The notes under the pieces are model-generated. The model did not search any database, had not been told where the DNA came from, and was given only the letters and a program-made list of their open reading frames with translations. Positions 1 to 56,877 of a DNA stretch of 56,877 bases are shown here, piece by piece. The position numbers and the translations under genes were made by a program. The DNA comes from Prevotellaceae bacterium (GTDB lineage Bacteria; Bacteroidota; Bacteroidia; Bacteroidales; UBA932). The number at the start of each line of letters is the position of its first letter. Positions within the stretch are counted from its first letter, which is position 1. The stretch spans positions 1 through 56,877 of the forward strand of contig JAITQN010000037.1 of NCBI GenBank assembly GCA_031288865.1. Direction: 5' to 3'.

Positions 1-486
1 AAATATTATGATTTCCCATCAACAATCGAAGTGTCCACTGTTGACTTTTCTTATTTAAACGTTCAGAGCGATAAGAAAACGGACACTTATCTTCTTTATT
101 ATAAATCGTCACATGATGTTTCGTGGCAAAGCATAGATTCTCAAACTAACCTTGACACAAAACGGGTAATAAGTAAGCAAAATAGTCCAATTCTCATTCA
201 GCATATCACGCTGTTCCCATTTCCTGAATTGAATTATTCACACTACATCACGCCAAATGGTGACGGTTTTAATGACTATTTTGAAATCCTCGGCATAGAG
301 AAATGTACCGGTTCAAAATTAGTCATCTTTACGCCTGCAGGAACGATTATCCACACCGCAGAGCCCTACGATAATGATTTTGACGGAAAAAATTCGGATA
401 TATCTGCCGGTGCATATTACTACATCTTTTGGTGTGATAAAAACGATAGCCCGATAAAAAAAGGATACCTTGAAATAATTAAATAA
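1..486 (+). CDS. T9SS type-B sorting (CHU_C-like) C-terminal-domain protein, 5'-truncated by the window edge
   Basis: Frame 1 is open from nt 1. The C-terminal ~90 aa carry the type-B sorting-domain signature (ITPNGDGFNDYFEILG ... YYYIFW ... KGYLEIIK). A PorP/SprF-type gene, the usual partner, follows directly. Confidence 0.7.
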   Translation, partial: KYYDFPSTIEVSTVDFSYLNVQSDKKTDTYLLYYKSSHDVSWQSIDSQTNLDTKRVISKQNSPILIQHITLFPFPELNYSHYITPNGDGFNDYFEILGIEKCTGSKLVIFTPAGTIIHTAEPYDNDFDGKNSDISAGAYYYIFWCDKNDSPIKKGYLEIIK

Positions 487-489
487 ATA

Positions 490-1413
490 GTGAAAAAGCT
501 TTTTACATTACACTTATGTTTGTTGATAACAATATCTTCTGCTATTGCGCAGATACAATATATGTACCATAAACAATTTACCAATCCGGCCGCGATGGGA
601 GCAGAGGATGTGTTTAACTTTGCCACATATGCACAACTTAGGCTGTACGGATTCGATTCGGCGCCCGGACAAACAGTTTTACAAGTGACGGTTCCTTTTT
701 CGACAAACGCCGGCTATGGATTTTCAGATGCATCAAAAAACATGTACATTGGGTTTACTGCATTTGTAAGATCAACGGGAATCCATCTAAATTATAATAT
801 TTTGGCTTCATATGGATACAAAATTAATTTAACCCCCAATACCAATTTAACATTTGCATTAGCGTTAGGAGTAAATGCTAATAGCATCAATTATCAAAGA
901 CTACTTGACTATGATACGGATCCCGCAGTCGCCGCATTATTGGTATCAACGGGATATAAATTACACGGACAGGCCGGAGCCTATATGCAAGGCAATAAAT
1001 TTTACTTTTCATTATATTCGTCGTCGATAGTTTCAGATCAAAATATATGGCTTCAAACCGGCTTTTTTACCACGGTAGGCAAATCTGACGACGATGGATA
1101 CTCACAAATATATTCACAGGACGGCAGAAAAAATATGTTTGAAATAAACGGACAACTTGGCTATACTAACAATAACAGGAATAGTAAAGAAACAATACTG
1201 CAAGCACAAGCCAATACAATATTTACGTTCAATAATCTCATTGGCGGGGGCATCGCATGGGAATATCCGTTAAAAATGGCAGGAATAGCAACCTTTAACC
1301 TGGGGTCAATAAAGGTGTCCTATTGCTATCACGTTGATAATTTAGACAAGAATTTGCCGACCCACGAAATTTTCCTAAAAGTGAAAATTAAACCGAAAAC
1401 AGATATTTTTTAA
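490..1413 (+). CDS. PorP/SprF-family type IX secretion membrane protein
   Basis: GTG start 4 nt after the preceding stop. Signal peptide MKKLFTLHLCLLITISSAIAQ, then QYMYHKQFTNPAAMG resembling the PorP/SprF N-terminal motif. About 300 aa, and paired with a type-B CTD gene. Confidence 0.65.
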   Translation: MKKLFTLHLCLLITISSAIAQIQYMYHKQFTNPAAMGAEDVFNFATYAQLRLYGFDSAPGQTVLQVTVPFSTNAGYGFSDASKNMYIGFTAFVRSTGIHLNYNILASYGYKINLTPNTNLTFALALGVNANSINYQRLLDYDTDPAVAALLVSTGYKLHGQAGAYMQGNKFYFSLYSSSIVSDQNIWLQTGFFTTVGKSDDDGYSQIYSQDGRKNMFEINGQLGYTNNNRNSKETILQAQANTIFTFNNLIGGGIAWEYPLKMAGIATFNLGSIKVSYCYHVDNLDKNLPTHEIFLKVKIKPKTDIF

Positions 1414-1625
1414 TATCGTTTTCATGCAATTATTTTGATTTTCATATAGTCGGGAGTGAATGAAATAGACTGGAAAAGCGGCCTGTCGCCAAACAGATGC
1501 TTTTGTTGAAGTTGATATGTTTTTTATTTGCTTATCATTATATGCCAAGTTTGCTGTGATATTCGATATTTTTCTTTGTCTTTTTTCTATTGGAGTATCG
1601 GGCGACAAAGTGGGCATTATCAGGT

Positions 1626-2660
1626 TTACAATATCTTCTCTTGTGGCAAAGCCTTTTTCTTCTGTTTTCTAAACCTTTCCTGCAATTCTTCTATTCGTTT
1701 CAGCAATTCGTCGAAGGTCAATTTGTTTCCGTAAATCATTGAATTACACATTATTTCGTAATCTTGTCGCCATTCGATAATAACTTGTTCGGGCGGAATA
1801 AGTACAATGCGTTTGCGAATGTCGAGCGTGTAATCAACGTCGTTTATTCGGGTAAAGACTTCGCGATGGTGGCGGATTGTTTCCCAAAATTCGTTGTCGA
1901 CAATGGCTTTTATGGCAAAATCGCAATCCATCATTCGTTCCAAGTCGTAGAAATGGCGACTTTTACGATTGGCGTGCATATTTCCGCCCGAAGTAAAAAT
2001 CTCGTGTAACAAAAAGGCTTTTTCCAAAAATGTTTTTTCGGGAACTGCCGTAATAATTTTGGAATTGACAAACGAAGTGTCAACCGGAGTATTTTCCGAA
2101 ATCATTGATTTAATATTGCCTTTTGCCGTCGGCTCAAACAGAGAGCGTGCGCCAATTTCAAGCACTATTTCCGATTTCATATATGGAATGTTATCATATA
2201 GCGGACTGTAGCGAATGAAAATCTTTCGTGGTTCGGGGTATGTCTTGTCACCTTCACCGTCGGACTGTGGCGTAATTGTACAAATATCGGCAATGTTGTA
2301 TTTATTTACAGCGTCTTGCAGTTCGTTACAAAATGCTTCTTTCACAAAAAGTGAAGATTGTTTGCGTAATTTTTTGATTTGTTTTACGGTCAAATCGCCT
2401 TCAGGTAAATCCAACTGTTCACGAGCAATTGCTAAATCAATGTCTTCTGAAAAACGGTTTGTCAATTTCCAAACTTTACTTAACGAAGTGCCGCCTTTGA
2501 ACACCAGTTTATCGGCAAACGACAGTGAGAAAACAATCTGTAAAACAGTTGTTACCCACAAATCTTTTTCGATTGCCTGAACGGGCAGCCCGACTTTGTC
2601 GGCAGTGGTTTTAATGATAAACAATTTATCGCTGTTCGATAATGTAAAAAAATCATTCAT
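1626..2660 (-). CDS. AbiEii/AbiGii-family nucleotidyltransferase toxin (type IV TA)
   Basis: DKLVFKGGTSLSKVWKLTNRFSEDIDLAI is the characteristic AbiEii (DUF1814) nucleotidyltransferase motif. 344 aa. 8-nt overlap with the upstream antitoxin-like gene. Confidence 0.8.
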   Translation of the reverse strand: MNDFFTLSNSDKLFIIKTTADKVGLPVQAIEKDLWVTTVLQIVFSLSFADKLVFKGGTSLSKVWKLTNRFSEDIDLAIAREQLDLPEGDLTVKQIKKLRKQSSLFVKEAFCNELQDAVNKYNIADICTITPQSDGEGDKTYPEPRKIFIRYSPLYDNIPYMKSEIVLEIGARSLFEPTAKGNIKSMISENTPVDTSFVNSKIITAVPEKTFLEKAFLLHEIFTSGGNMHANRKSRHFYDLERMMDCDFAIKAIVDNEFWETIRHHREVFTRINDVDYTLDIRKRIVLIPPEQVIIEWRQDYEIMCNSMIYGNKLTFDELLKRIEELQERFRKQKKKALPQEKIL

Positions 2661-3258
2661 AACAATTCATTATTAAAGATTTAATCCAAGACGGCATTAG
2701 TTTTACATCATTCATTATTTGCTCTTTTGGCTGCATAGTGAGAATATATTTGATTTTGTCCAAATGTTCCTGCATAACTTTATCTTTACCTATTTCTTTG
2801 AGAGCAAAAGTAATGAGCATAGCCAATTCGTTTTTGAATGCCAGATTTTTTGGGGCTGTATGAATAAAAAGAATTCCGTTTTGCGGTCCGACTTTTATTC
2901 TGCGCGGCGTACCGTCTGTAAGATAAACAAAATTCATAGGAACCTGCGTAGAAAACCCAAGACGATTAAGCGCATAGACGCCTGTTGGTACAATGTGCGC
3001 ATTGTCTCTTTTTGCAATACTTTGTGCGACATCTTCTACTGACGGAAACAAAATGCCCATACCGAATTTTTTGTCGATTTTCGGGTAATAATAAATGCCA
3101 CGAGCATATCTTAAAATCATTCCTTTTTTAACTAAACGCTGTAATACGGTTCTTACCGATTCCGTTTTTCCGAACGTTGCAAAATCTGCCGGTAAAAACA
3201 CATTTCCTCTTCCGCATTTTTTAATCTTCGCAACTATTCTATTTTCAATATTTTCCAT
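2653..3258 (-). CDS. AbiEi-like antitoxin (DUF6088-type)
   Basis: Operonic overlap with the AbiEii gene. The N-terminal region IVAKIKKCGRGNVFLPADFATFGKTESVRTVLQRLVKKGMILRYARGIYYYP resembles AbiEi/DUF6088 wHTH proteins. I prefer the internal ATG at 3258 (MENIEN...) over the ORF-track start at 3354. Confidence 0.6.
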   Translation of the reverse strand: MENIENRIVAKIKKCGRGNVFLPADFATFGKTESVRTVLQRLVKKGMILRYARGIYYYPKIDKKFGMGILFPSVEDVAQSIAKRDNAHIVPTGVYALNRLGFSTQVPMNFVYLTDGTPRRIKVGPQNGILFIHTAPKNLAFKNELAMLITFALKEIGKDKVMQEHLDKIKYILTMQPKEQIMNDVKLMPSWIKSLIMNCYE

Positions 3259-3554
3259 ATTATTTTTACTTATATTTTGTCGCGAAAAATATGTCTTTTC
3301 GCGACAATTCTCACGCTGCAAAGATATTGTTTTTTTCTGATATATGATATACAATTATTGGATTGTGCATTTTTCGATTGCATATATATGAGGTTATATC
3401 AAATATCAAATTTGCGGAAGTTTTGGAACACATTATATCAAAATGTGTTCCAAAATTCCGACTGCAAAGATACTGCTTTTATATATTTCCTTTATAAAAA
3501 TAATTCGTTGTAATTTTGCGACAAAATAGAGAGATGATGAAAAAAGAGCACGAA

Positions 3555-4790
3555 TTAGTCCCACTGAGTTAATAACTGAGCGTTTTTCTGCCGTTCATCA
3601 CTCTCAAAAGAGGCTAAATAATTTTCTGTTGTTCTGATATCTGAGTGGCCAAGGCTTTCTGAAATAAATGCTATGTTTGCACCACTCCGCTTCAAGACGG
3701 TAGCATAAGAGTGTCGGGCAACATAAGTGGTTAGATTGGCAATACCTAAGACAGCGCCAAGCTGCTTCATGCTTTTGTTGGTACGTTTAATTACATCCTT
3801 GATCATATTTCTTCGCTTTACAGGGTCATTGATGCAATTGAGATAGGGGAAAATGTAATTTTCTTTATCCGTATCGGTATTACCCCGCCTTTTTATAATA
3901 TCCCACATTTCAGGAGTAATAAAGGCTATAACCTCTTTTTTTTCTCTGGAGGTTCGTGTTGTCTTCTTACGTAAAAACGATACTTCATTATCTTGAATAT
4001 TCCCATATTTAAGTTGAAGAATATCCTTAAAATTAGCACCATTACACAAGTAAGAAAATAGCCATAAATCACGATAATACGCACCGGAGCTGTTTTCGTC
4101 ATATTTGTATTCTTTTATTTGTTTTATTTGAGCGAGTGACAGTGCCAATTTACGTCTTACTGACATGGGTATTTCATACTTGCGTTTGCCAAAAGGATAT
4201 AATGCTGCATCTATGAGTCCAGCATCTATAGTTTCATTGAAAACAGTACGCAGATTACGAAGATAAATTCCAATAGTTGTATAACTTCTCCCCTGAGTCA
4301 GCATGTGTTTTTCATAACTGTTAAGCCATGATACCGTAATGTTCTCAAACCTCAAGGCATCACCGCCATAACGATTGAGACTTAAATATGTGCATTTATA
4401 AGTGTCTGCTGTGCCAAAAGCTTCTATACTTTCCAACTTTTTCACTTTATTCAGTATTGTGTCTTTAATACTAATACATGTTATACCGTCCATCCGTACC
4501 TTCAAATTATCGAATGAAAATTTTCCATCTTCCATTAATTTGCGGGCAAAATGTTTAACTTTGCCAAACGTATTTTCGAGGCTATTGCGGTGTTCTATTA
4601 ATTTTTTATTTTTACTTGTGTTGATAGATTTCCATTCTTCACCTGTCAACTGGACACCTGTGGAATAATATGTTCTTTTTCTTTTATAGGAAATGCATAT
4701 CTTGATGGATGCTTTTTCCGTATTTGCGAGTTTGTAACGATCTTCTCGTATAAAGTAAATATTCAATCCTTCTTTAGTGTATTTTTCCAT
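3555..4790 (-). CDS. Tyrosine site-specific recombinase / integrase
   Basis: C-terminal catalytic region ARHSYATVLKRSGANIAFISESLGHSDIRTTENYL (HxxR ... Y). Bacteroidota-type N-terminal arm-binding region. Start taken at ATG 4790 (MEKYTKEG...). Confidence 0.85.
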   Translation of the reverse strand: MEKYTKEGLNIYFIREDRYKLANTEKASIKICISYKRKRTYYSTGVQLTGEEWKSINTSKNKKLIEHRNSLENTFGKVKHFARKLMEDGKFSFDNLKVRMDGITCISIKDTILNKVKKLESIEAFGTADTYKCTYLSLNRYGGDALRFENITVSWLNSYEKHMLTQGRSYTTIGIYLRNLRTVFNETIDAGLIDAALYPFGKRKYEIPMSVRRKLALSLAQIKQIKEYKYDENSSGAYYRDLWLFSYLCNGANFKDILQLKYGNIQDNEVSFLRKKTTRTSREKKEVIAFITPEMWDIIKRRGNTDTDKENYIFPYLNCINDPVKRRNMIKDVIKRTNKSMKQLGAVLGIANLTTYVARHSYATVLKRSGANIAFISESLGHSDIRTTENYLASFESDERQKNAQLLTQWD

Positions 4791-4974
4791 AATTACATTT
4801 ATCTTTGTAAAATGTTTACAAAAGTATGATAAAATTTTGCTACACACAAACTACACACAACGGGAAAAAAATAAAGAAAACTTATACAACCTTAATTGCA
4901 TCTATTGTGCTTATTTTTAATATATTTTAACCATTTTGAAATGTTAAACAATCCTATCCAATCTTGTTTTTTAT

Positions 4975-5021
4975 GCCCTGCAAGCAGGGGGTCGTCGGTT
5001 CGACTCCGACAATCTCCACCA
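4975..5021 (+). pseudogene. Orphan 3' fragment of a class II tRNA (variable arm + T arm + acceptor 3' strand + CCA); candidate att site
   Basis: CCCTG-CAAG-CAGGG hairpin (4976-4989), T arm GTCGG-TTCGACT-CCGAC (4994-5010), AATCTCC + A + CCA (5011-5021). No GGAGATT 5' acceptor strand or D/anticodon arms lie upstream. Confidence 0.6.
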
Positions 5022-5029
5022 AACAGACG

Positions 5030-5065
5030 TCAGGCGATTTTGAAAGAAGTTGCCTGATTTTTTTT
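5030..5065 (+). terminator. Rho-independent terminator downstream of the tRNA fragment
   Basis: TCAGGCGATTTT / GAAA loop / GAAGTTGCCTGA (12-bp stem including G-U pairs) followed by T8 (5058-5065). Confidence 0.65.
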
Positions 5066-5187
5066 AATTGAAAATCAACCTTTAAAAAGAAAAAGAATTT
5101 TTGTGAATTCGGATAAGTTTGCAAAATTGTGTAGATTGGCCGCTCTATTTTAGCTCTTTGCAGCGCAACTAACTAATGTAAATGAGA

Positions 5188-5610
5188 CTAAAAAGTCGTA
5201 TTTGAAACATATTTTTTAATTTGTTCCATTCTGAAATGTCGTTCAAATGAAAAAGTAGAACTCTCTTTGATTATATATTCGTCCAACTTTAAGCATAATT
5301 GATATAATGCATTCTTTTTTGAATTATTTGTATTCATATTATCTGCAATGATGACTAAAATTTCCACTAATTTATTAATATCCTCATAATCAAATCCTTT
5401 TTTATTAAGAATATGTATTATATCTTCAAATTTACATGTGAGAAAAGTATCAATATCTATGTCGAATTCAGAATTTAATACCTGACGAACCTTTTCAACC
5501 CCAATAGAGTCAATAGTGCCTGTTTTTAAATTAAGTAAATACGCAATCAAATACCCAAGAACAACCCCTATCTGGTCTATTTGTCGTTTTAAATAATCTC
5601 TCTGTTCCAT
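5188..5610 (-). CDS. Hypothetical protein (140 aa)
   Basis: Clean ORF with AT-rich host-like composition. I recognise no motif. Confidence 0.45.
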   Translation of the reverse strand: MEQRDYLKRQIDQIGVVLGYLIAYLLNLKTGTIDSIGVEKVRQVLNSEFDIDIDTFLTCKFEDIIHILNKKGFDYEDINKLVEILVIIADNMNTNNSKKNALYQLCLKLDEYIIKESSTFSFERHFRMEQIKKYVSNTTF

Positions 5611-5802
5611 ATTATCTTTAATCTACGCATCAAAATACAAATATACTACAAACTAAGCGATTTTACCCTAAACAATCGGTCAGATTACCTGCCTTTGAAA
5701 GCAAATCAGGACGAATAATGAAAATATTAAAAGTGTTCAACGATTTTATGGCGCTATAACTAGGGTAAACTTGTGTGTAATTACCAAAAAAAGTTAGCAT
5801 TT

Positions 5803-5833
5803 TTTGTAAGTAATTGATATTTCCTTACATTTG
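5803..5833 (+). promoter_or_regulatory. Canonical Bacteroidota sigma-A-type promoter (TTTG-N19-TAcaTTTG)
   Basis: TTTG at 5803-5806 and TACATTTG at 5826-5833 with a 19-nt spacer. This matches the -33 TTTG / -7 TAnnTTTG consensus. It lies ~20 nt upstream of ATG 5853. Confidence 0.5.
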
Positions 5834-5852
5834 TGTTGTTATTTTTTTTGCG

Positions 5853-5987
5853 ATGTGCAACGAAAAGGAAATTTTGGTGTTATTAAAAAAGGGCGACATC
5901 TTCGGATTCCGGAAGCTGTTTGAGCACTATTATGCCCTTGAAAGATGTGTTCTCTTCGTATATTGCCAATTTATAATTAATAAAGAT
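5853..5987 (+). pseudogene. N-terminal stub resembling an ECF sigma-70 factor, read through into the GH3 gene
   Basis: MCNEKEILVLLKKGDIFGFRKLFEHYYALE resembles the typical region-2 N-terminus of Bacteroidota ECF sigma factors (E.EL...L..GD..AF..L...YY). Similarity stops after ~35 aa, exactly where composition switches to GC-rich. Confidence 0.4.
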
Positions 5988-8507
5988 ATGAAAAAAATTA
6001 TTCTTGCTCTTTGCCTTGTCGCTTGCTGCTGTCCGGCCTATTCGCAGGCGGCGCCTGATTTCCGGAATCCGGATAAAGATACGGAAACGCGGGTTAACGA
6101 TGTAATTGCCCATATGACGCTGGATGAAAAGATAGCGCTGTTGGCGGGCTATAACGATTTTTTCTTTCATCCGTGCGCGCGGTTGGATATTCCTGCCTTC
6201 AAAATGGGCGATGGTCCGTTGGGCGTGGCCTCGTGGGGCCTGTTCGGGCGCGCTACCGCTTTTCCTGCAGCCCTCGCGCAGGCTTCTTCGTGGAACAGGG
6301 ATTTGATGCAGCGGCTCGGCGCCATGTATGCCCGTGAGTGGCGCGCGCGCGGTGTGCATTTTTTGCTCTCGCCGGGTGTCAATATATACAGGGCGTCGAA
6401 AAGCGCTCGTAATTTTGAATATTTCGGCGAAGATCCTTACCTGGCTTCCGCAATGATCGTGCCCTTCATCAAAGCGGTGCAGGAGGGCGGCGTGATTGCC
6501 ACCGTAAAACATTTTGCGGGCAACGAGCAGGAATTTGACCGCTACCGCGTAAGTTCCGAAATCGGCGAGCGGGCATTGCGCGAAATATATTTGCCTCCAT
6601 TCAAGGCGGCGGTGCAGGAAGCCGGCGTGTGGGCGGTGATGACCAGCTACAACCCGCTGAACGGCACGTACACCACCCAAAATAAATTTCTGATCAACAT
6701 CCTGAAGAAGGAATGGGGTTTTAAGGGCCTGTTGATGTCCGACTGGGCTTGTACCTACAACGCCATCGAAGCCGCCAACAACGGCCTCGACATGGAAATG
6801 GGCTCCATGGTGGCTTTTAAATATGATGTACTGAAACCGCTGATAGACGCAGGAAAGGTAACGGAAGCCACCCTCGACGAGAAGGTACGGCGCATCTACC
6901 GAGCGTGCATCGCTATGGGCTTCTTTGACCGCGACCAACAGTCGGGCGAGCCACTTTACAACGTGGATGCCAACAAACTGGCGCTGGAGGCGGCGCGTGA
7001 AGGTATCACGCTCCTCAAAAACGAGCGCAACCTGTTGCCGCTGCAACCTGTAGGAATAAAGACCATTGCCGTGATTGGCCCCACTGCCAATCCCATGCTG
7101 ATTACCGACCGCGCTTTTCAGGGACCACACCGGATTGTATATGGCGGCGGCGGCAGTTCAAAAGTGAATCCATGGTACATCGTGTCGGATTTGGATGGAA
7201 TTAAAAATCAATTTGCAGAGTGCAAGGTGGTGTACGCCGAAGGTATCTCGAATGATTTTAAATATAATCTTTTCCGCACCTCGCGGTTTGTCACCGATGA
7301 GGGAAAGCCGGGGCTGAAGGCGCGTTATAGCGTAAATGTCCAGGAAGCGCAAAAGGTAGACGGGCAGGTGAATTTTGAATGGGATATGTGGGCTCCGGAG
7401 ATGCAAGGAGGCAAAGAACTGTCGGTCCGTTGGGAAGGATTTATAGAGGTGTCGGAGACCGGCGATTTGCTGCTTTTTGTGGATGCGCAGGGCGGTTACC
7501 GCCTTTCGGTGGACGACCGGACAGTGTTGGACGCCTACAGCGCGCCCTCGTTCGACAACCGTAACATTAGCCTCGCCGTCAATAAGGGCGAGCGGAAGAA
7601 GGTTACGCTTGAGTACCGGAGTAACGGAGCGGCTCCTGCCGAAATTCGTTTGGGCTACACCTACCGTAGCCGCATTGATTTCAGTGAAGCGTTGGCCGTG
7701 GCGCGGCAAGCCGATGCCGTTATTTTTTGCGGTGGGCTGGATGGCGAGATTGAAAAGGAAGGGCGTGACCGTCCCTTCGACCTGCCCTTTGGACAGGATG
7801 AACTCATTAAAGAATTGGCCAAAGTCAATCCTAACCTCTGCGTGGTTATCCATGCCGGCGGCGGGGTAAACATGAGCACATGGATAGATCATGTTCCGGC
7901 CGTGCTCCATGCACTTTATCCCGGACAGGAAGGCGGCGCGGCGCTGGCCGAAATCCTCTCCGGCGCGGTAAACCCGTCGGCAAAGTTGCCCTATACCATA
8001 GAAAAGCGGTGGGAAGATTCGCCCGCTTATGGAGGATATGACGAAACGCGCGGCGAGCGAAAAGTATATTATCACGAAGGCATTTTTGTGGGCTATCGCG
8101 GGTACGACAAAAAAGGTATCACGCCGCTGTTCCCTTTTGGACATGGGCTTTCCTACACTACTTTTGAATATTCGGATTTAAACATTGAGGCGAAAGACCG
8201 CAACCGGGTGAGGGTGCGCTTCAGCATAACAAATACCGGCACACGCGCCGGAGCGGAAGTGGCGCAACTGTATATTCGCGATATAAAATCCACAGAAGAG
8301 CGTCCGGAGAAAGAATTAAAAGGTTTCGAAAAACTGTGGCTGGATGCCGGCGAAACCAAAACAGTGGAAATATTACTTGCTGAAGATGCGTTTACCTACT
8401 TTAGCGAAAAGAGAAACAAGTGGGTGTTTGAAAAAGGCGAATTTGACTTTTTGGTAGGAAAATCATCACAGGATATTATACTGCACAAAACCGTTTCGTT
8501 AAAATAA
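5988..8507 (+). CDS. GH3 beta-glycosidase (BglX-like) with inserted PA14 domain and C-terminal Fn3-like domain
   Basis: Signal peptide MKKIILALCLVACCCPAYSQ at ATG 5988. GH3 motifs KHFAGNEQE and GLLMSDW (nucleophile Asp). PA14-like insert (VNFEWDMWAP...VRWEGFIEVSETGDLLLFVDAQGGYRLSVDD). Ends with the Fn3-like domain. Confidence 0.9.
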   Translation: MKKIILALCLVACCCPAYSQAAPDFRNPDKDTETRVNDVIAHMTLDEKIALLAGYNDFFFHPCARLDIPAFKMGDGPLGVASWGLFGRATAFPAALAQASSWNRDLMQRLGAMYAREWRARGVHFLLSPGVNIYRASKSARNFEYFGEDPYLASAMIVPFIKAVQEGGVIATVKHFAGNEQEFDRYRVSSEIGERALREIYLPPFKAAVQEAGVWAVMTSYNPLNGTYTTQNKFLINILKKEWGFKGLLMSDWACTYNAIEAANNGLDMEMGSMVAFKYDVLKPLIDAGKVTEATLDEKVRRIYRACIAMGFFDRDQQSGEPLYNVDANKLALEAAREGITLLKNERNLLPLQPVGIKTIAVIGPTANPMLITDRAFQGPHRIVYGGGGSSKVNPWYIVSDLDGIKNQFAECKVVYAEGISNDFKYNLFRTSRFVTDEGKPGLKARYSVNVQEAQKVDGQVNFEWDMWAPEMQGGKELSVRWEGFIEVSETGDLLLFVDAQGGYRLSVDDRTVLDAYSAPSFDNRNISLAVNKGERKKVTLEYRSNGAAPAEIRLGYTYRSRIDFSEALAVARQADAVIFCGGLDGEIEKEGRDRPFDLPFGQDELIKELAKVNPNLCVVIHAGGGVNMSTWIDHVPAVLHALYPGQEGGAALAEILSGAVNPSAKLPYTIEKRWEDSPAYGGYDETRGERKVYYHEGIFVGYRGYDKKGITPLFPFGHGLSYTTFEYSDLNIEAKDRNRVRVRFSITNTGTRAGAEVAQLYIRDIKSTEERPEKELKGFEKLWLDAGETKTVEILLAEDAFTYFSEKRNKWVFEKGEFDFLVGKSSQDIILHKTVSLK

Positions 8508-8653
8508 ACACCATTTTAATTTTTTTTCTCCTTATAGTCAGATATTTATAAAAAAAAGTTTACTTTTTTTTAACAAAAGTGTAATATATACACAAAAAAG
8601 TTTATATATTTGTCTCGTGTTTGGGTTATTGTTAATTAGCAAAAAAAACAAAA

Positions 8654-8981
8654 TTTGTCCTACCCAGACAAACTGAAAAACGAAGAGAACGCAGGGGGGA
8701 GTGCAGTTCATCGGAGAAGTAGCCAGACGTGGTAAGAAAAAGGGGAAAAAAAACGTCGCACAGGGGCTATTCGAATTGCCAAAATATACATAGAATAAAC
8801 TGAAAAAGATACACATAAAGGTGTAGGGTGTGGGGTAAGAAAAAGGGGGAAACACACACAATTAATGTGTACAACAGCGTGAGTATAAATTGTTTATACG
8901 TTTCCGGAAGGAAAATGTACATATGAGTGAATTAGCTGAAATACTGTAAATTGAGAGGGCGATTTGACTGGGTAGGACAAA
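8654..8981. repeat. 328-bp purine-skewed intergenic segment bounded by a perfect 14-nt inverted repeat
   Basis: TTTGTCCTACCCAG (8654-8667) and CTGGGTAGGACAAA (8968-8981). Internal direct repeat GGTAAGAAAAAGGGG at 8731-8745 and 8834-8848. Confidence 0.6.
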
Positions 8982-8997
8982 ACCAAAATAGAGACTA

Positions 8998-10539
8998 ATG
9001 AAAAAGATCACCTGTGGGAAAAAACGTTGCCTGTTGGCGCTGGTTGCAATTGTCGCTGCCGGCGCAGTAAGTACCGGAATGGCACGGCTGGAGCGCTCCC
9101 CCTCATGGAAGGGAGGGCCGCAGGCGGGGGAAGGGCTGTCTTCCAACACGGGTAACGCCGTACTGTATAACTATCCTGAGGAAGCCGCACCGTCGGAAGA
9201 ATATGCCGTGCGTATCGACGGAACGCCGTATTTCGTGTTCCCCGTGCCGCAAACCAACCAGCGCAAGGTAGGCTTCCAGCAACCTTTCTTCCCGCATATC
9301 GTATCCTTTGACATTAAAGGTAAGGTACGGATAGACATCACGCCGGAAAAAACGGCGGTAACGAGCGTGAAAATACGTCCCGAAAGCGCCGGCGTTGCCC
9401 ACACCGTGAAAGGGAATACCATCACCATCACACTCGACAAGCCGCAATACCTGACCGTGGAGCTTAATGGCCACATCGAAAAACCGCTGCTGGTCTTCGC
9501 CAACGAGCCCGAAACGGAAATCCCCGACCCGGACGACCCAAACGTGCTGTTCTACGAGGCGGGGAAAATCCATAATATAGGATATGGCGTACACCGTCCT
9601 GTGCTTACCTCGAACACCACGGTGTATATCGCACCGGGCGCCATTTGTTACGGCGCGTTCACGTCACAAGAAAATCACCGTGCCAAAAATATACGCATCA
9701 TGGGGCGCGGCATCCTGTCGGGCGCCAAGAGCCTGACGGCCAACGGCGGCAAGTGGCCGGTACTCCTCGTGCGGACGGCCAATGCCACCATAGAGGGCAT
9801 TACCCTTGTAGATTGTAAAAACTGGTCGTTACCGCTGCAGAACTGCGAGAACATCACCGTCAAGGGTGTGAAAATCGTATCGAACACCGGCTTTGAAGAC
9901 GGCATCGACATTGTGGGAAGCAAAGACGTCACCATCGACAATTGCTTTATCCGCACCAAAGACGACTGCATTGCCCTGAAATCCGGCGTATACTATATGA
10001 CGCCTGATTTCACCCCCAGCAGTGTGGAAAACGTCACCGTAAAAAACTGCGTCATCTGGAACGGCAAGCACGGCAACGGACTGGAAATAGGCTTCGAGTT
10101 GAATACCGCCGCGGTGAAAAACGTGACATTCGAAAATATCGACCTGATCCATGCCGAGAACCCCGGTCAAATGGACGAGGGCGCCATCACCATACACAAC
10201 AGCGGCACGGCCGTGGTCAGGAATGTCCTCTACAAAAACATCAGGATAGAAGATCCGCAGCGCATACTGTTCCAGTTCTCCGTACTGAAGTCGGACTACA
10301 CTTCCCACGCCAGGTACGGAAAAATACAGGACATCCGGCTGGAAGATATCAGCGTGACCTCGTCGCGCGGCCCCTTGCTTTCCATCTTCACAGGCCTGAG
10401 TGCGCGCGAAAATGTGTCGGGCATCACGTTTAAAAATTTAGTCATCAACGGGAAAAAAATCACGGCGTGGAGCGGCCGGCCGGACGATGACTTTTATGCG
10501 ATCACCAATAAATATGCGTCAAATATAACTTTTGAATAA
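8998..10539 (+). CDS. Right-handed beta-helix glycoside hydrolase (GH28/GH49-like), paralog A
   Basis: Signal peptide, an N-terminal beta-sandwich-like region, then helix-coil motifs NTGFEDGIDIVGSKDVTIDNCFIRTKDDCIALKSG (G.DGID / DDCIA.KSG as in GH28-type enzymes). Paralogous to 14877-16466 and 34105-35661. Confidence 0.7.
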   Translation: MKKITCGKKRCLLALVAIVAAGAVSTGMARLERSPSWKGGPQAGEGLSSNTGNAVLYNYPEEAAPSEEYAVRIDGTPYFVFPVPQTNQRKVGFQQPFFPHIVSFDIKGKVRIDITPEKTAVTSVKIRPESAGVAHTVKGNTITITLDKPQYLTVELNGHIEKPLLVFANEPETEIPDPDDPNVLFYEAGKIHNIGYGVHRPVLTSNTTVYIAPGAICYGAFTSQENHRAKNIRIMGRGILSGAKSLTANGGKWPVLLVRTANATIEGITLVDCKNWSLPLQNCENITVKGVKIVSNTGFEDGIDIVGSKDVTIDNCFIRTKDDCIALKSGVYYMTPDFTPSSVENVTVKNCVIWNGKHGNGLEIGFELNTAAVKNVTFENIDLIHAENPGQMDEGAITIHNSGTAVVRNVLYKNIRIEDPQRILFQFSVLKSDYTSHARYGKIQDIRLEDISVTSSRGPLLSIFTGLSARENVSGITFKNLVINGKKITAWSGRPDDDFYAITNKYASNITFE

Positions 10540-10552
10540 AACAATGTGACTT

Positions 10553-13500
10553 ATGAAAAAATTATCTTTATTATTCGTGTTAGCCCTGAGCGGGCTGGCT
10601 TACGTCTCTTGCGAAGATGACGAGAAGCTCGAAGCAGAACAATCTAAAAAGATTACCTTAACGGCGCCGGAGAGCTATGCTGAGGTTGACTTGGCGACCG
10701 TATCAAAGGTCTCTTTCAAATGGGGGCCGCAAGGCGATATTGACGGCTACAGGTGGCTGTTGAGCGACGCCCCCAACCTCGCGAATGCGGTGACGAAACC
10801 CGCCACCAGCAATCCGTTTGATTTATCGGCGGCGGAGTTAGACCGGATTATGGCAGAAAATTTCGGTATAGCGCTGGAAGCTATTCCAACATCGTATGAA
10901 TTCTACTGGACCGTGATCTCAAGTGCAGGCGACGTGAAAGCCGGCACGCGCGCCATTAGCCTGAAACGCCTTTCGGCACGCGACCCGGTGATTACGCTCG
11001 TGGCGCCGGAAACAGACACGGCCTTTGCGCTGCAAACTACCCCCAGCGTGACTTTCAGATGGCAGGTTTCGCCGGCCGGAGCCATCAACGAGTTCGTGCT
11101 GGCGCTGAGTGACAACGAAAGCGACTTCGCGGGCGCAGCCACTTTTCCGGCTACGGCAAGCTCATTCACCCTCACAGTAAGTGACCTCGACGATATCTTG
11201 AAAAGCAAGGGCGTGGACAAAGGACAAACCGCCGACCTGTACTGGAAAGTGCTGTCGGCAAACACCAAAACCCCGGTCACGAGCACCGTCAGGGCTATGT
11301 CCATCACGCGCATGGAGCGCGCCACCATCTCGCTCACGAGCCCGGTCGATGGAACGGAATTTGACCTGGCCACCGACGAGCCGGTAAATTTTGCATGGGC
11401 AACATTTTTCGATGCGGATACCATTACCCACTTTGTGTTGCAGATAAGCGACGCGGCCGACCTCTCGGGCGCAGTGTCTTACCCGGTAACCGGGAGCAAA
11501 ATCCATACCCTGACGGCTACCGCAGCCGACGACATCCTGAAAAACATGGGTGTGAACAAGGGCGATGCGCGCAACCTCTACTACTCCGTGAAACCGCTGG
11601 TAGACGGCTTGGATGTGAGCCTCGACACCTTATCTATTAATGTGAAGCGGGTGCCACAGCCGGTTGTAAGCCCTACGGCTCCGGACGACAACGCGGCCTT
11701 CTACCTGGCCTCCTTCACCGATGGGGTGAACTTCACCTGGAGCGCCGTGCCAGCCAACAGCTACGGCGATGGCTTTACACTTCTGGTAAGCGCGAACCTC
11801 GACCTGTCGAGCCCTGTTGTGACGGAAAATCTTGTAACCAGCCCGCACGAGGTAACGCCCGCCGACCTTAACGCCTGGGCTACGACAGCCGGCGCAGCCG
11901 ATGGCGCACCGGTAGACCTCTACTGGTCGGTACAGCCAAACGGCACTTTCGACCCGGACAACACCCCGGCCACCTACGTCAGGAAACTCACCGTGACGCG
12001 GCCGCCGAGCACGCCGGTGATTAACCTCACCGCGCCGGCCAACAACGTAACTTTTGACCTGCTCACCCACACCGCCAACGTGAATATCAGCTGGGCGACC
12101 AGCGCAGGCGGCAACATTACTGCCTATAAGCTTCTGGTAAGCACGAACAGCGACCTGTCGAGCCCTACTGTGACGGAAGACCCCGTAACCAGCCCGCACG
12201 TAGTAACAGCTGCAGAGCTCGACCAGTTGGCCAGCACAGCCGGCGTAGCTGAGGGTGCACAGCAAACCTTCTACTGGTCGGTGGTACCGAGCAATGGCGC
12301 AGAACCGGCCACTACTTTCATCCGGTCATTTACCGTGAAGCGCGCCGCGCCGGTCATTACGCTCACCGGCCCGGCCACCGGACAAGTGATAGATTTAGGC
12401 ACCGCTACAAATGTGACCTTCACCTGGGATCACCTTACCGGCGCATCGCCCTACAAGCTGACATGGAGCGCCTTTGAAGACCTGGATCTGCAAGGCGGGG
12501 ATGAGGTAGAAAACATCACTGGCGCCTCCCAAAGCATTCCGGCTGTCGACATGGTTAAGAAGTTGCTGGCTATGAATAATGACGGATCCACGAATGTAAA
12601 CGTGTATTGGAAAGTGGAAATGCAAACGTCCAACACAACCATAGCGCGTCCGTCGGCCACAGGGAGCTTTAAGGTGAATATCCCGCCGGTGCTCACCACT
12701 CCGGCCACCAATGCCGCCCTCACGCTTGATTACAAGAACCCCGCCGTCACTGCCGTAACTTTCTCGTGGCTCGATTTGGGCGATGAATATGAATTGCTCT
12801 TCAGTAAAAATGCCAACATGAGCAACCCGGTGGTTGTACCTGTAACCGGTACGAGCCAGGCCTACACCCACGCAGAACTGCAAACCGCCCTGATTGGCAC
12901 CGCCGTTGCACCGAAGAAATATAAGACCAACACGGTGTATTGGAGCGTGCGGGTAGCCGGAGAAACCTCGCCCCTGACCGGCGTGACGCCAAGAACCGTC
13001 AAAGTGGGCGGATACCGGATCTTTGAATACCCCAACAGCAGCGCCAACACCTACGAGGTGTCGGTAGTAACCCTTTCCGGCAACAAGGCCGGGCAGGAAA
13101 CGGTGTGGCTGTCGACCAACTTCAGGGAAAGCCATGACAAAAATGGCGTAGCTTTTACTACTACCGACGAAGCAATACCCGCAACCGACCACTCGGCCAT
13201 GCCGGCAGCATTGAGACCTACTGCAGGTTATTACTACTTCAATAACCATCCGGAACAACCGCTGCTTAAAGGCCGGCTCCTTCCGCAGGGATGGGAATTA
13301 CCCTCCCAGTATGATTTCGACGATTTGTGGGCAGCCGCCGTGACCCAAGCGGGCAGTGCCGATGTATTGTTAACAATACAGTCCAACACGTGGAACCTGA
13401 ACTTGGGCGGTTATGGAAATCTTAGATGGGGTGCCGGTTGGATAGATATGGGTGGTGTGTGGGATAATCTTGGTTGTGACAGATGCTTTGTGTCCGCTTA

Positions 13501-13660
13501 CGACTACGAAAAGACTATAGGTGCAAACCCATGGCCATATACATACTCTTTTGTATGGGATCCGGGCGGTACTACCTCGTTTGAGCCTGGCCACTACATA
13601 GAAGTGAACTATGGTGCTATAACCGTTCGTGGGATATATGTGGGAGATGACAATTTGTAA
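10553..13660 (+). CDS. Surface lipoprotein with 7 tandem SusE-like repeats plus a C-terminal FISUMP-like domain
   Basis: Lipobox plus acidic export signal (LAYVSCEDDE). Seven ~105-115-aa repeats of the pattern I.L.AP....DL......F.W ... LYW.V. C-terminal ~310 aa with NTYEVSVVTL..N..G.E.VWLS.N ... LPQGWELPSQYDFDDLW, resembling the Fibrobacter-succinogenes-major-paralogous (FISUMP) domain. Confidence 0.7.
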   Translation: MKKLSLLFVLALSGLAYVSCEDDEKLEAEQSKKITLTAPESYAEVDLATVSKVSFKWGPQGDIDGYRWLLSDAPNLANAVTKPATSNPFDLSAAELDRIMAENFGIALEAIPTSYEFYWTVISSAGDVKAGTRAISLKRLSARDPVITLVAPETDTAFALQTTPSVTFRWQVSPAGAINEFVLALSDNESDFAGAATFPATASSFTLTVSDLDDILKSKGVDKGQTADLYWKVLSANTKTPVTSTVRAMSITRMERATISLTSPVDGTEFDLATDEPVNFAWATFFDADTITHFVLQISDAADLSGAVSYPVTGSKIHTLTATAADDILKNMGVNKGDARNLYYSVKPLVDGLDVSLDTLSINVKRVPQPVVSPTAPDDNAAFYLASFTDGVNFTWSAVPANSYGDGFTLLVSANLDLSSPVVTENLVTSPHEVTPADLNAWATTAGAADGAPVDLYWSVQPNGTFDPDNTPATYVRKLTVTRPPSTPVINLTAPANNVTFDLLTHTANVNISWATSAGGNITAYKLLVSTNSDLSSPTVTEDPVTSPHVVTAAELDQLASTAGVAEGAQQTFYWSVVPSNGAEPATTFIRSFTVKRAAPVITLTGPATGQVIDLGTATNVTFTWDHLTGASPYKLTWSAFEDLDLQGGDEVENITGASQSIPAVDMVKKLLAMNNDGSTNVNVYWKVEMQTSNTTIARPSATGSFKVNIPPVLTTPATNAALTLDYKNPAVTAVTFSWLDLGDEYELLFSKNANMSNPVVVPVTGTSQAYTHAELQTALIGTAVAPKKYKTNTVYWSVRVAGETSPLTGVTPRTVKVGGYRIFEYPNSSANTYEVSVVTLSGNKAGQETVWLSTNFRESHDKNGVAFTTTDEAIPATDHSAMPAALRPTAGYYYFNNHPEQPLLKGRLLPQGWELPSQYDFDDLWAAAVTQAGSADVLLTIQSNTWNLNLGGYGNLRWGAGWIDMGGVWDNLGCDRCFVSAYDYEKTIGANPWPYTYSFVWDPGGTTSFEPGHYIEVNYGAITVRGIYVGDDNL

Positions 13661-13761
13661 TGAATAATGAATTTTGGATTGAGGCATATAGAACCAATCT
13701 GTAGAGACGTGGCATGCCGCGTCTCTACATGGGGGGTGAGGATAATTATAATTAAGAAGAG

Positions 13762-14877
13762 GTGAAGATAAAATTAAAATATGTGTTTTTAATGGCGCTG
13801 CTGGGCGGCCTGGCCTTCACCGGCTGCAAGGACGAACTGGCGGATGACAATACCGTCGTTCCGCCGGAAGTCACCCCCGACCCGGAGCTTGCACTCCTTG
13901 TGCCAAGTGCCGACACAGCCCTCACGCTCGACTACAAGACCCCCGCCGTTATCGCAACAACGTTTGAGTGGTCGAACGTGGAGGCCACAAGGCGCGAGCT
14001 GCTCTTCAGCAAAAACGCCGACATGAGCAACCCGGTAGTCATGGAAGCGCCCGGCACAAGCAAGGCCTTCACCCACGCCGAACTGCAAGCCTTTATCGGC
14101 ACGGCGCTCGCGCCAAAGAAATATAAAACCAACACGGTGTACTGGACGGTACGGATAGACAACCAGGCCACCGTAACCCCGCGAGCCCTCAAGCTGGGCG
14201 GATACCGGCTTTTTACCTATCCCAACAGCAGCGCCAACACCTACGAAGTGTCGGTAGTGGCGCTTTCCGGCAACAAGGCCGGACAGGAGGTCGTGTGGCT
14301 GTCGACCAACTTCAGGGAAACCCATGACAAAAACGGTAGCGTTTTTTCTTCCGGCGAAGCGCTACCCGCGGCAAACTATCCGAAGATGGCGGAAGAACTA
14401 AAACCCATTGCGGGCTATTACTATAATAATAATGTAGGCGAGGGCGGGCTGGTGCTAATTAAAACCCGCCTCATTCCACCGGGATGGGAATTGCCCTCCA
14501 TGCAGGATTTCCGGGATTTGTGGGTAACCGCCCTGCTCCAGGAATACACGGCTGCCGTGCTGATGAAAAGGTATTCCAACAAGTGGAACCTGAACTTCGG
14601 CGATTACGGCACCAAACGGTGGGGCAGCGATTTTGGCGATTATGGCGGCGAATGGCACTGTATTAATAATCCGGATTGCTTCACTTCCCAGCACGACTAC
14701 GCGAAGGACAAGGACTACGGATGGCCGCATCCCTTGATGGTGGCCTGGGCCGGTTATCTCTCGGCGGAAGAACACTGTGGCGCCGCAGGCCTCGCCTGCG
14801 TGAGCCCACACTATCTGAAGGATGACTCCTATGGCGAAGCCACCGTCAGGGCAATTTATAGGGGAGACGACGAATAA
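13762..14877 (+). CDS. Surface lipoprotein with one SusE-like repeat plus a FISUMP-like domain
   Basis: GTG start, lipobox LAFTGCKDE. Collinear with the C-terminal ~330 aa of 10553-13660 (LLFSKNADMSNPVV ... APKKYKTNTVYW ... GGYRLFTYPNSSANTYEVSVV ... PPGWELPSMQDFRDLW). TAATG overlap with the next gene. Confidence 0.7.
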   Translation: MKIKLKYVFLMALLGGLAFTGCKDELADDNTVVPPEVTPDPELALLVPSADTALTLDYKTPAVIATTFEWSNVEATRRELLFSKNADMSNPVVMEAPGTSKAFTHAELQAFIGTALAPKKYKTNTVYWTVRIDNQATVTPRALKLGGYRLFTYPNSSANTYEVSVVALSGNKAGQEVVWLSTNFRETHDKNGSVFSSGEALPAANYPKMAEELKPIAGYYYNNNVGEGGLVLIKTRLIPPGWELPSMQDFRDLWVTALLQEYTAAVLMKRYSNKWNLNFGDYGTKRWGSDFGDYGGEWHCINNPDCFTSQHDYAKDKDYGWPHPLMVAWAGYLSAEEHCGAAGLACVSPHYLKDDSYGEATVRAIYRGDDE

Positions 14878-16466
14878 TGAAGATAAAATTAAAATATGTC
14901 TTTTTATTGATGGCGCTGCTGGGCGGCCTGGCCTTCGCCGGCTGCAAGGACGAGCTGGCGGATGACAACACTGTTGTTCCGCCGGAAGTCACCCCCGGCC
15001 CGGACACGGAAACAGCCGTACTGTACAACTGGCCCGAATGTGAACCGTCGTCCACCGCCTACAGCGTGCGCGTGAACGGCACGCCCTACTTCGTGTTCCC
15101 GGTGCCGCAAACCAACTGGCGCGAAGAAGGCATCGTAGACTTCTTTTATCCGCATATCGTGATGTTCGACATCAAAGGCGAGGTGCAAATCGACATCACG
15201 TCGACCGAGCGGGTCCACACCGTGAAGATACGCCCCGAGCGGGCAAACATTGCCCACACCAGGAGAGGGAACACCATATCCATCACACTCACCAAGCCGC
15301 AACAGCTGAGCGTGGAAATTAACGACGACCTCGAGAAGCCGCTGCTGATTTTCGCCAGTCCGCCTGAAACCGAAGCCGACATACCCGACAAGAACGACCC
15401 CAACGTGCTGTTCTACGAATCGGGGCAAACACATACGGCGGCCGAAGTGCTGCCATCGAACGCCACGGTGTATATCGCGCCGGGCGCCGTGGTGTATGGC
15501 TACTTTAAAACATCCGACAAGATGGTACACCGCAACATCCGCATCACAGGGCGCGGCATCCTCTCGGGCACCAAACTCGAGTTGCTGGAGCGCTTGCAAT
15601 ACTGGGGCGGCGAGAACCCGATCGCCATCTTCCACACCGACGGCGTGTTCTTAGAGGGCATCACGCTGGTAGATTGCAAGAACTGGTGCGTGTATATACC
15701 CAACGGCAACAACGTCACCGTGAGGGGCGTGAAATGCGTGTCGAACACCGGATGGGAAGACGGCATCGACGTGGCGAGTTGCACAAACGTGCTGATCGAG
15801 GACTGCTTTGTCCGCGCCAAAGACGACTGCTTCTCGCCGAAAGCCTATGACGCCGGCCTGGAGCGGAACCTGGAAGATGTCGTCATCCGCAACTGCATTA
15901 TATGGAACGGCAACCATGGCTTCGCCATAAAGATCGGCCCCGACATGATGGTGCCCCACGTGCGGCGCATCACATTTGAAAACATCGACATCATCCACGC
16001 CCAGAACTGCGGCTATGCCGACGGCGGCGCCATGGAAGAAGGCGCCATCGGCCTGTGGAACGACGGAATCGCCATCATGGAAGACATCGTCTTCCGGAAT
16101 ATCTACATCGAAGACGCCGAGCGCTGGCTGTTCATTTTTTCGGTCTACGACTCCACGCCGGAGGGAGAGACGATATGGTGGGATGTCCCGACAACCGGAA
16201 GGATACGAAACGTCCTGCTGGAGAACATCCACGTCACCTCCACGCGCGGCAAGTTGGGCAACATCATCGGGGGAATGGATGCAGACAGGAGCGTGGACGG
16301 CGTTACCTTCCGCAACCTGTTCATCAACGGCGAGAAAATCACCGGCATGCCTAACAACGAGGGCGCCCCTTATTACCTGCGCGACTGCTGGTACTGCGAC
16401 AAATGGCCAGACCCAACCGACTGCCATCTGATCGACTGCCATCGGTATAACATTAAATTTGAATAA
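14877..16466 (+). CDS. Right-handed beta-helix glycoside hydrolase (GH28/GH49-like), paralog B
   Basis: NTGWEDGIDVASCTNVLIEDCFVRAKDDCFSPKA. Collinear with 8998-10539. Lipoprotein signal module is near-identical to that of 13762. Confidence 0.7.
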   Translation: MKIKLKYVFLLMALLGGLAFAGCKDELADDNTVVPPEVTPGPDTETAVLYNWPECEPSSTAYSVRVNGTPYFVFPVPQTNWREEGIVDFFYPHIVMFDIKGEVQIDITSTERVHTVKIRPERANIAHTRRGNTISITLTKPQQLSVEINDDLEKPLLIFASPPETEADIPDKNDPNVLFYESGQTHTAAEVLPSNATVYIAPGAVVYGYFKTSDKMVHRNIRITGRGILSGTKLELLERLQYWGGENPIAIFHTDGVFLEGITLVDCKNWCVYIPNGNNVTVRGVKCVSNTGWEDGIDVASCTNVLIEDCFVRAKDDCFSPKAYDAGLERNLEDVVIRNCIIWNGNHGFAIKIGPDMMVPHVRRITFENIDIIHAQNCGYADGGAMEEGAIGLWNDGIAIMEDIVFRNIYIEDAERWLFIFSVYDSTPEGETIWWDVPTTGRIRNVLLENIHVTSTRGKLGNIIGGMDADRSVDGVTFRNLFINGEKITGMPNNEGAPYYLRDCWYCDKWPDPTDCHLIDCHRYNIKFE

Positions 16467-16470
16467 AGTT

Positions 16471-16500
16471 ATGAGTTATGAATTATGAGTTATGAGTTAT
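16471..16500. repeat. ATGARTT heptamer array (4 units + ATAG) filling an intergenic spacer
   Basis: atgagtt atgaatt atgagtt atgagtt at, directly before ATG 16507. Confidence 0.9.
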
Positions 16501-16506
16501 AGAAGC

Positions 16507-17274
16507 ATGAAAAGAAGACAATTTTTAATCGCAGCCGGGTGGGTTGCTTTCGGGATGGCGGCCACGCCGGGCATCCTCGTGGCCAACCCGCTATCCGGCG
16601 AACGTACCGCACCCTGTGCCGGCCGTCAGCCGGAGCAGGGCTTCCGCTTCGTGCTTCAAGGCGACTCGGTGACCTGGTGGGCCAGGGAGAGCGACGCGCC
16701 CGACACCGACCCGCGCGCCTGGGGTACCGGCTACGCGGCTATTATCGGCAAACGCCTCACCGCGGCCTTCCCGCAACACGGCCTCGCCTTCTACAACCGC
16801 GGCGTGAGCCAAAACAGGGTCTACGACCTCCAAAACCGCTGGAACAACGACGTGCTGCAACTGAAACCCGGTTTGCTAAGCATCCTCATCGGCGTAAACC
16901 ACCGGCTCGAAGACGACTTCGCCGCCTTCGAAACCACCTACCGGCAACTCCTGGAAACCACCCGCGCGCAACTCCCCGGCGTTGTCTTCGTGCTGGGACT
17001 GCCTTTCATCGCGCCGGTGGGAGAATTTGAAGAGAATTACGAACGCTACAGGGCCGACATCGACCGGCGCGACGACATCGTGAAGCGCATAGCCGCCGAC
17101 TTCGACGCCGTGACGGTGGACTATCCCGCCCTGTTCGACAAGGCGGCCGAAAGCACGCCCTACAGTCACCTGATATACGATGGGCTGCATCCCACTCCCG
17201 CCGGCTACGAACTGATGGCCAACGAGTGGATCCGGGTGGTGGGCGAACGGCTACCATGTTTTAAAGAGTTATGA
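16507..17274 (+). CDS. SGNH/GDSL-family esterase with twin-arginine signal
   Basis: MKRRQFLIAAGWVAFG (Tat-type RRxFL). Block I FVLQGDSVT and block V DGLHPTPAGYELMA (DxxH). Confidence 0.8.
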   Translation: MKRRQFLIAAGWVAFGMAATPGILVANPLSGERTAPCAGRQPEQGFRFVLQGDSVTWWARESDAPDTDPRAWGTGYAAIIGKRLTAAFPQHGLAFYNRGVSQNRVYDLQNRWNNDVLQLKPGLLSILIGVNHRLEDDFAAFETTYRQLLETTRAQLPGVVFVLGLPFIAPVGEFEENYERYRADIDRRDDIVKRIAADFDAVTVDYPALFDKAAESTPYSHLIYDGLHPTPAGYELMANEWIRVVGERLPCFKEL

Positions 17275-17298
17275 GTTATGAATTATGAGTTATAAATT
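17271..17298. repeat. ATGARTT heptamer array (second copy)
   Basis: atgagtt atgaatt atgagtt ataaatt, then atagcatt ATG. The stop codon TGA of the upstream gene (17272-17274) lies inside unit 1. Confidence 0.9.
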
Positions 17299-17306
17299 AT
17301 AGCATT

Positions 17307-18128
17307 ATGAAAAGAAGACAATTTTTATCTACAGCCGGGTGGGCAGCCGTCGGGGCAGCCGCCGTGCCGGGCGTGCTCCTGGCCAACTGCAGCAAGAAAG
17401 CCGACAACCCCGACACTCCCGATACGCCGGAACCGCCCGAACCTCCCGGACCCGACTACGGCGAGCCGGCACGTGACTTCCGCTTCGTGTTCCAGGGCGA
17501 TTCGGTGACCGAATCCGGCCGCGACAAAAGCGCTGTGGTCGATGACAAAAACAGTTGGGGATACGGCTACGTGTCGATCATCGGCAACCTCCTCGTGAAC
17601 GACTTCCCGCGCCACCGGCTCGGCATCTTCAACCGCGGCTGGGGCGGAAATGCAACCTGGGATCTTTTCCCCCGCTGGAAGCGCGACACCCTCGACCTGA
17701 ACGCCGACCTGCTAAGCCTCCTGATTGGTGTAAACCACACCATCATGGACGGCGCGGGAACTATCGCCGGCTTCGGAGGCGACATCCGCAACCTGGTGCA
17801 ACAGTGCAGGGATCAAAACCCGGACATGATAATCGTGCTGGGGCTGCCCTTCATGCTGCCGATGGGACCCTACGAAAGCACTTATGAAACGAACTACAGA
17901 CCCGATTTGGAAGCGCGCTGCAACGCCATACGGGAGCTCGCTCCCGAGTTCGACGCCTTAGTGGTAGACTTCCTCACCATGTTTGAGGAAGCCGGCAAAA
18001 GCAAACCTTATTCTTACTACTTGGCAGACGGCGTGCACCCCACCGCCGCCGGCCACGAACTCATGGCCAAAGAATGGATGCGGGTGGTGGGCGAACGGCT
18101 GCCGTACTTTAAGAAATACGTACAATAA
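17307..18128 (+). CDS. SGNH/GDSL-family esterase with twin-arginine signal, paralog
   Basis: MKRRQFLSTAGWAAVG. FVFQGDSVT and DGVHPTAAGHELMA. Pro/Asp-rich linker after the signal. Confidence 0.8.
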   Translation: MKRRQFLSTAGWAAVGAAAVPGVLLANCSKKADNPDTPDTPEPPEPPGPDYGEPARDFRFVFQGDSVTESGRDKSAVVDDKNSWGYGYVSIIGNLLVNDFPRHRLGIFNRGWGGNATWDLFPRWKRDTLDLNADLLSLLIGVNHTIMDGAGTIAGFGGDIRNLVQQCRDQNPDMIIVLGLPFMLPMGPYESTYETNYRPDLEARCNAIRELAPEFDALVVDFLTMFEEAGKSKPYSYYLADGVHPTAAGHELMAKEWMRVVGERLPYFKKYVQ

Positions 18129-18158
18129 TGAATAAATAATTTAATTATAATCAGAACC

Positions 18159-19490
18159 ATGGAAAACACAAACATTATGAAATTAGGGGCGGTGGTGCTG
18201 CTGTTGTTGCTGGGCCTGGCGCAGTGCAAGGACGAGGACAGCTTTGCTCAGCACGACCCGGGCACCCCGGTAGAAGTGACTGCGTTTACGCCCGATAGCG
18301 GGAGTGCAGCCGCACAACTGCTGATTTACGGTTCCAACTTCGGCACCGACACGTCGTTAATAGAGGTTACCATTAATGGAACGAAAGCGCCGGTGCTGGG
18401 CAGCAACGGCTCGGTGATCTTTGCAATGGTGCCGCGCAAAGCCGCTGCGACCGATCGCTTCTGCAATGTGAAGCTGCGGGTAGGCACACAGGAAGTGCTG
18501 CTTAAGGAACAGTTCTACTACAAGCGCCGCTACATGGTCACGACGCTGGCCGGCACATCCGACAGGGACGGCCAGAGATACTATATCGACGGACCTATCG
18601 ACATGGCGCAGTTCAGAAACCCTTGCTGGCTGATGTTCGATGACAAGTATAACCTGTTCATTATTGATGAAGGTGATGGCGTGCGTTACATCAATGCGGC
18701 ACAAACGGAGGTTAAGACCCTTTTCCGGACAGGGAACGGTGTCTCACGCCCCCGCAGCATCGCCTTCACGTCGACCTACGACACCATGATTGTATCCAAC
18801 GACCAGCCCGATCAAAGCGGTTATTCGCAAGTCATGGTAAAGAGAAACGCTGATGGAAGCTGGCCGGAGAATGCTCCGTGGACGCCGGTATGCTATACCG
18901 TGAACTGCAATGGCGGCGCCTTCCACCCGGTGAACAATAACGAGTATTATTTCAACAGTTACACCAACGGAGAGGTTTACAAAGTAAACGATACCAAAGC
19001 GGCGCGCTGGACACCTGAAGAACTGTTCCGCACCGGCGATGTGAACTGGGAATTTGGAACCTACTTTGCCCCGAGCGGCAATTTCGCCTATTTCGTGGTC
19101 GTCAACAATCACTATATCGCCAGGTCTACCTACGATTGGGGCAACCACAAGCTATTGTCGCCCATCGACTTTGTGGGCGTGCGGGGTGAGAATAATCGCG
19201 TCGACGGCGCCCTCACCAATGCGCGCGTTACCCGTCCCTTCCAGGGCACGTTTGATGAAGACGATAACTTCTATTTCTGTGAACAGTGGAGCCACACTGT
19301 TCGCAAAATAACGCCCGAAGGCATTGTGACCACCTTTGCCGGCCGGTCATTCTCATTGGGCTTCGTGGATGGAGAATTACGGGAGGCGGTATTCAACGGT
19401 CCCGGTGGCATCGCTTACGATAAGCGCGACGGAACATTTTACGTTGGCGACGTCGGCAATGGGCGTATCCGCAAAATAGCAATCGAATAA
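18159..19490 (+). CDS. IPT/TIG-domain plus NHL-like beta-propeller lipoprotein
   Basis: Lipobox LGLAQCKDED. IPT/TIG-like VEVTAFTPDSGSAAAQLLIYGSNFG...IEVTINGTKAPV. Repeated NHL-like segments follow (TLAGT....G..DG....A.F..P). Positioned just upstream of susC. Confidence 0.7.
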   Translation: MENTNIMKLGAVVLLLLLGLAQCKDEDSFAQHDPGTPVEVTAFTPDSGSAAAQLLIYGSNFGTDTSLIEVTINGTKAPVLGSNGSVIFAMVPRKAAATDRFCNVKLRVGTQEVLLKEQFYYKRRYMVTTLAGTSDRDGQRYYIDGPIDMAQFRNPCWLMFDDKYNLFIIDEGDGVRYINAAQTEVKTLFRTGNGVSRPRSIAFTSTYDTMIVSNDQPDQSGYSQVMVKRNADGSWPENAPWTPVCYTVNCNGGAFHPVNNNEYYFNSYTNGEVYKVNDTKAARWTPEELFRTGDVNWEFGTYFAPSGNFAYFVVVNNHYIARSTYDWGNHKLLSPIDFVGVRGENNRVDGALTNARVTRPFQGTFDEDDNFYFCEQWSHTVRKITPEGIVTTFAGRSFSLGFVDGELREAVFNGPGGIAYDKRDGTFYVGDVGNGRIRKIAIE

Positions 19491-19501
19491 CTGAACAGAC
19501 T

Positions 19502-22500
19502 ATGAAAAAAATTACATTATATATAATAGTGTTCCTGTGTGCGGCAATCACTGCCGGCGCACAGGCCACGGGCAATGTCCCATTGGCTAAAATGGAAATT
19601 ACCGGAACGGTAACCGACACGCAGGGCGAGCCGCTCATCGGCGTGAGCGTCGTAGTCAAAAACAAGGCCGGGCTGGGCACCGCCACCGGTGTGGACGGCA
19701 GCTACCGCATCACCGTTGAACAGTACAACACACTGGTGTTCTCGTACCTCGGCTTCGAGACGCAGGAATTCCTGATAAAAGACGTCACCAGGATTGACGT
19801 CGTAATGAAAGAAAGCGTCAGCACCGTGCTCGACGAAGTGGTGATCACGGCCACAGGGACGCAGAAAAAGGCGACCCTCACCGGCGCCATCACCACGGTC
19901 GACCTCAAAACAATTAAAGTGCCCACGGCGAATATCACCAACGCCCTGGCCGGCAACGTGGCGGGGATTATCTCCATGCAGACCTCAGGCGAGCCGGGCT
20001 CCAATGCGTCGGAGTTCTGGATCCGCGGCATCTCCACCTTCGGGGCGGGCGCCAGCGCTTTGGTGCTGGTCGACGGCTTCGAGCGCCCGTTCAATGAACT
20101 CAATGTGGAAGACATCGAGTCGTTCTCCGTGCTGAAAGATGCGTCGGCCACCGCCATCTACGGCGCGCGCGGCGCCAACGGCGTGCTGTTGGTTACGACC
20201 AAGAAGGGGAATTCCGGGAAGATCAACATCAACGTGAAGGCCGAATACGGCTACGGCATGCGCACGCGCACGCCCGAATTTGTAGACGGCTACACCTATG
20301 CCGGCCTCGTGAACGAGGCGCGGCTCACCCGCAACCAGGAGCCGGTGTATACGCCGGCCGAGCTGGAAATCATAAAATACAACCTCGACCCGGATGTGTA
20401 CCCGAACGTGGACTGGATGGATGTGCTGCTGCGTGACGGCACCAACATCTACCGCGCATCGGTGAACCTGGACGGCGGCGGCCCCACAGCGCGCTACTTT
20501 GTGTCGGCCAGCTTCCTCGACGAGGGCGGCATCTACAAGACCGACGAAACGCTGAAAGACTACAACACCAACGCCAACCTGCAACGCTGGAACTACCGCT
20601 CGAACGTGGATATCGACATTACACCCACCACCGTGCTGCGCACCGGCGTGTCGGGCTTTCTCGAAAAGCAGAACAAGGCCGGGGTACAGGGACAGATAGA
20701 ATGGCTCAATCCCACCATCAACCATATTTGGAGCTCGCTGGTAGCCACCACGCCGGTAGCCGTCCCGGTGATGTATTCCAACGGACGTATCCCGGCAATG
20801 GGTGGAACGACCGCAGGCCGGCGATACAGCAACCCCTGGACGATGGCCACCCAAACCGGATATTCCGAATACTGGCGCAGCAAGGTGGAAACCAACGTGA
20901 CGCTCGAACAGGACTTCAAGTTTATCACCGAAGGCTTGCGCTTTGTAGGGCGTTTTGCGTTCGACTCCGACAGCAAGAACAGCATTTTCCACATCAAATT
21001 CCCCGAAGAGTGGCAGACCGGCCGGCGCCGCAATGTGGACGGCTCTCTCACCTGGCGGCGGTACAGTACCGAAATCCAGATGACCCAGAGCGCTGACTCA
21101 TGGAGCGAGCGGGTCTTTAACCTCGAAGGGGAACTGCACTACGCGCGGGGCTTCGCCGACATCCATAACATCACCGCCATGGTCAAATATGCCCAGCGCG
21201 AGCGGAAAGAAACCCTGAACACAGGCACCGATATGGTGCGCGGGGTTCCGCACCGCAACCAGTCGCTCGCCGGCCGCTTCACCTACGACCTGTTCGGCCG
21301 CTACTTCGTGGAATTTAACGGCGGCTACTCCGGCTCGGAAGTCTTCAAAACAGGCCACCAGTTCGGCTTCTTCCCGGCCATCTCCGGCGGGTGGAACATC
21401 TCGGAAGAGCCCTGGCTCAAACCCCACACGCCCTGGCTCGACCTCTTCAAAGTACGCTACTCTTACGGAAAGGTGGGCAATGAAAAAATCCAATTGCCCG
21501 ACGGCACCGAAATCCGCTTCCCCTACGTGGAAACGATCAGTGGTACGGATGGCGGAGCCGGGTACCAGTTCGCCGACTATGGCGACGCTTACTGGTTTGA
21601 CGGTAGACATTACACCGCCGTGGCGTCCGACGTGCTCACGTGGGAAGTGTCGACCAAGCACAATTTAGGGTTCGACATCCACCTGTTCGGCGACAAGTTC
21701 TCCGGCACCATCGATATCTACCGCGACGTGCGGAGCAGTATTTACATGCAACGCCAGCACCTCCCGGAAATGGCAGGCCTCACCAACCAGCCCTGGGCCA
21801 ACGTGGGCAAGATGGAAAACCGCGGCTTCGACGGCCAGTTCAACGCCATGCACCGCCTCGGCGACGTGGAATTTACCCTGCGCGGCAACATCACCTACAC
21901 CCACAACAAGGTGATCGAATATGACGAGGAAGCCAACGCGCTGCCCTACAAGATGACGCAGGGCTACCGCTGGCAACAGGCCAAGGGCCTCATTGCGCTG
22001 GGCCTGTTCAAGGATTACGACGACATCCGCAACAGCCCGAGGCAAACCTACGGAGAATACATGCCGGGCGACATTAAATATAAAGACGTGAACGGCGACG
22101 GCCTTATCGACGACAATGACATCGTGGCTGTGGGGGCGTCTCGTGTCCCGAGCCTGATTTACGGCATGGGGCTGTCGGTGATGTGGAAGGGATTTGATTT
22201 CAACATCCACTTCCAGGGCGCCGGCAAGTCGGCCTACTTCCTCAATGGCTTCGGCGTATATCCGTTCGTGGAAGGTGGAATAGGCAATATACTGAGCTTG
22301 GTGGGCGATCCCAACAACCGCTGGATCTCGCGCGAGATCTCCGGCACGCCCGACACCGAGCGCACCGACGCCATGTTCCCGCGCCTGTCCTACTCCCAAA
22401 TTGAGTGGCTCGCCGCCGGCGACGCATACGTCGGGGGGACTCAGAGCCCGGGCATCGGCCACCGAAACAATTACCGCGCCTCGACGTTCTGGCTGCGCGA

Positions 22501-22720
22501 TGGCGCCTACCTGCGCCTCAAGACGCTGGAAATAGGCTATACCATCCCCAAAGCCATCACCAACAAGGCGCACATGAACACCGTACGCCTGTACTTCATC
22601 GGCACGAACCTGCTCCTGTGGGACAGCCTGAAGGTTTGGGACCCGGAACTCGCCAGCGGGCACGGCATGAATTACCCCTTGGCCAAAACGCTGACCTTCG
22701 GATTAACCATTAACATGTAA
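19502..22720 (+). CDS. susC: SusC/RagA-family TonB-dependent transporter
   Basis: Carboxypeptidase-regulatory-like N-domain (ITGTVTDTQGEPLIGVSVVVKN...DGSYRI), TonB box DEVVITATG, and a plug with IESFSVLKDASATAIYGARGANGVLLVTTKKG. 1072 aa. No STN (anti-sigma-contacting) extension. Confidence 0.9.
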   Translation: MKKITLYIIVFLCAAITAGAQATGNVPLAKMEITGTVTDTQGEPLIGVSVVVKNKAGLGTATGVDGSYRITVEQYNTLVFSYLGFETQEFLIKDVTRIDVVMKESVSTVLDEVVITATGTQKKATLTGAITTVDLKTIKVPTANITNALAGNVAGIISMQTSGEPGSNASEFWIRGISTFGAGASALVLVDGFERPFNELNVEDIESFSVLKDASATAIYGARGANGVLLVTTKKGNSGKININVKAEYGYGMRTRTPEFVDGYTYAGLVNEARLTRNQEPVYTPAELEIIKYNLDPDVYPNVDWMDVLLRDGTNIYRASVNLDGGGPTARYFVSASFLDEGGIYKTDETLKDYNTNANLQRWNYRSNVDIDITPTTVLRTGVSGFLEKQNKAGVQGQIEWLNPTINHIWSSLVATTPVAVPVMYSNGRIPAMGGTTAGRRYSNPWTMATQTGYSEYWRSKVETNVTLEQDFKFITEGLRFVGRFAFDSDSKNSIFHIKFPEEWQTGRRRNVDGSLTWRRYSTEIQMTQSADSWSERVFNLEGELHYARGFADIHNITAMVKYAQRERKETLNTGTDMVRGVPHRNQSLAGRFTYDLFGRYFVEFNGGYSGSEVFKTGHQFGFFPAISGGWNISEEPWLKPHTPWLDLFKVRYSYGKVGNEKIQLPDGTEIRFPYVETISGTDGGAGYQFADYGDAYWFDGRHYTAVASDVLTWEVSTKHNLGFDIHLFGDKFSGTIDIYRDVRSSIYMQRQHLPEMAGLTNQPWANVGKMENRGFDGQFNAMHRLGDVEFTLRGNITYTHNKVIEYDEEANALPYKMTQGYRWQQAKGLIALGLFKDYDDIRNSPRQTYGEYMPGDIKYKDVNGDGLIDDNDIVAVGASRVPSLIYGMGLSVMWKGFDFNIHFQGAGKSAYFLNGFGVYPFVEGGIGNILSLVGDPNNRWISREISGTPDTERTDAMFPRLSYSQIEWLAAGDAYVGGTQSPGIGHRNNYRASTFWLRDGAYLRLKTLEIGYTIPKAITNKAHMNTVRLYFIGTNLLLWDSLKVWDPELASGHGMNYPLAKTLTFGLTINM

Positions 22721-22725
22721 CGATT

Positions 22726-24852
22726 ATGAAAATTAAAATACAATATGCCATGAAAAAAATAGTGCTTACCGGCTTGGCGGCGCTGCTGGCCGTGTCGTGT
22801 AACGAATATTTGAATGTGGAACACCTGCTCGACGAGTCGCTCAGTTTGCAGGATGTGTTCGAGAGCAAAGACTACTCCGACCAGTGGCTGGCCAATGTGT
22901 ATTCACACCTCGATAATGAAAATGCAGACGTGGCCAGTAAAGGTGCAAATCTGCAGGTGGGGATGCCCTTCAATATGATTTCCGACGACATCTATTACAA
23001 CGACCGCCATGCGCAGGACTATGCTTACTCCCGGTTCAAAAACGGCGTATATGTCGAGTCCGACGTCCAAAGTTCCTGGGCATCGTGTTACCAGGCTATC
23101 CGCGACGCCACCACCTATATTTATAATATCGACATCTGCAAGGAACTCTCGGCGAAAGAAATAATCGACCGCAAGGCGCAGGCCCGCTTCCTGAGGGCTT
23201 ACTACTACTGGCTGCTGCTGCGCAAGTATGGCCCGGTTCCCCTCCTGCCCGACGAGGGGATAGACTTCACGCAAGACTATACCGCCTTAGCCGTGCCGCG
23301 CAGTACTTACGAGGAATGCGCCACCTACATTGGCAGCGAGCTGGCGCTGGCCGCCAGGGATTTGGACTATATGCGCGATAACCTCAACCTTGCCCGGCCT
23401 ACCAGAGGGGCTGCCTTAGCCGCCCGCGCCAAAGTGTATCTCTATGCGGCCAGCCCGCTGTTCAACGGCAACACCGACCCCTGGGCGGCGCAGTTGGTCG
23501 ACCACGAGGGCAAGCGCTTAGTCTCGGAAACTTACGACGAAAGCAAATGGGCGCGTGCCGCCGCCGCCGCCTGGGAAGTGACGGACCTGGGCCTGTACCG
23601 TCTGTATGTATACCCGAAGAGAGAGAGTGATGAGCAGGGACCCTCCGTGGGCTATAACAAGTGGATGACTTTCCCCTATACCCGCTACCCGGCTACGGTA
23701 GAGCCGCCCTACCATCCGGATTATTCGGACCGTAATTGGAACCAATATGGCAGGGGCGACTACGGCTGGAAGAATATCGACCCGTTCGAATCATACCGCC
23801 GGCTGTTCGACGGCCACCTGACGGGACCCGGCAATCCGGAATTGATCTTCACGCGGGGACAAAACCAGGGAAATGCAAATGAAAACATAATGTCCATGGC
23901 GATTCACGCGATGCCATTTTCCTTAAATGGCTGGAACACGCACGGCATGAGCCTGAAAATGTATGACGCCTATTACATGAACAACGGCGATGAATTTCCG
24001 GCGAACAGCCGCCCCACAGGATACACCGACACGATTACGGTTCCCGTCATGAGCCCGAACCACTATACCAATTATCCGCCCCTGCCGCCGCACGTATCGC
24101 TGCAACACGCCAACCGCGAGCCGCGCTTCTATGCTTCGGTGGCCTACAACGGCAGCATCTGGGAAGCGCATGGCCGTTACGCGACCGATGCATCCAGAAA
24201 CAGAGAATTGTGTTACAAGCAGGCGTTTTATTACCGCGATTCCGAAGACGGCAAACGGCCGGGCGAATCGCAGTTTTACCTGCCCACCGGCATCGGCATC
24301 AAAAAATACTACCACGTGAGTGATTACAGCGGTAGTGTGGCGAATAAGCTGGAGCCGGCCATCCGCTATGCCGAAATCCTGCTCATCTACGCCGAAGCGC
24401 TGAACGAACTCACCACCTCCTACACGATACCGTCGTATGACGGCGCGACGCAGATTACCGTAAGCCGCGACCCCAGCGAGATGCGCTGGGCGATGAAACA
24501 AATCCGCGTCCGCGCCGGCCTGCCCGATTTCGCGCCCGCCATATACAACAGCGCGGATGACTTCAGGAAAAAACTCAAACGCGAACGCCAAATCGAACTC
24601 ATGGGCGAGACGCACCGCTACTTCGACCTGCGCCGCTGGAAAGACGCGCCCACAGAAGAAGCCGACCCCATGTGGGGCTTCAACATGAATATGCCCACCG
24701 CCCAAAGAGACCTGTTCGACATCCCGGTGGAAGTCACCGACCTGCCGAGCGTGTTCGTGGACAAAATGTACCTGTGGCCTATCTCCCACAACGAATTAAG
24801 GAAAAACAGGAAACTCACCCAAAATCCGGGCTGGACATACTTTACCGAATAA
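22726..24852 (+). CDS. susD: SusD/RagB-family nutrient-binding lipoprotein
   Basis: Immediately follows susC. Lipobox LLAVSCNEYL and typical SusD N-terminal helix text (DVFESKDYSDQWLANVYSHL). Ends ...LRKNRKLTQNPGW. Alternative start at ATG 22750. Confidence 0.85.
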   Translation: MKIKIQYAMKKIVLTGLAALLAVSCNEYLNVEHLLDESLSLQDVFESKDYSDQWLANVYSHLDNENADVASKGANLQVGMPFNMISDDIYYNDRHAQDYAYSRFKNGVYVESDVQSSWASCYQAIRDATTYIYNIDICKELSAKEIIDRKAQARFLRAYYYWLLLRKYGPVPLLPDEGIDFTQDYTALAVPRSTYEECATYIGSELALAARDLDYMRDNLNLARPTRGAALAARAKVYLYAASPLFNGNTDPWAAQLVDHEGKRLVSETYDESKWARAAAAAWEVTDLGLYRLYVYPKRESDEQGPSVGYNKWMTFPYTRYPATVEPPYHPDYSDRNWNQYGRGDYGWKNIDPFESYRRLFDGHLTGPGNPELIFTRGQNQGNANENIMSMAIHAMPFSLNGWNTHGMSLKMYDAYYMNNGDEFPANSRPTGYTDTITVPVMSPNHYTNYPPLPPHVSLQHANREPRFYASVAYNGSIWEAHGRYATDASRNRELCYKQAFYYRDSEDGKRPGESQFYLPTGIGIKKYYHVSDYSGSVANKLEPAIRYAEILLIYAEALNELTTSYTIPSYDGATQITVSRDPSEMRWAMKQIRVRAGLPDFAPAIYNSADDFRKKLKRERQIELMGETHRYFDLRRWKDAPTEEADPMWGFNMNMPTAQRDLFDIPVEVTDLPSVFVDKMYLWPISHNELRKNRKLTQNPGWTYFTE

Positions 24853-24870
24853 CTTTAAATCATTTCAAGC

Positions 24871-25893
24871 ATGAAAACACTAAGAAAAATATATATGATA
24901 CTCGCGCTGGCTGCCCCCTGCGTGCTGTTCCCCGCTTGCAACGACGAATGGACGGAAGAGCAGTATGAGAAAACAGTGGCGTTCGTCAAGTCGGGCTATA
25001 CGGATATTTACCTTAAATACGACGCCACGAGCGGCGTGGTGTCCTACAAAGTCCCGGTGCTGGTGAACGGCTCTGCCGGGAACGACCAGAACGTGATCGT
25101 AACGGTGGCTTTAGACCCCGACACCCTCGTGATGTTGAACTACGAGCGCTTCCGGCTCCGCAAGGATTTATATTTTAAACTCCTGAAACCGGAGCACTAC
25201 ACCCTGAAGTCCGAAACGGTAACCATACCGGCCGGCGAGAACACCGCAGTCCTGGATGTCGATTTCAGCCTGCAGGGGTTAGACCTGGTGGACAAACACA
25301 TCCTGCCGCTGCAAATCACGGCCACCTCCGTGTACGAGCCCTCGCCCCGGAAATGGTACAAGAAGACGATGATGCGCATCGTGCCCTTTAACGACTATTC
25401 GGGAAACTACATGCCCACCTCCGGCAACATTACGTTTATCGATGACAATGGAGACCCGGTACTCGATGTCAACGGAAATACGACCATCATACCGCTTGAA
25501 GACTATCGCGACGCCCGCGTGGTAGACGAGAACACCGTGTTCTTCTATGCCGGCGTAGTGGAAGAACAGGCGCGCGACAGGGCCAGATACAAAGTACAAA
25601 TGCGGTTCAACCCCGACGGCACGCTTACCTTGTGGGCCGACGACCCCGACATTAAGTTCACACAAATCAACGACCCCACCGTCAACTTCAATAATTACTC
25701 CGTCGTGACGGCTTTCGACCAAGCGCTTCCTTACCTGGAGCACCGCTATACGATCGTCCGGCTGGATTACAGCTTCACCGATGTGAGTCATCCCTCTTAC
25801 CAGGTGCGCTACCACGTACAGGGCAGCTTGACGATGGAACGCAAGCGCAATACGCTCATCCCGGAAGAAGACCAGCAATTTATCTTTGATTAA
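24871..25893 (+). CDS. PUL-associated surface lipoprotein (DUF1735/DUF4973-like)
   Basis: Lipobox LFPACNDE. Pattern VAFVKSGYTDIYLKYD...YKVPVLVNGSAGNDQNV.V.V..D ... LPLQI is typical of BT_3987/DUF1735-type N-domains found after susD. Family assignment is from memory of motif style only. Confidence 0.45.
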   Translation: MKTLRKIYMILALAAPCVLFPACNDEWTEEQYEKTVAFVKSGYTDIYLKYDATSGVVSYKVPVLVNGSAGNDQNVIVTVALDPDTLVMLNYERFRLRKDLYFKLLKPEHYTLKSETVTIPAGENTAVLDVDFSLQGLDLVDKHILPLQITATSVYEPSPRKWYKKTMMRIVPFNDYSGNYMPTSGNITFIDDNGDPVLDVNGNTTIIPLEDYRDARVVDENTVFFYAGVVEEQARDRARYKVQMRFNPDGTLTLWADDPDIKFTQINDPTVNFNNYSVVTAFDQALPYLEHRYTIVRLDYSFTDVSHPSYQVRYHVQGSLTMERKRNTLIPEEDQQFIFD

Positions 25894-25916
25894 TTACAAA
25901 TTAAAATATGTAACTT

Positions 25917-28900
25917 ATGAAAAAATTATCCTTGATTATGTCAGTCCTTTTGGCAGGGCTGGCATACGTGTCCTGCGAAAAGGAAGAAGAGCAGGATATC
26001 GAAAAAGTCATTTCGCTGACCACACCACCCGCCAACACCCTGTTTGACCTGGCAACGGTAAGCGACGTCAGCTTCGCCTGGAAAGAGCAAGGCGCCATTG
26101 AAGGAAACTACAAGTGGCTGCTCAGCAAAACCGACGACCTGAAAGCCGCCAAAGAAAAACACGCGAACAACAACCCGTTCGTCGTGTCGGCTGAAGAGTT
26201 GGAACAACTCCTCGAAGAATTAGGCATTGTTCAGGAAGAGACGCCGGAACCGCAAACGCTCTACTGGTCGATAGTGGCCGGAGAGGTAAAGGCCAAAGCG
26301 CGTCCCATTAAACTGGTGCGCAAACCGTTGCGCTTGACCCCCGAAATCGCACTCACGGCGCCGCCAAACAGTGAATCCTTCGACCTGCAAAAAGTCACCG
26401 GCGTTAACTTCAGGTGGTCGGTGAATTCGGTGAACCCCATCACCGACCTTGTCCTCGTGCTGGACGACGACGCCACCTTCGCTAATCCGGCAACCTACAC
26501 CGTTACCACAAGCCCATTCAAACTGAATGCGGGAACGCTTGACTCGCTCCTCATGACAAAGGGCGTGCCAAGAGAAGGGTCGCGTACGCTGCACTGGTCG
26601 GTATGGCCGGCCGACGCCGCCATTGCCGCCGACACCTACACGCGCAGCATCAACCTGACACGCATCAAACAGGCCAGAATTGCACTCTCCGCACCGGAAA
26701 ACGGGGCAGACTTCGACCTCACGGACGACGGCCTTTCGAAAATAACGTTCGCCTGGGAAAAGATCGTCACCAGCGAGATGAACATCACCAACTACGTGCT
26801 GGAAGTAAGCGCTGACGCCAGCTTCACAAGCCCGGCGGCCATCACCGTAAACGGAGCAACCTCGCATGATGTCTTGAGAGACCAGCTCACGACCTGGATC
26901 ATAGCCACCGGCACCCTGAAAGGACAGGAGCACACCTTCTACTGGTCGGTGAAACCCGAAACGCCCGGCCTGGAAATCATCCTCGACACCTTGCGCTTCG
27001 ACCTGCGGCGCAGGGCCAAAACCGAAATCAGCCTCAACGCGCCGGCTGCCGATGAAACCATCGACCTGCTCCCCGCATATGCATCACCGCTGGAGTTCAC
27101 GTGGGACATGTACCCCACCGATACCATCACCAAGTTCCAGCTCGTCATCAGCGAGAACAGCGACCTCTCGGGTACCGGTAACTTCGTTGTGCCGGTGACC
27201 GCATCACCCGCTACCGTCACCGGAAAAGACCTCGACGACTGGCTGAGCGCGGCAGGCAAAGAAAAGGGCTCGACCACCGACCTGTATTGGAGTATCAGGC
27301 CTGTGGTAACAGGGCTCGACGTCACCACCCACGCGCGGCCGGTAAAACTGACGCGCGTACTGCCCACCGTCATCACCCTGAACATGCCCGCTGCAGAGGC
27401 CTCCATCAATACGGACACAAGGCCCGATGGCATTATATTCACCTGGACGATTACGCCTTCGATTGACGCCGGCCTCCCGGTCGATTTCGTGATAAGCGCC
27501 GACAATTTCGCCTCTTCAACCACACATGCAAATGCCACCAGCCCGGCCACCGTAACCATTGCCGGCCTTGAAAAGTTGCTCAATGGGGGCAGTGCACTGC
27601 CTGAGAAACAGCACTACGACTTCTACTGGAAGGTAGTGCCCCACGATGCGGCTGTGGACGCTGCCACCTACTCGCAGCATATCGACGTGCATAACTCCCC
27701 GGCGCCCACCATCGCGCCGACCGCACCCGCCACCGACGTCACCTATGACCTGCTCACCCATACCGCCAATGTGGATTTTGGGTGGACGGTAAACCAACCC
27801 GTCACGTTTGACTTCAACCTCGTCACAGGACGGCAAAGCGACCTTTCGGACGCTGCTACTCATACCACCGTGGCAACGACCGCGAGCTCCATCACCCTGA
27901 CGCCCGCAGACTTTGACGCGCTGGCCGAAGCCGCCGGAATCGCACGGGGCGCCTCAGGCGACTTCTACTGGTCGATATATCCCGCAGTAGCCAACCCCAT
28001 CGATAATGCGAAAACAACCATCCGGAAATTCACCGTGATCCGGAGACCCTTCCCGATTATCACAGTGACTGCACCCGGCAACAACACCGCCTTTGACTTG
28101 AACAGCCTGGCCGCCAACACAGACTTCACATGGACGGTAGACCAAACCGGTGTGTTTAGCGACTTTAATCTGGTAATAGGAAAAGAAAGCGACCTCTCGG
28201 ACGGCGCTAAGGTGAAAAACGGCACGAGCCCCATTAGCGTGACACCTGCAGAGCTTGACGCGCTGGCCAAAGCCGCCGGCGTAGAACGGAACTCCTCGGG
28301 TACCTTCTACTGGTCGATACTGCCGGGCGACGCCGAAACCGAAACGGCCATAACCGACACCAATAAATTCTCCGTGACGCGGAAGCCTGCACCGACAATC
28401 ACACTGACCGCACCGGCCAACAACGCCACTGCCGCCCTCGCGACAGTAACCAACGTGAATTTCGGATGGACGGTAGCCCCAACCGGTGTGTTTACCGACT
28501 TCAAGCTGGTAATAGGAAAAGAAAGCGACCTCTCGGATGGCGTTGCGGCGAAAACCGGCACAACGAGCCCCATTAACATGACGGCCGCAGAACTTGACGC
28601 GGTGGCTGCCACGGCCGGTGGACTTAAAGGCCACGACCAGGTACTCTACTGGTCGATACAGCCAAACAGCGCTTTCGACCCGGAAGACTCGCCCACCACT
28701 TATATCAGGAAGCACACCGTGACGCGGATTCCCGCACCCGCCATCACGCTCACCGGCCCGAACAACAACACGACAAGCAATTTGAACAGCGTGACGAGTG
28801 TGAACTTCACCTGGAACGACATTGCCAGCGCAGCGCCCTACAAGCTGATATTGTGTAAGGATAACACCTTTGCCACCGTAAAGACGGTAGAAAACATCAC

Positions 28901-30071
28901 GACCGCTTCGTATAGCCTTGCGAAGAACGACCTGCTCGGGAAGCTGCTGGAGTTGGGATTTTCCCAAGGAACGACTGCTAATCAGACGGTGTATTGGAAA
29001 GTGGATATGCAAACGCCCGACGACCAGGTGGCCAACCCATCGGCCTCGAGGACTTTTAGAGTGAGCAACTTCCCGACGATACTCACAGCCCCGGCCAACA
29101 ATGCCGCTTACACGCTCGATTACAAAACACCCAGCACCAACGTGACCACCTTCACGTGGGTTAACGTGGGCGCCACGCAGTATGAACTGCTCTTCAGCAA
29201 AAATGCCAACATGAGCAACCCGGTGGTTGTACCCGTAACCGGCACGAGCAAGGCCTACACCCACCAGGAACTGCAAACCGCCCTTATTGGCTCCGCCGTT
29301 GCACCGAAGAAATATAAGACCAACACGGTGTATTGGAGCGTGCGGATAGCCGGACAAACCTCGCCCCTGACCGGCGTGACGCCAAGAGCCGTGAAAGTGG
29401 GCGGATACCGCTACTATGTCTACCCCAACACCAGCGCCAACACCTACGAGGTGACGGTAGTGACCCTTACCAACACGCAGGCCGGGAAAGAAGTGGTGTG
29501 GATGACCCGCAACCTCAACGAAACGGTGGGCGTGAATGACGCAGTACTGGCAACGTATAATGGCCCCGCTTTTAGAGATCCACCGGCTGGCTGGCTACGC
29601 TCCGAATATGCATCATTCGTGGGCAAATACTATAACAATTTTGGAGTACAGCAGGACATAATGAGACCCCTCCTTATACCGTCGGACTGTAAGCTCCCCA
29701 TCTACGAAGACTTTATGGATGTGATAAACGAAGCCGTAACCACCGTCGGGTGGGCAGACCAGGTATTAGCTCAGGGTGTTGCCGGAAGAGGTACAAACGC
29801 TTGGGGTTTGAATTTTACTAACCACGGACTTAAAGCAAACTGTAATGATGACGACTCTGATTGGCAACAGCAGCCGGAGATTAGCCATGGAAATGAAGCG
29901 CCTGTCCTGATATATGCCCAAGATTTTATGAACCCCAATACCCAGTACAACGATTTTGTTGATAATGGAGTAATCTGCGTCTTTTGTTGGGGAGAATTGG
30001 GTACTTGGAAGTGGACTATTTATGGCATGTTACAGTGGCGGTTAATGTATACCGGAGATGACGATTTGTAA
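25917..30071 (+). CDS. Giant surface lipoprotein (1384 aa) with 10 tandem SusE-like repeats plus a C-terminal FISUMP-like domain
   Basis: LAYVSCEKEEE lipobox/export signal. Ten repeats, each ending (L/F/V)YW(S/K)(I/V). Repeats 7 and 8 are very similar, mirrored by twin 101-aa antisense shadow ORFs 27965-28270 and 28307-28612. The C-terminus is collinear with 13762-14877. Confidence 0.75.
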   Translation: MKKLSLIMSVLLAGLAYVSCEKEEEQDIEKVISLTTPPANTLFDLATVSDVSFAWKEQGAIEGNYKWLLSKTDDLKAAKEKHANNNPFVVSAEELEQLLEELGIVQEETPEPQTLYWSIVAGEVKAKARPIKLVRKPLRLTPEIALTAPPNSESFDLQKVTGVNFRWSVNSVNPITDLVLVLDDDATFANPATYTVTTSPFKLNAGTLDSLLMTKGVPREGSRTLHWSVWPADAAIAADTYTRSINLTRIKQARIALSAPENGADFDLTDDGLSKITFAWEKIVTSEMNITNYVLEVSADASFTSPAAITVNGATSHDVLRDQLTTWIIATGTLKGQEHTFYWSVKPETPGLEIILDTLRFDLRRRAKTEISLNAPAADETIDLLPAYASPLEFTWDMYPTDTITKFQLVISENSDLSGTGNFVVPVTASPATVTGKDLDDWLSAAGKEKGSTTDLYWSIRPVVTGLDVTTHARPVKLTRVLPTVITLNMPAAEASINTDTRPDGIIFTWTITPSIDAGLPVDFVISADNFASSTTHANATSPATVTIAGLEKLLNGGSALPEKQHYDFYWKVVPHDAAVDAATYSQHIDVHNSPAPTIAPTAPATDVTYDLLTHTANVDFGWTVNQPVTFDFNLVTGRQSDLSDAATHTTVATTASSITLTPADFDALAEAAGIARGASGDFYWSIYPAVANPIDNAKTTIRKFTVIRRPFPIITVTAPGNNTAFDLNSLAANTDFTWTVDQTGVFSDFNLVIGKESDLSDGAKVKNGTSPISVTPAELDALAKAAGVERNSSGTFYWSILPGDAETETAITDTNKFSVTRKPAPTITLTAPANNATAALATVTNVNFGWTVAPTGVFTDFKLVIGKESDLSDGVAAKTGTTSPINMTAAELDAVAATAGGLKGHDQVLYWSIQPNSAFDPEDSPTTYIRKHTVTRIPAPAITLTGPNNNTTSNLNSVTSVNFTWNDIASAAPYKLILCKDNTFATVKTVENITTASYSLAKNDLLGKLLELGFSQGTTANQTVYWKVDMQTPDDQVANPSASRTFRVSNFPTILTAPANNAAYTLDYKTPSTNVTTFTWVNVGATQYELLFSKNANMSNPVVVPVTGTSKAYTHQELQTALIGSAVAPKKYKTNTVYWSVRIAGQTSPLTGVTPRAVKVGGYRYYVYPNTSANTYEVTVVTLTNTQAGKEVVWMTRNLNETVGVNDAVLATYNGPAFRDPPAGWLRSEYASFVGKYYNNFGVQQDIMRPLLIPSDCKLPIYEDFMDVINEAVTTVGWADQVLAQGVAGRGTNAWGLNFTNHGLKANCNDDDSDWQQQPEISHGNEAPVLIYAQDFMNPNTQYNDFVDNGVICVFCWGELGTWKWTIYGMLQWRLMYTGDDDL

Positions 30072-30097
30072 TTAACAATTAACAATGGATAATGAAT

Positions 30098-30147
30098 AAT
30101 AGGACACAATCCTCACCCCCAGCCCCTCTCCTGAAGGAGAGGGGGGC
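30098..30147. repeat. GC-rich hairpin repeat element (REP-like), copy 1
   Basis: aataggacacaatcctcacccccagCCCCTCTCCtgaaGGAGAGGGGggc. It is near-identical to 34138-34187. Confidence 0.8.
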
Positions 30148-30153
30148 GCGCAC

Positions 30154-30670
30154 CGTCATGCCGAGCTTGTCGAGGCATCTGCCCGCAAACGCAACGCCCT
30201 TAACAGGGGCAGGAGCGGAAGTCGGCAGATTCCTCGCTTCGCTCGGAATGACGGGTGGGTCGTGCCTCCGTCATTTCGACCGGAGCGAGCGCAGCGAGCG
30301 GAGTGGAGAAATCTGCCGTAAAACAAAGTAGATAAATGCAAAAAGGTGGATACATATACATAATGACGAACAAAAACAAGACGACGCTCTACATTGGCGT
30401 AACCAACAACCTGCGACGTCGCGTAGGGGAGCATCGCACGCATTATATGCCCCATTCGTTCACCGATAGGTATAATTTGGAATATTGCATTTACTTTGAA
30501 CACTTCGCAGGTATAGAACAAGCGATTAATCGCGAAACGCAATTGAAAAAATGGAACAAGACGAAAAAGGAAATGTTGATAAATGCTAAAAACCCCGAAT
30601 GGAAGGATTTGTGGAATGATATTGAGGGAATGGCTATATAAACAGATGCCTCGACAAGCTCGGCATGACG
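30154..30670. mobile_element. GIY-YIG gene cassette bracketed by a perfect 28-bp inverted repeat
   Basis: cgtcatgccgagcttgtcgaggcatctg (30154-30181) is the exact reverse complement of cagatgcctcgacaagctcggcatgacg (30643-30670). The interior is AT-rich relative to the island. Confidence 0.65.
30336..30641 (+). CDS. GIY-YIG nuclease-family protein (101 aa)
   Basis: GYIYIMTNKNKTTLYIGVTNNLRRRVGEH ... NRETQLKKW shows the GIY...YIG...R...E...N pattern of stand-alone GIY-YIG (UPF0213-like) proteins. Confidence 0.85.
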   Translation: MQKGGYIYIMTNKNKTTLYIGVTNNLRRRVGEHRTHYMPHSFTDRYNLEYCIYFEHFAGIEQAINRETQLKKWNKTKKEMLINAKNPEWKDLWNDIEGMAI

Positions 30671-30745
30671 GCGTTGTATGGGCGCTCCGGTCGGCATGAC
30701 GGCGTTGTCGCCCGGTTGGTAATAGTGAATAATGAACAACAAAAA

Positions 30746-33247
30746 ATGAAAAGAGCATTGATGAAAAAAAGATTGGTTATTGTTTTGTGCGGTGTGTTTT
30801 TCCTGACAAGGTGCGCGGCGGACGGGAATGTAGAGGCGCGGCGTGCTGCGTCTCTGCGCGCCCCGGCCTACCCGCTGGTGACCATCGACCCCTACACCAG
30901 CGCTTGGTCGGCCGGCGACCAACTGTACGACGGCCATGTGATGCACTGGACGGGCACGCACTTCCCGCTAATCGGCGCCATAAGGGTCGACGGGCAGGTG
31001 TACCGCTTCATGGGCATAGAGCATAAACACTACGAAACCGTAGTGCCCACCACCGGACAGATGGCCTGGGAAGGCGCCTACACCTTCGCCGAACCGCCGG
31101 CCGGCTGGCAGCAGCCGGAATTCGACGACAGCGCCTGGAAAAGAGGACCGGCCGCCTTCGGCTCGTCGATAGAAGGCGACGTGAAAACCCTCTGGCCCGA
31201 GCCGGCAAACGACATCTGGTTACGCCGCGAAATCAACCTCACGGCCAACGACATCACCCGCCGGACGCTCTACGTGCACTACTCGAACGACGACGACGTG
31301 ATCCTCTACCTCAATGGCGTGGAGGTGGCCAACGTCAACGGATGGGGCTTTCACCGGGTGGCGGCGCTGCCCGAAGCCGCAGTGCGCGCCCTGAAGCCCG
31401 GCAAGAACATACTGGCGGCACGCTGTACCAACACCGGCGGCCTGTCGTTCATTGACCTGGGCATGGACGCCGAAGTGCCGGCCACCTACCACCTGGCGCA
31501 AGCAGCCCAACAAACGGTGGCCGATGTGCAGGCCACGCAAACCCACTACACCTTCACCTGCGGGCCGGTGGAGCTGGAGCTCACCTTCACCGCACCGCTG
31601 CTGATGGACAACCTGGAGTACATCTCCCGGCCGGTGAATTATATGACCTACCGCGTGACGCCCACCGATGGCGCAGCCCACGACGTGGCCGTGTATGTGG
31701 AGGCGGCGCCCACCTGGGCGCTGGACAACTACCAGCAGCCCAGCCGCGCCGAGGGCGGTAGAAGCGGCGGCCTGGCCTGGCTGAGAACCGGCAGCGAATC
31801 CCAACATATCCTGGGCAAGCGCGGCGACGACGTCCGCATCGACTGGGGCTACTTCTACCTCTGCGGCGACGACACGCCCGCGTTCCAATACTACGTGGGC
31901 GACCCCGCCGGCCTGCGCGCAGCCTTTGCGCAACACACCCAACCCGCGGCGCCCGCGCCCGGCGCATACCACCACCTGGCGGTGGTTCACGCGCTGGGAC
32001 AGCTGAACGGCGCCACCTCGGGCAAAATCATGCTGGGCTACGACGACATTTTCTCCGTACAGTATTTCGGCGAAAACCTGCGCCCCTACTGGAACCGCTC
32101 GGGCATGGAAACCATTGCCTCGCAATTCCTGAAGGCGCACCAGGACTACGACAAGCTCCTCGACGCCTGCAACCGCTTCGACGCCGAACTGATGCGCTCG
32201 GCCACCGCCGCCGGCGGAAAAAAATATGCCGAACTCTGCGCGCTGGCCTACCGCCAGGCCATCTCCGCACACAAGCTCGTGCAGGCGCCCAACGGCGACC
32301 TGCTGTGGCTCTCGAAGGAAAACGGCAGCAACGGCAGCATCGGCACGGTGGATGTGACGTATCCCTCGGCGCCGCTGTTCCTGCTCTACAACCACGAGCT
32401 CTGCAAAGGGCTGCTCAACCATATCTTCTATTACAGCGAGAGCGGCCGCTGGAAAAAACCGTTCCCGGCGCATGACATAGGCTCGTATCCCATAGCCAAC
32501 GGAATGACCTACGGCCGCGACATGCCTACGGAAGAAGCCGGCAACATGCTTATCCTGACGGCGGCCATCGCCAAAGTGGAAGGCCATGCCAAATACGCGA
32601 AGAGCCACTGGAAAACACTGACCAAATGGGCCGAGTACCTGCTCAAAAACGGCGTAGACCCCGCCGACCAACTCTGTACCGACGACTTCGCGGGACACCT
32701 CGCCCACAACGCCAACCTTTCGATTAAGGCGGTGCTCGGCGTAGCCTCCTACGGCTACCTGGCCGGCGCGCTGGGAGAAAAGAAAACGGCGGAACGCTAC
32801 ATGAACGCGGCGCGCGAAATGGCGCAACAGTGGGAAGCCTTGGCCAACGCCGGCGACCACTACAAGCTGGCGTTCGACCAACCCGACAGCTGGAGCCAAA
32901 AATACAATCTAATATGGGATAAACTGCTTGGATTCGATCTCTTCCCGGAGAAAATCACGCGCACGGAACTGGCCTGGTACCTGACGCACCAAGACCGCTA
33001 TGGCTTGCCGTTAGACAGCCGCGAACACTACACGAAAACCGACTGGGTGATGTGGGTCGCCACGCTCTCGGACGACAAGGCGACGTTCGAGCAACTCATC
33101 GCGCCGGTACACGACTACATGAACGAAACGATCAAGCGCGTGCCCATGTCCGACTGGGTAAACACCGACCGGCCGACGCACCGCAGTCACATTGCCCGCT
33201 CGGTGGTGGGCGGCTATTTTATCAAACTGCTGAAAGAGAAATTATGA
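30746..33247 (+). CDS. Glutaminase-A-like putative glycoside hydrolase (DUF4964/DUF5127/DUF4965/DUF1793 architecture), GC-rich copy
   Basis: Start at ATG 30746 (MKRALMKKRLVIVLCGVFFLTRC). LRAPAYPLVTIDPYTSAW, IGAIRVDGQVYRFMG and YDDIFSVQYFGENLRPYW are typical of this family. About 830 aa. Paralog of 40754-43225. Confidence 0.75.
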   Translation: MKRALMKKRLVIVLCGVFFLTRCAADGNVEARRAASLRAPAYPLVTIDPYTSAWSAGDQLYDGHVMHWTGTHFPLIGAIRVDGQVYRFMGIEHKHYETVVPTTGQMAWEGAYTFAEPPAGWQQPEFDDSAWKRGPAAFGSSIEGDVKTLWPEPANDIWLRREINLTANDITRRTLYVHYSNDDDVILYLNGVEVANVNGWGFHRVAALPEAAVRALKPGKNILAARCTNTGGLSFIDLGMDAEVPATYHLAQAAQQTVADVQATQTHYTFTCGPVELELTFTAPLLMDNLEYISRPVNYMTYRVTPTDGAAHDVAVYVEAAPTWALDNYQQPSRAEGGRSGGLAWLRTGSESQHILGKRGDDVRIDWGYFYLCGDDTPAFQYYVGDPAGLRAAFAQHTQPAAPAPGAYHHLAVVHALGQLNGATSGKIMLGYDDIFSVQYFGENLRPYWNRSGMETIASQFLKAHQDYDKLLDACNRFDAELMRSATAAGGKKYAELCALAYRQAISAHKLVQAPNGDLLWLSKENGSNGSIGTVDVTYPSAPLFLLYNHELCKGLLNHIFYYSESGRWKKPFPAHDIGSYPIANGMTYGRDMPTEEAGNMLILTAAIAKVEGHAKYAKSHWKTLTKWAEYLLKNGVDPADQLCTDDFAGHLAHNANLSIKAVLGVASYGYLAGALGEKKTAERYMNAAREMAQQWEALANAGDHYKLAFDQPDSWSQKYNLIWDKLLGFDLFPEKITRTELAWYLTHQDRYGLPLDSREHYTKTDWVMWVATLSDDKATFEQLIAPVHDYMNETIKRVPMSDWVNTDRPTHRSHIARSVVGGYFIKLLKEKL

Positions 33248-33285
33248 GTTATGAATTATGAGTTATGAATTATGAATTTTGAATT
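33244..33285. repeat. ATGARTT heptamer array (third copy, 6 units)
   Basis: atgagtt atgaatt atgagtt atgaatt atgaatt ttgaatt, then atagtgt ATG(33293). The stop TGA of the upstream gene (33245-33247) lies in unit 1. Confidence 0.9.
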
Positions 33286-33292
33286 ATAGTGT

Positions 33293-34099
33293 ATGAAAAA
33301 AATGAAATTTACCTTAGCAATGCGCATCCCTGTGGTGGTTTGCGCGGCCGCCATGTTCTTCTTGAGCGCTTGTAGCGACGATGACAATGGCAAAAAGCCT
33401 GAACCCAAAACAGGCATTACGCTGATCGAGCCGAACGATGGCTGGGCTATCTATTTAACGGATGGCGAAAACACCACGTTCCGTTGGGAATCCTCTGTAG
33501 CGATTGACAGGTATCAGCTCCAGTTCAGCGCGTCGGAAGACTTTACGGCCGTGGAGACACTGGAAACGGCAGAAAAAACGCTAACCCTGCCGGCAGGAGA
33601 ATTCAACGACCTGATGGCTAACCTTAACGTGCCGGAAACAGGCGAGCACCACCCGGTATGGTGGACGGTGCGGCCGGCCGACGCAACGGTGAACGTAAAC
33701 TCCGAAGTGTGGATGCTCAAAGTAACACGCTTTGAGACGCCGCCACCACCCCCGCCGCCCACGCCACCCGCTACCGTAACATTGATAAAGCCGGCAAATG
33801 GCGACTCCTTTGATATGAATGTGCCGGATGACGTAACCTTTGAGTGGTCAGTCGACCCTGCAGGCGCCCCGGTGAAAGGCCTGATAGGACAACAACCGGA
33901 TTTGTCGGATATGCAGGAAGTAAACATCGGGACTAACCCGAGCCCATACACCGTGCCGGGTACAATGGCCGCGTTATTGCTGGCAGGTTATGGAGAAGCC
34001 GGTCAAACATACACACTGTACTATACCATTATTGCTGCCGACGCCAACTTGCAGCCCGGCACGGAAATAAGGTCCATAAGTGTTACACTGAAGAACTAA
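33293..34099 (+). CDS. Surface lipoprotein with two SusE-like repeats joined by a poly-proline linker
   Basis: Lipobox FFLSACSDDDN. Repeats ITLIEPNDGW...FRWES...VWWTV and VTLIKPANGDSFDM...FEWSV...LYYTI are separated by ETPPPPPPPTPP. Confidence 0.7.
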   Translation: MKKMKFTLAMRIPVVVCAAAMFFLSACSDDDNGKKPEPKTGITLIEPNDGWAIYLTDGENTTFRWESSVAIDRYQLQFSASEDFTAVETLETAEKTLTLPAGEFNDLMANLNVPETGEHHPVWWTVRPADATVNVNSEVWMLKVTRFETPPPPPPPTPPATVTLIKPANGDSFDMNVPDDVTFEWSVDPAGAPVKGLIGQQPDLSDMQEVNIGTNPSPYTVPGTMAALLLAGYGEAGQTYTLYYTIIAADANLQPGTEIRSISVTLKN

Positions 34100-34104
34100 G
34101 CGCC

Positions 34105-35661
34105 ATGAATAAGTACGAATCAGGAAATCCAATAAACAATAGGACGCAGTCCTCACCCCCAGCCCCTCTCCTGAAGGAGAGGGGGGCATCTCCCCCGCTG
34201 GCGGGGGTGGCCGAAGGCCGGGGGTGGACATTGCTCAGATACTGCTTGCTACTGCCTCTACTGTGGGCGGCCGGGTGCTCGGACGATAACAACGGGACCG
34301 ATCCAACGCCCGAGCCTGCGGAAGACGCCGCCGAAATCATCTATACGTTCGCGTCGAACGCGCCTGCTACCAACGCCTACACCGTTACGCTGAACGGCAA
34401 GCCCTGCTACGTCTTCCCCGCCCAAACCGCCGACATCGTCACCTTCGGCATCGACAACAGCAAGGGCGACGTAGAGGTAGCCATCACGTCGAAAGCGGCG
34501 GTGGCGAACGTGAAGATCCGCCCCACGAGCGCCGGGATTACGCCCGCAGTGAACGGAAACACCATCACCTTCACCCTCACAGGGCCGCAATACCTGAGCG
34601 TGGAAATTAACGACACCTACACCGGCCGGCCGCTGCTGCTCTTCGCCGATGCGCCGGAAACCGACATACCCGCCAGCAACGTGATTCGCTATGAGGCCGG
34701 GAAAATACACGATATCGGCGGCGACTTCGCCCTCACCGGAGAGAAGGCGGTGTATATCGCGCCGGGCGCCATCGTGTATGGCGGGCTGAAAGTGACCAAC
34801 CGGGAAAATATCCGCATCACCGGACGCGGCATCCTCTCCGGCGGCCGCTTTATCGACAGGGATTACCGGATGATGGAGCTGGAAAAACTGAGCAGGCTCC
34901 GGATAGAAGGCATCACCATTGTGGACTCGAAATCATGGACGGTGGCGCTGTCTGCCTGCAACGATATAGACATACAAGATGTGAAAATCGTGAACAGGGC
35001 GCCCACCGATGACGGTATCGATATCGTGGGCAGCCAAAACGTGCGGATAGACCACTGTTTCATCCATACCGCCGACGACTGCGTGGCCATCAAAGCCGGC
35101 GATGAATGGTACCTCGAGTATGCGCAGGACGATGTGGTGAACGTGTCGGTAAAGAACAGCGTGTTCTGGATACCCAACCCCGACTCCAATGTGTTTGAAA
35201 TAGGCTACGAAACCGGCGCCGACACCATCAAAAACATCCTCTACGAGAACAACGACATTATCCATCTGGTTGGCGCGGCGGCGTCCACGCGGGGCGCGTT
35301 CTCCATCCACAATTGCGGCCGCGCCGTGGTCGACAATATCAAGTACAAGGATATCCGCGTGGAAGACGCCTCCGTGTACCTGATGGATTTCAGGGTAATG
35401 TATGACCCGACTTACTCCAAAAAGGATACCAATCGGGGGAAAATCGGGGACGTCTACCTGGAGAACATATCGGTGACCACTACCCCCGGCGGCACAGTAA
35501 GCTCGATTATGCGCTCCTATTCCGCCACAGCGAATATTGAACATGTGTGGATTAAAAACATGACGGTGAATGGGCAGAAAATAACCCGGCAGGCTGACCT
35601 TAATTTGAACGCTGGTCAGCCGGGCGTTGCGTTGAATATGCCGGAAATTACAATTGAATAA
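34105..35661 (+). CDS. Right-handed beta-helix glycoside hydrolase (GH28/GH49-like), paralog C
   Basis: PTDDGIDIVGSQNVRIDHCFIHTADDCVAIKAG. Collinear with paralogs A and B. The first ~42 codons from ATG 34105 translate the REP-like element. The lipoprotein signal LLRYCLLLPLLWAAGCSDD begins at an in-frame TTG at 34231, which may be the true start. Confidence 0.7.
   Translation: MNKYESGNPINNRTQSSPPAPLLKERGASPPLAGVAEGRGWTLLRYCLLLPLLWAAGCSDDNNGTDPTPEPAEDAAEIIYTFASNAPATNAYTVTLNGKPCYVFPAQTADIVTFGIDNSKGDVEVAITSKAAVANVKIRPTSAGITPAVNGNTITFTLTGPQYLSVEINDTYTGRPLLLFADAPETDIPASNVIRYEAGKIHDIGGDFALTGEKAVYIAPGAIVYGGLKVTNRENIRITGRGILSGGRFIDRDYRMMELEKLSRLRIEGITIVDSKSWTVALSACNDIDIQDVKIVNRAPTDDGIDIVGSQNVRIDHCFIHTADDCVAIKAGDEWYLEYAQDDVVNVSVKNSVFWIPNPDSNVFEIGYETGADTIKNILYENNDIIHLVGAAASTRGAFSIHNCGRAVVDNIKYKDIRVEDASVYLMDFRVMYDPTYSKKDTNRGKIGDVYLENISVTTTPGGTVSSIMRSYSATANIEHVWIKNMTVNGQKITRQADLNLNAGQPGVALNMPEITIE
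34138..34230. repeat. GC-rich hairpin repeat element (REP-like), copy 2 with extra hairpins
   Basis: aataggacgcagtcctcacccccagCCCCTCTCCtgaaGGAGAGGGGggc, followed by CCCCCGC-tg-GCGGGGG and GGCC-gaa-GGCC. Confidence 0.75.
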
Positions 35662-35677
35662 CTTAAAAGAAAATATT

Positions 35678-37723
35678 ATGAAAAAGCTATCATTACTTTT
35701 ACTTGCAGCTTGCTTTGCCCTGGTGTCCTGCGAAAAGGACGAAGGCACAGCCATTACCCTCGAAGCGCCCGACAACTTGCAAATAGTGCCGGACGATGTG
35801 GAGGTCAGCGCAACCCTGTCGTGGGACGCAGTGGCCAACGCCGCTGACTACGAATTGCTGCTTAACGGCGGCGGCACGGCGGTGCCATACATAGTGTCCG
35901 ACGACTGGATGATCATCACCGCACTGGACTATGACGTGGACTATACCTGGAAAGTGCGCGCCAGAGCCAACAAAGGCGAGGTGACCGGCGACTGGTCGGC
36001 CGAAGCCTCATTTCGCATCAACGCCCCGGATGACTCCGGACAAGGCCCGGAACCCGGCCCGGGACGGCTGCCTGTGCCCACCGGATTGCAGCACCAAATC
36101 GAAACCACCGGCGCTGTGGCGCTGAACTGGAACGGCGGCGAAGAAGGATACCTGTACTCCTACGAAATAGAAGTGAACGGAAGGGTGTACACCTCGCCGG
36201 CAAGCAGCTATCTGTTCGATAACCCCACGCCCGACTATGATTACAAGTGGCGGGTGCGTGCCAAAAACGAGGGCGAAAAAGGTACCGCATACAGCAACTG
36301 GACAACCCGAAGCAGCTTCCGGATTATTTCCGCGCCCACCGAATTGAAAGCGCAGTTCAACAACGACGGCGATGTGCAACTGAGCTGGACCGGCGGCGCC
36401 AGTGATTACTCCTACGACGTAGAGGTAAGTAATGGAACGGATCCTTCTACGCATACTACGCTACAAGGAACCACCTACCTGTATGATACGGACGGAAAGC
36501 CTGTCGGCCAATATACGTGGAGAGTGCGCGCCAGGAAAGGCGACAATTACAGCGCATGGTCGTCGGAAACCTTTAACATTGACGCCGCCGGCGCGGTGTC
36601 CACACCGTCCGGGTTGAGCCACCGGTTCGAAGACAACAGCGATGTGACCCTGCTATGGTCGAGCGTGAATGCCGACGGCTATGAAATAGACGTGAACGGA
36701 ACAACCTACACCGCAACGACAAACCAGCTGGCGCTCGGCAGCAACGCGATATCGGCCGGCGAGTACGCGTGGAAAGTGCGCGCTCAAAAAGGCAGCGACT
36801 ACAGCCAATGGTCAACGGCGGTTACGTTTGAAGTGCTTAGCCGGCCCATCAAGCTAACCACCACCAAGAACAGCGATGGCAGTGTCACGCTGAACTGGGC
36901 GGCAGTTACCGGCGCCGAAAGCTACGAACTCAATATGGGGGGAACGACATCTGCTGTTGCCGGAACCTCCTACACGGTCACTGCGGACAATTTACAACCC
37001 GAAACGACTTACACGTGGAAAGTCCGCGCAAAGAAAGCCGGCAACAACACCTACAGCAAGTGGTCGGACGCCACGTTCCGAACAAAACTACTGGTTAAGG
37101 GCGCCTGGAACGCCAATGATGCGGTGTTCACTGCCACGTTGAAAACAGCAACAGGGGATTTGGACGATTTGTTAATGCGTGAAGGTAGTCATCCCACCGG
37201 TCAGGCGATACAGATAACCGTTGCGGCAGACGGCGACAACTTAAAACTGGGCAGCGTATCCGGCGTGGACTACTACATCACCGGCGGCGCCTCCTCCTCG
37301 TTTGGCATTGATGCGCAATTGGCCGACCTGCCGCTCACCGGCAGCGAGGCCACCGGCACGGTAAGCGGTGAGAAAACTATCACCGGCAATAACGTCTATA
37401 CCAGAAATACAAATAGAAACTTTAATGCCTTGCCGCAGTTTTACTATGATATGCTGCCGGAGATAAACGACTTCCTATCTTATATCGGCACTTCCAAAGT
37501 ACAAACTATGACGCTCACGGTAACCAAGGTTGCCCTTACCGGCACGCTTGGCGTCGACGACCGCATGACCTACAGTTTTACGTATGATGTAGATATAACG
37601 ATAACACACAATATTTCCGCTTTTATACTTGCAGCGGCCGGGAAAACTTCAAGTTTTGCGAATGATGAATTGGCGAAATTGACGCCGCGTCAGCTGCACA
37701 CCGACATCGTGTGCGTGAAGTAG
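35678..37723 (+). CDS. Surface lipoprotein with five Fn3-like repeats and a C-terminal ~230-aa domain
   Basis: ATG 35678, lipobox FALVSCEKDEG. Five ~90-aa repeats each carry L.W..V..A..YE(L/I).(V/L)NG ... Y.W(K/R)VRA ... WS....F. Confidence 0.7.
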   Translation: MKKLSLLLLAACFALVSCEKDEGTAITLEAPDNLQIVPDDVEVSATLSWDAVANAADYELLLNGGGTAVPYIVSDDWMIITALDYDVDYTWKVRARANKGEVTGDWSAEASFRINAPDDSGQGPEPGPGRLPVPTGLQHQIETTGAVALNWNGGEEGYLYSYEIEVNGRVYTSPASSYLFDNPTPDYDYKWRVRAKNEGEKGTAYSNWTTRSSFRIISAPTELKAQFNNDGDVQLSWTGGASDYSYDVEVSNGTDPSTHTTLQGTTYLYDTDGKPVGQYTWRVRARKGDNYSAWSSETFNIDAAGAVSTPSGLSHRFEDNSDVTLLWSSVNADGYEIDVNGTTYTATTNQLALGSNAISAGEYAWKVRAQKGSDYSQWSTAVTFEVLSRPIKLTTTKNSDGSVTLNWAAVTGAESYELNMGGTTSAVAGTSYTVTADNLQPETTYTWKVRAKKAGNNTYSKWSDATFRTKLLVKGAWNANDAVFTATLKTATGDLDDLLMREGSHPTGQAIQITVAADGDNLKLGSVSGVDYYITGGASSSFGIDAQLADLPLTGSEATGTVSGEKTITGNNVYTRNTNRNFNALPQFYYDMLPEINDFLSYIGTSKVQTMTLTVTKVALTGTLGVDDRMTYSFTYDVDITITHNISAFILAAAGKTSSFANDELAKLTPRQLHTDIVCVK

Positions 37724-37752
37724 AATTTAGATTGGTTGGTTGGTAATAAAAA

Positions 37753-37781
37753 ATGTCATACATTTGTATGACATTTTTTTG
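37753..37781 (+). terminator. Rho-independent terminator closing the island operon(s)
   Basis: ATGTCATACA / TGTATGACAT perfect 10-nt arms (37753-37762 and 37765-37774), followed by T7 and preceded by an A-run (potentially bidirectional). Confidence 0.75.
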
Positions 37782-37842
37782 GTATATATGCCAAAAATGG
37801 TTGGCGATTCGCAGTATAAGCATTAGTATGTCAACAAACTAT

Positions 37843-37884
37843 ATTAAGTTTATTGAAATCATTTTCAATAAACTTAATTTTTAT
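37843..37884 (+). terminator. Second terminator-like hairpin
   Basis: ATTAAGTTTATTGAAA (37843-37858), loop tcat, TTTCAATAAACTTAAT (37863-37878), then TTTTT. Confidence 0.6.
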
Positions 37885-38179
37885 GTCAAAAAACAGGCGA
37901 TTTAGATATTGGGCGTGCGGTAGTTTTGCAATAATAAAATGAGGTAACCGTTTAGTGAGTAGAGATATAAATGCAGCGCTTGCGGCGTGTTTTCTACTCA
38001 CATAAACCCGGGTGTAAGTAAAAAGAATTGCGAGCACTGGTTCAGGGAATGGATAGTTGGGAAACAGACATTTAGTTAATTAGTTAAGAAGAGCGGATAT
38101 AGCGAAAGGACATTAAAACGTCTTTTTTATGATTATTTAAATTGTTATCCTGAATCAGTAGTATTGCGTTAATTTTATA

Positions 38180-38431
38180 ATGATGCTCTTCGGACAGCTA
38201 TCCAACCGTGAAAGCCTCAGGGATCTGATAACAGTAGTCCAAGCACACCGCTCCAAAGCCTATCACCTGGGATTGGGCAAGGCGGTAAATATCTCAACCC
38301 TCGCCTGCGCCCGCCGACTTCGTGCTAATGCGGCCTTTGAGGTCAACACAAACGGAGAGATATATGCCTTCGACTCCTCTACCATATCACTGTGCTTATC
38401 CGTAGTCTGGTGGGCGACATACAAGCGCCAA
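38180..38431 (+). pseudogene. IS4-family (DUF4372-type) transposase remnant, N- and C-truncated with an internal deletion
   Basis: FGQLSNRESLRDLITVVQAHRSKAYHLGLGKAVNISTLA and GEIYAFDSSTISLCLSVVWWA match two conserved N-terminal blocks of Bacteroidota IS4 transposases, but the ~45 aa normally between them are missing. The DDE domain is absent. The ORF continues to 38746 in unrelated sequence. Confidence 0.6.
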
Positions 38432-39162
38432 TACATCTCGAAGTATATTTTTTCCGGACGACCCGTCGATTATACAGGGTTATACCAACTATTGATTAAT
38501 AAGAAGAACGAAATTGAAGCTTATGAATTAAGTTTGATAAATCAAGGTGGGGAACTAACACCGGAACGACTTAATGGGTTTGTCGATAACATTTTGTTGT
38601 CTAAGGATAAAATTAGGGATACATCTGATGGGCTTAATATAGATACTGTATTTCCAAAGGTTTCAGAACAGGAAATTATAAACACCTCTAATGCAGATAA
38701 ATATCCGGTCTGGATTATTTCACGTCCAATCAAAGGAAAAAAGTAGTTGTAAAAATAAAAAGTAGTTGTAAAAAGATAAAGACATATCTCAATCTATCAA
38801 ATTTTCTAAATAACACTTTGTGTTGTTCCTCCTTTTTCGATAACGAGTGGTGCAAGTTTTCATCATTGCGAATCCGCTCCAACTCGTCGGCTACGATTTG
38901 CTTGGTTTCGGCTTTGATACGTTTGTAGTTTTCCTGTAGCTTAAAGTTCCGGCGGCTATCCGCTTGTTATCGACAATAATCTCGCAATGAAGATCTATGG
39001 TCTTTGCTGTATCGTCAACCACCTGACCGGAAAAGATATTATCTGCCGTATTCATAACGACAGCGGCTTCTTTGTCGCCATAAACGCCCCGAAGCTATGT
39101 TTCTGGGGCATGGCAGCTTGTGGTGTTATGTTGATAAATAATATCCGTCTACATCCAATTTT

Positions 39163-40380
39163 CTACCAAAATTCATACATTACCATCAGAAATTCCATGC
39201 TTTTATTCTTTTTATCTTTTAAAATGTTCCTTAGCTCCTCATTTTCAAAACTCGCCATATTGTTTTTTGATAGCGTTATCATTTCTTCTACTTCGTGAGG
39301 TAAATAAATTCCTACATAATGATTATTATAAATAGTCATCGGGCGCGGTATAATATTAGGAATATTTATTTTATTATCAATCGGTATCTCTTTGGGAGTA
39401 AAAGATTTATTTCTAGCTTTATCGAACCAATAAGTTGTTGAAGCAATCATATTGTTTTTTTCATGTGCTATTTGATAGGAAACAAATCCTTTTGTTTCTA
39501 ATATTGGTGGCTTCAAATGGGTGTAATTAGAATGTTGTATTAAATTGAAAACTTGCTGCATAGTTAGATACTCCTTTCTTTTCTCCCAAAGGCTTTTTTT
39601 CTGATTGACAACATACTTGGCAGAGTACGTGGAATCATTAATGATTTGGTAGATCGTATCAGATAAAACGGGAGTAAATAACAACTGTTCTTTATAATTA
39701 TATTGTAGCGCATTACTAATGATCGCTTCTTTTTGTATTGGATAATAAGGAAATCCTTTGCATATAACGGAGTCAATGGAAGATATTATTAAATTATAAT
39801 TATGTTCTATATCCAGACTATACGATTGAGCAAATGTGGTTTGATTTACAAACTTATCGCCAAGCATTTCTAAATAAAAACAGGGAGCTGCCTTGGTTTT
39901 TTTGACAAATTGACCATTCAGCGAATAATAAAGCATACTTAATGAAAGTCGATCCGGTATAACAATTAGTGTATCTTTCCTTGATATAGTTATATCCATC
40001 AATCCATGATATTCTTCTGGCCCTCCTCCTTTGCTGTGAATGATGTGAATCAGTTTTCCCGAAATATCAAATATATATATACTTTCGGATTTAAATGCAT
40101 CCAAAACGATCACATGATTATCATAAATGACTAATTTATCAAATATTCCAATAGGTTCTTTAGAAAAAAACGGGATATAACGAATATCTTTAATTTTTGT
40201 GTTAATATCTTCCAATGGCAGCGATTCAAAATCGTGCGCGTCAATAATCTCAACCGGTAAATCTTGTCTTAATCGAAAAGATTCAGATGCTAAAATTTGG
40301 GAAGTAACCGGATTCTTTTCCTTTGTTTTACATGAAATTAATAGGAGAGTCACTGCTATGTAGATGGATATTTTTTTCAT
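39163..40380 (-). CDS. Six-bladed-beta-propeller-type lipoprotein (BF3164/DUF5128-like), paralog 0
   Basis: Lipobox LLLISCKTKE. Shares family blocks with six paralogs downstream (DKLVIYDNHVIVLD, IFDISGKLI, SKGGGPEEY). Confidence 0.75.
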   Translation of the reverse strand: MKKISIYIAVTLLLISCKTKEKNPVTSQILASESFRLRQDLPVEIIDAHDFESLPLEDINTKIKDIRYIPFFSKEPIGIFDKLVIYDNHVIVLDAFKSESIYIFDISGKLIHIIHSKGGGPEEYHGLMDITISRKDTLIVIPDRLSLSMLYYSLNGQFVKKTKAAPCFYLEMLGDKFVNQTTFAQSYSLDIEHNYNLIISSIDSVICKGFPYYPIQKEAIISNALQYNYKEQLLFTPVLSDTIYQIINDSTYSAKYVVNQKKSLWEKRKEYLTMQQVFNLIQHSNYTHLKPPILETKGFVSYQIAHEKNNMIASTTYWFDKARNKSFTPKEIPIDNKINIPNIIPRPMTIYNNHYVGIYLPHEVEEMITLSKNNMASFENEELRNILKDKKNKSMEFLMVMYEFW

Positions 40381-40541
40381 GCTCTTTTTTTGTTTTTAAT
40401 GATTTATCAATTAGAGTGCCTAAAGAAAGCGCCCAAAATTAATATATAATTTACTGGCAATCAATCTATTATTTTTTTTATAAGATCCTATGTCAAATGC
40501 AGAAAATATAGCGATTTTGAGCACTCTCATAATTTTGTTAT

Positions 40542-40742
40542 TTAAATTGACTCTGAATCTGGAATACATCCGGTTCCATTTACACCAACACCTCCTCCTG
40601 TACTGTCCGAATATGAACATGAATGGTATGTCGGTGTCCACGAGCCTCCCATTGTGTTATACCAATGAGATTCAGTATCCCAATCTTGATTATTAAATTC
40701 ATAAGCTAATGCCTCCACATTGGCTAACGAAAGCCCTGGCAA
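40542..40742 (-). pseudogene. NVEALA-motif peptide gene lacking its N-terminal signal-anchor (5'-truncated)
   Basis: It reads (stop)KLNENQ-LPGLSLANVEALAYEF..., with only a TTG available as start. The frame upstream closes at 40761-40763, inside the 3' end of the neighbouring DUF1793 gene. The intact paralogs have ~30 more N-terminal residues. Confidence 0.6.
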
Positions 40743-40753
40743 TTGATTCTCAT

Positions 40754-43225
40754 TTAGTTTTTAACTTTTAGTTTCAATTTGTCTTCCAACATTCTTATGT
40801 AAACCGCTCCGACAACCGGTCGTGCAAAAAACATCCGGTGGGTTGGTGTATCCGTGTTGTAAAAATCGGGCATCGGGTCACGGTGCATTGTTTCGTTCAT
40901 AAACCGGTAGATTGGAAGGATAAATTTTCTGAACGAAGCACTATCATTTGTCAAAGCTGCGGTAAACAGCGACCAGTCTGTTTTTGCATATTGTTCCCGC
41001 CCATCCAGCGGAAGCCCGTATTCATTTAGTTTCATCGCATAGTAGGCCTCTTCTGTTTCGGTAATATAGGGCGAAAATATATTCATATTCAATATTTTAT
41101 CCCAGATAAGATTGTATTTCTGGCTCCAGGTACTGTCAACCTGGTCGAATGCCATTTTGTAATGATCGCGTGCGTTTGCCGCCCGTTCCCACTCTTTTGC
41201 CATTTCCTTTGCCCGCCTAATATACGATTCTCCCAGTTCTTTCTGCTTCAGCATACTCGCCAAACGTCCGTAGGAGGCGATTCCCAAAATGGCTTTGATG
41301 GATAAATTGGTGTTTTGGGAATAGCTTGGCGCAAAATTATCACTCGTTATTTGATTTTCCGGATATACCCCGATTTCAAGCAAATAGCGTGTCCAGCGAG
41401 AAAGCGTTTCCCAATGCTTAGCCGCATAGCCGGCGTTTCCTTCTACGGTAGCGATAGCTGCAGCCATGATCAACATATTGCCGACTTCTTCTATCGGCAA
41501 ATCGGCGAAGAAACTCTGTCCGTTCGCCAAGGGATAATATCCTACATCGTGCGCCGGATATGGCTTCTGCCACTGTCCACTTTCGCTGTAGTAAAATACC
41601 GGATTCATCAGGGCTTTCATCAATTCGGTATTGTAATACAGGTACAGGGGCGAGGCAGGAAAAAATATATCCACTACACCCATCTCTATGCCAAACAACA
41701 TGCGCTCTCCTTCGGACGATGCCACTAATTTATACGAGGTTGCAGTTTGCCGGTAGGCTAAAGCACACAGTCCGGCATATTCTTTTCCGCCAAGTTCTGT
41801 GGCTTTCACCATGATTTCGTGATTCAGGCGGGCACACTTTTCTACTAACGAGACGTATTCCCTGTTTGCATCCCGGAATACCTGTTCGATATGCCGGTTC
41901 TCTTTCCGGTTCCAGTATGGGCGGAGATTTTCGCCAAAATACTGGATTGCAAATATATCATCGTATCCAGCCAGGATTTTTCCCGATGCTTTTTTCGATT
42001 TTCCCAGCGCTTGACTGATGGCTATCACGGAATTTTCCTCCGATTTGGCACATTCCTGCAGATGTCCCGTTTCCAGAAATGACTTTCGCATAACAACCGG
42101 ATAGCCGACGTCGCATGTGGCGTTTTCTTCTTCGGCGCTCAGGTAAAAATAACCCCATCCTTCAGCATCCCTGTCCAGCATTTTCTGTACAATACTCCCG
42201 GTTTTGGCAAAGAGCATTTTGTCTTTCCGGTAACATTCCGCTTGACTGGGACGGTTGCTTTTTGTACATGCCCATTCCGGGTGAGCTTCCAGATAGATTT
42301 CGACCTGATGTTCTTCTCCGTCTAAGGAGTTGGTTTTATAAGCAATATAATTAACTGGACGTCCCATTAAATCCACATTGTCTATTAGGAAAGGCGCTAT
42401 GAAACTAAGTTCCAGTTCTACATTTCCACATTCAAAAACATATTGTGTTTGGGTAGGTTGAAGATCTACCGATTTTTGAACGGCAGTTCTTTCTAGGCAA
42501 GAGCCCGCATGTTCCGCATAAATCCCAAAATCGACCAAACCACCGCCATAGAAGTTATGACAATGAGCAGCGATCGTTATTTTTCCGTCCAATGCCTTTT
42601 CAATGATTTCTTTAGGAATCTCCACTTCCACATTCTTGTACCATTCATAACCGGTTTTTACCAACACGATGCCGTTGACATACAACTCAAAAGTATCATC
42701 ATGAGAATACCTCAATATGAACCGCTTTCCTTTGGTGGAGGTGTCATTTAATCGAATTTCCCGGCGCACCCATATATCGGATGAAAGCCACAGGGTATGT
42801 ACATTTTGTTCTTCTCTTGTTCCGAAAGCGGCTTCGCCTTCCATCCAATGGCTGTCATCGAAGTCGGTTCTCTGCCAGCCTTCGGTGGGTTGCTCGAATG
42901 TGTATTTGCCATACCATTCATTTTCGTAAGAGATGGGAGCTAAGACTTCATGAGCTACTACATCCAGGCCCATAAAGCGATAGACTTCGCCATCGACGCG
43001 AATAGCGCCCACCATCGGCATTTCTCTTCCAAAAGAACTTTTAACCGTTTGCCGGTATAATGTATCTGTTCTTATCCAGGAACTGATCTTCGGGTCTATC
43101 GTTACAAGGGGATATGCCGGAGAGCGAAGTTCATTGCGAATGAACGGAATCTGCGATGTGTCTTTCTCACACGAAGTGACGATAAAACACACCAAAGGGA
43201 GCAATAAAAGAGTTATCTTTCTCAT
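40754..43225 (-). CDS. Glutaminase-A-like putative glycoside hydrolase (DUF4964/DUF5127/DUF4965/DUF1793 architecture), intermediate-GC copy
   Basis: ATG 43225 (MRKITLLLLPLVCFIVTSCEKD). LRSPAYPLVTIDPKISSW, VGAIRVDGEVYRFMG and YDDIFAIQYFGENLRPYW are collinear with 30746-33247. Confidence 0.8.
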   Translation of the reverse strand: MRKITLLLLPLVCFIVTSCEKDTSQIPFIRNELRSPAYPLVTIDPKISSWIRTDTLYRQTVKSSFGREMPMVGAIRVDGEVYRFMGLDVVAHEVLAPISYENEWYGKYTFEQPTEGWQRTDFDDSHWMEGEAAFGTREEQNVHTLWLSSDIWVRREIRLNDTSTKGKRFILRYSHDDTFELYVNGIVLVKTGYEWYKNVEVEIPKEIIEKALDGKITIAAHCHNFYGGGLVDFGIYAEHAGSCLERTAVQKSVDLQPTQTQYVFECGNVELELSFIAPFLIDNVDLMGRPVNYIAYKTNSLDGEEHQVEIYLEAHPEWACTKSNRPSQAECYRKDKMLFAKTGSIVQKMLDRDAEGWGYFYLSAEEENATCDVGYPVVMRKSFLETGHLQECAKSEENSVIAISQALGKSKKASGKILAGYDDIFAIQYFGENLRPYWNRKENRHIEQVFRDANREYVSLVEKCARLNHEIMVKATELGGKEYAGLCALAYRQTATSYKLVASSEGERMLFGIEMGVVDIFFPASPLYLYYNTELMKALMNPVFYYSESGQWQKPYPAHDVGYYPLANGQSFFADLPIEEVGNMLIMAAAIATVEGNAGYAAKHWETLSRWTRYLLEIGVYPENQITSDNFAPSYSQNTNLSIKAILGIASYGRLASMLKQKELGESYIRRAKEMAKEWERAANARDHYKMAFDQVDSTWSQKYNLIWDKILNMNIFSPYITETEEAYYAMKLNEYGLPLDGREQYAKTDWSLFTAALTNDSASFRKFILPIYRFMNETMHRDPMPDFYNTDTPTHRMFFARPVVGAVYIRMLEDKLKLKVKN

Positions 43226-43418
43226 AACAGTATCGTTTTTATTTCCATATTTGTTCACCTTTCTTGTAAAGAAAAATTCGTTCCTGTACGTTCCGGCTAT
43301 GATTTTTCAGATACAGCAATGTGTCGGCTGGAACATTTTGATAAAACAGCTTCTTTTCCATTGGCGTCGATGGTTAATCGGCTTTACATCCCTCCTTTTT
43401 TTGTGTTCGTGCAGGGCT

Positions 43419-43688
43419 TTATAATAACTTGGCATAACCATCTAATGCTTTGCCTTCATAACAATAGCAGTAAGGCATATTTTCAATCAGAAAACAGGCG
43501 GCTTTGTATTTCAAATTGTCTTCGGGGTATTGTTTGTAGCAGAGCAGTACTTTTTTCAGTTCCGGACGACTCTCTCCCGCTAGGGCAAGGACTTGCTCCA
43601 GAATGGAAACTTCCTCTTTCGGCAGGCAAACAGACAAAAGAAAAATGGCAAAAAGAGTAAATACCGATAATGTCTTTTTTATTTTCAC
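43419..43688 (-). pseudogene. N-terminal fragment (89 aa) of a transglutaminase-like lipoprotein paralog
   Basis: LEQVLALAGESRPELKKVLLCYKQYPEDNLKYKAACFLIENMP parallels residues ~25-70 of 44039-45760 (LKQAGNNRTELEKVLKHYGKTPADSLKLRAAEFLITNMP). It then stops, and no catalytic core follows. Confidence 0.55.
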
Positions 43689-43810
43689 GGCGTTTCAAAA
43701 AGGGCATAAAGATTTCTCTGCAAAGATAACATATTCTTTTTGAAAAACAATTAAATATGTGCGAAATGGAGGGTGACCCAGTCCATTAAATAATTTTTTC
43801 CATTCAAAAA

Positions 43811-44038
43811 CTTTCATTACCTTTGCCACCAAACCAAACAATATGAATTCTTTTCATATTATATTTATAAAATCTGTTTTCTATTTTCACACGCCCACTA
43901 TCTGGCTACTGGGCAAAAATAATTTCGATAGGTAAAGCCCTTGCTGCGCTCTTGCCGGCAGAGGCTTTGACCAAATAAATTTACCGCCTTGTTTATTCAA
44001 AAAGTTGTGCATAGTACTATAAATTCCGCAACGTTAAT
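43811..44038 (+). promoter_or_regulatory. Conserved non-coding leader, type 2, copy 1 (upstream of the transglutaminase-like gene)
   Basis: About 230 nt alignable by eye over most positions with 55868-56149 (e.g. ctatctggc..tgggcaaaaataatttcga.aggt.aaagc.cttgc.gc.ctcttgccggcag.agct.tgacc.aataaatttaccgcc). Confidence 0.6.
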
Positions 44039-45760
44039 ATGAAAAATATCCAAAATACTATCATTATGCTTGCTGCATGTGCCGTTTCCTGCACCAGTTT
44101 TTCTCCAGAAATAGAGACGGTACTGAAACAGGCGGGTAACAACCGTACCGAGCTTGAGAAGGTGCTGAAGCATTATGGCAAAACCCCTGCCGACAGCCTG
44201 AAACTGCGGGCAGCGGAATTTCTTATCACAAATATGCCGGGCAAACGCTCGGAATATTATGAGGCGCCGTGGAACGATGTGGCAACGGCGCTCCTTCGCT
44301 GGACAAGCTCGTCGGACAAGCAGATGGTGGCGAATACTTACCGTTTGGGTAAACCGGTAATCAAAGAAGACGTAAAGTATATCACCGCCGACTATCTGAT
44401 TAATAACATTGAATTGGCATTCAAAGTATGGCGGGAACAACCCTGGGGCAAATATATTCCTTTCGATGTTTTCTGTGAGGAGATACTGCCCTACCGGTTA
44501 GACATAGAGCCGCTGGAAAACTGGCGGGAAAAAGCGCTGGCAAGTTTCGCCGACCTGAACAGGTCGTTTAAGGACGATTCGACCATCACGGCGGTGGAGG
44601 CTTGCAGCAAGGTGAACGATTTGTTGCCGCGTTTCAGGTTAGACAAAGATTTTCCGGCGATGAACTATTCGCAGTTGATGGCGTCGACAAGAGGACCTTG
44701 CGATGCGATGGCCGCACTGGCTGTTTTCAGCATGAGGGCGCTGGGCATTCCCGTGACATTCGATTTTACGCAACTGTGGCCCAACCTGGGGCATGGACAT
44801 ACGTGGAACACTGTGCGCGACAGTACGGGAAGGCATCTGTCCTTTATGGGGGCTGAATCCAATCCGGGAGTTCCTCACTTGGGGTCAATCGCGCTCAAGA
44901 ACAAGGTGTACCGTAGAACCTTCGCCAAACGTCCCCTCTCGGTAAACGACAAATCCTTTTCGTTGGTTTTCCAAGACAATATCGTAGATGTTTCCGGAGA
45001 ACATGAAGGGTTTTACAAACTCAATATTCCGGTAAAATATCCGCCGGCCGGCCAGGCCGGTTATGCCTACCTGGCGGGCAAACACTTTTCACAGTGGATT
45101 ATCGTCGGATGGGGTGTTATCGACGGCGACACCATCCGGTATGCCCCTGTCGGGAGTCAAGTTCAGTACCTTCCCGTATGGTATGTGGCCGGCGGGCTTC
45201 AACCCGCCGGTGACGTGTTTGCGTTAGACAAGGACGGAAAAATTTTCTCCGTAAGCAACGAACATAAACCCTTTAAAGGACCGCACATCCTTTCAAAAGC
45301 CGCTCCCTGCATTATTCCGATGCGCGATTTCGACATGGGCGGGGAAGGCGTGGCTTTTCATGATATTGACAACTACAATTCTCAGATAGAAGGCGATGAG
45401 TACCGTAGAAGCCACGGCGATATGAACAGTTTTCCGGTGGATGTGGAAAAGGGGACAAATATTGCCTGGTCGGCGCCTGGAGAATGGCTGCTATATACGG
45501 TAGAAGTACGGGATGCCGGAGAATATCAGTTGTCCATCAGCGTATCTACACTGCTGGAGCCCACATTTCACCTGGAGGTGGATAGTCGGAATGTGTCAGG
45601 CCCTATATCCGTATCCCCTACCGGAGGATGGGCCAATTGGACGTGGTATCCCGACAAGCCCCTGCGCATACACCTGACTGCAGGAACTCATCAGATCAAG
45701 TATTACTTGGAATCCGGTGAGAACAATCTTCATGAAATGAAGCTGGAATATAGTAAATAG
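44039..45760 (+). CDS. Transglutaminase-like cysteine-protease-fold protein with C-terminal CBM6/35-like domain
   Basis: Core CDAMAALAVFSMRALGIPV ... GHGHTWNTVRD (Cys...His...Asp). C-terminal GEWLLYTVEVRDAGEYQLSISV ... TGGWANWTW ... LTAGTHQIKY is typical of CBM6-type modules. Confidence 0.75.
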   Translation: MKNIQNTIIMLAACAVSCTSFSPEIETVLKQAGNNRTELEKVLKHYGKTPADSLKLRAAEFLITNMPGKRSEYYEAPWNDVATALLRWTSSSDKQMVANTYRLGKPVIKEDVKYITADYLINNIELAFKVWREQPWGKYIPFDVFCEEILPYRLDIEPLENWREKALASFADLNRSFKDDSTITAVEACSKVNDLLPRFRLDKDFPAMNYSQLMASTRGPCDAMAALAVFSMRALGIPVTFDFTQLWPNLGHGHTWNTVRDSTGRHLSFMGAESNPGVPHLGSIALKNKVYRRTFAKRPLSVNDKSFSLVFQDNIVDVSGEHEGFYKLNIPVKYPPAGQAGYAYLAGKHFSQWIIVGWGVIDGDTIRYAPVGSQVQYLPVWYVAGGLQPAGDVFALDKDGKIFSVSNEHKPFKGPHILSKAAPCIIPMRDFDMGGEGVAFHDIDNYNSQIEGDEYRRSHGDMNSFPVDVEKGTNIAWSAPGEWLLYTVEVRDAGEYQLSISVSTLLEPTFHLEVDSRNVSGPISVSPTGGWANWTWYPDKPLRIHLTAGTHQIKYYLESGENNLHEMKLEYSK

Positions 45761-45807
45761 TGGTTAAGAATTATGAATGCTCAATATCTCTACACTAAAA
45801 ATATTCG

Positions 45808-46236
45808 TATCTTTGCTCGGCGTTATTTCCAAATAATGTCGAATTTAAAGTGCGATTCCTGTTTTGCAAAAATGCAAATAGATTTTGATATTTTATTGTG
45901 ATATGCGATAAGAAGATTGATGTTGTTTATATTGAATGCCATAGGAATTAACACAAGGTTGCTATGCATATCTGCATATCCGAGACAAGCAGAACTGCGA
46001 GACTTAAACCTCTGTGGTAGACAAAATCAAACTGCGATTTCGTAATACAGGAAAGCATGTACTATTTGGGAATTTGGGAAAAACAAATTCACCTGAGATA
46101 GCCTTTGCCATAGCTTTCCTTGTTGGCAAGGGTGATAACAGTTCGAAAGAGAGCCCTTAAAGGAAACGTAAAGGTTTGATGCGAAAAAGAGCCATTGATA
46201 AAAAACTGATTTTAGAAACAATAAAAACTAAAAACT
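45808..46236 (+). promoter_or_regulatory. Long conserved leader, type 1, copy A (putative -7 box TATCTTTG plus ~420-nt 5' UTR)
   Basis: Near-identical by eye to 48035-48474 apart from scattered substitutions and small indels. Conservation begins at about the TAnnTTTG-like box (45808-45815) and runs to the NVEALA start codon. Confidence 0.6.
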
Positions 46237-46584
46237 ATGAGAAAAAATGTTTTGGGCTTAATAGCCTTATTCGTAGTTGCAATTGTGGCTGCATGGAATG
46301 TGAGTTTAAACTCGCAAAATAATAAATTATCGGGGCTTTCCTTGGCCAATATAGAAGCCTTGGCGGAAGGGAATGAAGAGGAAAATAATAAGCCTACATG
46401 GCAAGTAGGAGAAAAAACAATTCAAACAACTACTTCTCCGGGATGGGAATGGGATGTTTCAGTGAACGGATGGTTCTTTAACGGGAAAAGGACTTCTAGT
46501 AAACCTCCAGAAATCACAACAGTGAAAATTAAATGTTGTAGAGCACAAGGAGACGTGACATCTTGTTCATACGAATCTTGCTAA
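46237..46584 (+). CDS. NVEALA-motif small secreted/anchored peptide 1 (115 aa; 4 Cys in the variable C-terminus)
   Basis: MRKNVLGLIALFVVAIVAAW (n+h region), NVSLNSQNNKLSGLSLANIEALAEG, then a unique tail ending ...KCCRAQGDVTSCSYESC. Confidence 0.8.
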   Translation: MRKNVLGLIALFVVAIVAAWNVSLNSQNNKLSGLSLANIEALAEGNEEENNKPTWQVGEKTIQTTTSPGWEWDVSVNGWFFNGKRTSSKPPEITTVKIKCCRAQGDVTSCSYESC

Positions 46585-46665
46585 AGAATTGGGGCCATTT
46601 CAATAAAATGTATTTGTTATTTTTTGTTTTGGCCTCTAATTATAATTTATTATTTTAAATTAATT

Positions 46666-47859
46666 ATGACAAAATATTGTTTAACTTATATTATTGTAAT
46701 CTTACTGTTTGTGTTGGCAAATTCCTGTGATAATAATAAAACAGGGAAAACATCAGCGGAATATGATATGATAAAAGTAGATATCAATCAAACAGGAATA
46801 TTAGACTACAATGATTATTTTGCTTCAGTAAATTTGACGCCGCTTGAAACAAATGAGGAATCATTAATCGCTCAAATTGATAAACTGTATATTACAGACA
46901 AATATATAATTATTTTCGATCAAAAAGCGATGAACATATTACTTTTTGAAATTAACGGCAGATTTCTTAATAAGATTGGTTCTAAGGGTAATGGTCCGGA
47001 CGAATATGCTTTTTTTAATGATATCCAGTTTAACAAAAAAGATTCCATGATATATGCTCATGAACGTTTTCGGAATTGTATATATACATACGATCTTTCA
47101 GGAAAGCTAATAAAGAAAAGTTCTCGGTCAAAAATTTCTTTCAATTCGTTTTACAAAACAGATGAAGGATATTGGGTTTACAGTTGCTTCGAAAGCGGTA
47201 ATCCGGAAAAACATAATTTGATGTTATTAGACGAAGATTTAGAGCGCGTCAAAAAAGCATTTTTCCCACAAGAGAGTTTTATAAATACAACATTTTCTTC
47301 TACATTCATTACAGATGAGAAAGAGAAAGTATTCTTTATTTACCCTTCAAGCAATATCATATATGAATTATTACGGGAAGATGCACTCCCATTTGCACAA
47401 ATTGACTTTGGGAACAAGACAATGCCATACAAGCAGATTACTCAACTGAAAAACATGGATGAATACGATAAACTGATCGCCGATAAGAAATATTTGGGCA
47501 ACATTTCTAATTACAAAATCAATCAAAATTATTTTTTCTTCTCTTTCAGTGAAACAGGATTTAATGTGACTGTACCTATGTATAACTGTTTCTATAATTT
47601 CTCCACAAAAGAGGTGAATATTTATAAAAATCCATTTATTGCATCCATGAATTATCCTGTATCCTCCTATTTATTATATGCTTCTGATGATGTGCTTATT
47701 TACCCTATCTACCCAATGATATTGTCAGATGATAGTTTTGACATTTTGAGCAAAACTTTATCTGCAGATATCCAATATGATTCAAATCCCATTTTAGCCA
47801 TGTCTAAATTAAAAAACAAGCGCGAACAAATAACTGAAATTCACGAGAAATGCCATTAA
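46666..47859 (+). CDS. Six-bladed-beta-propeller-type lipoprotein, paralog 1
   Basis: ATG 46666, lipobox FVLANSCDNN. Blocks LTPLETNEESLIAQIDKLYITDKYIIIFD, FEINGRFL and SKGNGPDEY. Confidence 0.8.
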   Translation: MTKYCLTYIIVILLFVLANSCDNNKTGKTSAEYDMIKVDINQTGILDYNDYFASVNLTPLETNEESLIAQIDKLYITDKYIIIFDQKAMNILLFEINGRFLNKIGSKGNGPDEYAFFNDIQFNKKDSMIYAHERFRNCIYTYDLSGKLIKKSSRSKISFNSFYKTDEGYWVYSCFESGNPEKHNLMLLDEDLERVKKAFFPQESFINTTFSSTFITDEKEKVFFIYPSSNIIYELLREDALPFAQIDFGNKTMPYKQITQLKNMDEYDKLIADKKYLGNISNYKINQNYFFFSFSETGFNVTVPMYNCFYNFSTKEVNIYKNPFIASMNYPVSSYLLYASDDVLIYPIYPMILSDDSFDILSKTLSADIQYDSNPILAMSKLKNKREQITEIHEKCH

Positions 47860-48034
47860 GAACCTTTGATTGAAAATGCACCGTAATCCGGCTCTGATCT
47901 GTACAGGCTGATAAAATGCCTTATTGTCAGATGATTATTGATAAAAAAAGCATCTCCGCATAATTTTACTATACAGTAGTGATAAATTTTCTCAAAGAAT
48001 TTCTATTTGTTTGAGTATGAATTAAAAATATTTG

Positions 48035-48474
48035 TATCTTTGCTCGGCGTTATTTCCAAATAATGTCGAATTTAAAGTGCGATTCCTGTTTTGCAAAAAT
48101 GCAAAAAAATGTAAATAGATTTTGATATTTTATTGTGATATGCGATGAGAAGGTTGATGTTGTTTATATTGAATGTTATAGAGGTTGACAGGGCACTGTT
48201 AAGCATATCTGCATATCCAGAAGAAACGGGGATGCGGAACTTAAACCTCTGTGGCAGACAAAATCAAACTGCGATTTCGCAATACAGGAAAGCATATACT
48301 ATTTGGGAATTGGGGGAAAACAAGTTCACCTGAGTTAGCCCTTGCCATAGCTTTCCTTGTTGACAAGGGTGATAACGGCTCGAAAGAGAACCTTTAAAGG
48401 AAACGTAAAGGTTTGACACGAAAAAAGAACCATTGATAAAAAACTGATTTTAGAAACAATAAGAACTAAATGCT
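48035..48474 (+). promoter_or_regulatory. Long conserved leader, type 1, copy B
   Basis: TTTG (48010-48013), N21, TATCTTTG (48035-48042), then ~430 nt collinear with copy A. Confidence 0.6.
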
Positions 48475-48732
48475 ATGAGAAAAAATGTTTTGGGCTTAAT
48501 AGCCTTGTTTGTAGTTGCAATTGTGGCTGCATGGAATGTGAGTTTAAACTCGCAAAATAATCAATTGTCCGGGATTTCTTTAGCCAATGTAGAAGCCTTG
48601 GCGGAAGAAAACAATGATCATAAGTATGAAAACAAAAGGATAAATGAAATAACTATTCATGATGATGCAACCGGAACATATAAGAAAATAGCAGTGATAG
48701 AATGTGAAGGTAGTGGAAATCTTGATTGTTAA
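48475..48732 (+). CDS. NVEALA-motif peptide 2 (85 aa; 2 Cys)
   Basis: The constant N-terminus differs from peptide 1 at two residues before the LANVEALA motif (K30Q, L34I) and by I39V within it. LSGISLANVEALAEE, then a unique tail ...VIECEGSGNLDC. Confidence 0.8.
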   Translation: MRKNVLGLIALFVVAIVAAWNVSLNSQNNQLSGISLANVEALAEENNDHKYENKRINEITIHDDATGTYKKIAVIECEGSGNLDC

Positions 48733-48938
48733 ATAAAACTTGATTATGGGAGGCTATATCGAAAGTCATTTTCACCTGTCATTGCAAATATAACGAAACA
48801 AAGATAGACATTTTTTTGGTATTGCTTAATGTCTATTTGTTATAGATATACAGAAATAATATAAAGTAATATTTACAAGGATAGTGAGTCAAGCCAGTCC
48901 CAAGAAATAATTTTTGAAATAGCCTCATAATAATTGAA

Positions 48939-50111
48939 ATGAAAAATTTACTTTGTATTACAGCATGTTTTAGTTTATTGATTGTAATTATTTCATGCAA
49001 CAGGACACGGGAAAAACATATCCGGAACAATTACGAAACGGATAAAATCGTTGTTGATATTAATAGGGAAGACAAGTCATCCTTTGACGATTTTTTTGAA
49101 TATTCGCATCATATTGTATTACAAACAACTGACAATTCCTTGATTTCAAGAATAGATAAAATGCAAATCAGGAATGACAGACTGTACATATTAGACAGAA
49201 CGGGGGTCATACTTGTGTTTGATACAAACGGAAATTTTATAAAAAGGATTAATCATAAGGGACAATCCGGTATGGAATATATAAGCGCCCACGATTTTGA
49301 GATAGATACGGAAGATAATCTATATATCTGCGATTTTCTTGGAAGTAAAATTCTGAAATACGATAAAAATGACGAATTTATTACGGCAATTAAACTTCCT
49401 GTAAAAAGTCCTTCATTTAAATTAATGGGAAAAGATTGTTATGCATTTGACCTCCGTAATGGAGCGAATACTTCGGGGGAAAAAACTTTTTTTAATTATT
49501 TATATTATAAGAATGGATATATCACTTGTAAAGCATTGCCTTTCAATCCAAACCTGCAAGGTCATAGCTTTTCTTACGGTTATGGATTGTCTTCATTCTA
49601 TTTGTATAACAAAAAAACATTTTTGACAAGTACGATGAACGACACCGTTTATACTATTAATGAAAATGGATTCCCAATACCGTTTGCAATCTATGAATTT
49701 GGCCTTAAAAAACCGGAATTATCTTTTTCAAAAGAGGAAATTGAACAATATCTAAGGGAACAACAACGAGGAAATAAGATATCCGGCATCTATTGTTTTT
49801 ATTTGTTTAATGATTTTCTTTTCATTTGTTTTGATTACCGGGGGCAAACTAATTATGTAATATCAAAAATAAATGAATCTCCGTTATTTATCGGAAAATT
49901 TGGTTATGATAAAAATGGATTATGTATTATTCCAATTGCATACTTGTCTGATTTTCGGCAACCTCAGTTAGCAACAATTATTGATCCGGATTATTTGTCA
50001 AGTTTACTAAAAAAACGAAAAGCCACAGATAATTCTGATTTACTGTTGAGCATGCAAAAATCAGTTGTAGAAGAGGATAATCCTATTTTGGTTTTTTATA
50101 ACTGGAAATAA
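48939..50111 (+). CDS. Six-bladed-beta-propeller-type lipoprotein, paralog 2
   Basis: Lipobox LIVIISCNRT. Blocks LQTTDNSLISRIDKMQIRNDRLYILD, FDTNGNFI and HKGQSGMEY. Confidence 0.8.
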   Translation: MKNLLCITACFSLLIVIISCNRTREKHIRNNYETDKIVVDINREDKSSFDDFFEYSHHIVLQTTDNSLISRIDKMQIRNDRLYILDRTGVILVFDTNGNFIKRINHKGQSGMEYISAHDFEIDTEDNLYICDFLGSKILKYDKNDEFITAIKLPVKSPSFKLMGKDCYAFDLRNGANTSGEKTFFNYLYYKNGYITCKALPFNPNLQGHSFSYGYGLSSFYLYNKKTFLTSTMNDTVYTINENGFPIPFAIYEFGLKKPELSFSKEEIEQYLREQQRGNKISGIYCFYLFNDFLFICFDYRGQTNYVISKINESPLFIGKFGYDKNGLCIIPIAYLSDFRQPQLATIIDPDYLSSLLKKRKATDNSDLLLSMQKSVVEEDNPILVFYNWK

Positions 50112-50240
50112 AAACACGAAAACTTATGCAGGAAGGATTATACACATGCAACAGACAAAAAATATCATTCAATCTAATTCAATAACATTTCGATTAATTT
50201 TGAGATTGTCGCAATTTTAATATAACAAATACAATAATAG

Positions 50241-51212
50241 ATGAAAATATTAGTATTAATCTGTTTATCAATAGCAGTATTTATCTCATCGTGTCAAAAA
50301 GGCGAAAATGTATCCGGTAACACAATTCCTATAGAGTTGCCGGCAGAGGCGATAAATAGTAAAGAAATAGCAGAGAGTGAAGATGAATATTTCGATTCAA
50401 TGAAATATATTCAATTAGAATCAAAAGAAGACATTACTTTAGGTAAAATTGATAAGATTTTAATTACGGAAAACCGGATATATATATTGGATATTTTCAA
50501 ATATGGCGGTGTGATTATTTATGACAGGGAAGGACAAATTGTAAATGCAATAGACAGAAGAGGGCAAGGACCGGAAGAATACAATTATATTTTCGGGATT
50601 TTCTATGACCAGCAGGATAGTACAATCAATCTTTTGTGCCGGTATCCGAATAAAATAATGAAATTCGATCAAGACGGCTATCTTCTTATCAAACAAATTG
50701 AACTTCCTGTTGCTTTAATTGATATTAAAAAATCAACTGATGGGTATTACATAGGCTATGCAGGTTCTTCTTCTATCAATAATTCATACTCTATTTATAT
50801 CTTTTCGGAAAAGTTTAAGCTTGTTGCTTCCGAATACCCCAACCACAAGGAATGGCAAATATACAGAATGGACAATACCTTGTCGTCCTATTCGGACAAT
50901 ATTTATTTTACTCCAATGTATGGATATACCGTCTATACAATAAAGGAGAAGAGTATCGCGCCGCTTTACGTGTATGATTTCGGTAAAAATAATAAAGTTT
51001 TGATGGTTGGCAATCCGGTATTGAATCCGAAAATCTGGAAATTATATAAACAGACTGTTTCCGGACAAACGCAAACAGCAATAAATACAGAAACAATATT
51101 TTTAACAAATGTTGTTGTTGAACAGCCGGAAGAAATAGGCGCTTTTCACAAAACGATTCGAGTGCATTGTAATGTGGAAAACAGGGATCACCGGAGTTTG
51201 TCTTTGCCATAG
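50241..51212 (+). CDS. Six-bladed-beta-propeller-type lipoprotein, paralog 3 (short; 3' end apparently replaced)
   Basis: Lipobox VFISSCQKGE. Blocks LESKEDITLGKIDKILITENRIYILD and RRGQGPEEY. Only 323 aa; the last codons run into the copy-C leader repeat (from ~51175). Confidence 0.65.
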   Translation: MKILVLICLSIAVFISSCQKGENVSGNTIPIELPAEAINSKEIAESEDEYFDSMKYIQLESKEDITLGKIDKILITENRIYILDIFKYGGVIIYDREGQIVNAIDRRGQGPEEYNYIFGIFYDQQDSTINLLCRYPNKIMKFDQDGYLLIKQIELPVALIDIKKSTDGYYIGYAGSSSINNSYSIYIFSEKFKLVASEYPNHKEWQIYRMDNTLSSYSDNIYFTPMYGYTVYTIKEKSIAPLYVYDFGKNNKVLMVGNPVLNPKIWKLYKQTVSGQTQTAINTETIFLTNVVVEQPEEIGAFHKTIRVHCNVENRDHRSLSLP

Positions 51213-51328
51213 CTTTCCTTGTTGACAAGGGTGATAACAGTTCGAAAGAGAGCCCTTAAAGGAAACGTAAAGGGTTGATGCGAAAAAGAGCCATTGATAA
51301 AAAACTGATTTTAGAAACAATAAAAACT
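51175..51328 (+). promoter_or_regulatory. Leader type 1, copy C (3' ~150 nt only)
   Basis: ...ctttgccatagctttccttgttgacaagggtgataacagttcgaaagagagcccttaaaggaaacgtaaag...aaaactgattttagaaacaataaaaact is collinear with the 3' parts of copies A and B. The upstream ~280 nt are missing. Confidence 0.6.
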
Positions 51329-51643
51329 ATGAGAAAAAATGTTTTGGGCTTAATAGCCTTATTCGTAGTTGCAATTGTGGCTGCATGGAATGTGAGTTTA
51401 AACTCGCAAAATAATCAATTGTTCGGGATTTCGTTAGCCAATGTGGAAGCCTTGGCGGAAGGGAATGAAGAGGATAATACCAAGAAATGCAGCAGAATTG
51501 TTCGTTCATGTACTTGTTCACATCCGGACAAAGGTTTTGTTGGTATGGCCATCCTTGAATGTGAAGAATATATATGGCGTGCTCCAATGGTACAGCAGAC
51601 ATGCAGAACTAGCAGTTGTCCTTACGGTGCAAATTGCTCATGA
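51329..51643 (+). CDS. NVEALA-motif peptide 3 (104 aa; 7 Cys)
   Basis: Start at ATG 51329 (MRKNVLGLIALFVV...). The first 87 nt are identical to peptide 1. LFGISLANVEALAEGNEED, then a unique Cys-rich tail ...CSRIVRSCTCSHPD...CRTSSCPYGANCS. Confidence 0.8.
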   Translation: MRKNVLGLIALFVVAIVAAWNVSLNSQNNQLFGISLANVEALAEGNEEDNTKKCSRIVRSCTCSHPDKGFVGMAILECEEYIWRAPMVQQTCRTSSCPYGANCS

Positions 51644-51649
51644 AATAGT

Positions 51650-51696
51650 AACAGTGTAACAATTTGAAATTGATTATTTCAAATTGTTACACTGTT
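51650..51696 (+). promoter_or_regulatory. Perfect 21-bp-stem hairpin between peptide 3 and its propeller gene
   Basis: AACAGTGTAACAATTTGAAAT (51650-51670), loop tgatt, ATTTCAAATTGTTACACTGTT (51676-51696). No T-run follows. Confidence 0.7.
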
Positions 51697-51713
51697 CGAT
51701 AAATATATTATGT

Positions 51714-52808
51714 ATGAAAAATTTGAGTATAATCATATTAGGAACACTTGCCGCATCTTGTATTCAATGCGATAGCAGGAATATACATACTGATACTGTA
51801 CATATACCCTCAGCCGTCGATAAAATGATGGTAACGGATGATTTGTTCGATAATTTCGAGTTTATTCCATTAGAAACTTCCGAAGAAAGTTTATTTGGAT
51901 ATATAGACAAAATCATCATTCATAACGATAAATTCTATATACTTGACAAAACAAAAACAAGAAGAATTAATGTTTTTAATTCCAATGGTAAATTTAGTCA
52001 TACTATAGGGAAACGTGGTGATGGGCCGGAAGAATATACAAAAATAGAAGATTTTACAATCGACGAGAAAAACGGTCAGGTTATTATTCTTTCTTTTCCT
52101 TCAATTCTTTACAGATATGATTTGGAGGGGAATTTTATGGAAAGGAAAAAAATATCTGATTATTTGTTATGGCATATTTGTTATGATGGCGCTGAAGGTT
52201 TTTTATGTTCTACCGATTATCAATCGTCTGAAAGTGATTATTTGATCCATCATTATGATAAGGATTTTACTTTAAAAGATCGAAAAATAAAATCAACAAA
52301 CGGAATTGTAGCTATGCCGCCTCTTAATATTAATCCTTTTATAAAAGATGGGGATAAAATATCTTATTTTGATTTTTACACGTCAACATTACATTGGAAT
52401 ATTTTAAATGCGGAAGAAAAACAAATAGTGTTTGAGTTTGGAAATAAAAAAGTCCCATTTGAAGCCTATAAAGATCCCATGCGATTTTATGAGAAACAAC
52501 AGGATTATAATTTTTTTATAACAGCAGTTATCGACAAAGGATTGTTTTGGTCATCATACAGCAATCACGGTCAAGGCGCAAATATTTTAATAACAGACAT
52601 TACTAATGGCAAAAAAATATTATTGAAAGATTCCCGGTTCTTGGAGATATTATGTTGTCATGACAGTTATTTTTATCAAGCATACTCCCCATTAACGTTT
52701 TTGGAAGGAAATTTTAATTTTTCTGCCAAAGTAATATCAGATTACAGTGTTGAGTTTGACAGTAATCTTATGATCTTGAGATTTAAGGCCAGGCGAGTTT
52801 TTAATTAG
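51714..52808 (+). CDS. Six-bladed-beta-propeller-type lipoprotein, paralog 4
   Basis: ATG 51714, lipobox LAASCIQCDS. Blocks IPLETSEESLFGYIDKIIIHNDKFYILD, FNSNGKF and KRGDGPEEY. Confidence 0.8.
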   Translation: MKNLSIIILGTLAASCIQCDSRNIHTDTVHIPSAVDKMMVTDDLFDNFEFIPLETSEESLFGYIDKIIIHNDKFYILDKTKTRRINVFNSNGKFSHTIGKRGDGPEEYTKIEDFTIDEKNGQVIILSFPSILYRYDLEGNFMERKKISDYLLWHICYDGAEGFLCSTDYQSSESDYLIHHYDKDFTLKDRKIKSTNGIVAMPPLNINPFIKDGDKISYFDFYTSTLHWNILNAEEKQIVFEFGNKKVPFEAYKDPMRFYEKQQDYNFFITAVIDKGLFWSSYSNHGQGANILITDITNGKKILLKDSRFLEILCCHDSYFYQAYSPLTFLEGNFNFSAKVISDYSVEFDSNLMILRFKARRVFN

Positions 52809-52820
52809 AAGATTTGATTT

Positions 52821-53084
52821 ATGAGAAAACATTTCACTCTCCTTGTAATTATCGTAGCGATACTTACTGTATTGTTAGCATATTCGACTTTAGGTTTAGT
52901 AAAAATGAAGAAGAATTATATACAAACAGAAAATATAATTATAAAACAAGCAGATATGATTTATATTCTGACCGATTTTATAAAAGTTTCATGTAAACTT
53001 AATAAAACAAAACTTATTAACTGTCAGCTGTTTGATGAAAACAACTTGAGTATGTCAAAAACTCTTTTTTCATGTTCTCAATAG
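52821..53084 (+). CDS. Small single-TM protein (87 aa), possibly an N-terminal relic of a thioredoxin-fold paralog
   Basis: N-terminal TM (FTLLVIIVAILTVLLAY), then KMKKN..., with the same layout as 54303-54911 (TM, then RMKSKQ...). It ends ...KTLFSCSQ, where the longer protein has ...LVLCFSENSCDEC. The similarity is weak. Confidence 0.4.
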   Translation: MRKHFTLLVIIVAILTVLLAYSTLGLVKMKKNYIQTENIIIKQADMIYILTDFIKVSCKLNKTKLINCQLFDENNLSMSKTLFSCSQ

Positions 53085-53139
53085 AGTCAAGCACATTTCA
53101 GCACAAAAACTGATTTTAGAAACGATAAATACTAAAACG

Positions 53140-54306
53140 ATGAAAAAGATTGAATTATTTTATTTCATAGCAGGCTTGATTGCACTTGCTTCTTGTTCAA
53201 GAGAAAAAGTGAACACGTTGGTAGAAATCCACATAGACCCTTCCCAGGTGGAATCGGCTTATGATATAGCCGGTGATATTGAATCCGAATGGGATATTAT
53301 CGCATTAGAAACAACCGACAATTATTTGATAAGCGCTATCAACAAGCTATATTATCAAAATGGAATTTATTACTTATTAGACAAGAACGGGCATACCGTT
53401 TTTTTATACGATTCGTCGGGGAAAGCTATTTCAAAGCTTTACAAAAAAGGCGAAGGTCCGGATGAATATTCTATGATTGAAGCGCTTGCCATCGTAGATA
53501 AAAACATCTGGGTTTCTGATTCTAACCTGCGATCTTTAATCTGTTACGACGAAAACCTGAAAATGACAGATCGCTACAAAACGTTTGATATAATGAGCGT
53601 TTACGATATGGTAACTATTGACGGAAATATTTGTGTTGCAGCCAACTGGTCAGGATGGAATGACCAAAATATTGAATGTGGAATCTACAACACGGCTAAC
53701 CGGGAAATAACCGGATTTTTACATGTACCCAAACAAAAAGAGGAAATCGCCACTTTCAAAAAAACAAATCAGTTAGCCGGGAGTGAAAATTCATGCCTCT
53801 TTATCCATTCGTATTGCGACACGATTTTCCAGCTAAGTAATAATGAATTTTCTCCTGCTTATAAGGCAGTCTTCAAAGAAAGGTACGAAGACATTCCGCT
53901 ACCAATAGAGAAAATAATGGAACCTTCCCTTGCTCACATAATCAGAGGGATGGAAAATATTAAACAAACCTCCCAAAATATCTTTATTAGTTATCTTGAT
54001 ACAAGGAAATTCATGACCGCTATGTATAATAAAAGCAAAGGAGTCTGCCGGGTTTACCACTATTTGATAAATTCCAACATCGGCGCCTTGCCAATATTCC
54101 TGTATAATGCATTTTTTGACGAAAATAACATAATATCCGTACACGAAGCGAGTGAGGTTTTGGATTTTTTTGGTAATGAGTCTAATCTGGCAAAAATAAA
54201 AAATGAATCGGATAGAAAAAAAATAGAAACCATCATGTCTTCCATTGACCCTTATTCCAATCCGGTACTAATCCGGTATAAGTTAAAACCAAATTCGTCT
54301 TTATGA
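53140..54306 (+). CDS. Six-bladed-beta-propeller-type lipoprotein, paralog 5
   Basis: Lipobox LIALASCSRE. Blocks IALETTDNYLISAINKLYYQNGIYYLLD, YDSSGKAI and KKGEGPDEY. Preceded by the last ~30 nt of leader type 1 (aaaactgattttagaaacgataaatact). Confidence 0.8.
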   Translation: MKKIELFYFIAGLIALASCSREKVNTLVEIHIDPSQVESAYDIAGDIESEWDIIALETTDNYLISAINKLYYQNGIYYLLDKNGHTVFLYDSSGKAISKLYKKGEGPDEYSMIEALAIVDKNIWVSDSNLRSLICYDENLKMTDRYKTFDIMSVYDMVTIDGNICVAANWSGWNDQNIECGIYNTANREITGFLHVPKQKEEIATFKKTNQLAGSENSCLFIHSYCDTIFQLSNNEFSPAYKAVFKERYEDIPLPIEKIMEPSLAHIIRGMENIKQTSQNIFISYLDTRKFMTAMYNKSKGVCRVYHYLINSNIGALPIFLYNAFFDENNIISVHEASEVLDFFGNESNLAKIKNESDRKKIETIMSSIDPYSNPVLIRYKLKPNSSL

Positions 54307-54911
54307 AGTATTATTTATATTTATTACTTGCTCTATTATTGATTACATTAATAATTTTTGTGAATCTGTTATATTATAAAGAAAGAATGAAATCAAAACA
54401 GTATTTAGTTTTGTACGAGCAACTTGCAAACGAAAAAGTAGATTTGTCAGTAAAGAATACTTACAGAAGCATTGAAGTTTATTTGAATGGGAAAAACTTT
54501 CAGAGAGAAGTTGAAATATCGGATGGTAGAGGTAATCGTTTAGAATTAAGCCAGCTAATTGATAAGGACAAACTCGTTTTGTGTTTTTCCGAAAATAGTT
54601 GTGATGAATGTGTGGAGGCGGAATTAGATAAATTAAATAAAAAAAATCAATTGGCCGGTTCAGAAAATGTCATTATACTGATAAACGCCTCCGATAAGAG
54701 GTATGTGCATCAATATCAAACGAATCATCAAAAATATCCTGTTTACGAAATGAAAACGAACCAAGCACAATTATCTTCAATCATTGCACCATTCTTTTTC
54801 ATTTTAGAGAAAGAGACCATGCGGGTTAATGCAGCGTTTGTTCCTCTGAAACATCAACCGGAAGAGACTGATAAGTATCTAAATAAAGTAATTAATGATT
54901 ATTTTGAATAA
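54303..54911 (+). CDS. Membrane-anchored thioredoxin-fold protein with a CxxC motif (TlpA/redoxin-like)
   Basis: ATGA overlap with the preceding gene. N-terminal TM (YLYLLLALLLITLIIFVNLL). GNRLELSQLIDKDKLVLCFSENSCDECVEAELDKL fits the redoxin pattern (partner strand, then C-x-x-C at a helix start). Confidence 0.6.
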   Translation: MKYYLYLLLALLLITLIIFVNLLYYKERMKSKQYLVLYEQLANEKVDLSVKNTYRSIEVYLNGKNFQREVEISDGRGNRLELSQLIDKDKLVLCFSENSCDECVEAELDKLNKKNQLAGSENVIILINASDKRYVHQYQTNHQKYPVYEMKTNQAQLSSIIAPFFFILEKETMRVNAAFVPLKHQPEETDKYLNKVINDYFE

Positions 54912-54928
54912 ATATCATCCCATATTGT

Positions 54929-55825
54929 ATGGATTCAATTAAAAACCTTCGCCCAAAATGGACATGGAAATCGCTCCTGAAAACCGTTTTTTTCTGGTTT
55001 AAGATAGTGATATTAGGGCTATTATTAGCTCTGGTATTGCGGCTCTTTGTCTTTTCCTCATTTAAGGTGCCGACTTCCTCCATGGAGCCGGCTATCCTGG
55101 CGGGCGATTATATTTTGGTCAATAAACTGGCATACGGGGCAAGGCTTCCGAAGAATTTCAACTTCATGAAAGGAGGGGAATTTGAAACCTTCCGGGTCAA
55201 AGGCTTTTCAAAAATTAAACGTAACGATGTTGTTGTTTTTAATTTTCCCTATCCCGACTGGTATGGCATCGGATGGGATTTGAGCCTCTATTACGTGAAA
55301 CGTTGCGTGGCTCTTCCCGGCGATACGTTTTACATCGACAAAGGTATTTATAAAGTAAAAAACTGTTCGGATGTTTTGGGAAATTATGAAGCACAGCGCC
55401 GTTTCTCGAAAGTGAGAACAGAGGAAATTCCTCCGGAGATATTTCATTGTTTTCCGAACAATGAGGATTATCACTGGACGGTTAAGCTATTCGGCCCGTT
55501 GTATGTCCCCCGCAAAGGCGACACGCTCGCCATTGACCCAAAAAACATCGCGCTTTACCGGAATTTAATCCGTTATGAAACAAATAAGGAAATATATTTG
55601 AAAAATGATACGGTTTATTTGGACAATGAATTTTTGCAATCGTATATTTTTCAACAAAATTATTATTTCATGGCCGGCGATTGGGTGTCGGACTCCAAAG
55701 ATTCGCGCTACTGGGGCTTGCTGCCCGAAGACCATATTGTAGGCAAAGCGGCTATCATTTGGAAATCGAAAAAAATCGAAACCGACCGATACCGATGGAA
55801 ACGGTTTTTCAAAAAAATCAAATAA
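54929..55825 (+). CDS. lepB: Signal peptidase I (S26 family) paralog
   Basis: TM anchor, then SSMEPAILAGDYILVNKLAYG (Ser nucleophile box), YVKRCVALPGDTF (Lys general-base box) and GDWVSDSKDSRYWGLLPEDHIVGKA (box E). Confidence 0.85.
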   Translation: MDSIKNLRPKWTWKSLLKTVFFWFKIVILGLLLALVLRLFVFSSFKVPTSSMEPAILAGDYILVNKLAYGARLPKNFNFMKGGEFETFRVKGFSKIKRNDVVVFNFPYPDWYGIGWDLSLYYVKRCVALPGDTFYIDKGIYKVKNCSDVLGNYEAQRRFSKVRTEEIPPEIFHCFPNNEDYHWTVKLFGPLYVPRKGDTLAIDPKNIALYRNLIRYETNKEIYLKNDTVYLDNEFLQSYIFQQNYYFMAGDWVSDSKDSRYWGLLPEDHIVGKAAIIWKSKKIETDRYRWKRFFKKIK

Positions 55826-55867
55826 AATGAGGATAATATGGATAAAATAATTTTACATATTCAAAAC

Positions 55868-56149
55868 CTTTTACTATCTTTACCGCAAAACCAAACAGTA
55901 TGATTCTTAGTCATATCATATTTATGAAACTTATTTTCTGTTTTCGCGCTTTTCGCACGCCCTCTATCTGGCAGTTGGGCAAAAATAATTTCGACAGGTC
56001 AAAGCTCTTGCCGCACTCTTGCCGGCAGGAGCTATGACCGAATAAATTTACCGCCTTTCGAGACTTGATTTTATTCAAAGAGTTGTGCAAGGAATATAAT
56101 GGCACGTAAAACCCCATATTTAATTTATAACAAATAATATTAATAAATT
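55868..56149 (+). promoter_or_regulatory. Conserved non-coding leader, type 2, copy 2 (upstream of NVEALA peptide 4)
   Basis: Collinear with 43811-44038. Unrelated to leader type 1. Confidence 0.6.
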
Positions 56150-56434
56150 ATGAAAAAAATAATATTAGGCGGTGTGGCTGCTGTTGTAATCGCTGTTTTG
56201 GCGGCTGTAAACGTGAATATGAATTCACAAAGTGAAAATTTGTTGTCTGACCTTGTGCTGGCGAATGTGGAAGCGCTGGCACAGGAAGCAAATCCCCCCG
56301 CCACTAAATATGTTGCGCTTCATATGACTTGTTATAAATTTGTTTATGGTGGTGATGTGGTTGATACAGGAAAAACGTACGTATCTTGTTCATCCGGTGG
56401 ATTCGCCGATTGTCAGCCAACAAGCTGTAACTAA
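56150..56434 (+). CDS. NVEALA-motif peptide 4 (94 aa; 4 Cys), divergent leader subtype
   Basis: MKKIILGGVAAVVIAVLAAV NVNMNSQSENLLSDLVLANVEALAQEA, then a tail ...MTCYKFVYGG...YVSCSSGGFADCQPTSCN. Confidence 0.8.
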   Translation: MKKIILGGVAAVVIAVLAAVNVNMNSQSENLLSDLVLANVEALAQEANPPATKYVALHMTCYKFVYGGDVVDTGKTYVSCSSGGFADCQPTSCN

Positions 56435-56457
56435 AGTTAAGAGTTCCTTTTACTCAG

Positions 56458-56487
56458 AAAGGGAACTTGTAGTACTAAGTTCCCTTT
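56458..56487 (+). terminator. Hairpin (11-bp perfect stem) after peptide 4, with an upstream competing segment
   Basis: AAAGGGAACTT (56458-56468), loop gtagtact, AAGTTCCCTTT (56477-56487), then cggTTATTTT. The segment AGTTCCTTTT at 56442-56451 could pair alternatively with 56458-56468. Confidence 0.45.
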
Positions 56488-56518
56488 CGGTTATTTTAAT
56501 TAAAACACAAGTATTGAT

Positions 56519-56877
56519 ATGAAATATGTATTTATTTTTTTCTTATTTATAACATTGTCATGTTGTAGTAATAATAGTACGAAATCGTATGAGAATGTAC
56601 TGGAAATAGATTGCAAAAATCTTGAAGAAATTAAATTGTCTGATTATGTAAAAAATATAAAAGTGGTAAAACTTGCGACTTCCGATGATGTATTGATAGG
56701 AGAGATTGTAAAAGTAGAGATATTCAATAACAGGATATATGTTCTTGACAGGCAATCAAACGCCCTGTTTGTTTTTACGGACGAGGGGGAGATTTTTTAT
56801 AAATTAAGAAAAATAGGACAGGGACCCGGAGAGTATATTCATCTTTTCGATTTTGAAGTAACAAATGATGGCGTGTA
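56519..56877 (+). CDS. Six-bladed-beta-propeller-type lipoprotein, paralog 6 (3'-truncated by the window edge)
   Basis: Not in the ORF track because no stop is reached. ATG 56519 gives MKYVFIFFLFITLSCCSNN..., with blocks LATSDDVLIGEIVKVEIFNNRIYVLD, FTDEGEIF and KIGQGPGEY. Confidence 0.75.
   Translation, partial: MKYVFIFFLFITLSCCSNNSTKSYENVLEIDCKNLEEIKLSDYVKNIKVVKLATSDDVLIGEIVKVEIFNNRIYVLDRQSNALFVFTDEGEIFYKLRKIGQGPGEYIHLFDFEVTNDGV

Follow-up and report, generated by a model that had tools for sequence, protein, structure and literature searches.

The window, by which we mean the whole stretch of 56,877 nucleotides analysed, encodes seven propeller lipoproteins of the six-bladed NHL type, including one decayed chimera, together with four NVEALA peptides that are intact and the truncated remnant of a fifth. 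Also encoded are an S26 signal peptidase, a transglutaminase-like lipoprotein and a putative ResA-like CxxC oxidoreductase. Each ORF called in a first-pass annotation made from the sequence is present where that annotation placed it. The gene pairs formed by a NVEALA peptide and a propeller lipoprotein, repeated as an array, are real and far beyond chance. An unbiased scan of 185,579 genomes for the LANVEALA pattern led to 120 loci being fetched; about 55 were Bacteroidales loci with real NVEALA peptides, and 65 chance-hit loci from other phyla were used as controls.

All four intact peptides belong to the Pfam NVEALA family (PF14055), as had been proposed, with scores of 32.5-39.1 bits against a gathering score of 27 bits. 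Encoded on the plus strand, they are a 115-aa peptide with a 4-Cys core (46237..46584; 39.1 bits), an 85-aa peptide with a 2-Cys core (48475..48732; 32.5 bits), a 104-aa peptide with a 7-Cys core (51329..51643; 39.1 bits) and a 94-aa peptide with a 4-Cys core (56150..56434; 38.9 bits). The fifth small ORF, at 40542..40742 on the minus strand, had been counted with them as lying 5′ of a propeller gene; it scores below the Pfam cutoff but keeps ..LSLANVEALA.. and a tail with 2 Cys, and is detected by the leader HMM (E = 1.7e-4). It has lost its signal region at the point where it meets the stop of the adjacent GtaA-like gene, and its tail resembles those at loci L073 and L165. In positional order the five tails have 2, 4, 2, 7 and 4 Cys, in agreement with the earlier counts.

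The leader, about 46 aa long, starts with MKK and a hydrophobic stretch of 19 residues, followed by GYNVYxNQ and a helix with the sequence (L/M)S(D/E)LxLANVEALAxxE. The first reading of a constant leader followed by a variable core was correct, as the peptides are conserved through LANVEALAxxE and cannot be aligned beyond it. Conservation stops three residues past ALA, where a conserved Glu is found. The only invariant Ala-X-Ala site in the peptides is the one that ends the NVEALA motif. The cores, of ~30-70 aa (about 40 aa), are hypervariable and mostly anionic, with a negative net charge in 50 of 67 and 91 of 129 cores. The 67 tails represent 49 different sequence families with a Cys content of 8.5%, and 50 of 64 and 111 of 129 cores have an even number of Cys (about 80-86%). 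A Cys within the last three residues, reported for the window peptides (..ESC, ..LDC, ..NCS and ..SCN), is indeed present in them but is a tendency and not a rule (30 of 67 and 70 of 129).

The seven lipoproteins share a lipobox Cys and conserved blocks in an alignment, consistent with their description as paralogs, with pairwise identities of only 19-24%; the exception to seven comparable genes is the chimera. The six full-length proteins match DUF5128 (PF17170; E from 1e-24 to 3e-41), while the seventh, a fragment at the contig end, was assigned by alignment with the others and not by Pfam. Three are the cognate propellers of the peptides encoded at 46237, 48475 and 51329, and lie at 46666..47859 (E = 2.4e-38), 48939..50111 (E = 6e-32) and 51714..52808 (E = 1.2e-37), respectively, all on the plus strand. 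The propeller at 39163..40380 on the minus strand (E = 1.4e-24; lipobox LLISC) can be counted as an orphan, its peptide being truncated. A second orphan, at 53140..54306 on the plus strand (E = 7.9e-26), heads the accessory module. The last propeller (56519..56877, plus strand) is known from the translation and alignment of its N-terminal 119 aa, cut by the contig end. In the chimera (50241..51212, plus strand) a propeller N-terminal part of ~245 aa, with a PF17170 match limited to profile positions 14-230, is joined to a Trx-DUF1573 C-terminal part (HMM E = 1.4e-13; BLASTP E = 4e-7 across residues 242-288), and the ORF is ended by the upstream repeat of the next cassette. An 87-aa ORF at 52821..53084 on the plus strand is of uncertain status: it has an N-terminal hydrophobic anchor and 3 Cys, no NVEALA motif or Pfam match, and its leader HMM score is not significant.

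The AF2 model of the propeller encoded at 46666..47859 has six blades and a pLDDT of 91. Its best Foldseek match was 4raa (BF0058; E = 3.6e-21), and 3s9j (BVU_1028, DUF4221) was also found (E = 9.9e-10). Both the HMM matches and the six-bladed fold place the window propellers in the clan with DUF5128 (PF17170), TolB_like (PF15869), DUF4934 and DUF4221, and fold and clan are common to 4raa and 3s9j. These two JCSG structures come from structural genomics and have been given no function, and therefore no mechanism is gained from them. GxGPxEY is the only motif found family-wide; it falls within a stretch matching NHL-repeat domains, and we take it to be a structural NHL-repeat signature. Downstream of the lipobox Cys the propellers lack an acidic export signal, and they appear to face the periplasm.

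A propeller lipoprotein of 330-430 aa is encoded on the same strand within ~300 bp 3′ of at least 50 of the 55 NVEALA genes, compared to any propeller match at only one of the 65 control loci, so the co-occurrence expected from the window holds across genomes. The suggestion that each peptide has one cognate partner also held, peptide and propeller being inherited together as a unit. Orthologous propellers of Bacteroides and Parabacteroides come with orthologous cores, and the core encoded at 46237..46584 has orthologs 5′ of orthologous propellers at loci L166 and L168. The median propeller bit score was 236 in pairs with similar tails and 24 in other pairs (p = 1.6e-9). Up to five or six diverged pairs are found within one array, and a 92-kb Phocaeicola plasmid carries pairs. 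Propellers without a peptide are frequent (27 of 81), and one intact orphan ortholog is retained in Bacteroides; peptides without a propeller are rare and found in decayed contexts. This excess of orphan propellers is an asymmetry typical of toxin/immunity systems.

The S26 signal peptidase I (54929..55825, plus strand; PF10502 E = 2.2e-34; TIGR02227 114.7 bits against a cutoff of 47) has intact catalytic Ser/Lys motifs (SSMEP, YVKRCVALPGD and GDWVSDSKDSRYWG). Encoded directly before it, at 54303..54911 on the plus strand, is the putative membrane-anchored thioredoxin-fold CxxC protein (ResA/TlpA-like), with a visible N-terminal hydrophobic anchor and weak AhpC/Redoxin matches (19.6 bits, below the Pfam cutoff of 26). 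An alignment of its family shows CxxC and cis-Pro to be invariant, and a profile of the family aligns with ResA along the full length of the domain (E = 1.9e-5). The family is encoded at 28 of the 55 NVEALA loci. S26 is present at eight of the 55, a count over 8 kb each that underestimates the association as the arrays exceed 8 kb. All six S26 homologs examined are preceded by a small ORF, a DUF5128 propeller and a Trx-like protein of ~200 aa, in that order, and at one of these loci S26 is present in two copies. Five of the six continue into a WaaL-like (Wzy_C)/TPR protein and an MFP-RND pump, with an OMF called in four; the sixth contig stops at S26. A MacB-type pump adjoins one pair. In the window the contig ends before any Wzy_C/RND part.

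The S26 and redoxin-like genes, which had been taken for the shared accessory genes, thus do recur, but the accessory set is larger. It includes the Wzy_C/TPR protein and RND pump in other genomes and a transglutaminase-like lipoprotein with CBM6 (44039..45760, plus strand; Pfam CBM_6 and a weak Transglut_core match). Fragments of a decayed gene of this type lie at 43239..43688 on the minus strand (TGase family HMM E = 4.9e-23 and 4.7e-10), and the family is found at nine of the 55 NVEALA loci and also at loci L172, L174 and L166. Carbohydrate-related genes adjoin the array in the window: the GtaA-like gene, the transglutaminase with CBM6 and a PUL.

Upstream of three peptide genes is a conserved region detected with blastn and nhmmer, all copies being on the plus strand. 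Copy 1 spans 45796..46236 (repeats D1-D4; cis element at 46053-46151), copy 2 spans 48023..48474 (cis element at 48290-48388) and copy 3, which is partial and also has the cis element, spans 51153..51328. The cis element, made up of TTGGCA-type repeats and a hairpin, is found as well 5′ of the transglutaminase-like gene (43887..43983, plus strand) and of the last cassette (55954..56050, plus strand). Three leaders are identical across 87 nt and their upstream DNA is 86-96% identical, whereas their cores and propellers are unrelated; the recombination boundary is the leader/core junction. Directly 5′ of the orphan propeller gene at 53140 is a NVEALA-type translation-start region (53110..53139, plus strand), in which the exact 14-mer CTGATTTTAGAAAC immediately precedes the ATG; elsewhere this 14-mer is found only before three NVEALA ATGs. 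It marks the place from which the peptide ORF of that propeller was deleted.

The explanation we place first, tentatively and as somewhat short of probable, is that the peptides are exported by Sec, disulfide-bonded, freed at A-L-A, pumped out of the cell and neutralized in the producer by their cognate propellers. The array would then be a set of cassettes of a Bacteroidales-wide system for secreted, disulfide-bonded mini-proteins. The hydrophobic stretch would send the peptide through Sec, placing the core in the periplasm, where the membrane-anchored ResA-like CxxC protein may form or shuffle its disulfides. The dedicated S26 enzyme could cut after NVEALA and free the core. Where the locus is complete, its Wzy_C/TPR protein and MFP-RND-OMF pump would move it over the outer membrane; for the window these genes, if present, are beyond the contig. 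The propeller, as a non-enzymatic NHL-type scaffold facing the periplasm, would bind its cognate core and is most likely an immunity protein, possibly shielding the producer and cells that keep orphans against a toxic peptide whose target is in the periplasm or envelope. The conserved promoter-plus-leader DNA may be where recombination generates new specificities.

The loci have the architecture of polymorphic toxin-immunity systems: a constant delivery part, a variable part, an adjacent partner, orphans and a recombination junction. Of the two layouts the first-pass annotation had offered, RiPP or effector plus immunity, the second is best supported, by the orphans, the recombination boundary and the plasmid; for the first, no modifying enzyme was found in the window or at the loci examined. 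Several features count against parts of the scheme. The anionic cores are unlike typical membrane-active bacteriocins, which counts against a toxin. An immunity protein of 380 aa, the size of a propeller, would be large. The position of the A-L-A site, ~20 residues beyond the hydrophobic stretch and so past the reach of a classical signal peptidase, counts against S26 cleavage there. Since a more usual cleavage site often directly follows the hydrophobic stretch, the NVEALA helix may instead be a pro-region that is kept. The S26 count of eight in 55 loci, although an underestimate, and the lack of the Wzy_C/RND part and of the regulator in the window also weigh against the scheme.

It is also conceivable, if unlikely, that the peptides are secreted for signalling or to act on the host or phage, with the propeller as a dedicated periplasmic chaperone, carrier or receptor. 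The same processing and export genes and the same cognate pairing would serve such peptides, and the anionic cores are unusual among killing peptides. Signalling could run via a membrane-bound regulator present at many loci: 16 of the 55 NVEALA loci encode a protein with two TM segments, a periplasmic domain and, at its C-terminus, an OmpR/PhoB-type winged helix (profile against PDB, E = 2.7e-12), and peptide genes have the TTGGCA-type element 5′ of them. However, this regulator is absent from the window. One third of the propellers are without a peptide, including the intact orphan ortholog, which is hard to explain for a chaperone whose client is absent. The five or six diverged pairs per array and the 49 families in 67 cores are also better suited to an arms race.

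Less probable still is that the peptide stays in the periplasm, either as a membrane-tethered partner of the propeller or as the disulfide-rich subunit of a stable complex similar to quinoprotein amine dehydrogenases. Those enzymes bring together a propeller subunit, a small subunit rich in Cys and MauD, which is thioredoxin-like. The recurrent core trio at the NVEALA loci of a Cys-rich small protein, a β-propeller that appears to face the periplasm and a thioredoxin-like CxxC protein resembles MauA, MauB and MauD. Yet the NHL-type propellers have six blades, not seven, and genes for a MauG-type heme protein or a radical SAM enzyme are absent from the S26-anchored loci. In addition, the constant peptidase and efflux pump suggest release and export. 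With hypervariable cores that have no conserved residues except Cys, no conserved active site is possible. On the hypervariable cores, the six blades and the missing maturation genes we rejected an amine dehydrogenase-like complex.

We consider it very improbable that the loci encode a RiPP pathway with the propeller as the enzyme that modifies the core. NHL-type propellers include peptidyl-hydroxyglycine lyases, the peptides have a leader/core architecture and blades 1-2 are weakly similar, below threshold, to ScyF and NHL repeats. The earlier suggestion of a propeller acting as peptide modifier is nevertheless not supported, as neither an enzyme signature nor a conserved catalytic constellation was found in the propellers, with family-wide invariants limited to blade 1 and the loop into blade 2. 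The 50 best fold matches of the model include no enzyme; the matches are confined to JCSG entries of unknown function and NHL binding domains and are not lyases. By Pfam, no RiPP modifying enzymes (radical SAM, YcaO, LanM/LanB etc.) are encoded in the window, and no RiPP enzyme families were found among 53 downstream ORFs, the recurrent neighbor families of the 55 loci or the genes called at the six S26-anchored loci. One highly diverged propeller per peptide, together with orphan propellers, is also atypical of tailoring enzymes. Incidental adjacency of independent nutrient-binding or structural lipoproteins and unrelated small membrane proteins, a reading to which the propellers without peptides and the carbohydrate-related genes beside the array might lend themselves, is hardly credible given the near-obligate adjacency over several genera, the co-inheritance of core and propeller and the operon-like order shared with the S26, Trx-like and pump genes, and is strongly disfavored by the co-occurrence statistics.

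The NVEALA/propeller system is widespread and very common in Bacteroidales, its members being annotated only as domains of unknown function. The narrow leader profile alone retrieved at least 1,705 clusters at 50% identity. The loci are found in Bacteroides, Phocaeicola, Parabacteroides, Alistipes, Proteiniphilum and Paludibacter, and in MAGs labelled Prevotellaceae, Dysgonamonadaceae and Porphyromonadaceae. Consistent with the first-pass annotation, which knew of no described function for the pairing, the literature searched had no mention of the two families as a system, no curated NCBIfam or PADLOC models for it were found and PADLOC models gave no matches for nine component proteins. Gut Bacteroidales shape the human microbiota partly via secreted toxins, only a handful of which are known to our knowledge. 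If antagonistic, the NVEALA peptides would be a large untapped pool of narrow-spectrum disulfide-stabilized peptides, each with a matching neutralizing protein; if signals, they would give the phylum its first system of communication by peptides. The conserved order of peptide, propeller, Trx-like protein, S26, Wzy_C/TPR protein and RND pump makes the question directly testable.

As judged from the genes, the system may be an undescribed Bacteroidales-wide pathway for mini-protein maturation and export (an S26 paralog cutting at NVEALA, far from the membrane, the ResA-like protein, the WaaL-like/TPR protein and the RND pump) with NHL propellers as a new immunity or receptor class. The peptides would then be new contact-independent interbacterial effectors in gut Bacteroides, B. 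thetaiotaomicron included, a proposal that is somewhat doubtful as a whole. In B. thetaiotaomicron, a published table lists BT0662 as an O-antigen ligase family protein, BT0664 as a 6-bladed beta-propeller, BT0667 as signal peptidase I and BT0669 as an RND adaptor (PMC10434189). The same kinds of genes are thus close together in BT0662-BT0669, a likeness by the listed names only.

Several known systems share features with the NVEALA loci. Bacteroidetocins and class II bacteriocins are small disulfide-containing secreted peptides of Bacteroidales with a thiol oxidoreductase gene and immunity alongside, features that the NVEALA loci would share. The class II leader is of the GG type (LSxxELxxIxGG) and is cleaved by a C39-peptidase ABC transporter. 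The NVEALA leader instead has no conserved double glycine but a hydrophobic Sec-type region and the LANVEALAxxE helix, the cores are mostly anionic, and no C39-peptidase/ABC-C39 gene is found in the window or among the genes called at the other loci examined. On this leader and on the genes of the loci examined we rejected a double-glycine bacteriocin or bacteroidetocin. E. coli heat-stable enterotoxin II takes a route of Sec, periplasmic disulfide formation and the tripartite pump MacAB-TolC. Like it, the NVEALA peptides are small and Cys-rich with a Sec signal and a presumed periplasmic oxidoreductase step, and a tripartite pump adjoins the peptidase at all five S26-homolog loci that reach past S26. 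In contrast to enterotoxin II, the pump is of the RND type, the locus encodes dedicated paralogs of the peptidase and oxidoreductase, and every peptide comes with a cognate lipoprotein. S26 signal peptidases dedicated to particular substrates include SipW for TasA/TapA and TraF for TrbC pilin. The NVEALA S26 is similarly an extra signal peptidase I paralog encoded beside its presumed substrates, though its predicted site lies ~20 residues past the hydrophobic stretch.

A further parallel in layout is with polymorphic toxin cassettes. Like CDI, Rhs and the Bacteroidales T6SS effector-immunity and acquired immunity islands, the NVEALA array joins a constant N-terminal trafficking part to a hypervariable C-terminal part. 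Both have the cognate partner immediately 3′ and an excess of orphan partners, with recombination at the constant/variable junction, tandem diverged cassettes and carriage on mobile DNA. Unlike those systems, the variable part is a disulfide-rich mini-protein of 30-70 aa and not an enzyme domain, and delivery appears to run from Sec through a peptidase to an RND pump instead of by T5SS or T6SS. The peptide is a candidate toxin, and its partner is an NHL propeller lipoprotein of 330-430 aa.

We scanned a degenerate DNA pattern for LANVEALA over one genome each of 185,579 species and picked loci by the peptide only. This yielded 120 loci of 8 kb, about 55 of them with real NVEALA peptides, and most records were named Bacteroidales or Bacteroidia. 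The remaining loci, in-frame chance matches in other phyla, served as controls. A lipobox ORF of 240-430 aa lies 0-300 bp downstream on the same strand for 53 of the 55 peptide genes having a downstream ORF. Pfam put these ORFs in the six-bladed propeller clan, with counts that overlap: TolB_like (31), DUF5128 (26), DUF4934 (18) and DUF4221 (4). With an iterated HMM, 50 of 55 of these ORFs were recovered as propellers, and a propeller was found in 1 of the 65 controls. The pairing of NVEALA peptide and propeller claimed in the first-pass annotation is real, and it is a genetic unit both conserved and widespread. Where a peptide has no propeller, which is so for only a few, it is found next to propeller fragments or is itself decayed, as in L095 (L numbers denote loci fetched from other genomes). 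The reverse is not true, as 27 of 81 propellers lack an upstream peptide.

A word-indexed homology search with a whole peptide gave only 5 matches because the peptide is too short. A leader profile built from the window alone matched 1,705 clusters at 50% identity among 1.84 billion representatives; the 150 matches listed are all 51-142 aa. Scanning viral contigs with the motif gave 41 matches, about the chance expectation, and phage records gave only three short partial matches. The 92-kb P. vulgatus plasmid pPvulCL10_1 (L175, NZ_CP096966.1) encodes at 8486-12114 an NVEALA protein, a 6-bladed propeller and a second propeller. Its neighbours there are conjugation-related genes, coding for a TraM-recognition domain protein and an ArdC-like protein.

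Our ORF list for the window, which is the entire 56.9-kb contig, reproduced every gene named in the first-pass annotation, and Pfam bore out its family assignments. Four intact small ORFs (46237-46584, 48475-48732, 51329-51643 and 56150-56434) score above the gathering score for NVEALA (PF14055). Six full-length lipoproteins were assigned to DUF5128 (PF17170), some also to DUF4934, and the seventh, from 56519 onward, is truncated by the contig end and is alignable with the other six. Common to all seven are a lipobox Cys and the blocks LET, IDK, YILD, FD..G and G.GP.EY; their pairwise identity is only 19-24%. The cluster database contains no close relatives of the window proteins, and Rfam and tRNA scans of the window gave no matches.

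One lipoprotein gene, 50241-51212, listed among the paralogues in the first-pass annotation, is not intact. Its propeller match ends at profile position 230 of 321, the last ~80 residues match the terminal part of a thioredoxin-DUF1573 lipoprotein (HMM E 1.4e-13; BLASTP E 4e-7), and the upstream repeat that belongs to the following cassette then cuts the gene off. The ORF is a deletion chimera. The propeller at 53140 is preceded by a 14-mer, CTGATTTTAGAAAC, also found 17-31 nt upstream of the start codon (ATG) in three NVEALA genes and nowhere else in the window; the peptide ORF has therefore been lost from the 53140 cassette. An 87-aa ORF at 52821-53084 with a hydrophobic N-terminus and three Cys, lacking the NVEALA motif, is of uncertain status. 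A fifth peptide, 40542-40742 (-), retains LSLANVEALA and a tail; its signal region is missing, since a GtaA-like gene has its stop codon immediately in front.

That gene, 40754-43258 (-), whose stop abuts and truncates the NVEALA gene, has 41% GC and is one of two GtaA-like (glutaminase A six-hairpin) paralogues. The other, 30665-33247 (+), belongs to a polysaccharide utilisation locus (5814-37723) at 54-59% GC, where the contig ends have 31-41% GC. The locus also codes for SusC (19502-22720), SusD (22726-24852), an FN3-repeat lipoprotein (35654-37723), three GH28 proteins, a GH3 protein and very large SusE-like proteins, and has the look either of a foreign island or of an assembly chimera. 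An AbiEii toxin/AbiEi-like (DUF6088) pair with a tyrosine integrase at the low-GC/high-GC boundary (1626-4847) would fit an integrative element carrying this locus. Between it and the peptide array is an IS4-type transposase fragment with the DUF4372 N-terminal part only (38180-38746). The region 31-1413 contains the last part of a protein that carries a CHU_C type IX secretion signal and, after it, a PorP/SprF gene, from which we conclude that a T9SS is present in the organism.

Aligned on the motif, 65 peptides share a leader of MKK, a ~19-residue hydrophobic stretch, G-Y-N-V-Y-x-N/S-Q and (L/M)-S-(D/E)-L-x-L-A-N-V-E-A-L-A-x-x-E, with no conservation beyond the end of this consensus. Ser is at position -5 in 63 of 64 and Glu three residues past ALA in 55 of 65. 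Motif variants elsewhere are NQLESLA, SVEALA, NIESLA and IIENLA. The leader Ser was considered as a Bacteroides O-glycosylation site and rejected, the motif order being S-D, not D-S/T.

The 67 distinct tails have a median length of 40 aa and 8.5% Cys and fall into 49 sequence families; the Cys count is even in 50 of 64 and the net charge negative in 50 of the 67. Among the leader-profile matches listed, all 129 tails contain Cys, with an even count in 111, four Cys being commonest (65), and 91 are anionic. A Cys within the last three residues, noted for the four intact window peptides, occurs in about half of the tails in both sets, not in all. NVEALA cores are predicted small disulfide-bonded proteins with extreme sequence turnover. 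Searching PDB sequences with two cores gave no meaningful match. One core family, D/RCPNGC..G.GC.C..W/Y.P.Y.E, recurs across genomes in tails of L056, L112, L135, L141 and L161, among them MAGs that bear the labels Dysgonamonadaceae (L056) and Prevotellaceae (L112), and could serve as an initial target for structural or functional work. In the Parabacteroides locus L168, two core-orthologous peptides (9563-9919 and 13111-13425) have degenerate leaders containing DIVISVYAQRTGD and NLVIQILATTGD and no NVEALA motif; Pfam therefore undercounts the family.

Orthologues of the propeller 46666-47859 were found at 37-75% identity. In L166 (50% identity) and in L168 (42%) an orthologous core, TWQVGEKTI..GW..KIKCCR..G...SCSYE.C, lies upstream of the orthologous propeller. 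L162, from a cluster named Bacteroides sp. GD17, has an intact orthologue of this propeller and no peptide. Over 53 pairs from different species, related tails go with related propellers (median bit score 236 vs 24, Mann-Whitney p = 1.6e-9); the 99th percentile of the propeller bit score in unrelated pairs is 100. It follows that peptide and propeller form a single unit of inheritance. The leader/core layout and cognate pairs originally described for the window hold.

Three cassettes have upstream DNA that is 86-96% identical and leaders identical over the first 87 nt. Their cores and propellers are unrelated, the similarity ending at the leader/core junction, a pattern that would be expected if recombination within the constant part exchanged the cassettes. 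Antisense ORFs that resemble one another and measure 51-72 aa in these repeats (46027-46221, 48264-48419 and 51102-51320, all on the reverse strand) are probably not genes, because their conservation tracks the DNA repeat only. A conserved ~100-nt element precedes the NVEALA genes and the gene for a transglutaminase-like lipoprotein, 44039-45760 (43887-43983, 46053-46151, 48290-48388, 51153-51250 and 55954-56050), and was also found in L073 (6211-6311), L048 (6419-6519) and L173 (11217-11308). Found in the window's lineage only and not in Bacteroides loci, it consists of TTGGCA-type repeats followed by a 9-bp hairpin with compensatory changes in three of nine pairs, and is probably a shared promoter/operator with a 5' stem-loop. 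A sigma-54 promoter in the TGGCA..GCA motif was rejected for its GG-to-GC spacing of 9 nt, not 12, and an intrinsic terminator for the missing T-run after the hairpin.

Clustering the other ORFs of the 55 NVEALA loci gave the recurrent neighbour families. The commonest (28 loci) is a lipoprotein of ~290 aa that combines a CxxC thioredoxin-like domain with DUF1573, followed by a ~350-aa protein with two TM segments (16), the transglutaminase-like lipoprotein family to which 44039-45760 belongs (9), an S26 peptidase (8), a Wzy_C (O-antigen-ligase-like) protein of ~610 aa containing TPR repeats (7) and RND pump parts (4-5). Window gene 54303-54911 codes for a member of a shorter branch of the thioredoxin-like family with invariant CxxC and cis-Pro; a profile of this branch matches ResA across the domain (E 1.9e-5).

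All catalytic boxes are present in the window S26 (54929-55825). A metagenome scan with this protein found only two short contigs, and we looked up six homologues (51-65% identity) on long contigs. In all six loci a small ORF is followed in turn by a DUF5128 propeller, a Trx-like protein of ~200 aa and S26; hence this branch of S26 is one dedicated to the NVEALA/propeller system. Wzy_C/TPR, MFP and RND transporter genes then follow in five, with an outer-membrane factor called in four; the sixth contig goes no further than S26. Two copies of S26, separated by 4 kb, occur in one locus. The window has the same order (53140, 54303, 54929), then another cassette and the contig end. The Wzy_C membrane protein (608-672 aa) is encoded directly or shortly after the dedicated S26 and before the MFP-RND-OMF pump in L172 (10933-12759), L173 (9135-11153), L174 (11897-13723) and L176 (10890-12734), with faint TPR matches in some.

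The two-TM family, found in L162 (7197-8360) and 13 other aligned loci and without a copy in the window, has members of ~350-390 aa that consist, from the N-terminus, of a TM segment, a periplasmic domain, another TM segment and, at the C-terminus, an OmpR/PhoB winged helix. The winged helix is visible only by family profile (E 2.7e-12 against the PDB); pairwise BLASTP against a response regulator gave nothing. This regulator family has no Pfam or NCBIfam model, and its topology is reversed relative to ToxR and CadC.

The analysis shows the genes present and their order, the co-inheritance, where leader and core meet, the Cys parity and the fold, and these are consistent with the following route. 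The precursor would be inserted through Sec by its hydrophobic N-terminus, the ResA-like protein would handle its disulfides, the S26 paralogue may cleave at the sole invariant Ala-X-Ala, directly after NVEALA, the pump would export the core and the propeller would bind its cognate core. These loci are likely to produce a peptide that is exported, disulfide-bonded and processed at its leader, and that has a propeller as its specific partner. The full model, a secreted toxin with the propeller as its immunity protein, is a tentative one.

A toxin/immunity pair is the best supported reading of the putative function, and the likeness to effector-plus-immunity loci drawn by the first-pass annotation stands. 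It is favoured over a propeller acting as chaperone or enzyme because propellers persist without peptides and not the reverse, because cores and propellers are both strongly diversified and because the recombination junction lies in the constant part. Against it, most cores are anionic, the presumed immunity protein is large and the A-L-A site is unusually distant from the hydrophobic stretch. In Bacteroidetes, surface export of lipoproteins follows a published rule of acidic residues after the lipobox Cys. The propellers lack this acidic run, 45 of 72 having no acidic residue at +2 to +6, which suggests by that rule that they remain on the periplasmic side. The AF2 model of the propeller, from 36 homologues, is confident (pLDDT 91.4, pTM 0.85). 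Its best PDB fold matches are 4raa (E 3.6e-21) and 3s9j, function-unknown Bacteroides structural-genomics entries, then the Brat and TRIM NHL domains. GxGPxEY, the sole family-wide motif, is within a stretch matching eukaryotic NHL-repeat domains and is presumably a structural hallmark of the repeat. The propeller as a peptide-modifying enzyme, also raised initially, is the least supported reading: the first 50 fold matches include no enzyme, and the family lacks the multi-blade constellation of conserved residues that an active site would require.

The word NVEALA was found in none of the papers searched, and our literature search found no study of the NVEALA/propeller system, in agreement with the initial statement that the pairing has no described function; matches to DUF5128, BF3164, DUF4221 or the Pfam numbers were unrelated papers or gene lists only. 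PADLOC had no match or model for the system's proteins, and NCBIfam has no model for the peptides, propellers, Trx-like, TGase-like or Wzy_C proteins. The only NCBI names are 'NVEALA domain-containing protein' and '6-bladed beta-propeller', as seen on pPvulCL10_1. A B. thetaiotaomicron table lists BT0662 as O-antigen ligase family, BT0664 as 6-bladed beta-propeller, BT0667 as signal peptidase I and BT0669 as RND adaptor (PMC10434189). By these entries, compared by gene names only, a tractable strain thus has genes of these kinds in close proximity.

These loci may encode secreted peptide effectors and, alongside them, protective proteins that are their cognates. Such effectors are of a known kind, and the gene set that would make them appears not to have been described before. 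The system departs from double-glycine bacteriocins, RiPP loci and quinoprotein dehydrogenase complexes in what defines each of them. The route presumed for its export is similar to the one taken by E. coli heat-stable enterotoxin II, and in mode of working its closest likeness is to polymorphic toxin/immunity cassettes.

Follow-up and report, generated by a model that had tools for sequence, protein, structure and literature searches.

An NVEALA peptide array of Bacteroidota with a homogenised leader and 5'UTR beside unrelated cysteine-rich cores

In a Prevotellaceae bacterium of termite-gut metagenome origin, three peptide genes (g1, g2 and g3) begin with almost the same DNA and end in unrelated DNA, raising the question of how one part of a gene is kept uniform while the part joined to it is entirely different. 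The window, i.e., the whole stretch of DNA analysed, comprises 56,877 nt of the forward strand of contig JAITQN010000037.1 (GCA_031288865.1). The original prediction attributed the pattern to recombination-driven cassette exchange or to diversifying selection on the exported part. The present analysis revealed that the unusual evolutionary behaviour lies in the constant part, which is homogenised within the genome, and not in the cores. The array at 45.8-56.9 kb probably encodes two-module NVEALA precursors with a gene-converted constant part and portable core-propeller cassettes. The constant module, specific to each genome, comprises a candidate promoter, a 5'UTR of ~400 nt, in which a conserved motif and a covarying hairpin were found, and a leader of 43 codons. 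The variable cassette comprises a Cys-rich core and the immediately downstream gene for an NHL-type six-bladed beta-propeller lipoprotein, the predicted cognate partner. The core families are discrete and conserved, and travel between genomes with the downstream gene.

The peptide array and its leader-core junctions

All four peptides of the window carry the eponymous motif (NIEALA in g1, NVEALA in g2, g3 and g4) and score above the Pfam gathering cut-off of 27 for PF14055, 'NVEALA protein' (39.1, 32.5, 39.1 and 38.9 bits for g1, g2, g3 and g4, respectively), a family of unknown function for which no leader/core model, partner gene or regulation has been described. The PF14055 model spans 62 positions, and the window peptides are longer (85-115 aa). 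Literature searches on NVEALA, PF14055, DUF5128, DUF4934, BF3164 and bacteroidetocin/beta-propeller found nothing on the NVEALA family; the matches to 'PF14055' were Plasmodium gene identifiers. The features of the array are listed below, with R1 denoting a covariance model.

43793-44012, +, constant 5' module, subtype II, copy A, 5' of the transglutaminase-like gene, ~82% identical to 55853-56095; candidate Bacteroides-type -7 box TACCTTTG at 43818-43825, motif A at 43896-43978; R1 = 69.7 bits
44039-45760, +, transglutaminase-like lipoprotein with a C-terminal CBM6 domain (Pfam CBM_6, E=9e-11)
45796-46236, +, constant 5' module, subtype I, copy 1 (repeat families D2, D3 and D5; identity profile); candidate -7 box TATCTTTG at 45808-45815, motif A at 46060-46146, hairpin at 46101-46133; R1 = 85.6 bits
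46237-46365, +, g1 leader, 43 codons, hydrophobic N-terminus and then ...LSLANIEALA
46366-46584, +, g1 core, 72 aa, 4 Cys; the variable cassette begins at 46366
46666-47859, +, p1, NHL-like six-bladed beta-propeller lipoprotein (DUF5128; PF17170, E=2e-38)
48023-48474, +, constant 5' module, subtype I, copy 2; motif A at 48297-48383, hairpin at 48338-48370
48475-48603, +, g2 leader (PF14055 score and codon comparison)
48604-48732, +, g2 core, 42 aa, 2 Cys
48939-50111, +, p2, DUF5128 propeller lipoprotein (Pfam)
50241-51212, +, p3, truncated propeller (Pfam match to profile positions 14-230 of 321)
51188-51328, +, constant 5' module, subtype I, copy 3, partial (D3 96% identical; R1 = 29.8 bits); hairpin half of motif A only (51200-51232) and distal UTR, with a 7-nt deletion before the ATG
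51329-51457, +, g3 leader (alignment and codon comparison)
51458-51643, +, g3 core, 61 aa, 7 Cys; codons 1-7 (EGNEEDN) still g1-like
51714-52808, +, p4, DUF5128 propeller lipoprotein (Pfam)
53140-54306, +, p5, DUF5128 propeller lipoprotein (Pfam), with a repeat family D4 copy on its 5' side
54303-54911, +, thioredoxin-fold membrane protein with a CDEC (CxxC) motif (weak AhpC-TSA and Redoxin matches; CxxC from translation)
54929-55825, +, S26 signal-peptidase-I paralogue (PF10502, E=2e-34; catalytic motifs SSMEP, KRCVALPGD and GDW..DSKDSRYWG present)
55853-56149, +, constant 5' module, subtype II, copy B (R1 covariance model); motif A at 55962-56045
56150-56434, +, g4, divergent NVEALA peptide gene (PF14055, 38.9 bits), outside the g1-g3 homogenisation group

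To delimit the constant block, the copies were aligned with MAFFT and compared in sliding 30-nt windows, which revealed that the DNA of g1, g2 and g3 is 93-100% identical from up to 440 nt 5' of the ATG through ...GAAGCCTTGGCGGAAG. The block common to g1 and g2 (45796-46369 vs 48023-48607, ~575 nt) is 90-100% identical in most windows and is interrupted by one 10-nt indel and a ~70-nt island (45930-46000) at ~60% identity, while g3 joins it only from ~51188, equivalent to g1 position 46089. Directly after GAAGCCTTGGCGGAAG (46369), g1/g2 identity falls from 24-30 to 8-14 of 30, and the g1/g3 drop follows ~20 nt later, after EGNEE(E/D)N; past the constant part, identity among g1-g3 reaches background within ~20 nt. 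Thus, the abrupt divergence described in the original prediction was borne out by the sliding-window check, as was its picture of an abrupt switch from a constant module, which includes the 5' leader RNA region and the signal/pro-peptide, to 3' cores that are unrelated; the module measures ~575 nt in g1/g2 and is shorter in g3. Its observation of near-identical 5' coding DNA also holds, g1 and g3 being identical over nt 1-87 and g2 carrying two substitutions (codons 11 and 12), both synonymous. Across the 44 leader codons, comparison of the three copies gave 5-9 differing codons, 3-6 of them synonymous, and leader synonymous sites are nearly invariant within the genome.

The same architecture was found beyond the window. 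A family survey assembled 73 peptides from 46 genome loci, among which N, E, A and L/A of the motif were invariant (the collection regex itself demanded N, E and A/S). In same-genome pairs (e.g., the window, P. faecalis L024/L044, Sphingobacterium L026 and TD116_bin80), leaders were 0.83-0.98 identical and cores were unrelated except in a few pairs, and nucleotide profiles reached background no more than ~20 nt from the ALA codon. The same sharp junction occurs in the cultured Phocaeicola faecalis FXJYN30E22 and Sphingobacterium sp. UT-1RO-CII-1 as well as in other genomes, and the family ranges over human-gut Bacteroides, Phocaeicola and Parabacteroides, termite-gut Bacteroidales and Sphingobacteriia.

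Several further marks of rearrangement were detected in the array. The truncated p3 is fused in frame to a remnant resembling the C-terminal part of thioredoxin-like/DUF1573 genes; its tail was matched in 18 of 48 NVEALA loci, in one of which (L034) the match lies inside a Trx-DUF1573 gene, and the fusion is a deletion scar immediately 5' of g3. Directly 5' of p5, positions 53105-53137 duplicate the final 33 nt of the constant 5'UTR (repeat family D4). For g3, the gene caller chose an in-frame upstream start at 51278 (P0005), which is probably an artefact of the 7-nt deletion. No tRNA or tmRNA was found in the searched sequence, PADLOC gave no defence-system match, and NCBIfam yielded only weak NHL-type matches for the propellers. 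The sigma-70 and terminator scan was uninformative for Bacteroidota.

Leader processing and the 5'UTR element

The leader consists of a hydrophobic segment of ~17 residues followed by an amphipathic pro-segment ending in L-S-x-[LI]-x-L-A-N-[VI]-E-A-L-A. The precursors are likely exported via Sec, disulfide-bonded and cut after Ala-Leu-Ala by the locus-encoded S26 peptidase. The S26 paralogue (54929-55825) is a candidate leader peptidase, and the Trx-fold CDEC protein (54303-54911) is a candidate for the oxidative folding of the cores. Homologues of the S26 paralogue adjoin NVEALA genes in 10 of 48 loci (eight at 38-58% identity and two weaker or partial), and tblastn detected homologues of the transglutaminase-like gene, which itself has a weak Transglut_core match (E=7e-4) below the gathering cut-off, in 13 of 48; each of these accessory genes was detected in fewer than half of the fetched loci, among which many are short. 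A Pfam/NCBIfam scan covering the peptide genes, the propellers and the Trx-like, S26, orf87 and transglutaminase-like genes detected no recognised modification enzyme (radical SAM, LanM/LanB/C, YcaO or similar); its matches were limited to propellers, a thioredoxin-fold protein, the S26 peptidase and the transglutaminase-like/CBM6 protein. The cores, which across the family contain 8.8% Cys and, in 79% of cases, 2, 4 or 6 Cys, may be modified by disulfide formation alone.

The position of the ALA site, ~22 residues past the hydrophobic segment, is atypical for signal peptidase I, and earlier cleavage (after VAA, before W) or no cleavage of the leader is possible. An explanation built on this distance holds that NVEALA proteins stay uncleaved and membrane-anchored, with the NVEALA helix as a stalk and the Cys-rich ectodomain binding the propeller lipoprotein; the evolutionary logic would be unchanged by it, and the biology would differ. 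It is consistent with the lack of a dedicated exporter in the window and with an AlphaFold2 model of the g1 precursor (4 sequences; pLDDT 47.7), of unusably low confidence as a fold, in which residues 5-43 are drawn as one helix. However, A-L-A is the canonical -3/-1 signal-peptidase motif and is invariant, the S26 paralogue is repeatedly linked to NVEALA genes, and small cores with even Cys numbers resemble secreted disulfide peptides. Uncleaved anchoring therefore appears rather unlikely, and processing at Ala-Leu-Ala is preferred.

Upstream of the leader, the 5'UTR contains a motif (motif A) that is a candidate, on its pattern of covariation, for a new regulatory RNA of Bacteroidales peptide-precursor genes. 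In an alignment of 23 instances, pairing in a 10-bp hairpin reached 93.9%, and 5 of its 10 pairs showed compensatory changes (27 cells), a level that none of 500 shuffles attained; when the pairing was shifted out of register as a control, the signal collapsed. The hairpin appears in both MFE and centroid folds, and the motif has a fixed orientation and position 5' of genes as well as conserved single-stranded sequence. In addition to the array, it was detected 5' of GG-leader peptide genes in metagenomes and 5' of single, non-arrayed genes, and the subtype II constant 5' module precedes two unrelated coding sequences of the window in ~82% identical copies. Motif A behaves like a 5'UTR element and matches none of the cis-regulatory families of Rfam at gathering score. 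Rfam 15 at gathering score gave no NVEALA-associated match in the window or 13 related loci, the sole match across them being an unrelated group II intron in L006, and a search of 45700-46400 at E<=10 gave no credible match.

Other identities for these upstream sequences were considered and rejected. A sigma-54 or Bacteroides sigma-A promoter misfits motif A in spacing, as judged by eye, and the hairpin covariation favours RNA. The inverted repeat 45856-45887/46022-46053, a possible long-range helix or invertible segment, is not conserved in L006, the one locus inspected. For an integron attC-like site, neither an integrase nor an RYYYAAC/GTTRRRY core was found.

Cores, partner genes and homogenisation of the constant module

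The original prediction described the variable part as hypervariable, which did not withstand comparison across genomes, where the cores form discrete conserved families. The g1 core is 70% identical (49/70 aa) to its orthologue in locus L001, with pN 0.20, pS 0.37 and dN/dS ~0.45, and is better kept than the leader, which is 49% identical (21/43 aa) with pS 0.72; the gap in pS between leader and core, coming from a single orthologue comparison (31 and 47 synonymous sites), is not significant alone. Orthologues of the g1 core (P0002, P0003 and P0004) bear other leaders. The dN/dS check thus gave no sign of diversifying selection on the cores. Among 22 cross-genome pairs of homologous cores, core identity mostly exceeded leader identity; two pairs were identical in both core and leader, and in the pair L026/L037 the leader was more similar. 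The original prediction had named cores as conserved as leaders as an observation that would refute it, and this is what the comparison across genomes displays. Cores of the same family, at 46-71% identity, turn up in different orders and classes.

The cores are co-inherited with the downstream gene between genomes. Of 18 cross-genome pairs sharing a homologous core, 15 also had downstream proteins that were 42-80% identical, against a background of 27%, and an ORF of at least 200 aa starts no more than 450 nt downstream of 63 of the 73 peptide genes; in the window and in L001, this partner gene encodes a propeller. The gene after the g1 orthologue in L001 encodes a protein with 72% aa identity to p1 (pS 0.61), and p1 is the predicted cognate partner of the g1 core. 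More generally, each core likely pairs with a cognate propeller lipoprotein.

Within the genome, the leader and 5'UTR are homogenised in a mosaic pattern. At 19 informative sites, g3 equals g1 at 10 consecutive sites (46140-46272), g2 at 6 consecutive sites (46324-46351) and g1 once more from 46370 (permutation tests on run number and run length gave P ~0.013 and 7e-4, respectively). The g3 block begins inside motif A at ~51188, and only a degenerate motif copy remains further 5', suggesting partial conversion. The propeller paralogues p1-p5 are mutually only 24-33% identical, indicating that the peptide-propeller units are ancient, and homogenised leaders and 5'UTRs beside such divergent propellers, together with the mosaic substitutions, point to gene conversion. 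The contrast between the constant module (93-100%) and the propellers that follow also supports the earlier judgement that this is not ordinary paralogue drift. Of the two mechanisms originally offered, recombination thus stands, whereas diversifying selection on the exported part does not. As g4 is not homogenised with g1-g3 of the same genome, homogenisation is confined to subgroups.

In the proposed explanation, gene conversion (concerted evolution) would keep the copies of the constant module near-identical within one genome, and conversion tracts would stop where homology ends, at the leader/core boundary, giving a sharp junction at the same place in every copy and genome. Homogenisation would plausibly be favoured if all precursors use one processing, folding and regulatory apparatus, which would consist of the S26 paralogue, the thioredoxin-like/DUF1573 proteins, the transglutaminase-like lipoprotein and the 5'UTR element.

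Near-identity could also arise if every nucleotide of the constant module were functionally constrained by RNA structure, regulator binding or leader recognition, with no need for gene conversion. The conserved 5'UTR motif with its covarying hairpin and the invariant NVEALA motif fit such constraint, but the same regions are only ~50-60% identical between genomes, which, with the leader pS of 0.72, indicates that most positions of the module are free to vary. Moreover, the identity is genome-specific, the substitutions are mosaic, and the 5' boundary of the block differs between g1/g2 (45796) and g3 (51188), all of which makes constraint throughout the module improbable.

It is still harder to sustain, as in the second mechanism originally offered, that g1-g3 are ordinary paralogues whose exported parts diverged by point mutation behind a conserved leader. 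The abrupt drop in identity where the exported part begins and the diversity of cores across the family would be expected, but the paralogous cores of the window are unalignable, with lengths of 42, 61 and 72 aa and different Cys patterns, whereas orthologous cores are conserved (as seen in the dN/dS of g1 and the recurrence of core families across classes), and selection on the peptide leaves the near-invariant synonymous sites of the leader unexplained.

Programmed cassette switching by a dedicated enzyme (integron, shufflon or diversity-generating retroelement), with the hairpin module as the recombination site, is likewise highly improbable, although repeated modules with a structured inverted repeat do flank the gene cassettes and rearrangement scars are present in the fused p3 and in the UTR remnant 5' of p5. 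No recombinase, integrase, invertase or reverse transcriptase lies in 43-57 kb, and the sole integrase (3555-4847) is ~41 kb off. All peptide genes are complete with their own starts, the cores are unrelated rather than template-derived mutagenised copies, motif A also precedes non-arrayed genes, and 290-575 nt of plain homology suffices for RecA-type recombination. Gene conversion between ordinary homologous copies remains the preferred reading.

Finally, a metagenome assembly product (repeat collapse or chimeric contigs) is scarcely credible: the source is a termite-gut metagenome and Logan contigs do break at repeats, but each copy of the block has private substitutions and indels, Logan contigs of the termite-gut metagenome run X1 span two leader-core junctions without differences (g1, 46294-46911; g3, 51393-53304), and the architecture recurs in cultured strains and many unrelated assemblies, so that the constant block is neither chance nor an assembly artefact. 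In the same contigs, possible island-less or rearranged joints (45770 to 55850 and 43940 to 56148) were observed, with flanks of just 30-36 nt that make them too weak to carry weight. For strain comparison, an exact 21-mer of the window leader matched no contig in the JGI metagenome collection, and the window sequence was found in one termite-gut DNA run only and in no RNA run.

Relation to known systems and significance

The joining of one conserved leader to many diverse cores is known from the prochlorosin ProcA/Nif11 family (PMC10783134), and class II bacteriocins with double-glycine leaders include the bacteroidetocins of Bacteroidetes (PMC6671954). Like the precursors of RiPPs and bacteriocins, NVEALA genes occur several to a genome, with near-identical leaders, unrelated cores and an abrupt boundary at the processing site, and one processing machinery would serve many substrates. 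A conserved leader followed by a variable core, as in RiPPs, is thus present in the window peptides, whereas a recognised modification enzyme is absent from the cluster. In contrast to double-glycine bacteriocins, NVEALA leaders end in E-A-L-A (AxA-type) without a GG/GA/GS motif and have a Sec-type hydrophobic N-terminus, while the bacteriocin leader has no hydrophobic signal segment; no C39-peptidase ABC exporter was found among the ORFs of 44-56.9 kb, and the linked peptidase is the S26 paralogue. Unlike in either group, every core is adjacent to a propeller lipoprotein gene of its own, and the constant block, at the nucleotide level, reaches ~440 nt into a structured 5'UTR.

Polymorphic toxins provide a second comparison, as the CdiA-CT/CdiI and Rhs cassettes are demarcated by VENN or PxxxxDPxGL (PMC3150448, PMC4436062). 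As in CDI/Rhs systems, the window has a short invariant motif at the constant/variable junction followed by unrelated C-terminal parts, a co-inherited cognate gene directly downstream of the variable part, and an array with rearrangement scars, in which recombination at conserved DNA can swap cassettes. However, the constant coding part is a 43-aa leader and not a large N-terminal delivery protein, the variable parts are Cys-rich peptides of 28-72 aa and not enzymatic toxin domains, and the partners are propeller lipoproteins of ~390 aa and not small cytoplasmic immunity proteins. Toxicity and immunity are putative. Integrons, shufflons and diversity-generating retroelements, in turn, have an adjacent integrase, invertase or reverse transcriptase, none of which lies in 43-57 kb.

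In conopeptide superfamilies, divergent mature peptides rich in disulfides follow a signal sequence whose conservation includes silent sites; these genes are eukaryotic and contain introns, and the mature toxins diverge by accelerated substitution. In contrast, the cores here form discrete conserved families, and recombination keeps the leader uniform.

The biological role is probably that of bacteriocin-like or polymorphic toxin/immunity-like peptide-partner pairs. Taken jointly, and only tentatively, the observations could describe a Bacteroidota-wide, undescribed system of polymorphic secreted disulfide peptides, in which the propeller would be an immunity protein, receptor or chaperone; a dedicated signal-peptidase-I paralogue would cut the invariant A-L-A far from the signal anchor; uncatalogued structured 5'UTR elements would provide co-regulation (through motif A in the termite-gut Bacteroidales, and through another element, 'motif B', in Bacteroides, Parabacteroides and Sphingobacteriia); and the UTR motif and NVEALA-coding DNA would serve as homology anchors that capture core-propeller cassettes behind the resident leader.

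The NVEALA family thereby gains a testable model consisting of a genome-specific leader/5'UTR, a portable core-partner cassette and a dedicated S26 peptidase. For mining, the constant leader/UTR nucleotides locate all cores within a genome, and a core is traceable across genomes via the following gene. The locus is also a clean case of concerted evolution acting on a regulatory-plus-leader module, with unrelated adjoining coding DNA. If the peptides are antagonistic or signalling, the family would be a large and unexplored source of disulfide peptides, each accompanied by its own specificity partner.

Gene content and setting of the NVEALA array

The NVEALA array is AT-rich and extends over 45.8-56.9 kb, with ~30-36% GC over 46-55 kb and 51-66% GC in the central 30 kb of the contig. 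It comprises four peptide genes (g1-g4), all matching PF14055 'NVEALA' above the Pfam gathering score, and five DUF5128 six-bladed beta-propeller genes (p1-p5), all with lipoprotein-type N-termini as read from their translations and NHL-repeat-like in a sequence search against PDB chains. The peptide genes and further neighbours are as follows.

44039-45760: transglutaminase-like lipoprotein with a CBM6 domain, directly upstream of the array (transglutaminase-core match weak)
46237-46584: peptide gene g1
48475-48732: peptide gene g2
51329-51643: peptide gene g3
54303-54911: thioredoxin-fold protein with a CDEC motif
54929-55825: S26 signal-peptidase-I paralogue
56150-56434: peptide gene g4

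Among public runs, a single termite-gut metagenome contained the window sequence, and the closest relatives of the array genes were in termite-gut Dysgonomonadaceae, Proteiniphilum, Tannerella, and Prevotellaceae MAGs. Along the window (1-57 kb), GC content varies in marked patches, with 51-66% at 9-37 kb, a glycoside-hydrolase/PUL-like region encoding GH28 and fn3/rhamnosidase-like proteins, and 30-40% at 1-6 kb, 38-41 kb, and the array. A tyrosine integrase gene (3555-4847) lies in the low-GC 1-6 kb. An orphan sixth DUF5128 propeller gene (39163-40380, minus strand) occupies another low-GC patch (38180-40380) and adjoins a DUF4372 transposase-N-terminal fragment (38180-38746), with no NVEALA gene beside it. 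Near the array is a glutaminase-A-like gene (40754-43258, minus strand), a homologue of which likewise lies near NVEALA genes in a Dysgonomonas locus (L034). Within the array, an 87-aa ORF (52821-53084) begins MRKHFTLLVIIVAIL..., similar to the start of the NVEALA leader, and contains 3 Cys; it lacks the NVEALA motif, matches no family, and may encode a small membrane peptide that is degenerate or of another kind. Between g3 and p4, right behind the g3 stop codon, lies a perfect 20-bp inverted repeat (51650-51696; loop of 5-7 nt) that might act as an attenuator or terminator separating the peptide gene from the propeller gene.

The constant/variable junction and the conservation of cores

The limits of the constant block were set by alignment and sliding-window identity in 30-nt windows. 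The block shared by g1 and g2 spans ~575 nt (45796-46369 versus 48023-48607), and g3 shares ~290 nt of it, starting at 51188. Identity was 90-100% in most windows and then fell within ~20 nt to the level of unrelated sequence, after GAAGCCTTGGCGGAAG in g2 and after the EGNEE(E/D)N codons in g3, confirming the sharp junction of the original prediction. Its nucleotide details were also exact, as g1 and g3 are identical over nt 1-87 and g2 carries two substitutions there, both synonymous. In identity profiles of other genomes, identity likewise collapses at the ALA codon, and the constant blocks extend 230-540 nt upstream. The g3 5'UTR has lost 7 nt, which brings an upstream ATG in frame (region 51278-51328); gene callers therefore add 17 codons to g3 (protein P0005, 121 aa); judged from g1 and g2, the true start is probably 51329.

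Homologues of g1 found by protein search matched its core (the Cys-rich part after ALA) over the full length and had different leaders. In one related locus (L001), the g1 orthologue is followed by the p1 orthologue, and the core, propeller, and leader had 70%, 72%, and 49% amino acid identity to the g1 locus (synonymous divergence pS 0.37, 0.61, and 0.72, respectively), with a core dN/dS of ~0.45. A motif scan with one genome per species extracted 73 NVEALA peptides. In same-genome pairs, leaders were 0.83-0.98 identical and cores unrelated except in a few pairs, a pattern seen in the window, Phocaeicola faecalis, a Sphingobacterium, and a termite-gut Bacteroidales MAG. Where homologous cores occur in different genomes, the core was better conserved than the leader in most pairs, and the downstream proteins were 42-80% identical in 15 of 18 pairs (background, 27%). 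The core family and its downstream gene travel together between genomes, which makes a cassette of core and partner gene (propeller where identified) the variable unit; the constant unit is genome-specific. The earlier interpretation was thus half right: the modular, recombination-driven organization stands, but the cores are not hypervariable or diversifying, and it is the leader that behaves unusually. As p1-p5 are only 24-33% identical to one another within the window, the peptide-propeller units are old, though the constant module before them is near-identical.

Upstream elements and possible metagenomic variants

Comparison with other loci uncovered an ~85-nt element (motif A) in the 5'UTR portion of the constant module, composed of ATTTGGnAnTTGGGnAAnAAnAAnTTC, a 10-bp hairpin, and GTAAC. 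The hairpin was 93.9% paired across 23 instances, with compensatory changes at 5 of 10 pairs (27 cells); none of 500 shuffles reached this covariation, out-of-register slid-pairing controls collapsed, and the hairpin was present in both MFE and centroid folds. From sequence, this 5'UTR portion is predicted to form a structured leader. A second short hairpin (CGUG...CACG then G/U-AAAAA), nearer the start codon, was spotted by eye only. Some 420 nt ahead of the ATG, g1 (45808-45815) and g2 (48035-48042) carry TATCTTTG, which we take from the TAnnTTTG consensus to be a candidate Bacteroides -7 box. A covariance model located the following copies of motif A.

43896-43978: before the transglutaminase-like gene
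46060-46146: before g1
48297-48383: before g2
51168-51245: degenerate copy before g3
55962-56045: before g4

The copies of the transglutaminase-like gene and g4 sit in a second constant 5' module (subtype II), ~82% identical over ~220 nt and joined to two unrelated coding sequences. Motif A was also found in other loci (L001, L003, L006, L007, L017, L023, L036, L050-L052, L056, L059-L061, L063-L065, and L072) and, in metagenome contigs, upstream of more NVEALA peptide genes and of small Cys-rich peptide genes with double-glycine leaders. None of the Rfam 15 families matched it.

NVEALA genes of Bacteroides, Parabacteroides, Sphingobacterium, and others have a different element, motif B, 30-330 nt upstream (L005, L010, L011, L014, L019, L020, L034, L035, L037, L040, L043, L047, and others). 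It comprises a GC-rich hairpin (GGGCGG...CCGCCC), CCCTCC-AAAAAGAAAGGAGG, GCAAAGATAA, and a short hairpin whose loop is near-invariant (TGAAATGATAGAT; also given as UGAAAUGAUAGAU) and whose stem seems, by eye, to covary. Motif B is absent from Rfam. It contains GCAAAGATA, the Bacteroides -7 box in reverse complement, and might therefore also represent a divergent promoter or small RNA gene.

Two joints in contigs of sequencing run X1 connect distant positions: 45770 with 55850, which leaves out the entire 10-kb array from g1 to the S26 gene, and 43940 with 56148, which links the two subtype-II modules; with flanks of 30-36 nt only, these could be variants without the island, or recombined. In a Parabacteroides distasonis MAG (L015, 5684-6006), contigs from gut metatranscriptomes (among runs X4-X6) cover parts of two adjacent NVEALA-type genes, which weakly suggests expression, in this relative only. 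In a contig from one of these runs, 321 nt between the two start regions are missing, which deletes one peptide gene; 12 nt are common at the joint.

Recombination within the array and the proposed peptide pathway

Informative substitutions among g1, g2, and g3 were not tree-like. g3 equals g1 at 10 sites in a row (46140-46272), then g2 at 6 informative sites in a row (46324-46351), and g1 again past 46370; such clustering departs from chance (P ~0.013 for number of runs and 7e-4 for run lengths, computed with one site fewer than counted), bearing out the recombination originally proposed. The 5' end of the g3 block falls inside motif A, with just a degenerate motif copy further upstream, and the 3' boundary is pinned because homology stops where the cores start. 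The mosaic sites and the g3 block end are signatures of gene-conversion tracts within the homology block. In addition, p3 (50241-51212) is a propeller gene cut off at ~residue 250. Its truncated end is joined in frame to a remnant that matches thioredoxin-like/DUF1573 genes in their C-terminal part, and these genes lie upstream of NVEALA genes in other loci; the p3 reading frame continues into the degenerate motif A copy before g3. Directly ahead of the p5 start codon (53105-53137) stands a repeat of the final 33 nt of the constant 5'UTR (AAAAACTGATTTTAGAAACGATAAATACTAAAA), which reflects either the deletion of a peptide gene or a shared translation-initiation region. Both features are rearrangement scars consistent with an actively recombining array.

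No support was found for a dedicated recombinase, integron, or DGR. Purifying selection alone does not account for the pattern, since the same regions are ~50-60% identical between genomes; recent whole-unit duplication is ruled out by the propeller divergence. Assembly artefact is ruled out by copy-specific differences, by cultured-strain genomes, and by Logan contigs of run X1 spanning two junctions without differences.

Across the 73 peptides, the leader follows M-[KR]-K, ~17 hydrophobic residues, a polar stretch, and L-S-x-[LI]-x-L-A-N-[VI]-E-A-L-A, often with x-G-E next; A-L-A is a canonical -3/-1 signal-peptidase-I site. Cores have a median of 40 aa and 8.8% Cys, with 2, 4, or 6 Cys in 79% and a Cys among the last three residues in 47%. 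NVEALA genes are adjoined by the S26 paralogue in 10 of 48 loci (38-58% identical in 8), the transglutaminase-like lipoprotein in 13, and matches to the p3 tail in 18. A Dysgonomonas locus has the complete order: transglutaminase-like, Trx-DUF1573, two NVEALA genes, propeller, and S26. We propose that precursors would be Sec-exported, cleaved by the dedicated S26 paralogue just after ALA, and oxidized by the thioredoxin-fold proteins, and that the mature peptide may act with, or against, its own cognate propeller lipoprotein; alternatively, the 'leader' would remain as a membrane anchor.

In architecture, the system resembles polymorphic toxin/immunity cassettes, to which the VENN-type junction motif belongs (PMC3150448, PMC4436062), and multi-core leader families such as the prochlorosins (PMC10783134), but it lacks defining features of both. 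No published characterization of the NVEALA family was found in the literature searched. Systems that combine a constant leader, diverse cores, and cognate partners are already known, and the NVEALA array is a new variation on this kind; new here is a previously uncatalogued 5'UTR motif in the NVEALA family. These findings are relevant to peptide natural-product mining and to studies of antagonism in Bacteroidota.

Follow-up and report, generated by a model that had tools for sequence, protein, structure and literature searches.

The locus analysed here raises the question of whether a signal peptidase I gene that lies in an array of NVEALA peptide precursor genes encodes a dedicated leader peptidase of these precursors, and at which site it would cut them. 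The window, by which we mean the whole stretch of 56,877 nucleotides, contains the array together with its lipoprotein and thioredoxin-fold genes (Table 1). A literature search by family names, locus tags and gene combination returned no paper on the function of the NVEALA system. Arrays are found in Bacteroides, Phocaeicola, Parabacteroides, Prevotella and Tannerella. Some of their loci contain several precursor genes, each encoding a different Cys-rich core. Matched by the annotation names in published work (PMC10434189, PMC11402942), BT0662-0669 of B. thetaiotaomicron and BF9343_2901/2903 of B. fragilis appear to be the same cluster. If the peptidase, a member of family S26, cuts after the NVEALA motif, secreted peptides of Gram-negative bacteria would have a new type of leader, and a signal peptidase I would be able to use a site far from the membrane anchor, which would be an unprecedented geometry. 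It would also allow mature ends to be predicted by a simple rule in a large family of gut peptides that may be antagonistic or signalling. The hypothesis is directly testable in genetically tractable strains.

The precursor array and its leader

Table 1. Features of the NVEALA array and its surroundings in the window. The arrow marks the boundary after ALA; E-values are given with the matched family.
Feature	Coordinates	Strand	Evidence
Satellite pair on the opposite strand: remnant NVEALA ORF (40542-40742), then DUF5128 propeller (39163-40380)	39163..40742	-	
Transglutaminase-like (Cys/His core) lipoprotein with C-terminal CBM6	44039..45760	+	CBM_6 E 9e-11; Transglut_core E 1e-3
NVEALA precursor 1 (...LANIEALA↓EGNEE, core with 4 Cys)	46237..46584	+	PF14055 E 6e-10
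DUF5128 propeller lipoprotein (propeller 1)	46624..47859	+	phmmer family assignment; lipobox LANSC
NVEALA precursor 2 (...LANVEALA↓EENND, core with 2 Cys)	48475..48732	+	PF14055 E 7e-8
DUF5128 propeller lipoprotein (propeller 2)	48939..50111	+	phmmer family assignment; lipobox VIISC
DUF5128 propeller with C-terminal truncation and fused DUF1573-like piece	50241..51212	+	PF17170 E 3e-41, profile positions 14-230 only; C-terminal part matches DUF1573 seeds
NVEALA precursor 3 (...LANVEALA↓EGNEE, core with 8 Cys)	51329..51643	+	PF14055 E 6e-10
Perfect 20-bp stem-loop immediately 3' of the precursor 3 stop codon	51650..51696	.	z = -7.3
DUF5128 propeller lipoprotein (propeller 4)	51684..52808	+	PF17170 E 1e-37
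Degenerate NVEALA-like precursor, 87 aa, N-terminal hydrophobic helix, tail with 3 Cys	52821..53084	+	Motif decayed to TENIIIK; precursor position before propeller gene
DUF5128 6-bladed beta-propeller lipoprotein (propeller 5)	53140..54306	+	PF17170 E 8e-26; lipobox LIALASC
Membrane-anchored thioredoxin-fold CxxC (CDEC) protein, ResA/TlpA-like, 202 aa	54303..54911	+	Weak Pfam, family profile, AF2 and Foldseek
Signal peptidase I (S26, Ser/Lys type) paralog, 298 aa, one N-terminal TM helix	54929..55825	+	PF10502, TIGR02227, LepB alignment
NVEALA precursor 4 (...LANVEALA↓QEANPP, core with 4 Cys)	56150..56434	+	PF14055 E 7e-10
Terminator-like 13-bp stem-loop 3' of precursor 4	56457..56488	+	z = -5.3
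Further propeller lipoprotein gene, 5' part, continuing past the window end	56519..56877	+	

The four NVEALA precursors (Pfam: PF14055) of the window score 32.5-39.1 bits, above the Pfam gathering cutoff of 27. For comparison we used 80 loci, 1.05 Mb in total, which were picked solely by their NVEALA leader in a scan of a genome collection. A cognate propeller lipoprotein gene follows almost every precursor gene, and 51% of the spacers between the two contain a stem-loop with z < -2, compared to 13% of the controls. Propeller 5 is related to PDB 4raa and to NHL repeats. The truncated propeller with the fused DUF1573-like piece is probably a recombinant or a pseudogene, and the remnant NVEALA ORF of the satellite pair lacks the N-terminal hydrophobic part.

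All four precursors have the last residue of the hydrophobic core at 19-20 and that of ALA at 43-44, which places ALA 23-24 residues beyond the hydrophobic core and outside the canonical Sec/signal peptidase I distance of 3-9. A sequence-only reading had pointed to this ALA motif, with Ala at -3 and -1 and about 23 residues past the core, and the motif holds in all four precursors and, by length, in the wider family as well, with 42-44 residues from Met to ALA in 109 out of 115 sequences. Ala occupies -1 and -3 in about 96%. In an independent sample of 68 unique NVEALA genes that played no part in the locus selection, -1 is Ala in 66 and Ser in two, and -3 is Ala in 65. The commonest residue at +1 is Gln (18 of these 68), as expected for signal peptidase I substrates of Bacteroidetes, more than half of which begin with Gln (PMC5837995). 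Where divergent precursors have lost the motif's N or E, the residues at -1 and -3 are in most cases still small (A-I-A, A-L-S). The 87-aa precursor-like ORF directly upstream of the unit of propeller, thioredoxin-fold and S26 genes has lost AxA, and it has no Pfam match.

The cores are 30-110 residues long, hypervariable and Cys-rich. Sequence pairs share 47% identity over the leader and 18.5% over the core, and conservation collapses right after ALA. Precursor 4, for example, has eighteen close relatives whose leaders are 76-91% identical and whose unrelated cores start right after ALA.

An ordinary site, V-A-A↓W near the end of the h-region, had also been proposed from the sequence, and it is present in the window precursors. 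On this basis S26 might act at the proximal site alone (V/I-A-G/A↓F/W/Y-N-V), where it would take off a signal peptide of the ordinary kind. The NVEALA segment would then be a pro-region or sorting helix that serves as a recognition element for the propeller, the Wzy_C/TPR protein or the RND adaptor. Its removal, if it happens, would fall to a different enzyme, for example the transglutaminase-like lipoprotein. Plausible small residues are indeed found at the end of the hydrophobic core, at canonical distance, in most sequences. Furthermore, L-8, N-6, E-4 and L-2 of the motif are about as invariant as A-3 and A-1, and this conservation on both faces goes beyond what the specificity of signal peptidase I accounts for and suggests a partner of another kind. 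The transglutaminase-like Cys/His lipoprotein is a possible protease and an alternative candidate for the leader protease: its homologues occur in 32 of the 80 leader-selected loci, compared to 34 with S26, as well as in L002, L004 and L006, and the Cys/His motif is visible in the window copy. However, the proximal site is far less constrained than ALA, with G, A, V, S, T or I at -1 (V, I or T in 9 of 58) and with F, M and Y among the residues at -3. Its +1 residue is aromatic in about three quarters of the sequences and never Gln, contrary to the Gln rule of Bacteroidetes (PMC5837995), and the conservation boundary lies at ALA and not here. Moreover, a dedicated and duplicated peptidase gene would be needless for an ordinary signal peptide. 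We therefore regard cleavage at the proximal site alone as rather unlikely. Judged from the alignments, ALA is the better-conserved signal peptidase-type site and coincides with the sharp boundary between leader and core.

The S26 signal peptidase and its linkage to NVEALA genes

The ORF at 54929-55825 matches Peptidase_S26 (Pfam: PF10502) with an E-value of 2e-34 and 119.3 bits (cutoff 22.9) and sigpep_I_bact (TIGR02227) with 114.7 bits (cutoff 47). In an alignment with E. coli LepB (1t7d), its SSMEPA and YYVKRC motifs fall on the Ser90 and Lys145 boxes, and the box E motif GDWVSDSKDSRYWG is present and aligns to the LepB segment with Ser278, Asp280 and Arg282 (E. coli numbering). All five residues are invariant in the 34 unique full-length NVEALA-linked S26 homologues, in which the small-residue S1/S3 pockets are also kept, with hydrophobic residues at positions 84, 86, 91, 95, 101, 132 and 144. 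Because the catalytic and the hydrophobic S1/S3 pocket residues are conserved, the window enzyme is predicted to prefer Ala-x-Ala. It has one hydrophobic helix (approximately residues 20-42) ahead of the Ser box; the charges flanking this helix are ambiguous for an outside-facing domain. The LepB paralog reported inside the array is thus bona fide with intact catalytic residues, and by these sequence criteria it is a specialised signal peptidase I paralog, predicted to be catalytically active, of a conserved multi-gene peptide system.

Linkage to NVEALA loci in other genomes had been set as the decisive check for both the S26 and the redoxin gene; S26 passes it, and the redoxin is sporadic (see below). 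S26 homologues with 39-81% identity lie next to NVEALA and propeller genes in all seven examples examined. Starting from the leader instead, an S26 gene or fragment is present in 34 of the 80 loci and in 16 of the 32 loci of at least 15 kb. Together these are 40 S26 genes or fragments in the 1.05 Mb, 28 of them full-length and all of them co-oriented. Assuming a background of 2-4 S26 genes per genome of 4-6 Mb, this corresponds to an approximately 40-60 fold enrichment near NVEALA genes. Among the 15 genomes with at least two retrieved loci, 11 have S26. For roughly half of the NVEALA loci retrieved, no S26 lies within 10 kb, and these would have to be served in trans. The linkage is seen in both directions and across families and orders, and it supports S26 as a constituent of the NVEALA system and not a bystander.

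The same data bear on whether the window S26 is the general housekeeping lepB of the genome, placed beside the array by chance. It meets all sequence criteria of a signal peptidase I, no second S26 gene is found in the window, and the homologue is annotated as lepB in model strains (PMC10434189, PMC11402942). We nevertheless consider this very improbable. Over the whole range of S26 identity from 81% to 39%, and as far as Sphingobacteriales, the gene stays syntenic with NVEALA, propeller, Wzy_C and RND genes. Two S26 copies are found within one array in L003, L016 and L054, and in a metagenome-assembled genome (accession prefix BNXY01) three separate NVEALA loci contain S26 genes or fragments. 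In addition, Phocaeicola arrays contain decayed S26 copies, which counts against a housekeeping role because decay of a sole housekeeping gene would be lethal.

The cluster is distributed across Bacteroidales and is found in one Sphingobacteriales genome. The usual gene order is NVEALA, 6-bladed propeller lipoprotein, a variable section with Ig-like, transglutaminase-like and thioredoxin-fold genes, S26, Wzy_C/TPR and RND pump. The propeller lipoprotein, and the Wzy_C/TPR protein and RND/MFP/OEP pump that follow S26, are conserved partners that the earlier reading had not included. None of six cluster proteins matched the anti-phage defence models of PADLOC.

The most common neighbour of S26 is Wzy_C/TPR (21 of 36) and not a precursor gene. 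S26 might accordingly serve other cluster proteins, such as the Ig-like DUF1573 proteins or substrates of the Wzy_C/RND module, or it might be a TraF-like transpeptidase that cyclises or ligates the peptides. The window enzyme shows weak NCBIfam similarity to TraF and to the NiSOD maturation protease, and 42% of the cores have a Cys within the last three residues where 23% would be expected. These matches to TraF and SodX are, however, far below their cutoffs and reflect general S26 homology, and the signal peptides of the DUF1573 proteins examined are ordinary ones whose A↓Q sites are cleavable by any LepB. Moreover, in the window the S26 and thioredoxin-fold genes sit within the array and the 56.9 kb contain no Wzy_C or RND genes; likewise its closest relative, L001, has S26 inside the array and no Wzy_C within its 12.7 kb. 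Other substrates or a transpeptidase activity are improbable in our view.

The thioredoxin-fold gene

The ORF at 54303-54911 encodes an N-terminal hydrophobic helix and a CDEC motif. Its matches to AhpC-TSA (E 9e-4) and Redoxin (E 5e-3) are both under the Pfam gathering score, with 19.6 and 17.2 bits compared to cutoffs of 26 and 26.6; the precomputed annotation of two close homologues includes PF00578 or PF08534 matches. A profile of the redoxin family matches ResA with an E-value of 0.003 and with the CxxC aligned. The AF2 model has a pLDDT of 80.4, and Foldseek searches with it returned ResA, TlpA, SdbA, Etrx1 and a Bacteroides vulgatus oxidoreductase with E-values of about 1e-5 to 2e-4 and a TM-score up to 0.66 of the target. 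The CxxC is invariant in all ten family members, and P163 at the cis-Pro position is nearly invariant. The membrane-anchored thioredoxin fold that had been read from the sequence is thereby borne out. Compared to oxidoreductases of the ResA/TlpA/DsbE type, the protein shares the fold, the CxxC at the ResA active-site position, the conserved cis-Pro position and a membrane anchor or lipobox. It differs in its identity of 12-20% and its Pfam scores below gathering, and its context is a peptide cluster and not cytochrome c maturation. The dipeptide within the CxxC varies in the family (DE, DA, SE, NS, EA, SS, SP, TP).

The translational coupling noted ahead of S26 is confirmed, as the redoxin ATG and the stop codon of the propeller gene ahead of it share bases (ctttATGAag at 54303-54306) and 17 nt separate the redoxin stop from the S26 start. 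Where a redoxin is present, it usually adjoins S26. It was found in only 5 of the 80 leader-selected loci and in 10 overall, about 6-12% of loci, and Cys counts of the cores are not predominantly even (96 even, 62 odd). Both results weaken the idea that the redoxin handles the core disulfides as a partner of S26: it is a sporadic, optional accessory of the cluster and not a core partner.

Proposed processing pathway and comparison with known systems

Cleavage after ALA by the cluster S26 is the best-supported model. It is favoured by the linkage of S26 to NVEALA genes, the fixed leader length, Ala at -1 and -3, Gln at +1 and the drop in conservation after ALA. For the proposal as a whole, that the cluster S26 is the dedicated leader peptidase of the NVEALA precursors and cuts them after ALA, we see the chances as evenly balanced.

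From the observed gene organisation and sequence features we infer the following biochemical steps. The precursor would be inserted via Sec by its N-terminal hydrophobic core of 15 residues and remain tethered to the inner membrane, where the fixed 23-residue spacer, ending in the amphipathic LSxLxLANVEALA, would hold the core in the periplasm. The core would fold there, in some lineages assisted by the membrane-anchored CxxC thioredoxin-fold protein, and it may also interact with its cognate propeller lipoprotein, the product of the next gene downstream. S26 would then bind A(-3)-L-A(-1) in its small-residue S3/S1 pockets and cut after ALA, so that the free peptide would start with Q/N/S/E-x-E. 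The Wzy_C/TPR protein and RND/MFP/OEP pump encoded next to S26 in most genomes may subsequently act on the product or export it.

LepB-type signal peptidase I has its active site at the membrane surface and is known to cleave 3-9 residues past the hydrophobic core. The ALA site, 23 residues away, would therefore need a special geometry, and this distance between ALA and the anchor remains mechanistically awkward for S26 cleavage.

More tentatively, and with doubt outweighing confidence, NVEALA loci might represent an undescribed two-step peptide secretion pathway across Bacteroidales. It would combine a bipartite leader (signal anchor and fixed-length NVEALA helix), a dedicated S26 that cuts 23 residues out, pairing with a propeller as chaperone or immunity protein, and Wzy_C/TPR-RND-OEP export over the outer membrane. 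Such a pathway would define a new class of microcin-like or signalling peptides in human-gut and termite-gut Bacteroidales.

Bacteriocins and microcins with double-glycine leaders and C39 ABC exporters, including the Bacteroidetocins, share with NVEALA systems a conserved leader, a sharp boundary, hypervariable Cys-containing cores, multi-copy precursor genes, a strong hairpin after the precursor gene, a dedicated tripartite exporter and, in some clusters, thiol-disulfide oxidoreductase genes. The NVEALA leader, however, has no GG/GA/GS motif, contains a Sec-type hydrophobic core and ends in ALA, and its loci encode an S26 protease and an RND-type pump (RND/MFP/OEP). No Peptidase_C39 or ABC transporter was found among the Pfam-annotated genes of seven loci. 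We rejected the double-glycine identity on the basis of the ALA leader end and this lack of C39 and ABC genes.

By sequence, the window S26 belongs to the same family and fold as E. coli-type LepB (MEROPS S26A, Ser/Lys dyad), and it has, like LepB, a predicted N-terminal membrane anchor. Unlike LepB, it has only one TM helix, its middle domain differs, it is embedded and, in some arrays, duplicated in a specialised peptide gene cluster, and its proposed site lies 23-24 residues past the core instead of 3-9.

The tapA-sipW-tasA operon of Bacillus subtilis follows the same logic, with an extra signal peptidase gene in an operon of presumed secreted substrates. SipW is an ER/archaeal-type S26B enzyme (Ser/His), whereas the array S26 is of the bacterial Ser/Lys type. 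As Lys145 is present and invariant, and the archaeal-type model TIGR02228 gives only 16.9 bits (cutoff 51.85), the array enzyme is SipW-like in arrangement but outside the SipW subfamily. The presumed substrates differ too, since those of the NVEALA loci are families of hypervariable Cys-rich peptides with an extended leader, and the operon has no counterpart of the propeller, Wzy_C/TPR and RND pump partners.

The mitochondrial Imp1/Imp2 and the thylakoid processing peptidase are S26 enzymes that cut the second, distal site of a two-part targeting sequence. They differ from the NVEALA-linked S26 in that they are organellar and that another protease, in a separate compartment, makes the first cut, and there is no sign of common descent beyond the S26 family. 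They nonetheless provide a precedent for two-step processing or distal cleavage by an enzyme of this family.

Signal peptidase, thioredoxin-fold protein and array layout

By profile and structural alignment, the 298-aa protein of the array is a signal peptidase I (S26), with matches to PF10502 (E 2e-34) and TIGR02227 (114.7 bits, cutoff 47). Aligned with the E. coli LepB structures, SSMEPA corresponds to the Ser90 box, YYVKRC to the Lys145 box and GDWVSDSKDSRYWG to box E. The residue numbers follow an E. coli LepB sequence that is one residue short of 324 but has the expected residue at each of the six catalytic positions checked, and it is consistent with the PDB alignment over two aligned stretches. 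Ser90, Lys145, Ser278, Asp280 and Arg282 are kept in 34 of 34 unique array-linked S26 proteins, and in all 34 the S1/S3 pocket positions 84, 86, 91, 95, 101, 132 and 144 are hydrophobic. From these catalytic and pocket residues, activity and a preference for small residues are predicted for the array-linked S26 proteins. There are also four decayed S26-like ORFs in Phocaeicola, which retain the Ser box (IPSDSMYPAL) and lack the Lys box and box E; a full-length copy is also present in two of these four loci.

The 202-aa thioredoxin-fold protein with the CDEC motif, called redoxin here, has Pfam matches to AhpC-TSA and Redoxin, both sub-threshold. In 10 homologues from related loci the CxxC is invariant and the Pro near-invariant, a profile of these homologues finds ResA (E 0.003) with the CxxC aligned, and the AF2 model (pLDDT 80) resembles the thioredoxin folds of ResA, TlpA, SdbA and Etrx-type proteins; together these establish the thioredoxin fold. 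The description of the S26 and thioredoxin-fold pair in the sequence-only reading was therefore accurate, as judged by the profile, the LepB alignment and the redoxin fold matches. Members of the redoxin family begin with a signal anchor or carry a lipobox and are thus likely to be extracytoplasmic; for the redoxin of the window, the charges flanking the helix are ambiguous in this respect. The gene call for it in the collection (P0121, 174 aa) begins at Met29 and loses the transmembrane helix, but the longer form is favoured by the length of homologues (200-201 aa) and by the ATGA shared with the preceding gene. The redoxin was found in 5 of the 80 loci selected by the NVEALA leader and 10 times over all loci retrieved, usually immediately upstream of S26 where present (it is the previous family match for 6 of 36 full-length S26), with DE, DA, SE, NS, EA, SS, SP or TP as the CxxC dipeptide. 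It is a lineage-specific accessory and cannot be essential to the NVEALA system; an involvement in the disulfide chemistry of the cores is a reasonable hypothesis.

The plus-strand array occupies the last 13 kb of the window, from about 44 to 56.9 kb, at a GC content of 32-36%. A gene for a six-bladed propeller lipoprotein (DUF5128) follows each of the four NVEALA ORFs (Pfam: PF14055) and also the decayed NVEALA-like ORF. Behind the latter, propeller 5, the redoxin and S26 form a tight trio, in which the stop codon of propeller 5 overlaps the ATG of the redoxin ORF and 17 nt separate the redoxin from S26; one more precursor and one more propeller gene lie between S26 and the window end. In one propeller ORF (50241-51212) the DUF5128 match is confined to profile positions 14-230 and the C-terminal 70 residues are DUF1573 Ig-like; the ORF is a probable pseudogene or product of recombination. 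With AF2 the propeller gave a poor model (pLDDT 52), insufficient for a fold search. Outside the array, a minus-strand NVEALA remnant directly adjoins the stop of a glutaminase-A-like gene; a propeller gene comes next.

Left of the array lies a pectin-type polysaccharide utilisation locus with GH3, three GH28, SusC/SusD, SusE-like and glutaminase-A-like six-hairpin proteins. Its GC content is 51-60%, mostly 54-60%, with a strongly positive AT skew, and that of its flanks is 31-37%; this jump in composition points either to horizontal acquisition or to a chimeric assembly.

Coordinates of features in the window and in retrieved homologous loci (L001, the closest relative of the window, and other L handles)
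Feature	Location	Strand	Remark
Polysaccharide utilisation locus	5814-37723	+	pectin-type
Glutaminase-A-like gene	30665-33247	+	
Propeller gene	39163-40380	-	
NVEALA remnant ORF	40542-40742	-	MPGLSLANVEALAYEF...; without N-terminal hydrophobic part
Glutaminase-A-like gene	40754-43258	-	
135-nt repeat	43857-43990; 55923-56057		
Transglutaminase-like lipoprotein gene	44039-45760	+	with CBM6 domain; first gene of array
Upstream repeats of precursors	45796-46369; 48023-48607; 51188-51461		
NVEALA ORFs (precursors)	46237-46584; 48475-48732; 51329-51643; 56150-56434	+	above Pfam gathering score
Propeller ORF with partial DUF5128 match	50241-51212		
Perfect 20-bp stem	51650-51696		behind NVEALA stop codon
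Decayed NVEALA-like ORF	52821-53084	+	87 aa; precursor position; motif now TENIIIK, AxA lost
Propeller 5	53140-54306	+	
Redoxin ORF	54303-54911	+	202 aa
S26 ORF	54929-55825	+	298 aa
13-bp stem	56457-56488		behind NVEALA stop codon
Approx. 125-nt element, examples	L048:6812-6938; L030:1598-1724; L009:9768-9894; L004:6458-6584; L084:9761-9887	+	
Glutaminase-A-like genes	L001:1-1665; L037:14489-16369		
Decayed S26-like ORFs, Phocaeicola	L052:1564-2031; L053:9397-9864; L056:7906-8373; L067:4818-5303		155-161 aa

Linkage of the peptidase to NVEALA loci

All seven S26 homologues (81, 65, 61, 60, 53, 51 and 39% identity) adjoin NVEALA and DUF5128/TolB-like propeller genes. The reverse scan, with the NVEALA leader alone as query (a narrower leader alignment) and one genome per GTDB species, gave 80 loci in 59 genomes. 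These come from Parabacteroides, Bacteroides, Phocaeicola, Tannerella, Prevotella, Paludibacter, Dysgonamonadaceae and termite-gut MAGs, and also from the sphingobacterium Parapedobacter koreensis. Families were assigned in 87 loci by our own ORF calling with single-pass phmmer seeds. An S26 gene or fragment is present in 34 of the 80 loci, and in 16 of the 32 that span at least 15 kb. Several loci share genomes or come from related species, so these counts do not represent independent events. Thus the linkage of S26 to NVEALA loci in other genomes, proposed as a check by the sequence-only reading, was found in the forward as well as in the reverse direction.

In total, 40 S26 matches (28 full-length) were detected in 1.05 Mb of loci, all of them on the strand of the NVEALA genes; the assumed background is 2-4 S26 genes per genome of 4-6 Mb, about one per Mb. 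That the array S26 is a plain housekeeping signal peptidase is highly improbable. Two or more loci were retrieved from each of 15 genomes; 11 of these carry an S26 in one of their loci, which fits one processing locus with satellite arrays. Three single loci (L003, L016 and L054) hold two S26 copies each, and in one MAG (accession prefix BNXY01) three separate NVEALA loci contain S26 genes or fragments.

The usual gene order is NVEALA, propeller, optionally DUF1573 Ig-like, transglutaminase-like and thioredoxin-fold genes, S26, then a Wzy_C/TPR membrane protein, an RND adaptor, an RND pump and an outer-membrane factor. Wzy_C comes next after S26 in 21 of 36 cases. Two transcriptome papers, on B. 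thetaiotaomicron and B. fragilis, list cluster-like annotation names without comment: BT0662 (O-antigen ligase family), BT0664 (6-bladed propeller), BT0667 (lepB) and BT0669 (RND adaptor), as well as BF9343_2901 and BF9343_2903, the match to the cluster being one of annotation names (PMC10434189, PMC11402942). Since the linkage holds both ways and the order recurs, S26 is a component of the system and not a bystander.

Glutaminase-A-like genes (DUF4964/DUF5127/GtaA six-hairpin) also stand beside NVEALA arrays in several genomes, with 5 ORFs in 5 loci according to the clustering.

Proposed cleavage site, cores and putative regulatory elements of the precursors

The distance from Met to ALA falls within 42-44 residues in 109 of 115 sequences, 80 of which have exactly 43. 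The leader has a mean pairwise identity of 47%, and the core behind ALA 18.5%. Precursor 4 has 18 database relatives whose leaders are 76-91% identical as far as ...NVEALA and whose cores, which come next, are unrelated. Among 68 unique NVEALA genes not used for selection, the ALA site has Ala (66) or Ser (2) at -1, Ala (65) at -3 and Glu (59) at +3; the commonest residue at +1 is Gln (18), next Asn (14). The +1 estimate leaves out the anchor gene of each locus, as the scan pattern itself required E, Q or N there; dropping all pattern-matching genes skewed the +1 logo the opposite way. In Bacteroidetes, Gln is exposed by more than half of the signal peptidase I substrates (PMC5837995). Divergent precursors missed by the profile mostly retain small residues at -1 and -3 despite changes of N or E (ENINAIA↓Y, NVEALS↓Q). 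That the array S26 cuts the precursors after ALA, as this sequence pattern would suggest, is the favoured reading, and we hold it to be about as likely as not.

The LepB active site lies at the membrane surface, and the ALA site is 23-24 residues beyond the hydrophobic core, which counts against LepB-like cleavage there. Cleavage might instead occur only at a proximal candidate site where the hydrophobic core ends (V-A-A↓W in the window), with the NVEALA segment as a pro- or sorting region. This proximal site is looser (-1 G34, A12, V5, S3, T2, I2; F, M and Y among the -3 residues), with F, Y or W at +1 in 44 of 58 and Gln in none, and we judge the proximal-only reading unlikely. L-8, N-6, E-4 and L-2 are as invariant as A-3 and A-1, so the other face of the NVEALA segment is presumably recognised too. 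A transglutaminase-like Cys/His lipoprotein, which could be a protease, is found in 32 of the 80 NVEALA-selected loci, compared with 34 for S26. Roles of the array S26 other than those named are rather improbable.

The cores have 15-112 residues (median about 35) with 8-9% Cys; Gly, Ser, Thr, Asn and Tyr are also abundant in them. In the 153 unique NVEALA ORFs of the window and the loci, Cys is among the last three residues of 42% of cores compared with 23% expected from composition, and the first ten residues past ALA are acidic- and Gly-rich (E 15%, G 15%, N 10%). A predominance of even Cys counts, which would imply obligate disulfides, found no support, with 96 even and 62 odd cores.

Of 148 precursor genes, 111 have a propeller gene directly behind them, at a median distance of 74 nt. 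Spacers were scored for stem-loops in L007-L086 and the window: a strong stem-loop (z < -2) right behind the NVEALA stop is found in 51% of precursor-to-propeller spacers (median z -2.1), compared with 13% after propeller genes. Such stem-loops are typical of attenuators, which would increase the precursor transcript relative to that of the partner. Upstream, a stretch of about 440 nt recurs before precursors 1 and 2 (86-94% identical) and one of about 140 nt before precursor 3, in each case along with the leader-coding part; this points to a recent cassette duplication, probably including the promoter or 5' region. A separate 135-nt repeat with a AGCTCTTGCCG..CGGCAGGAGCT hairpin lies upstream of the transglutaminase-like gene and precursor 4.

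In related loci a conserved element of about 125 nt lies 90-200 nt 5' of NVEALA start codons; a regex search of the window gave no match to it. It consists, in order, of an A-run, a 12-16-bp hairpin, CTCCCTTC-(A-rich loop)-GAAAGGAGGT and GCAAAGGTA, and 35 of 36 regex matches are oriented as the NVEALA gene. The hairpin has many compensatory changes (GGGCGGA..TCCGCCC, GGGGAGA..TCTCCCC, AGTGGAGATATG..CATATCCCACT), and GAAAGGAGGT is a perfect extended Shine-Dalgarno sequence paired with an anti-SD-like arm. RNAalifold on a MAFFT alignment of the element gave no pairs; single-sequence folds recover the hairpin, with z = -2 to -6 in 10 of 11 sequences scored. On its minus strand the element looks like a small RNA gene, with a Bacteroides -7 box (TAnnTTTG), a CCUCCUUUC 5' region and a terminator hairpin with T-run. 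No Rfam family was found for it, the upstream regions of the precursors had chance-level matches alone, and the window had no Rfam match at gathering thresholds.

A Shine-Dalgarno sequence of the NVEALA genes themselves was rejected, since none of 122 start codons has an SD-like sequence within 30 nt; the GGAGG further upstream is part of the separate element. A 3-codon mini-ORF (MQK/MQR) behind its GGAGG was also discarded, being found in a minority of copies.

Comparison with known systems

Pfam lists both NVEALA and DUF5128 as families, and NCBI uses the protein name 'NVEALA domain-containing'. Full-text literature searches gave no functional description of the cluster, the NVEALA motif or the peptidase: no paper was found for the term 'NVEALA' or for lepB with dapB and Bacteroides, nothing relevant for the Pfam/DUF names or for cysteine-rich peptide with propeller and signal peptidase, and the BT locus tags appear in one transcriptome table alone. 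None of 6 cluster proteins searched matched the PADLOC defence models. What we rate as new is a dedicated signal peptidase whose predicted site has an unusual geometry, in an undescribed, widespread peptide system.

SipW is a dedicated signal peptidase paralog encoded with its substrates; the array S26 is not SipW-type because it has a Ser/Lys centre. Imp1 and Imp2 are S26 enzymes that cut the distal site of a bipartite presequence. In its organisation the NVEALA system resembles bacteriocin and microcin loci: precursor genes in several copies join a conserved leader to a hypervariable core, an attenuator-like hairpin and a variable cognate partner accompany them, and both the protease and the tripartite pump are dedicated. 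It differs from them in the Sec-type hydrophobic core of the leader, in using S26 instead of C39 and RND instead of ABC, and in the extra Wzy_C/TPR protein.
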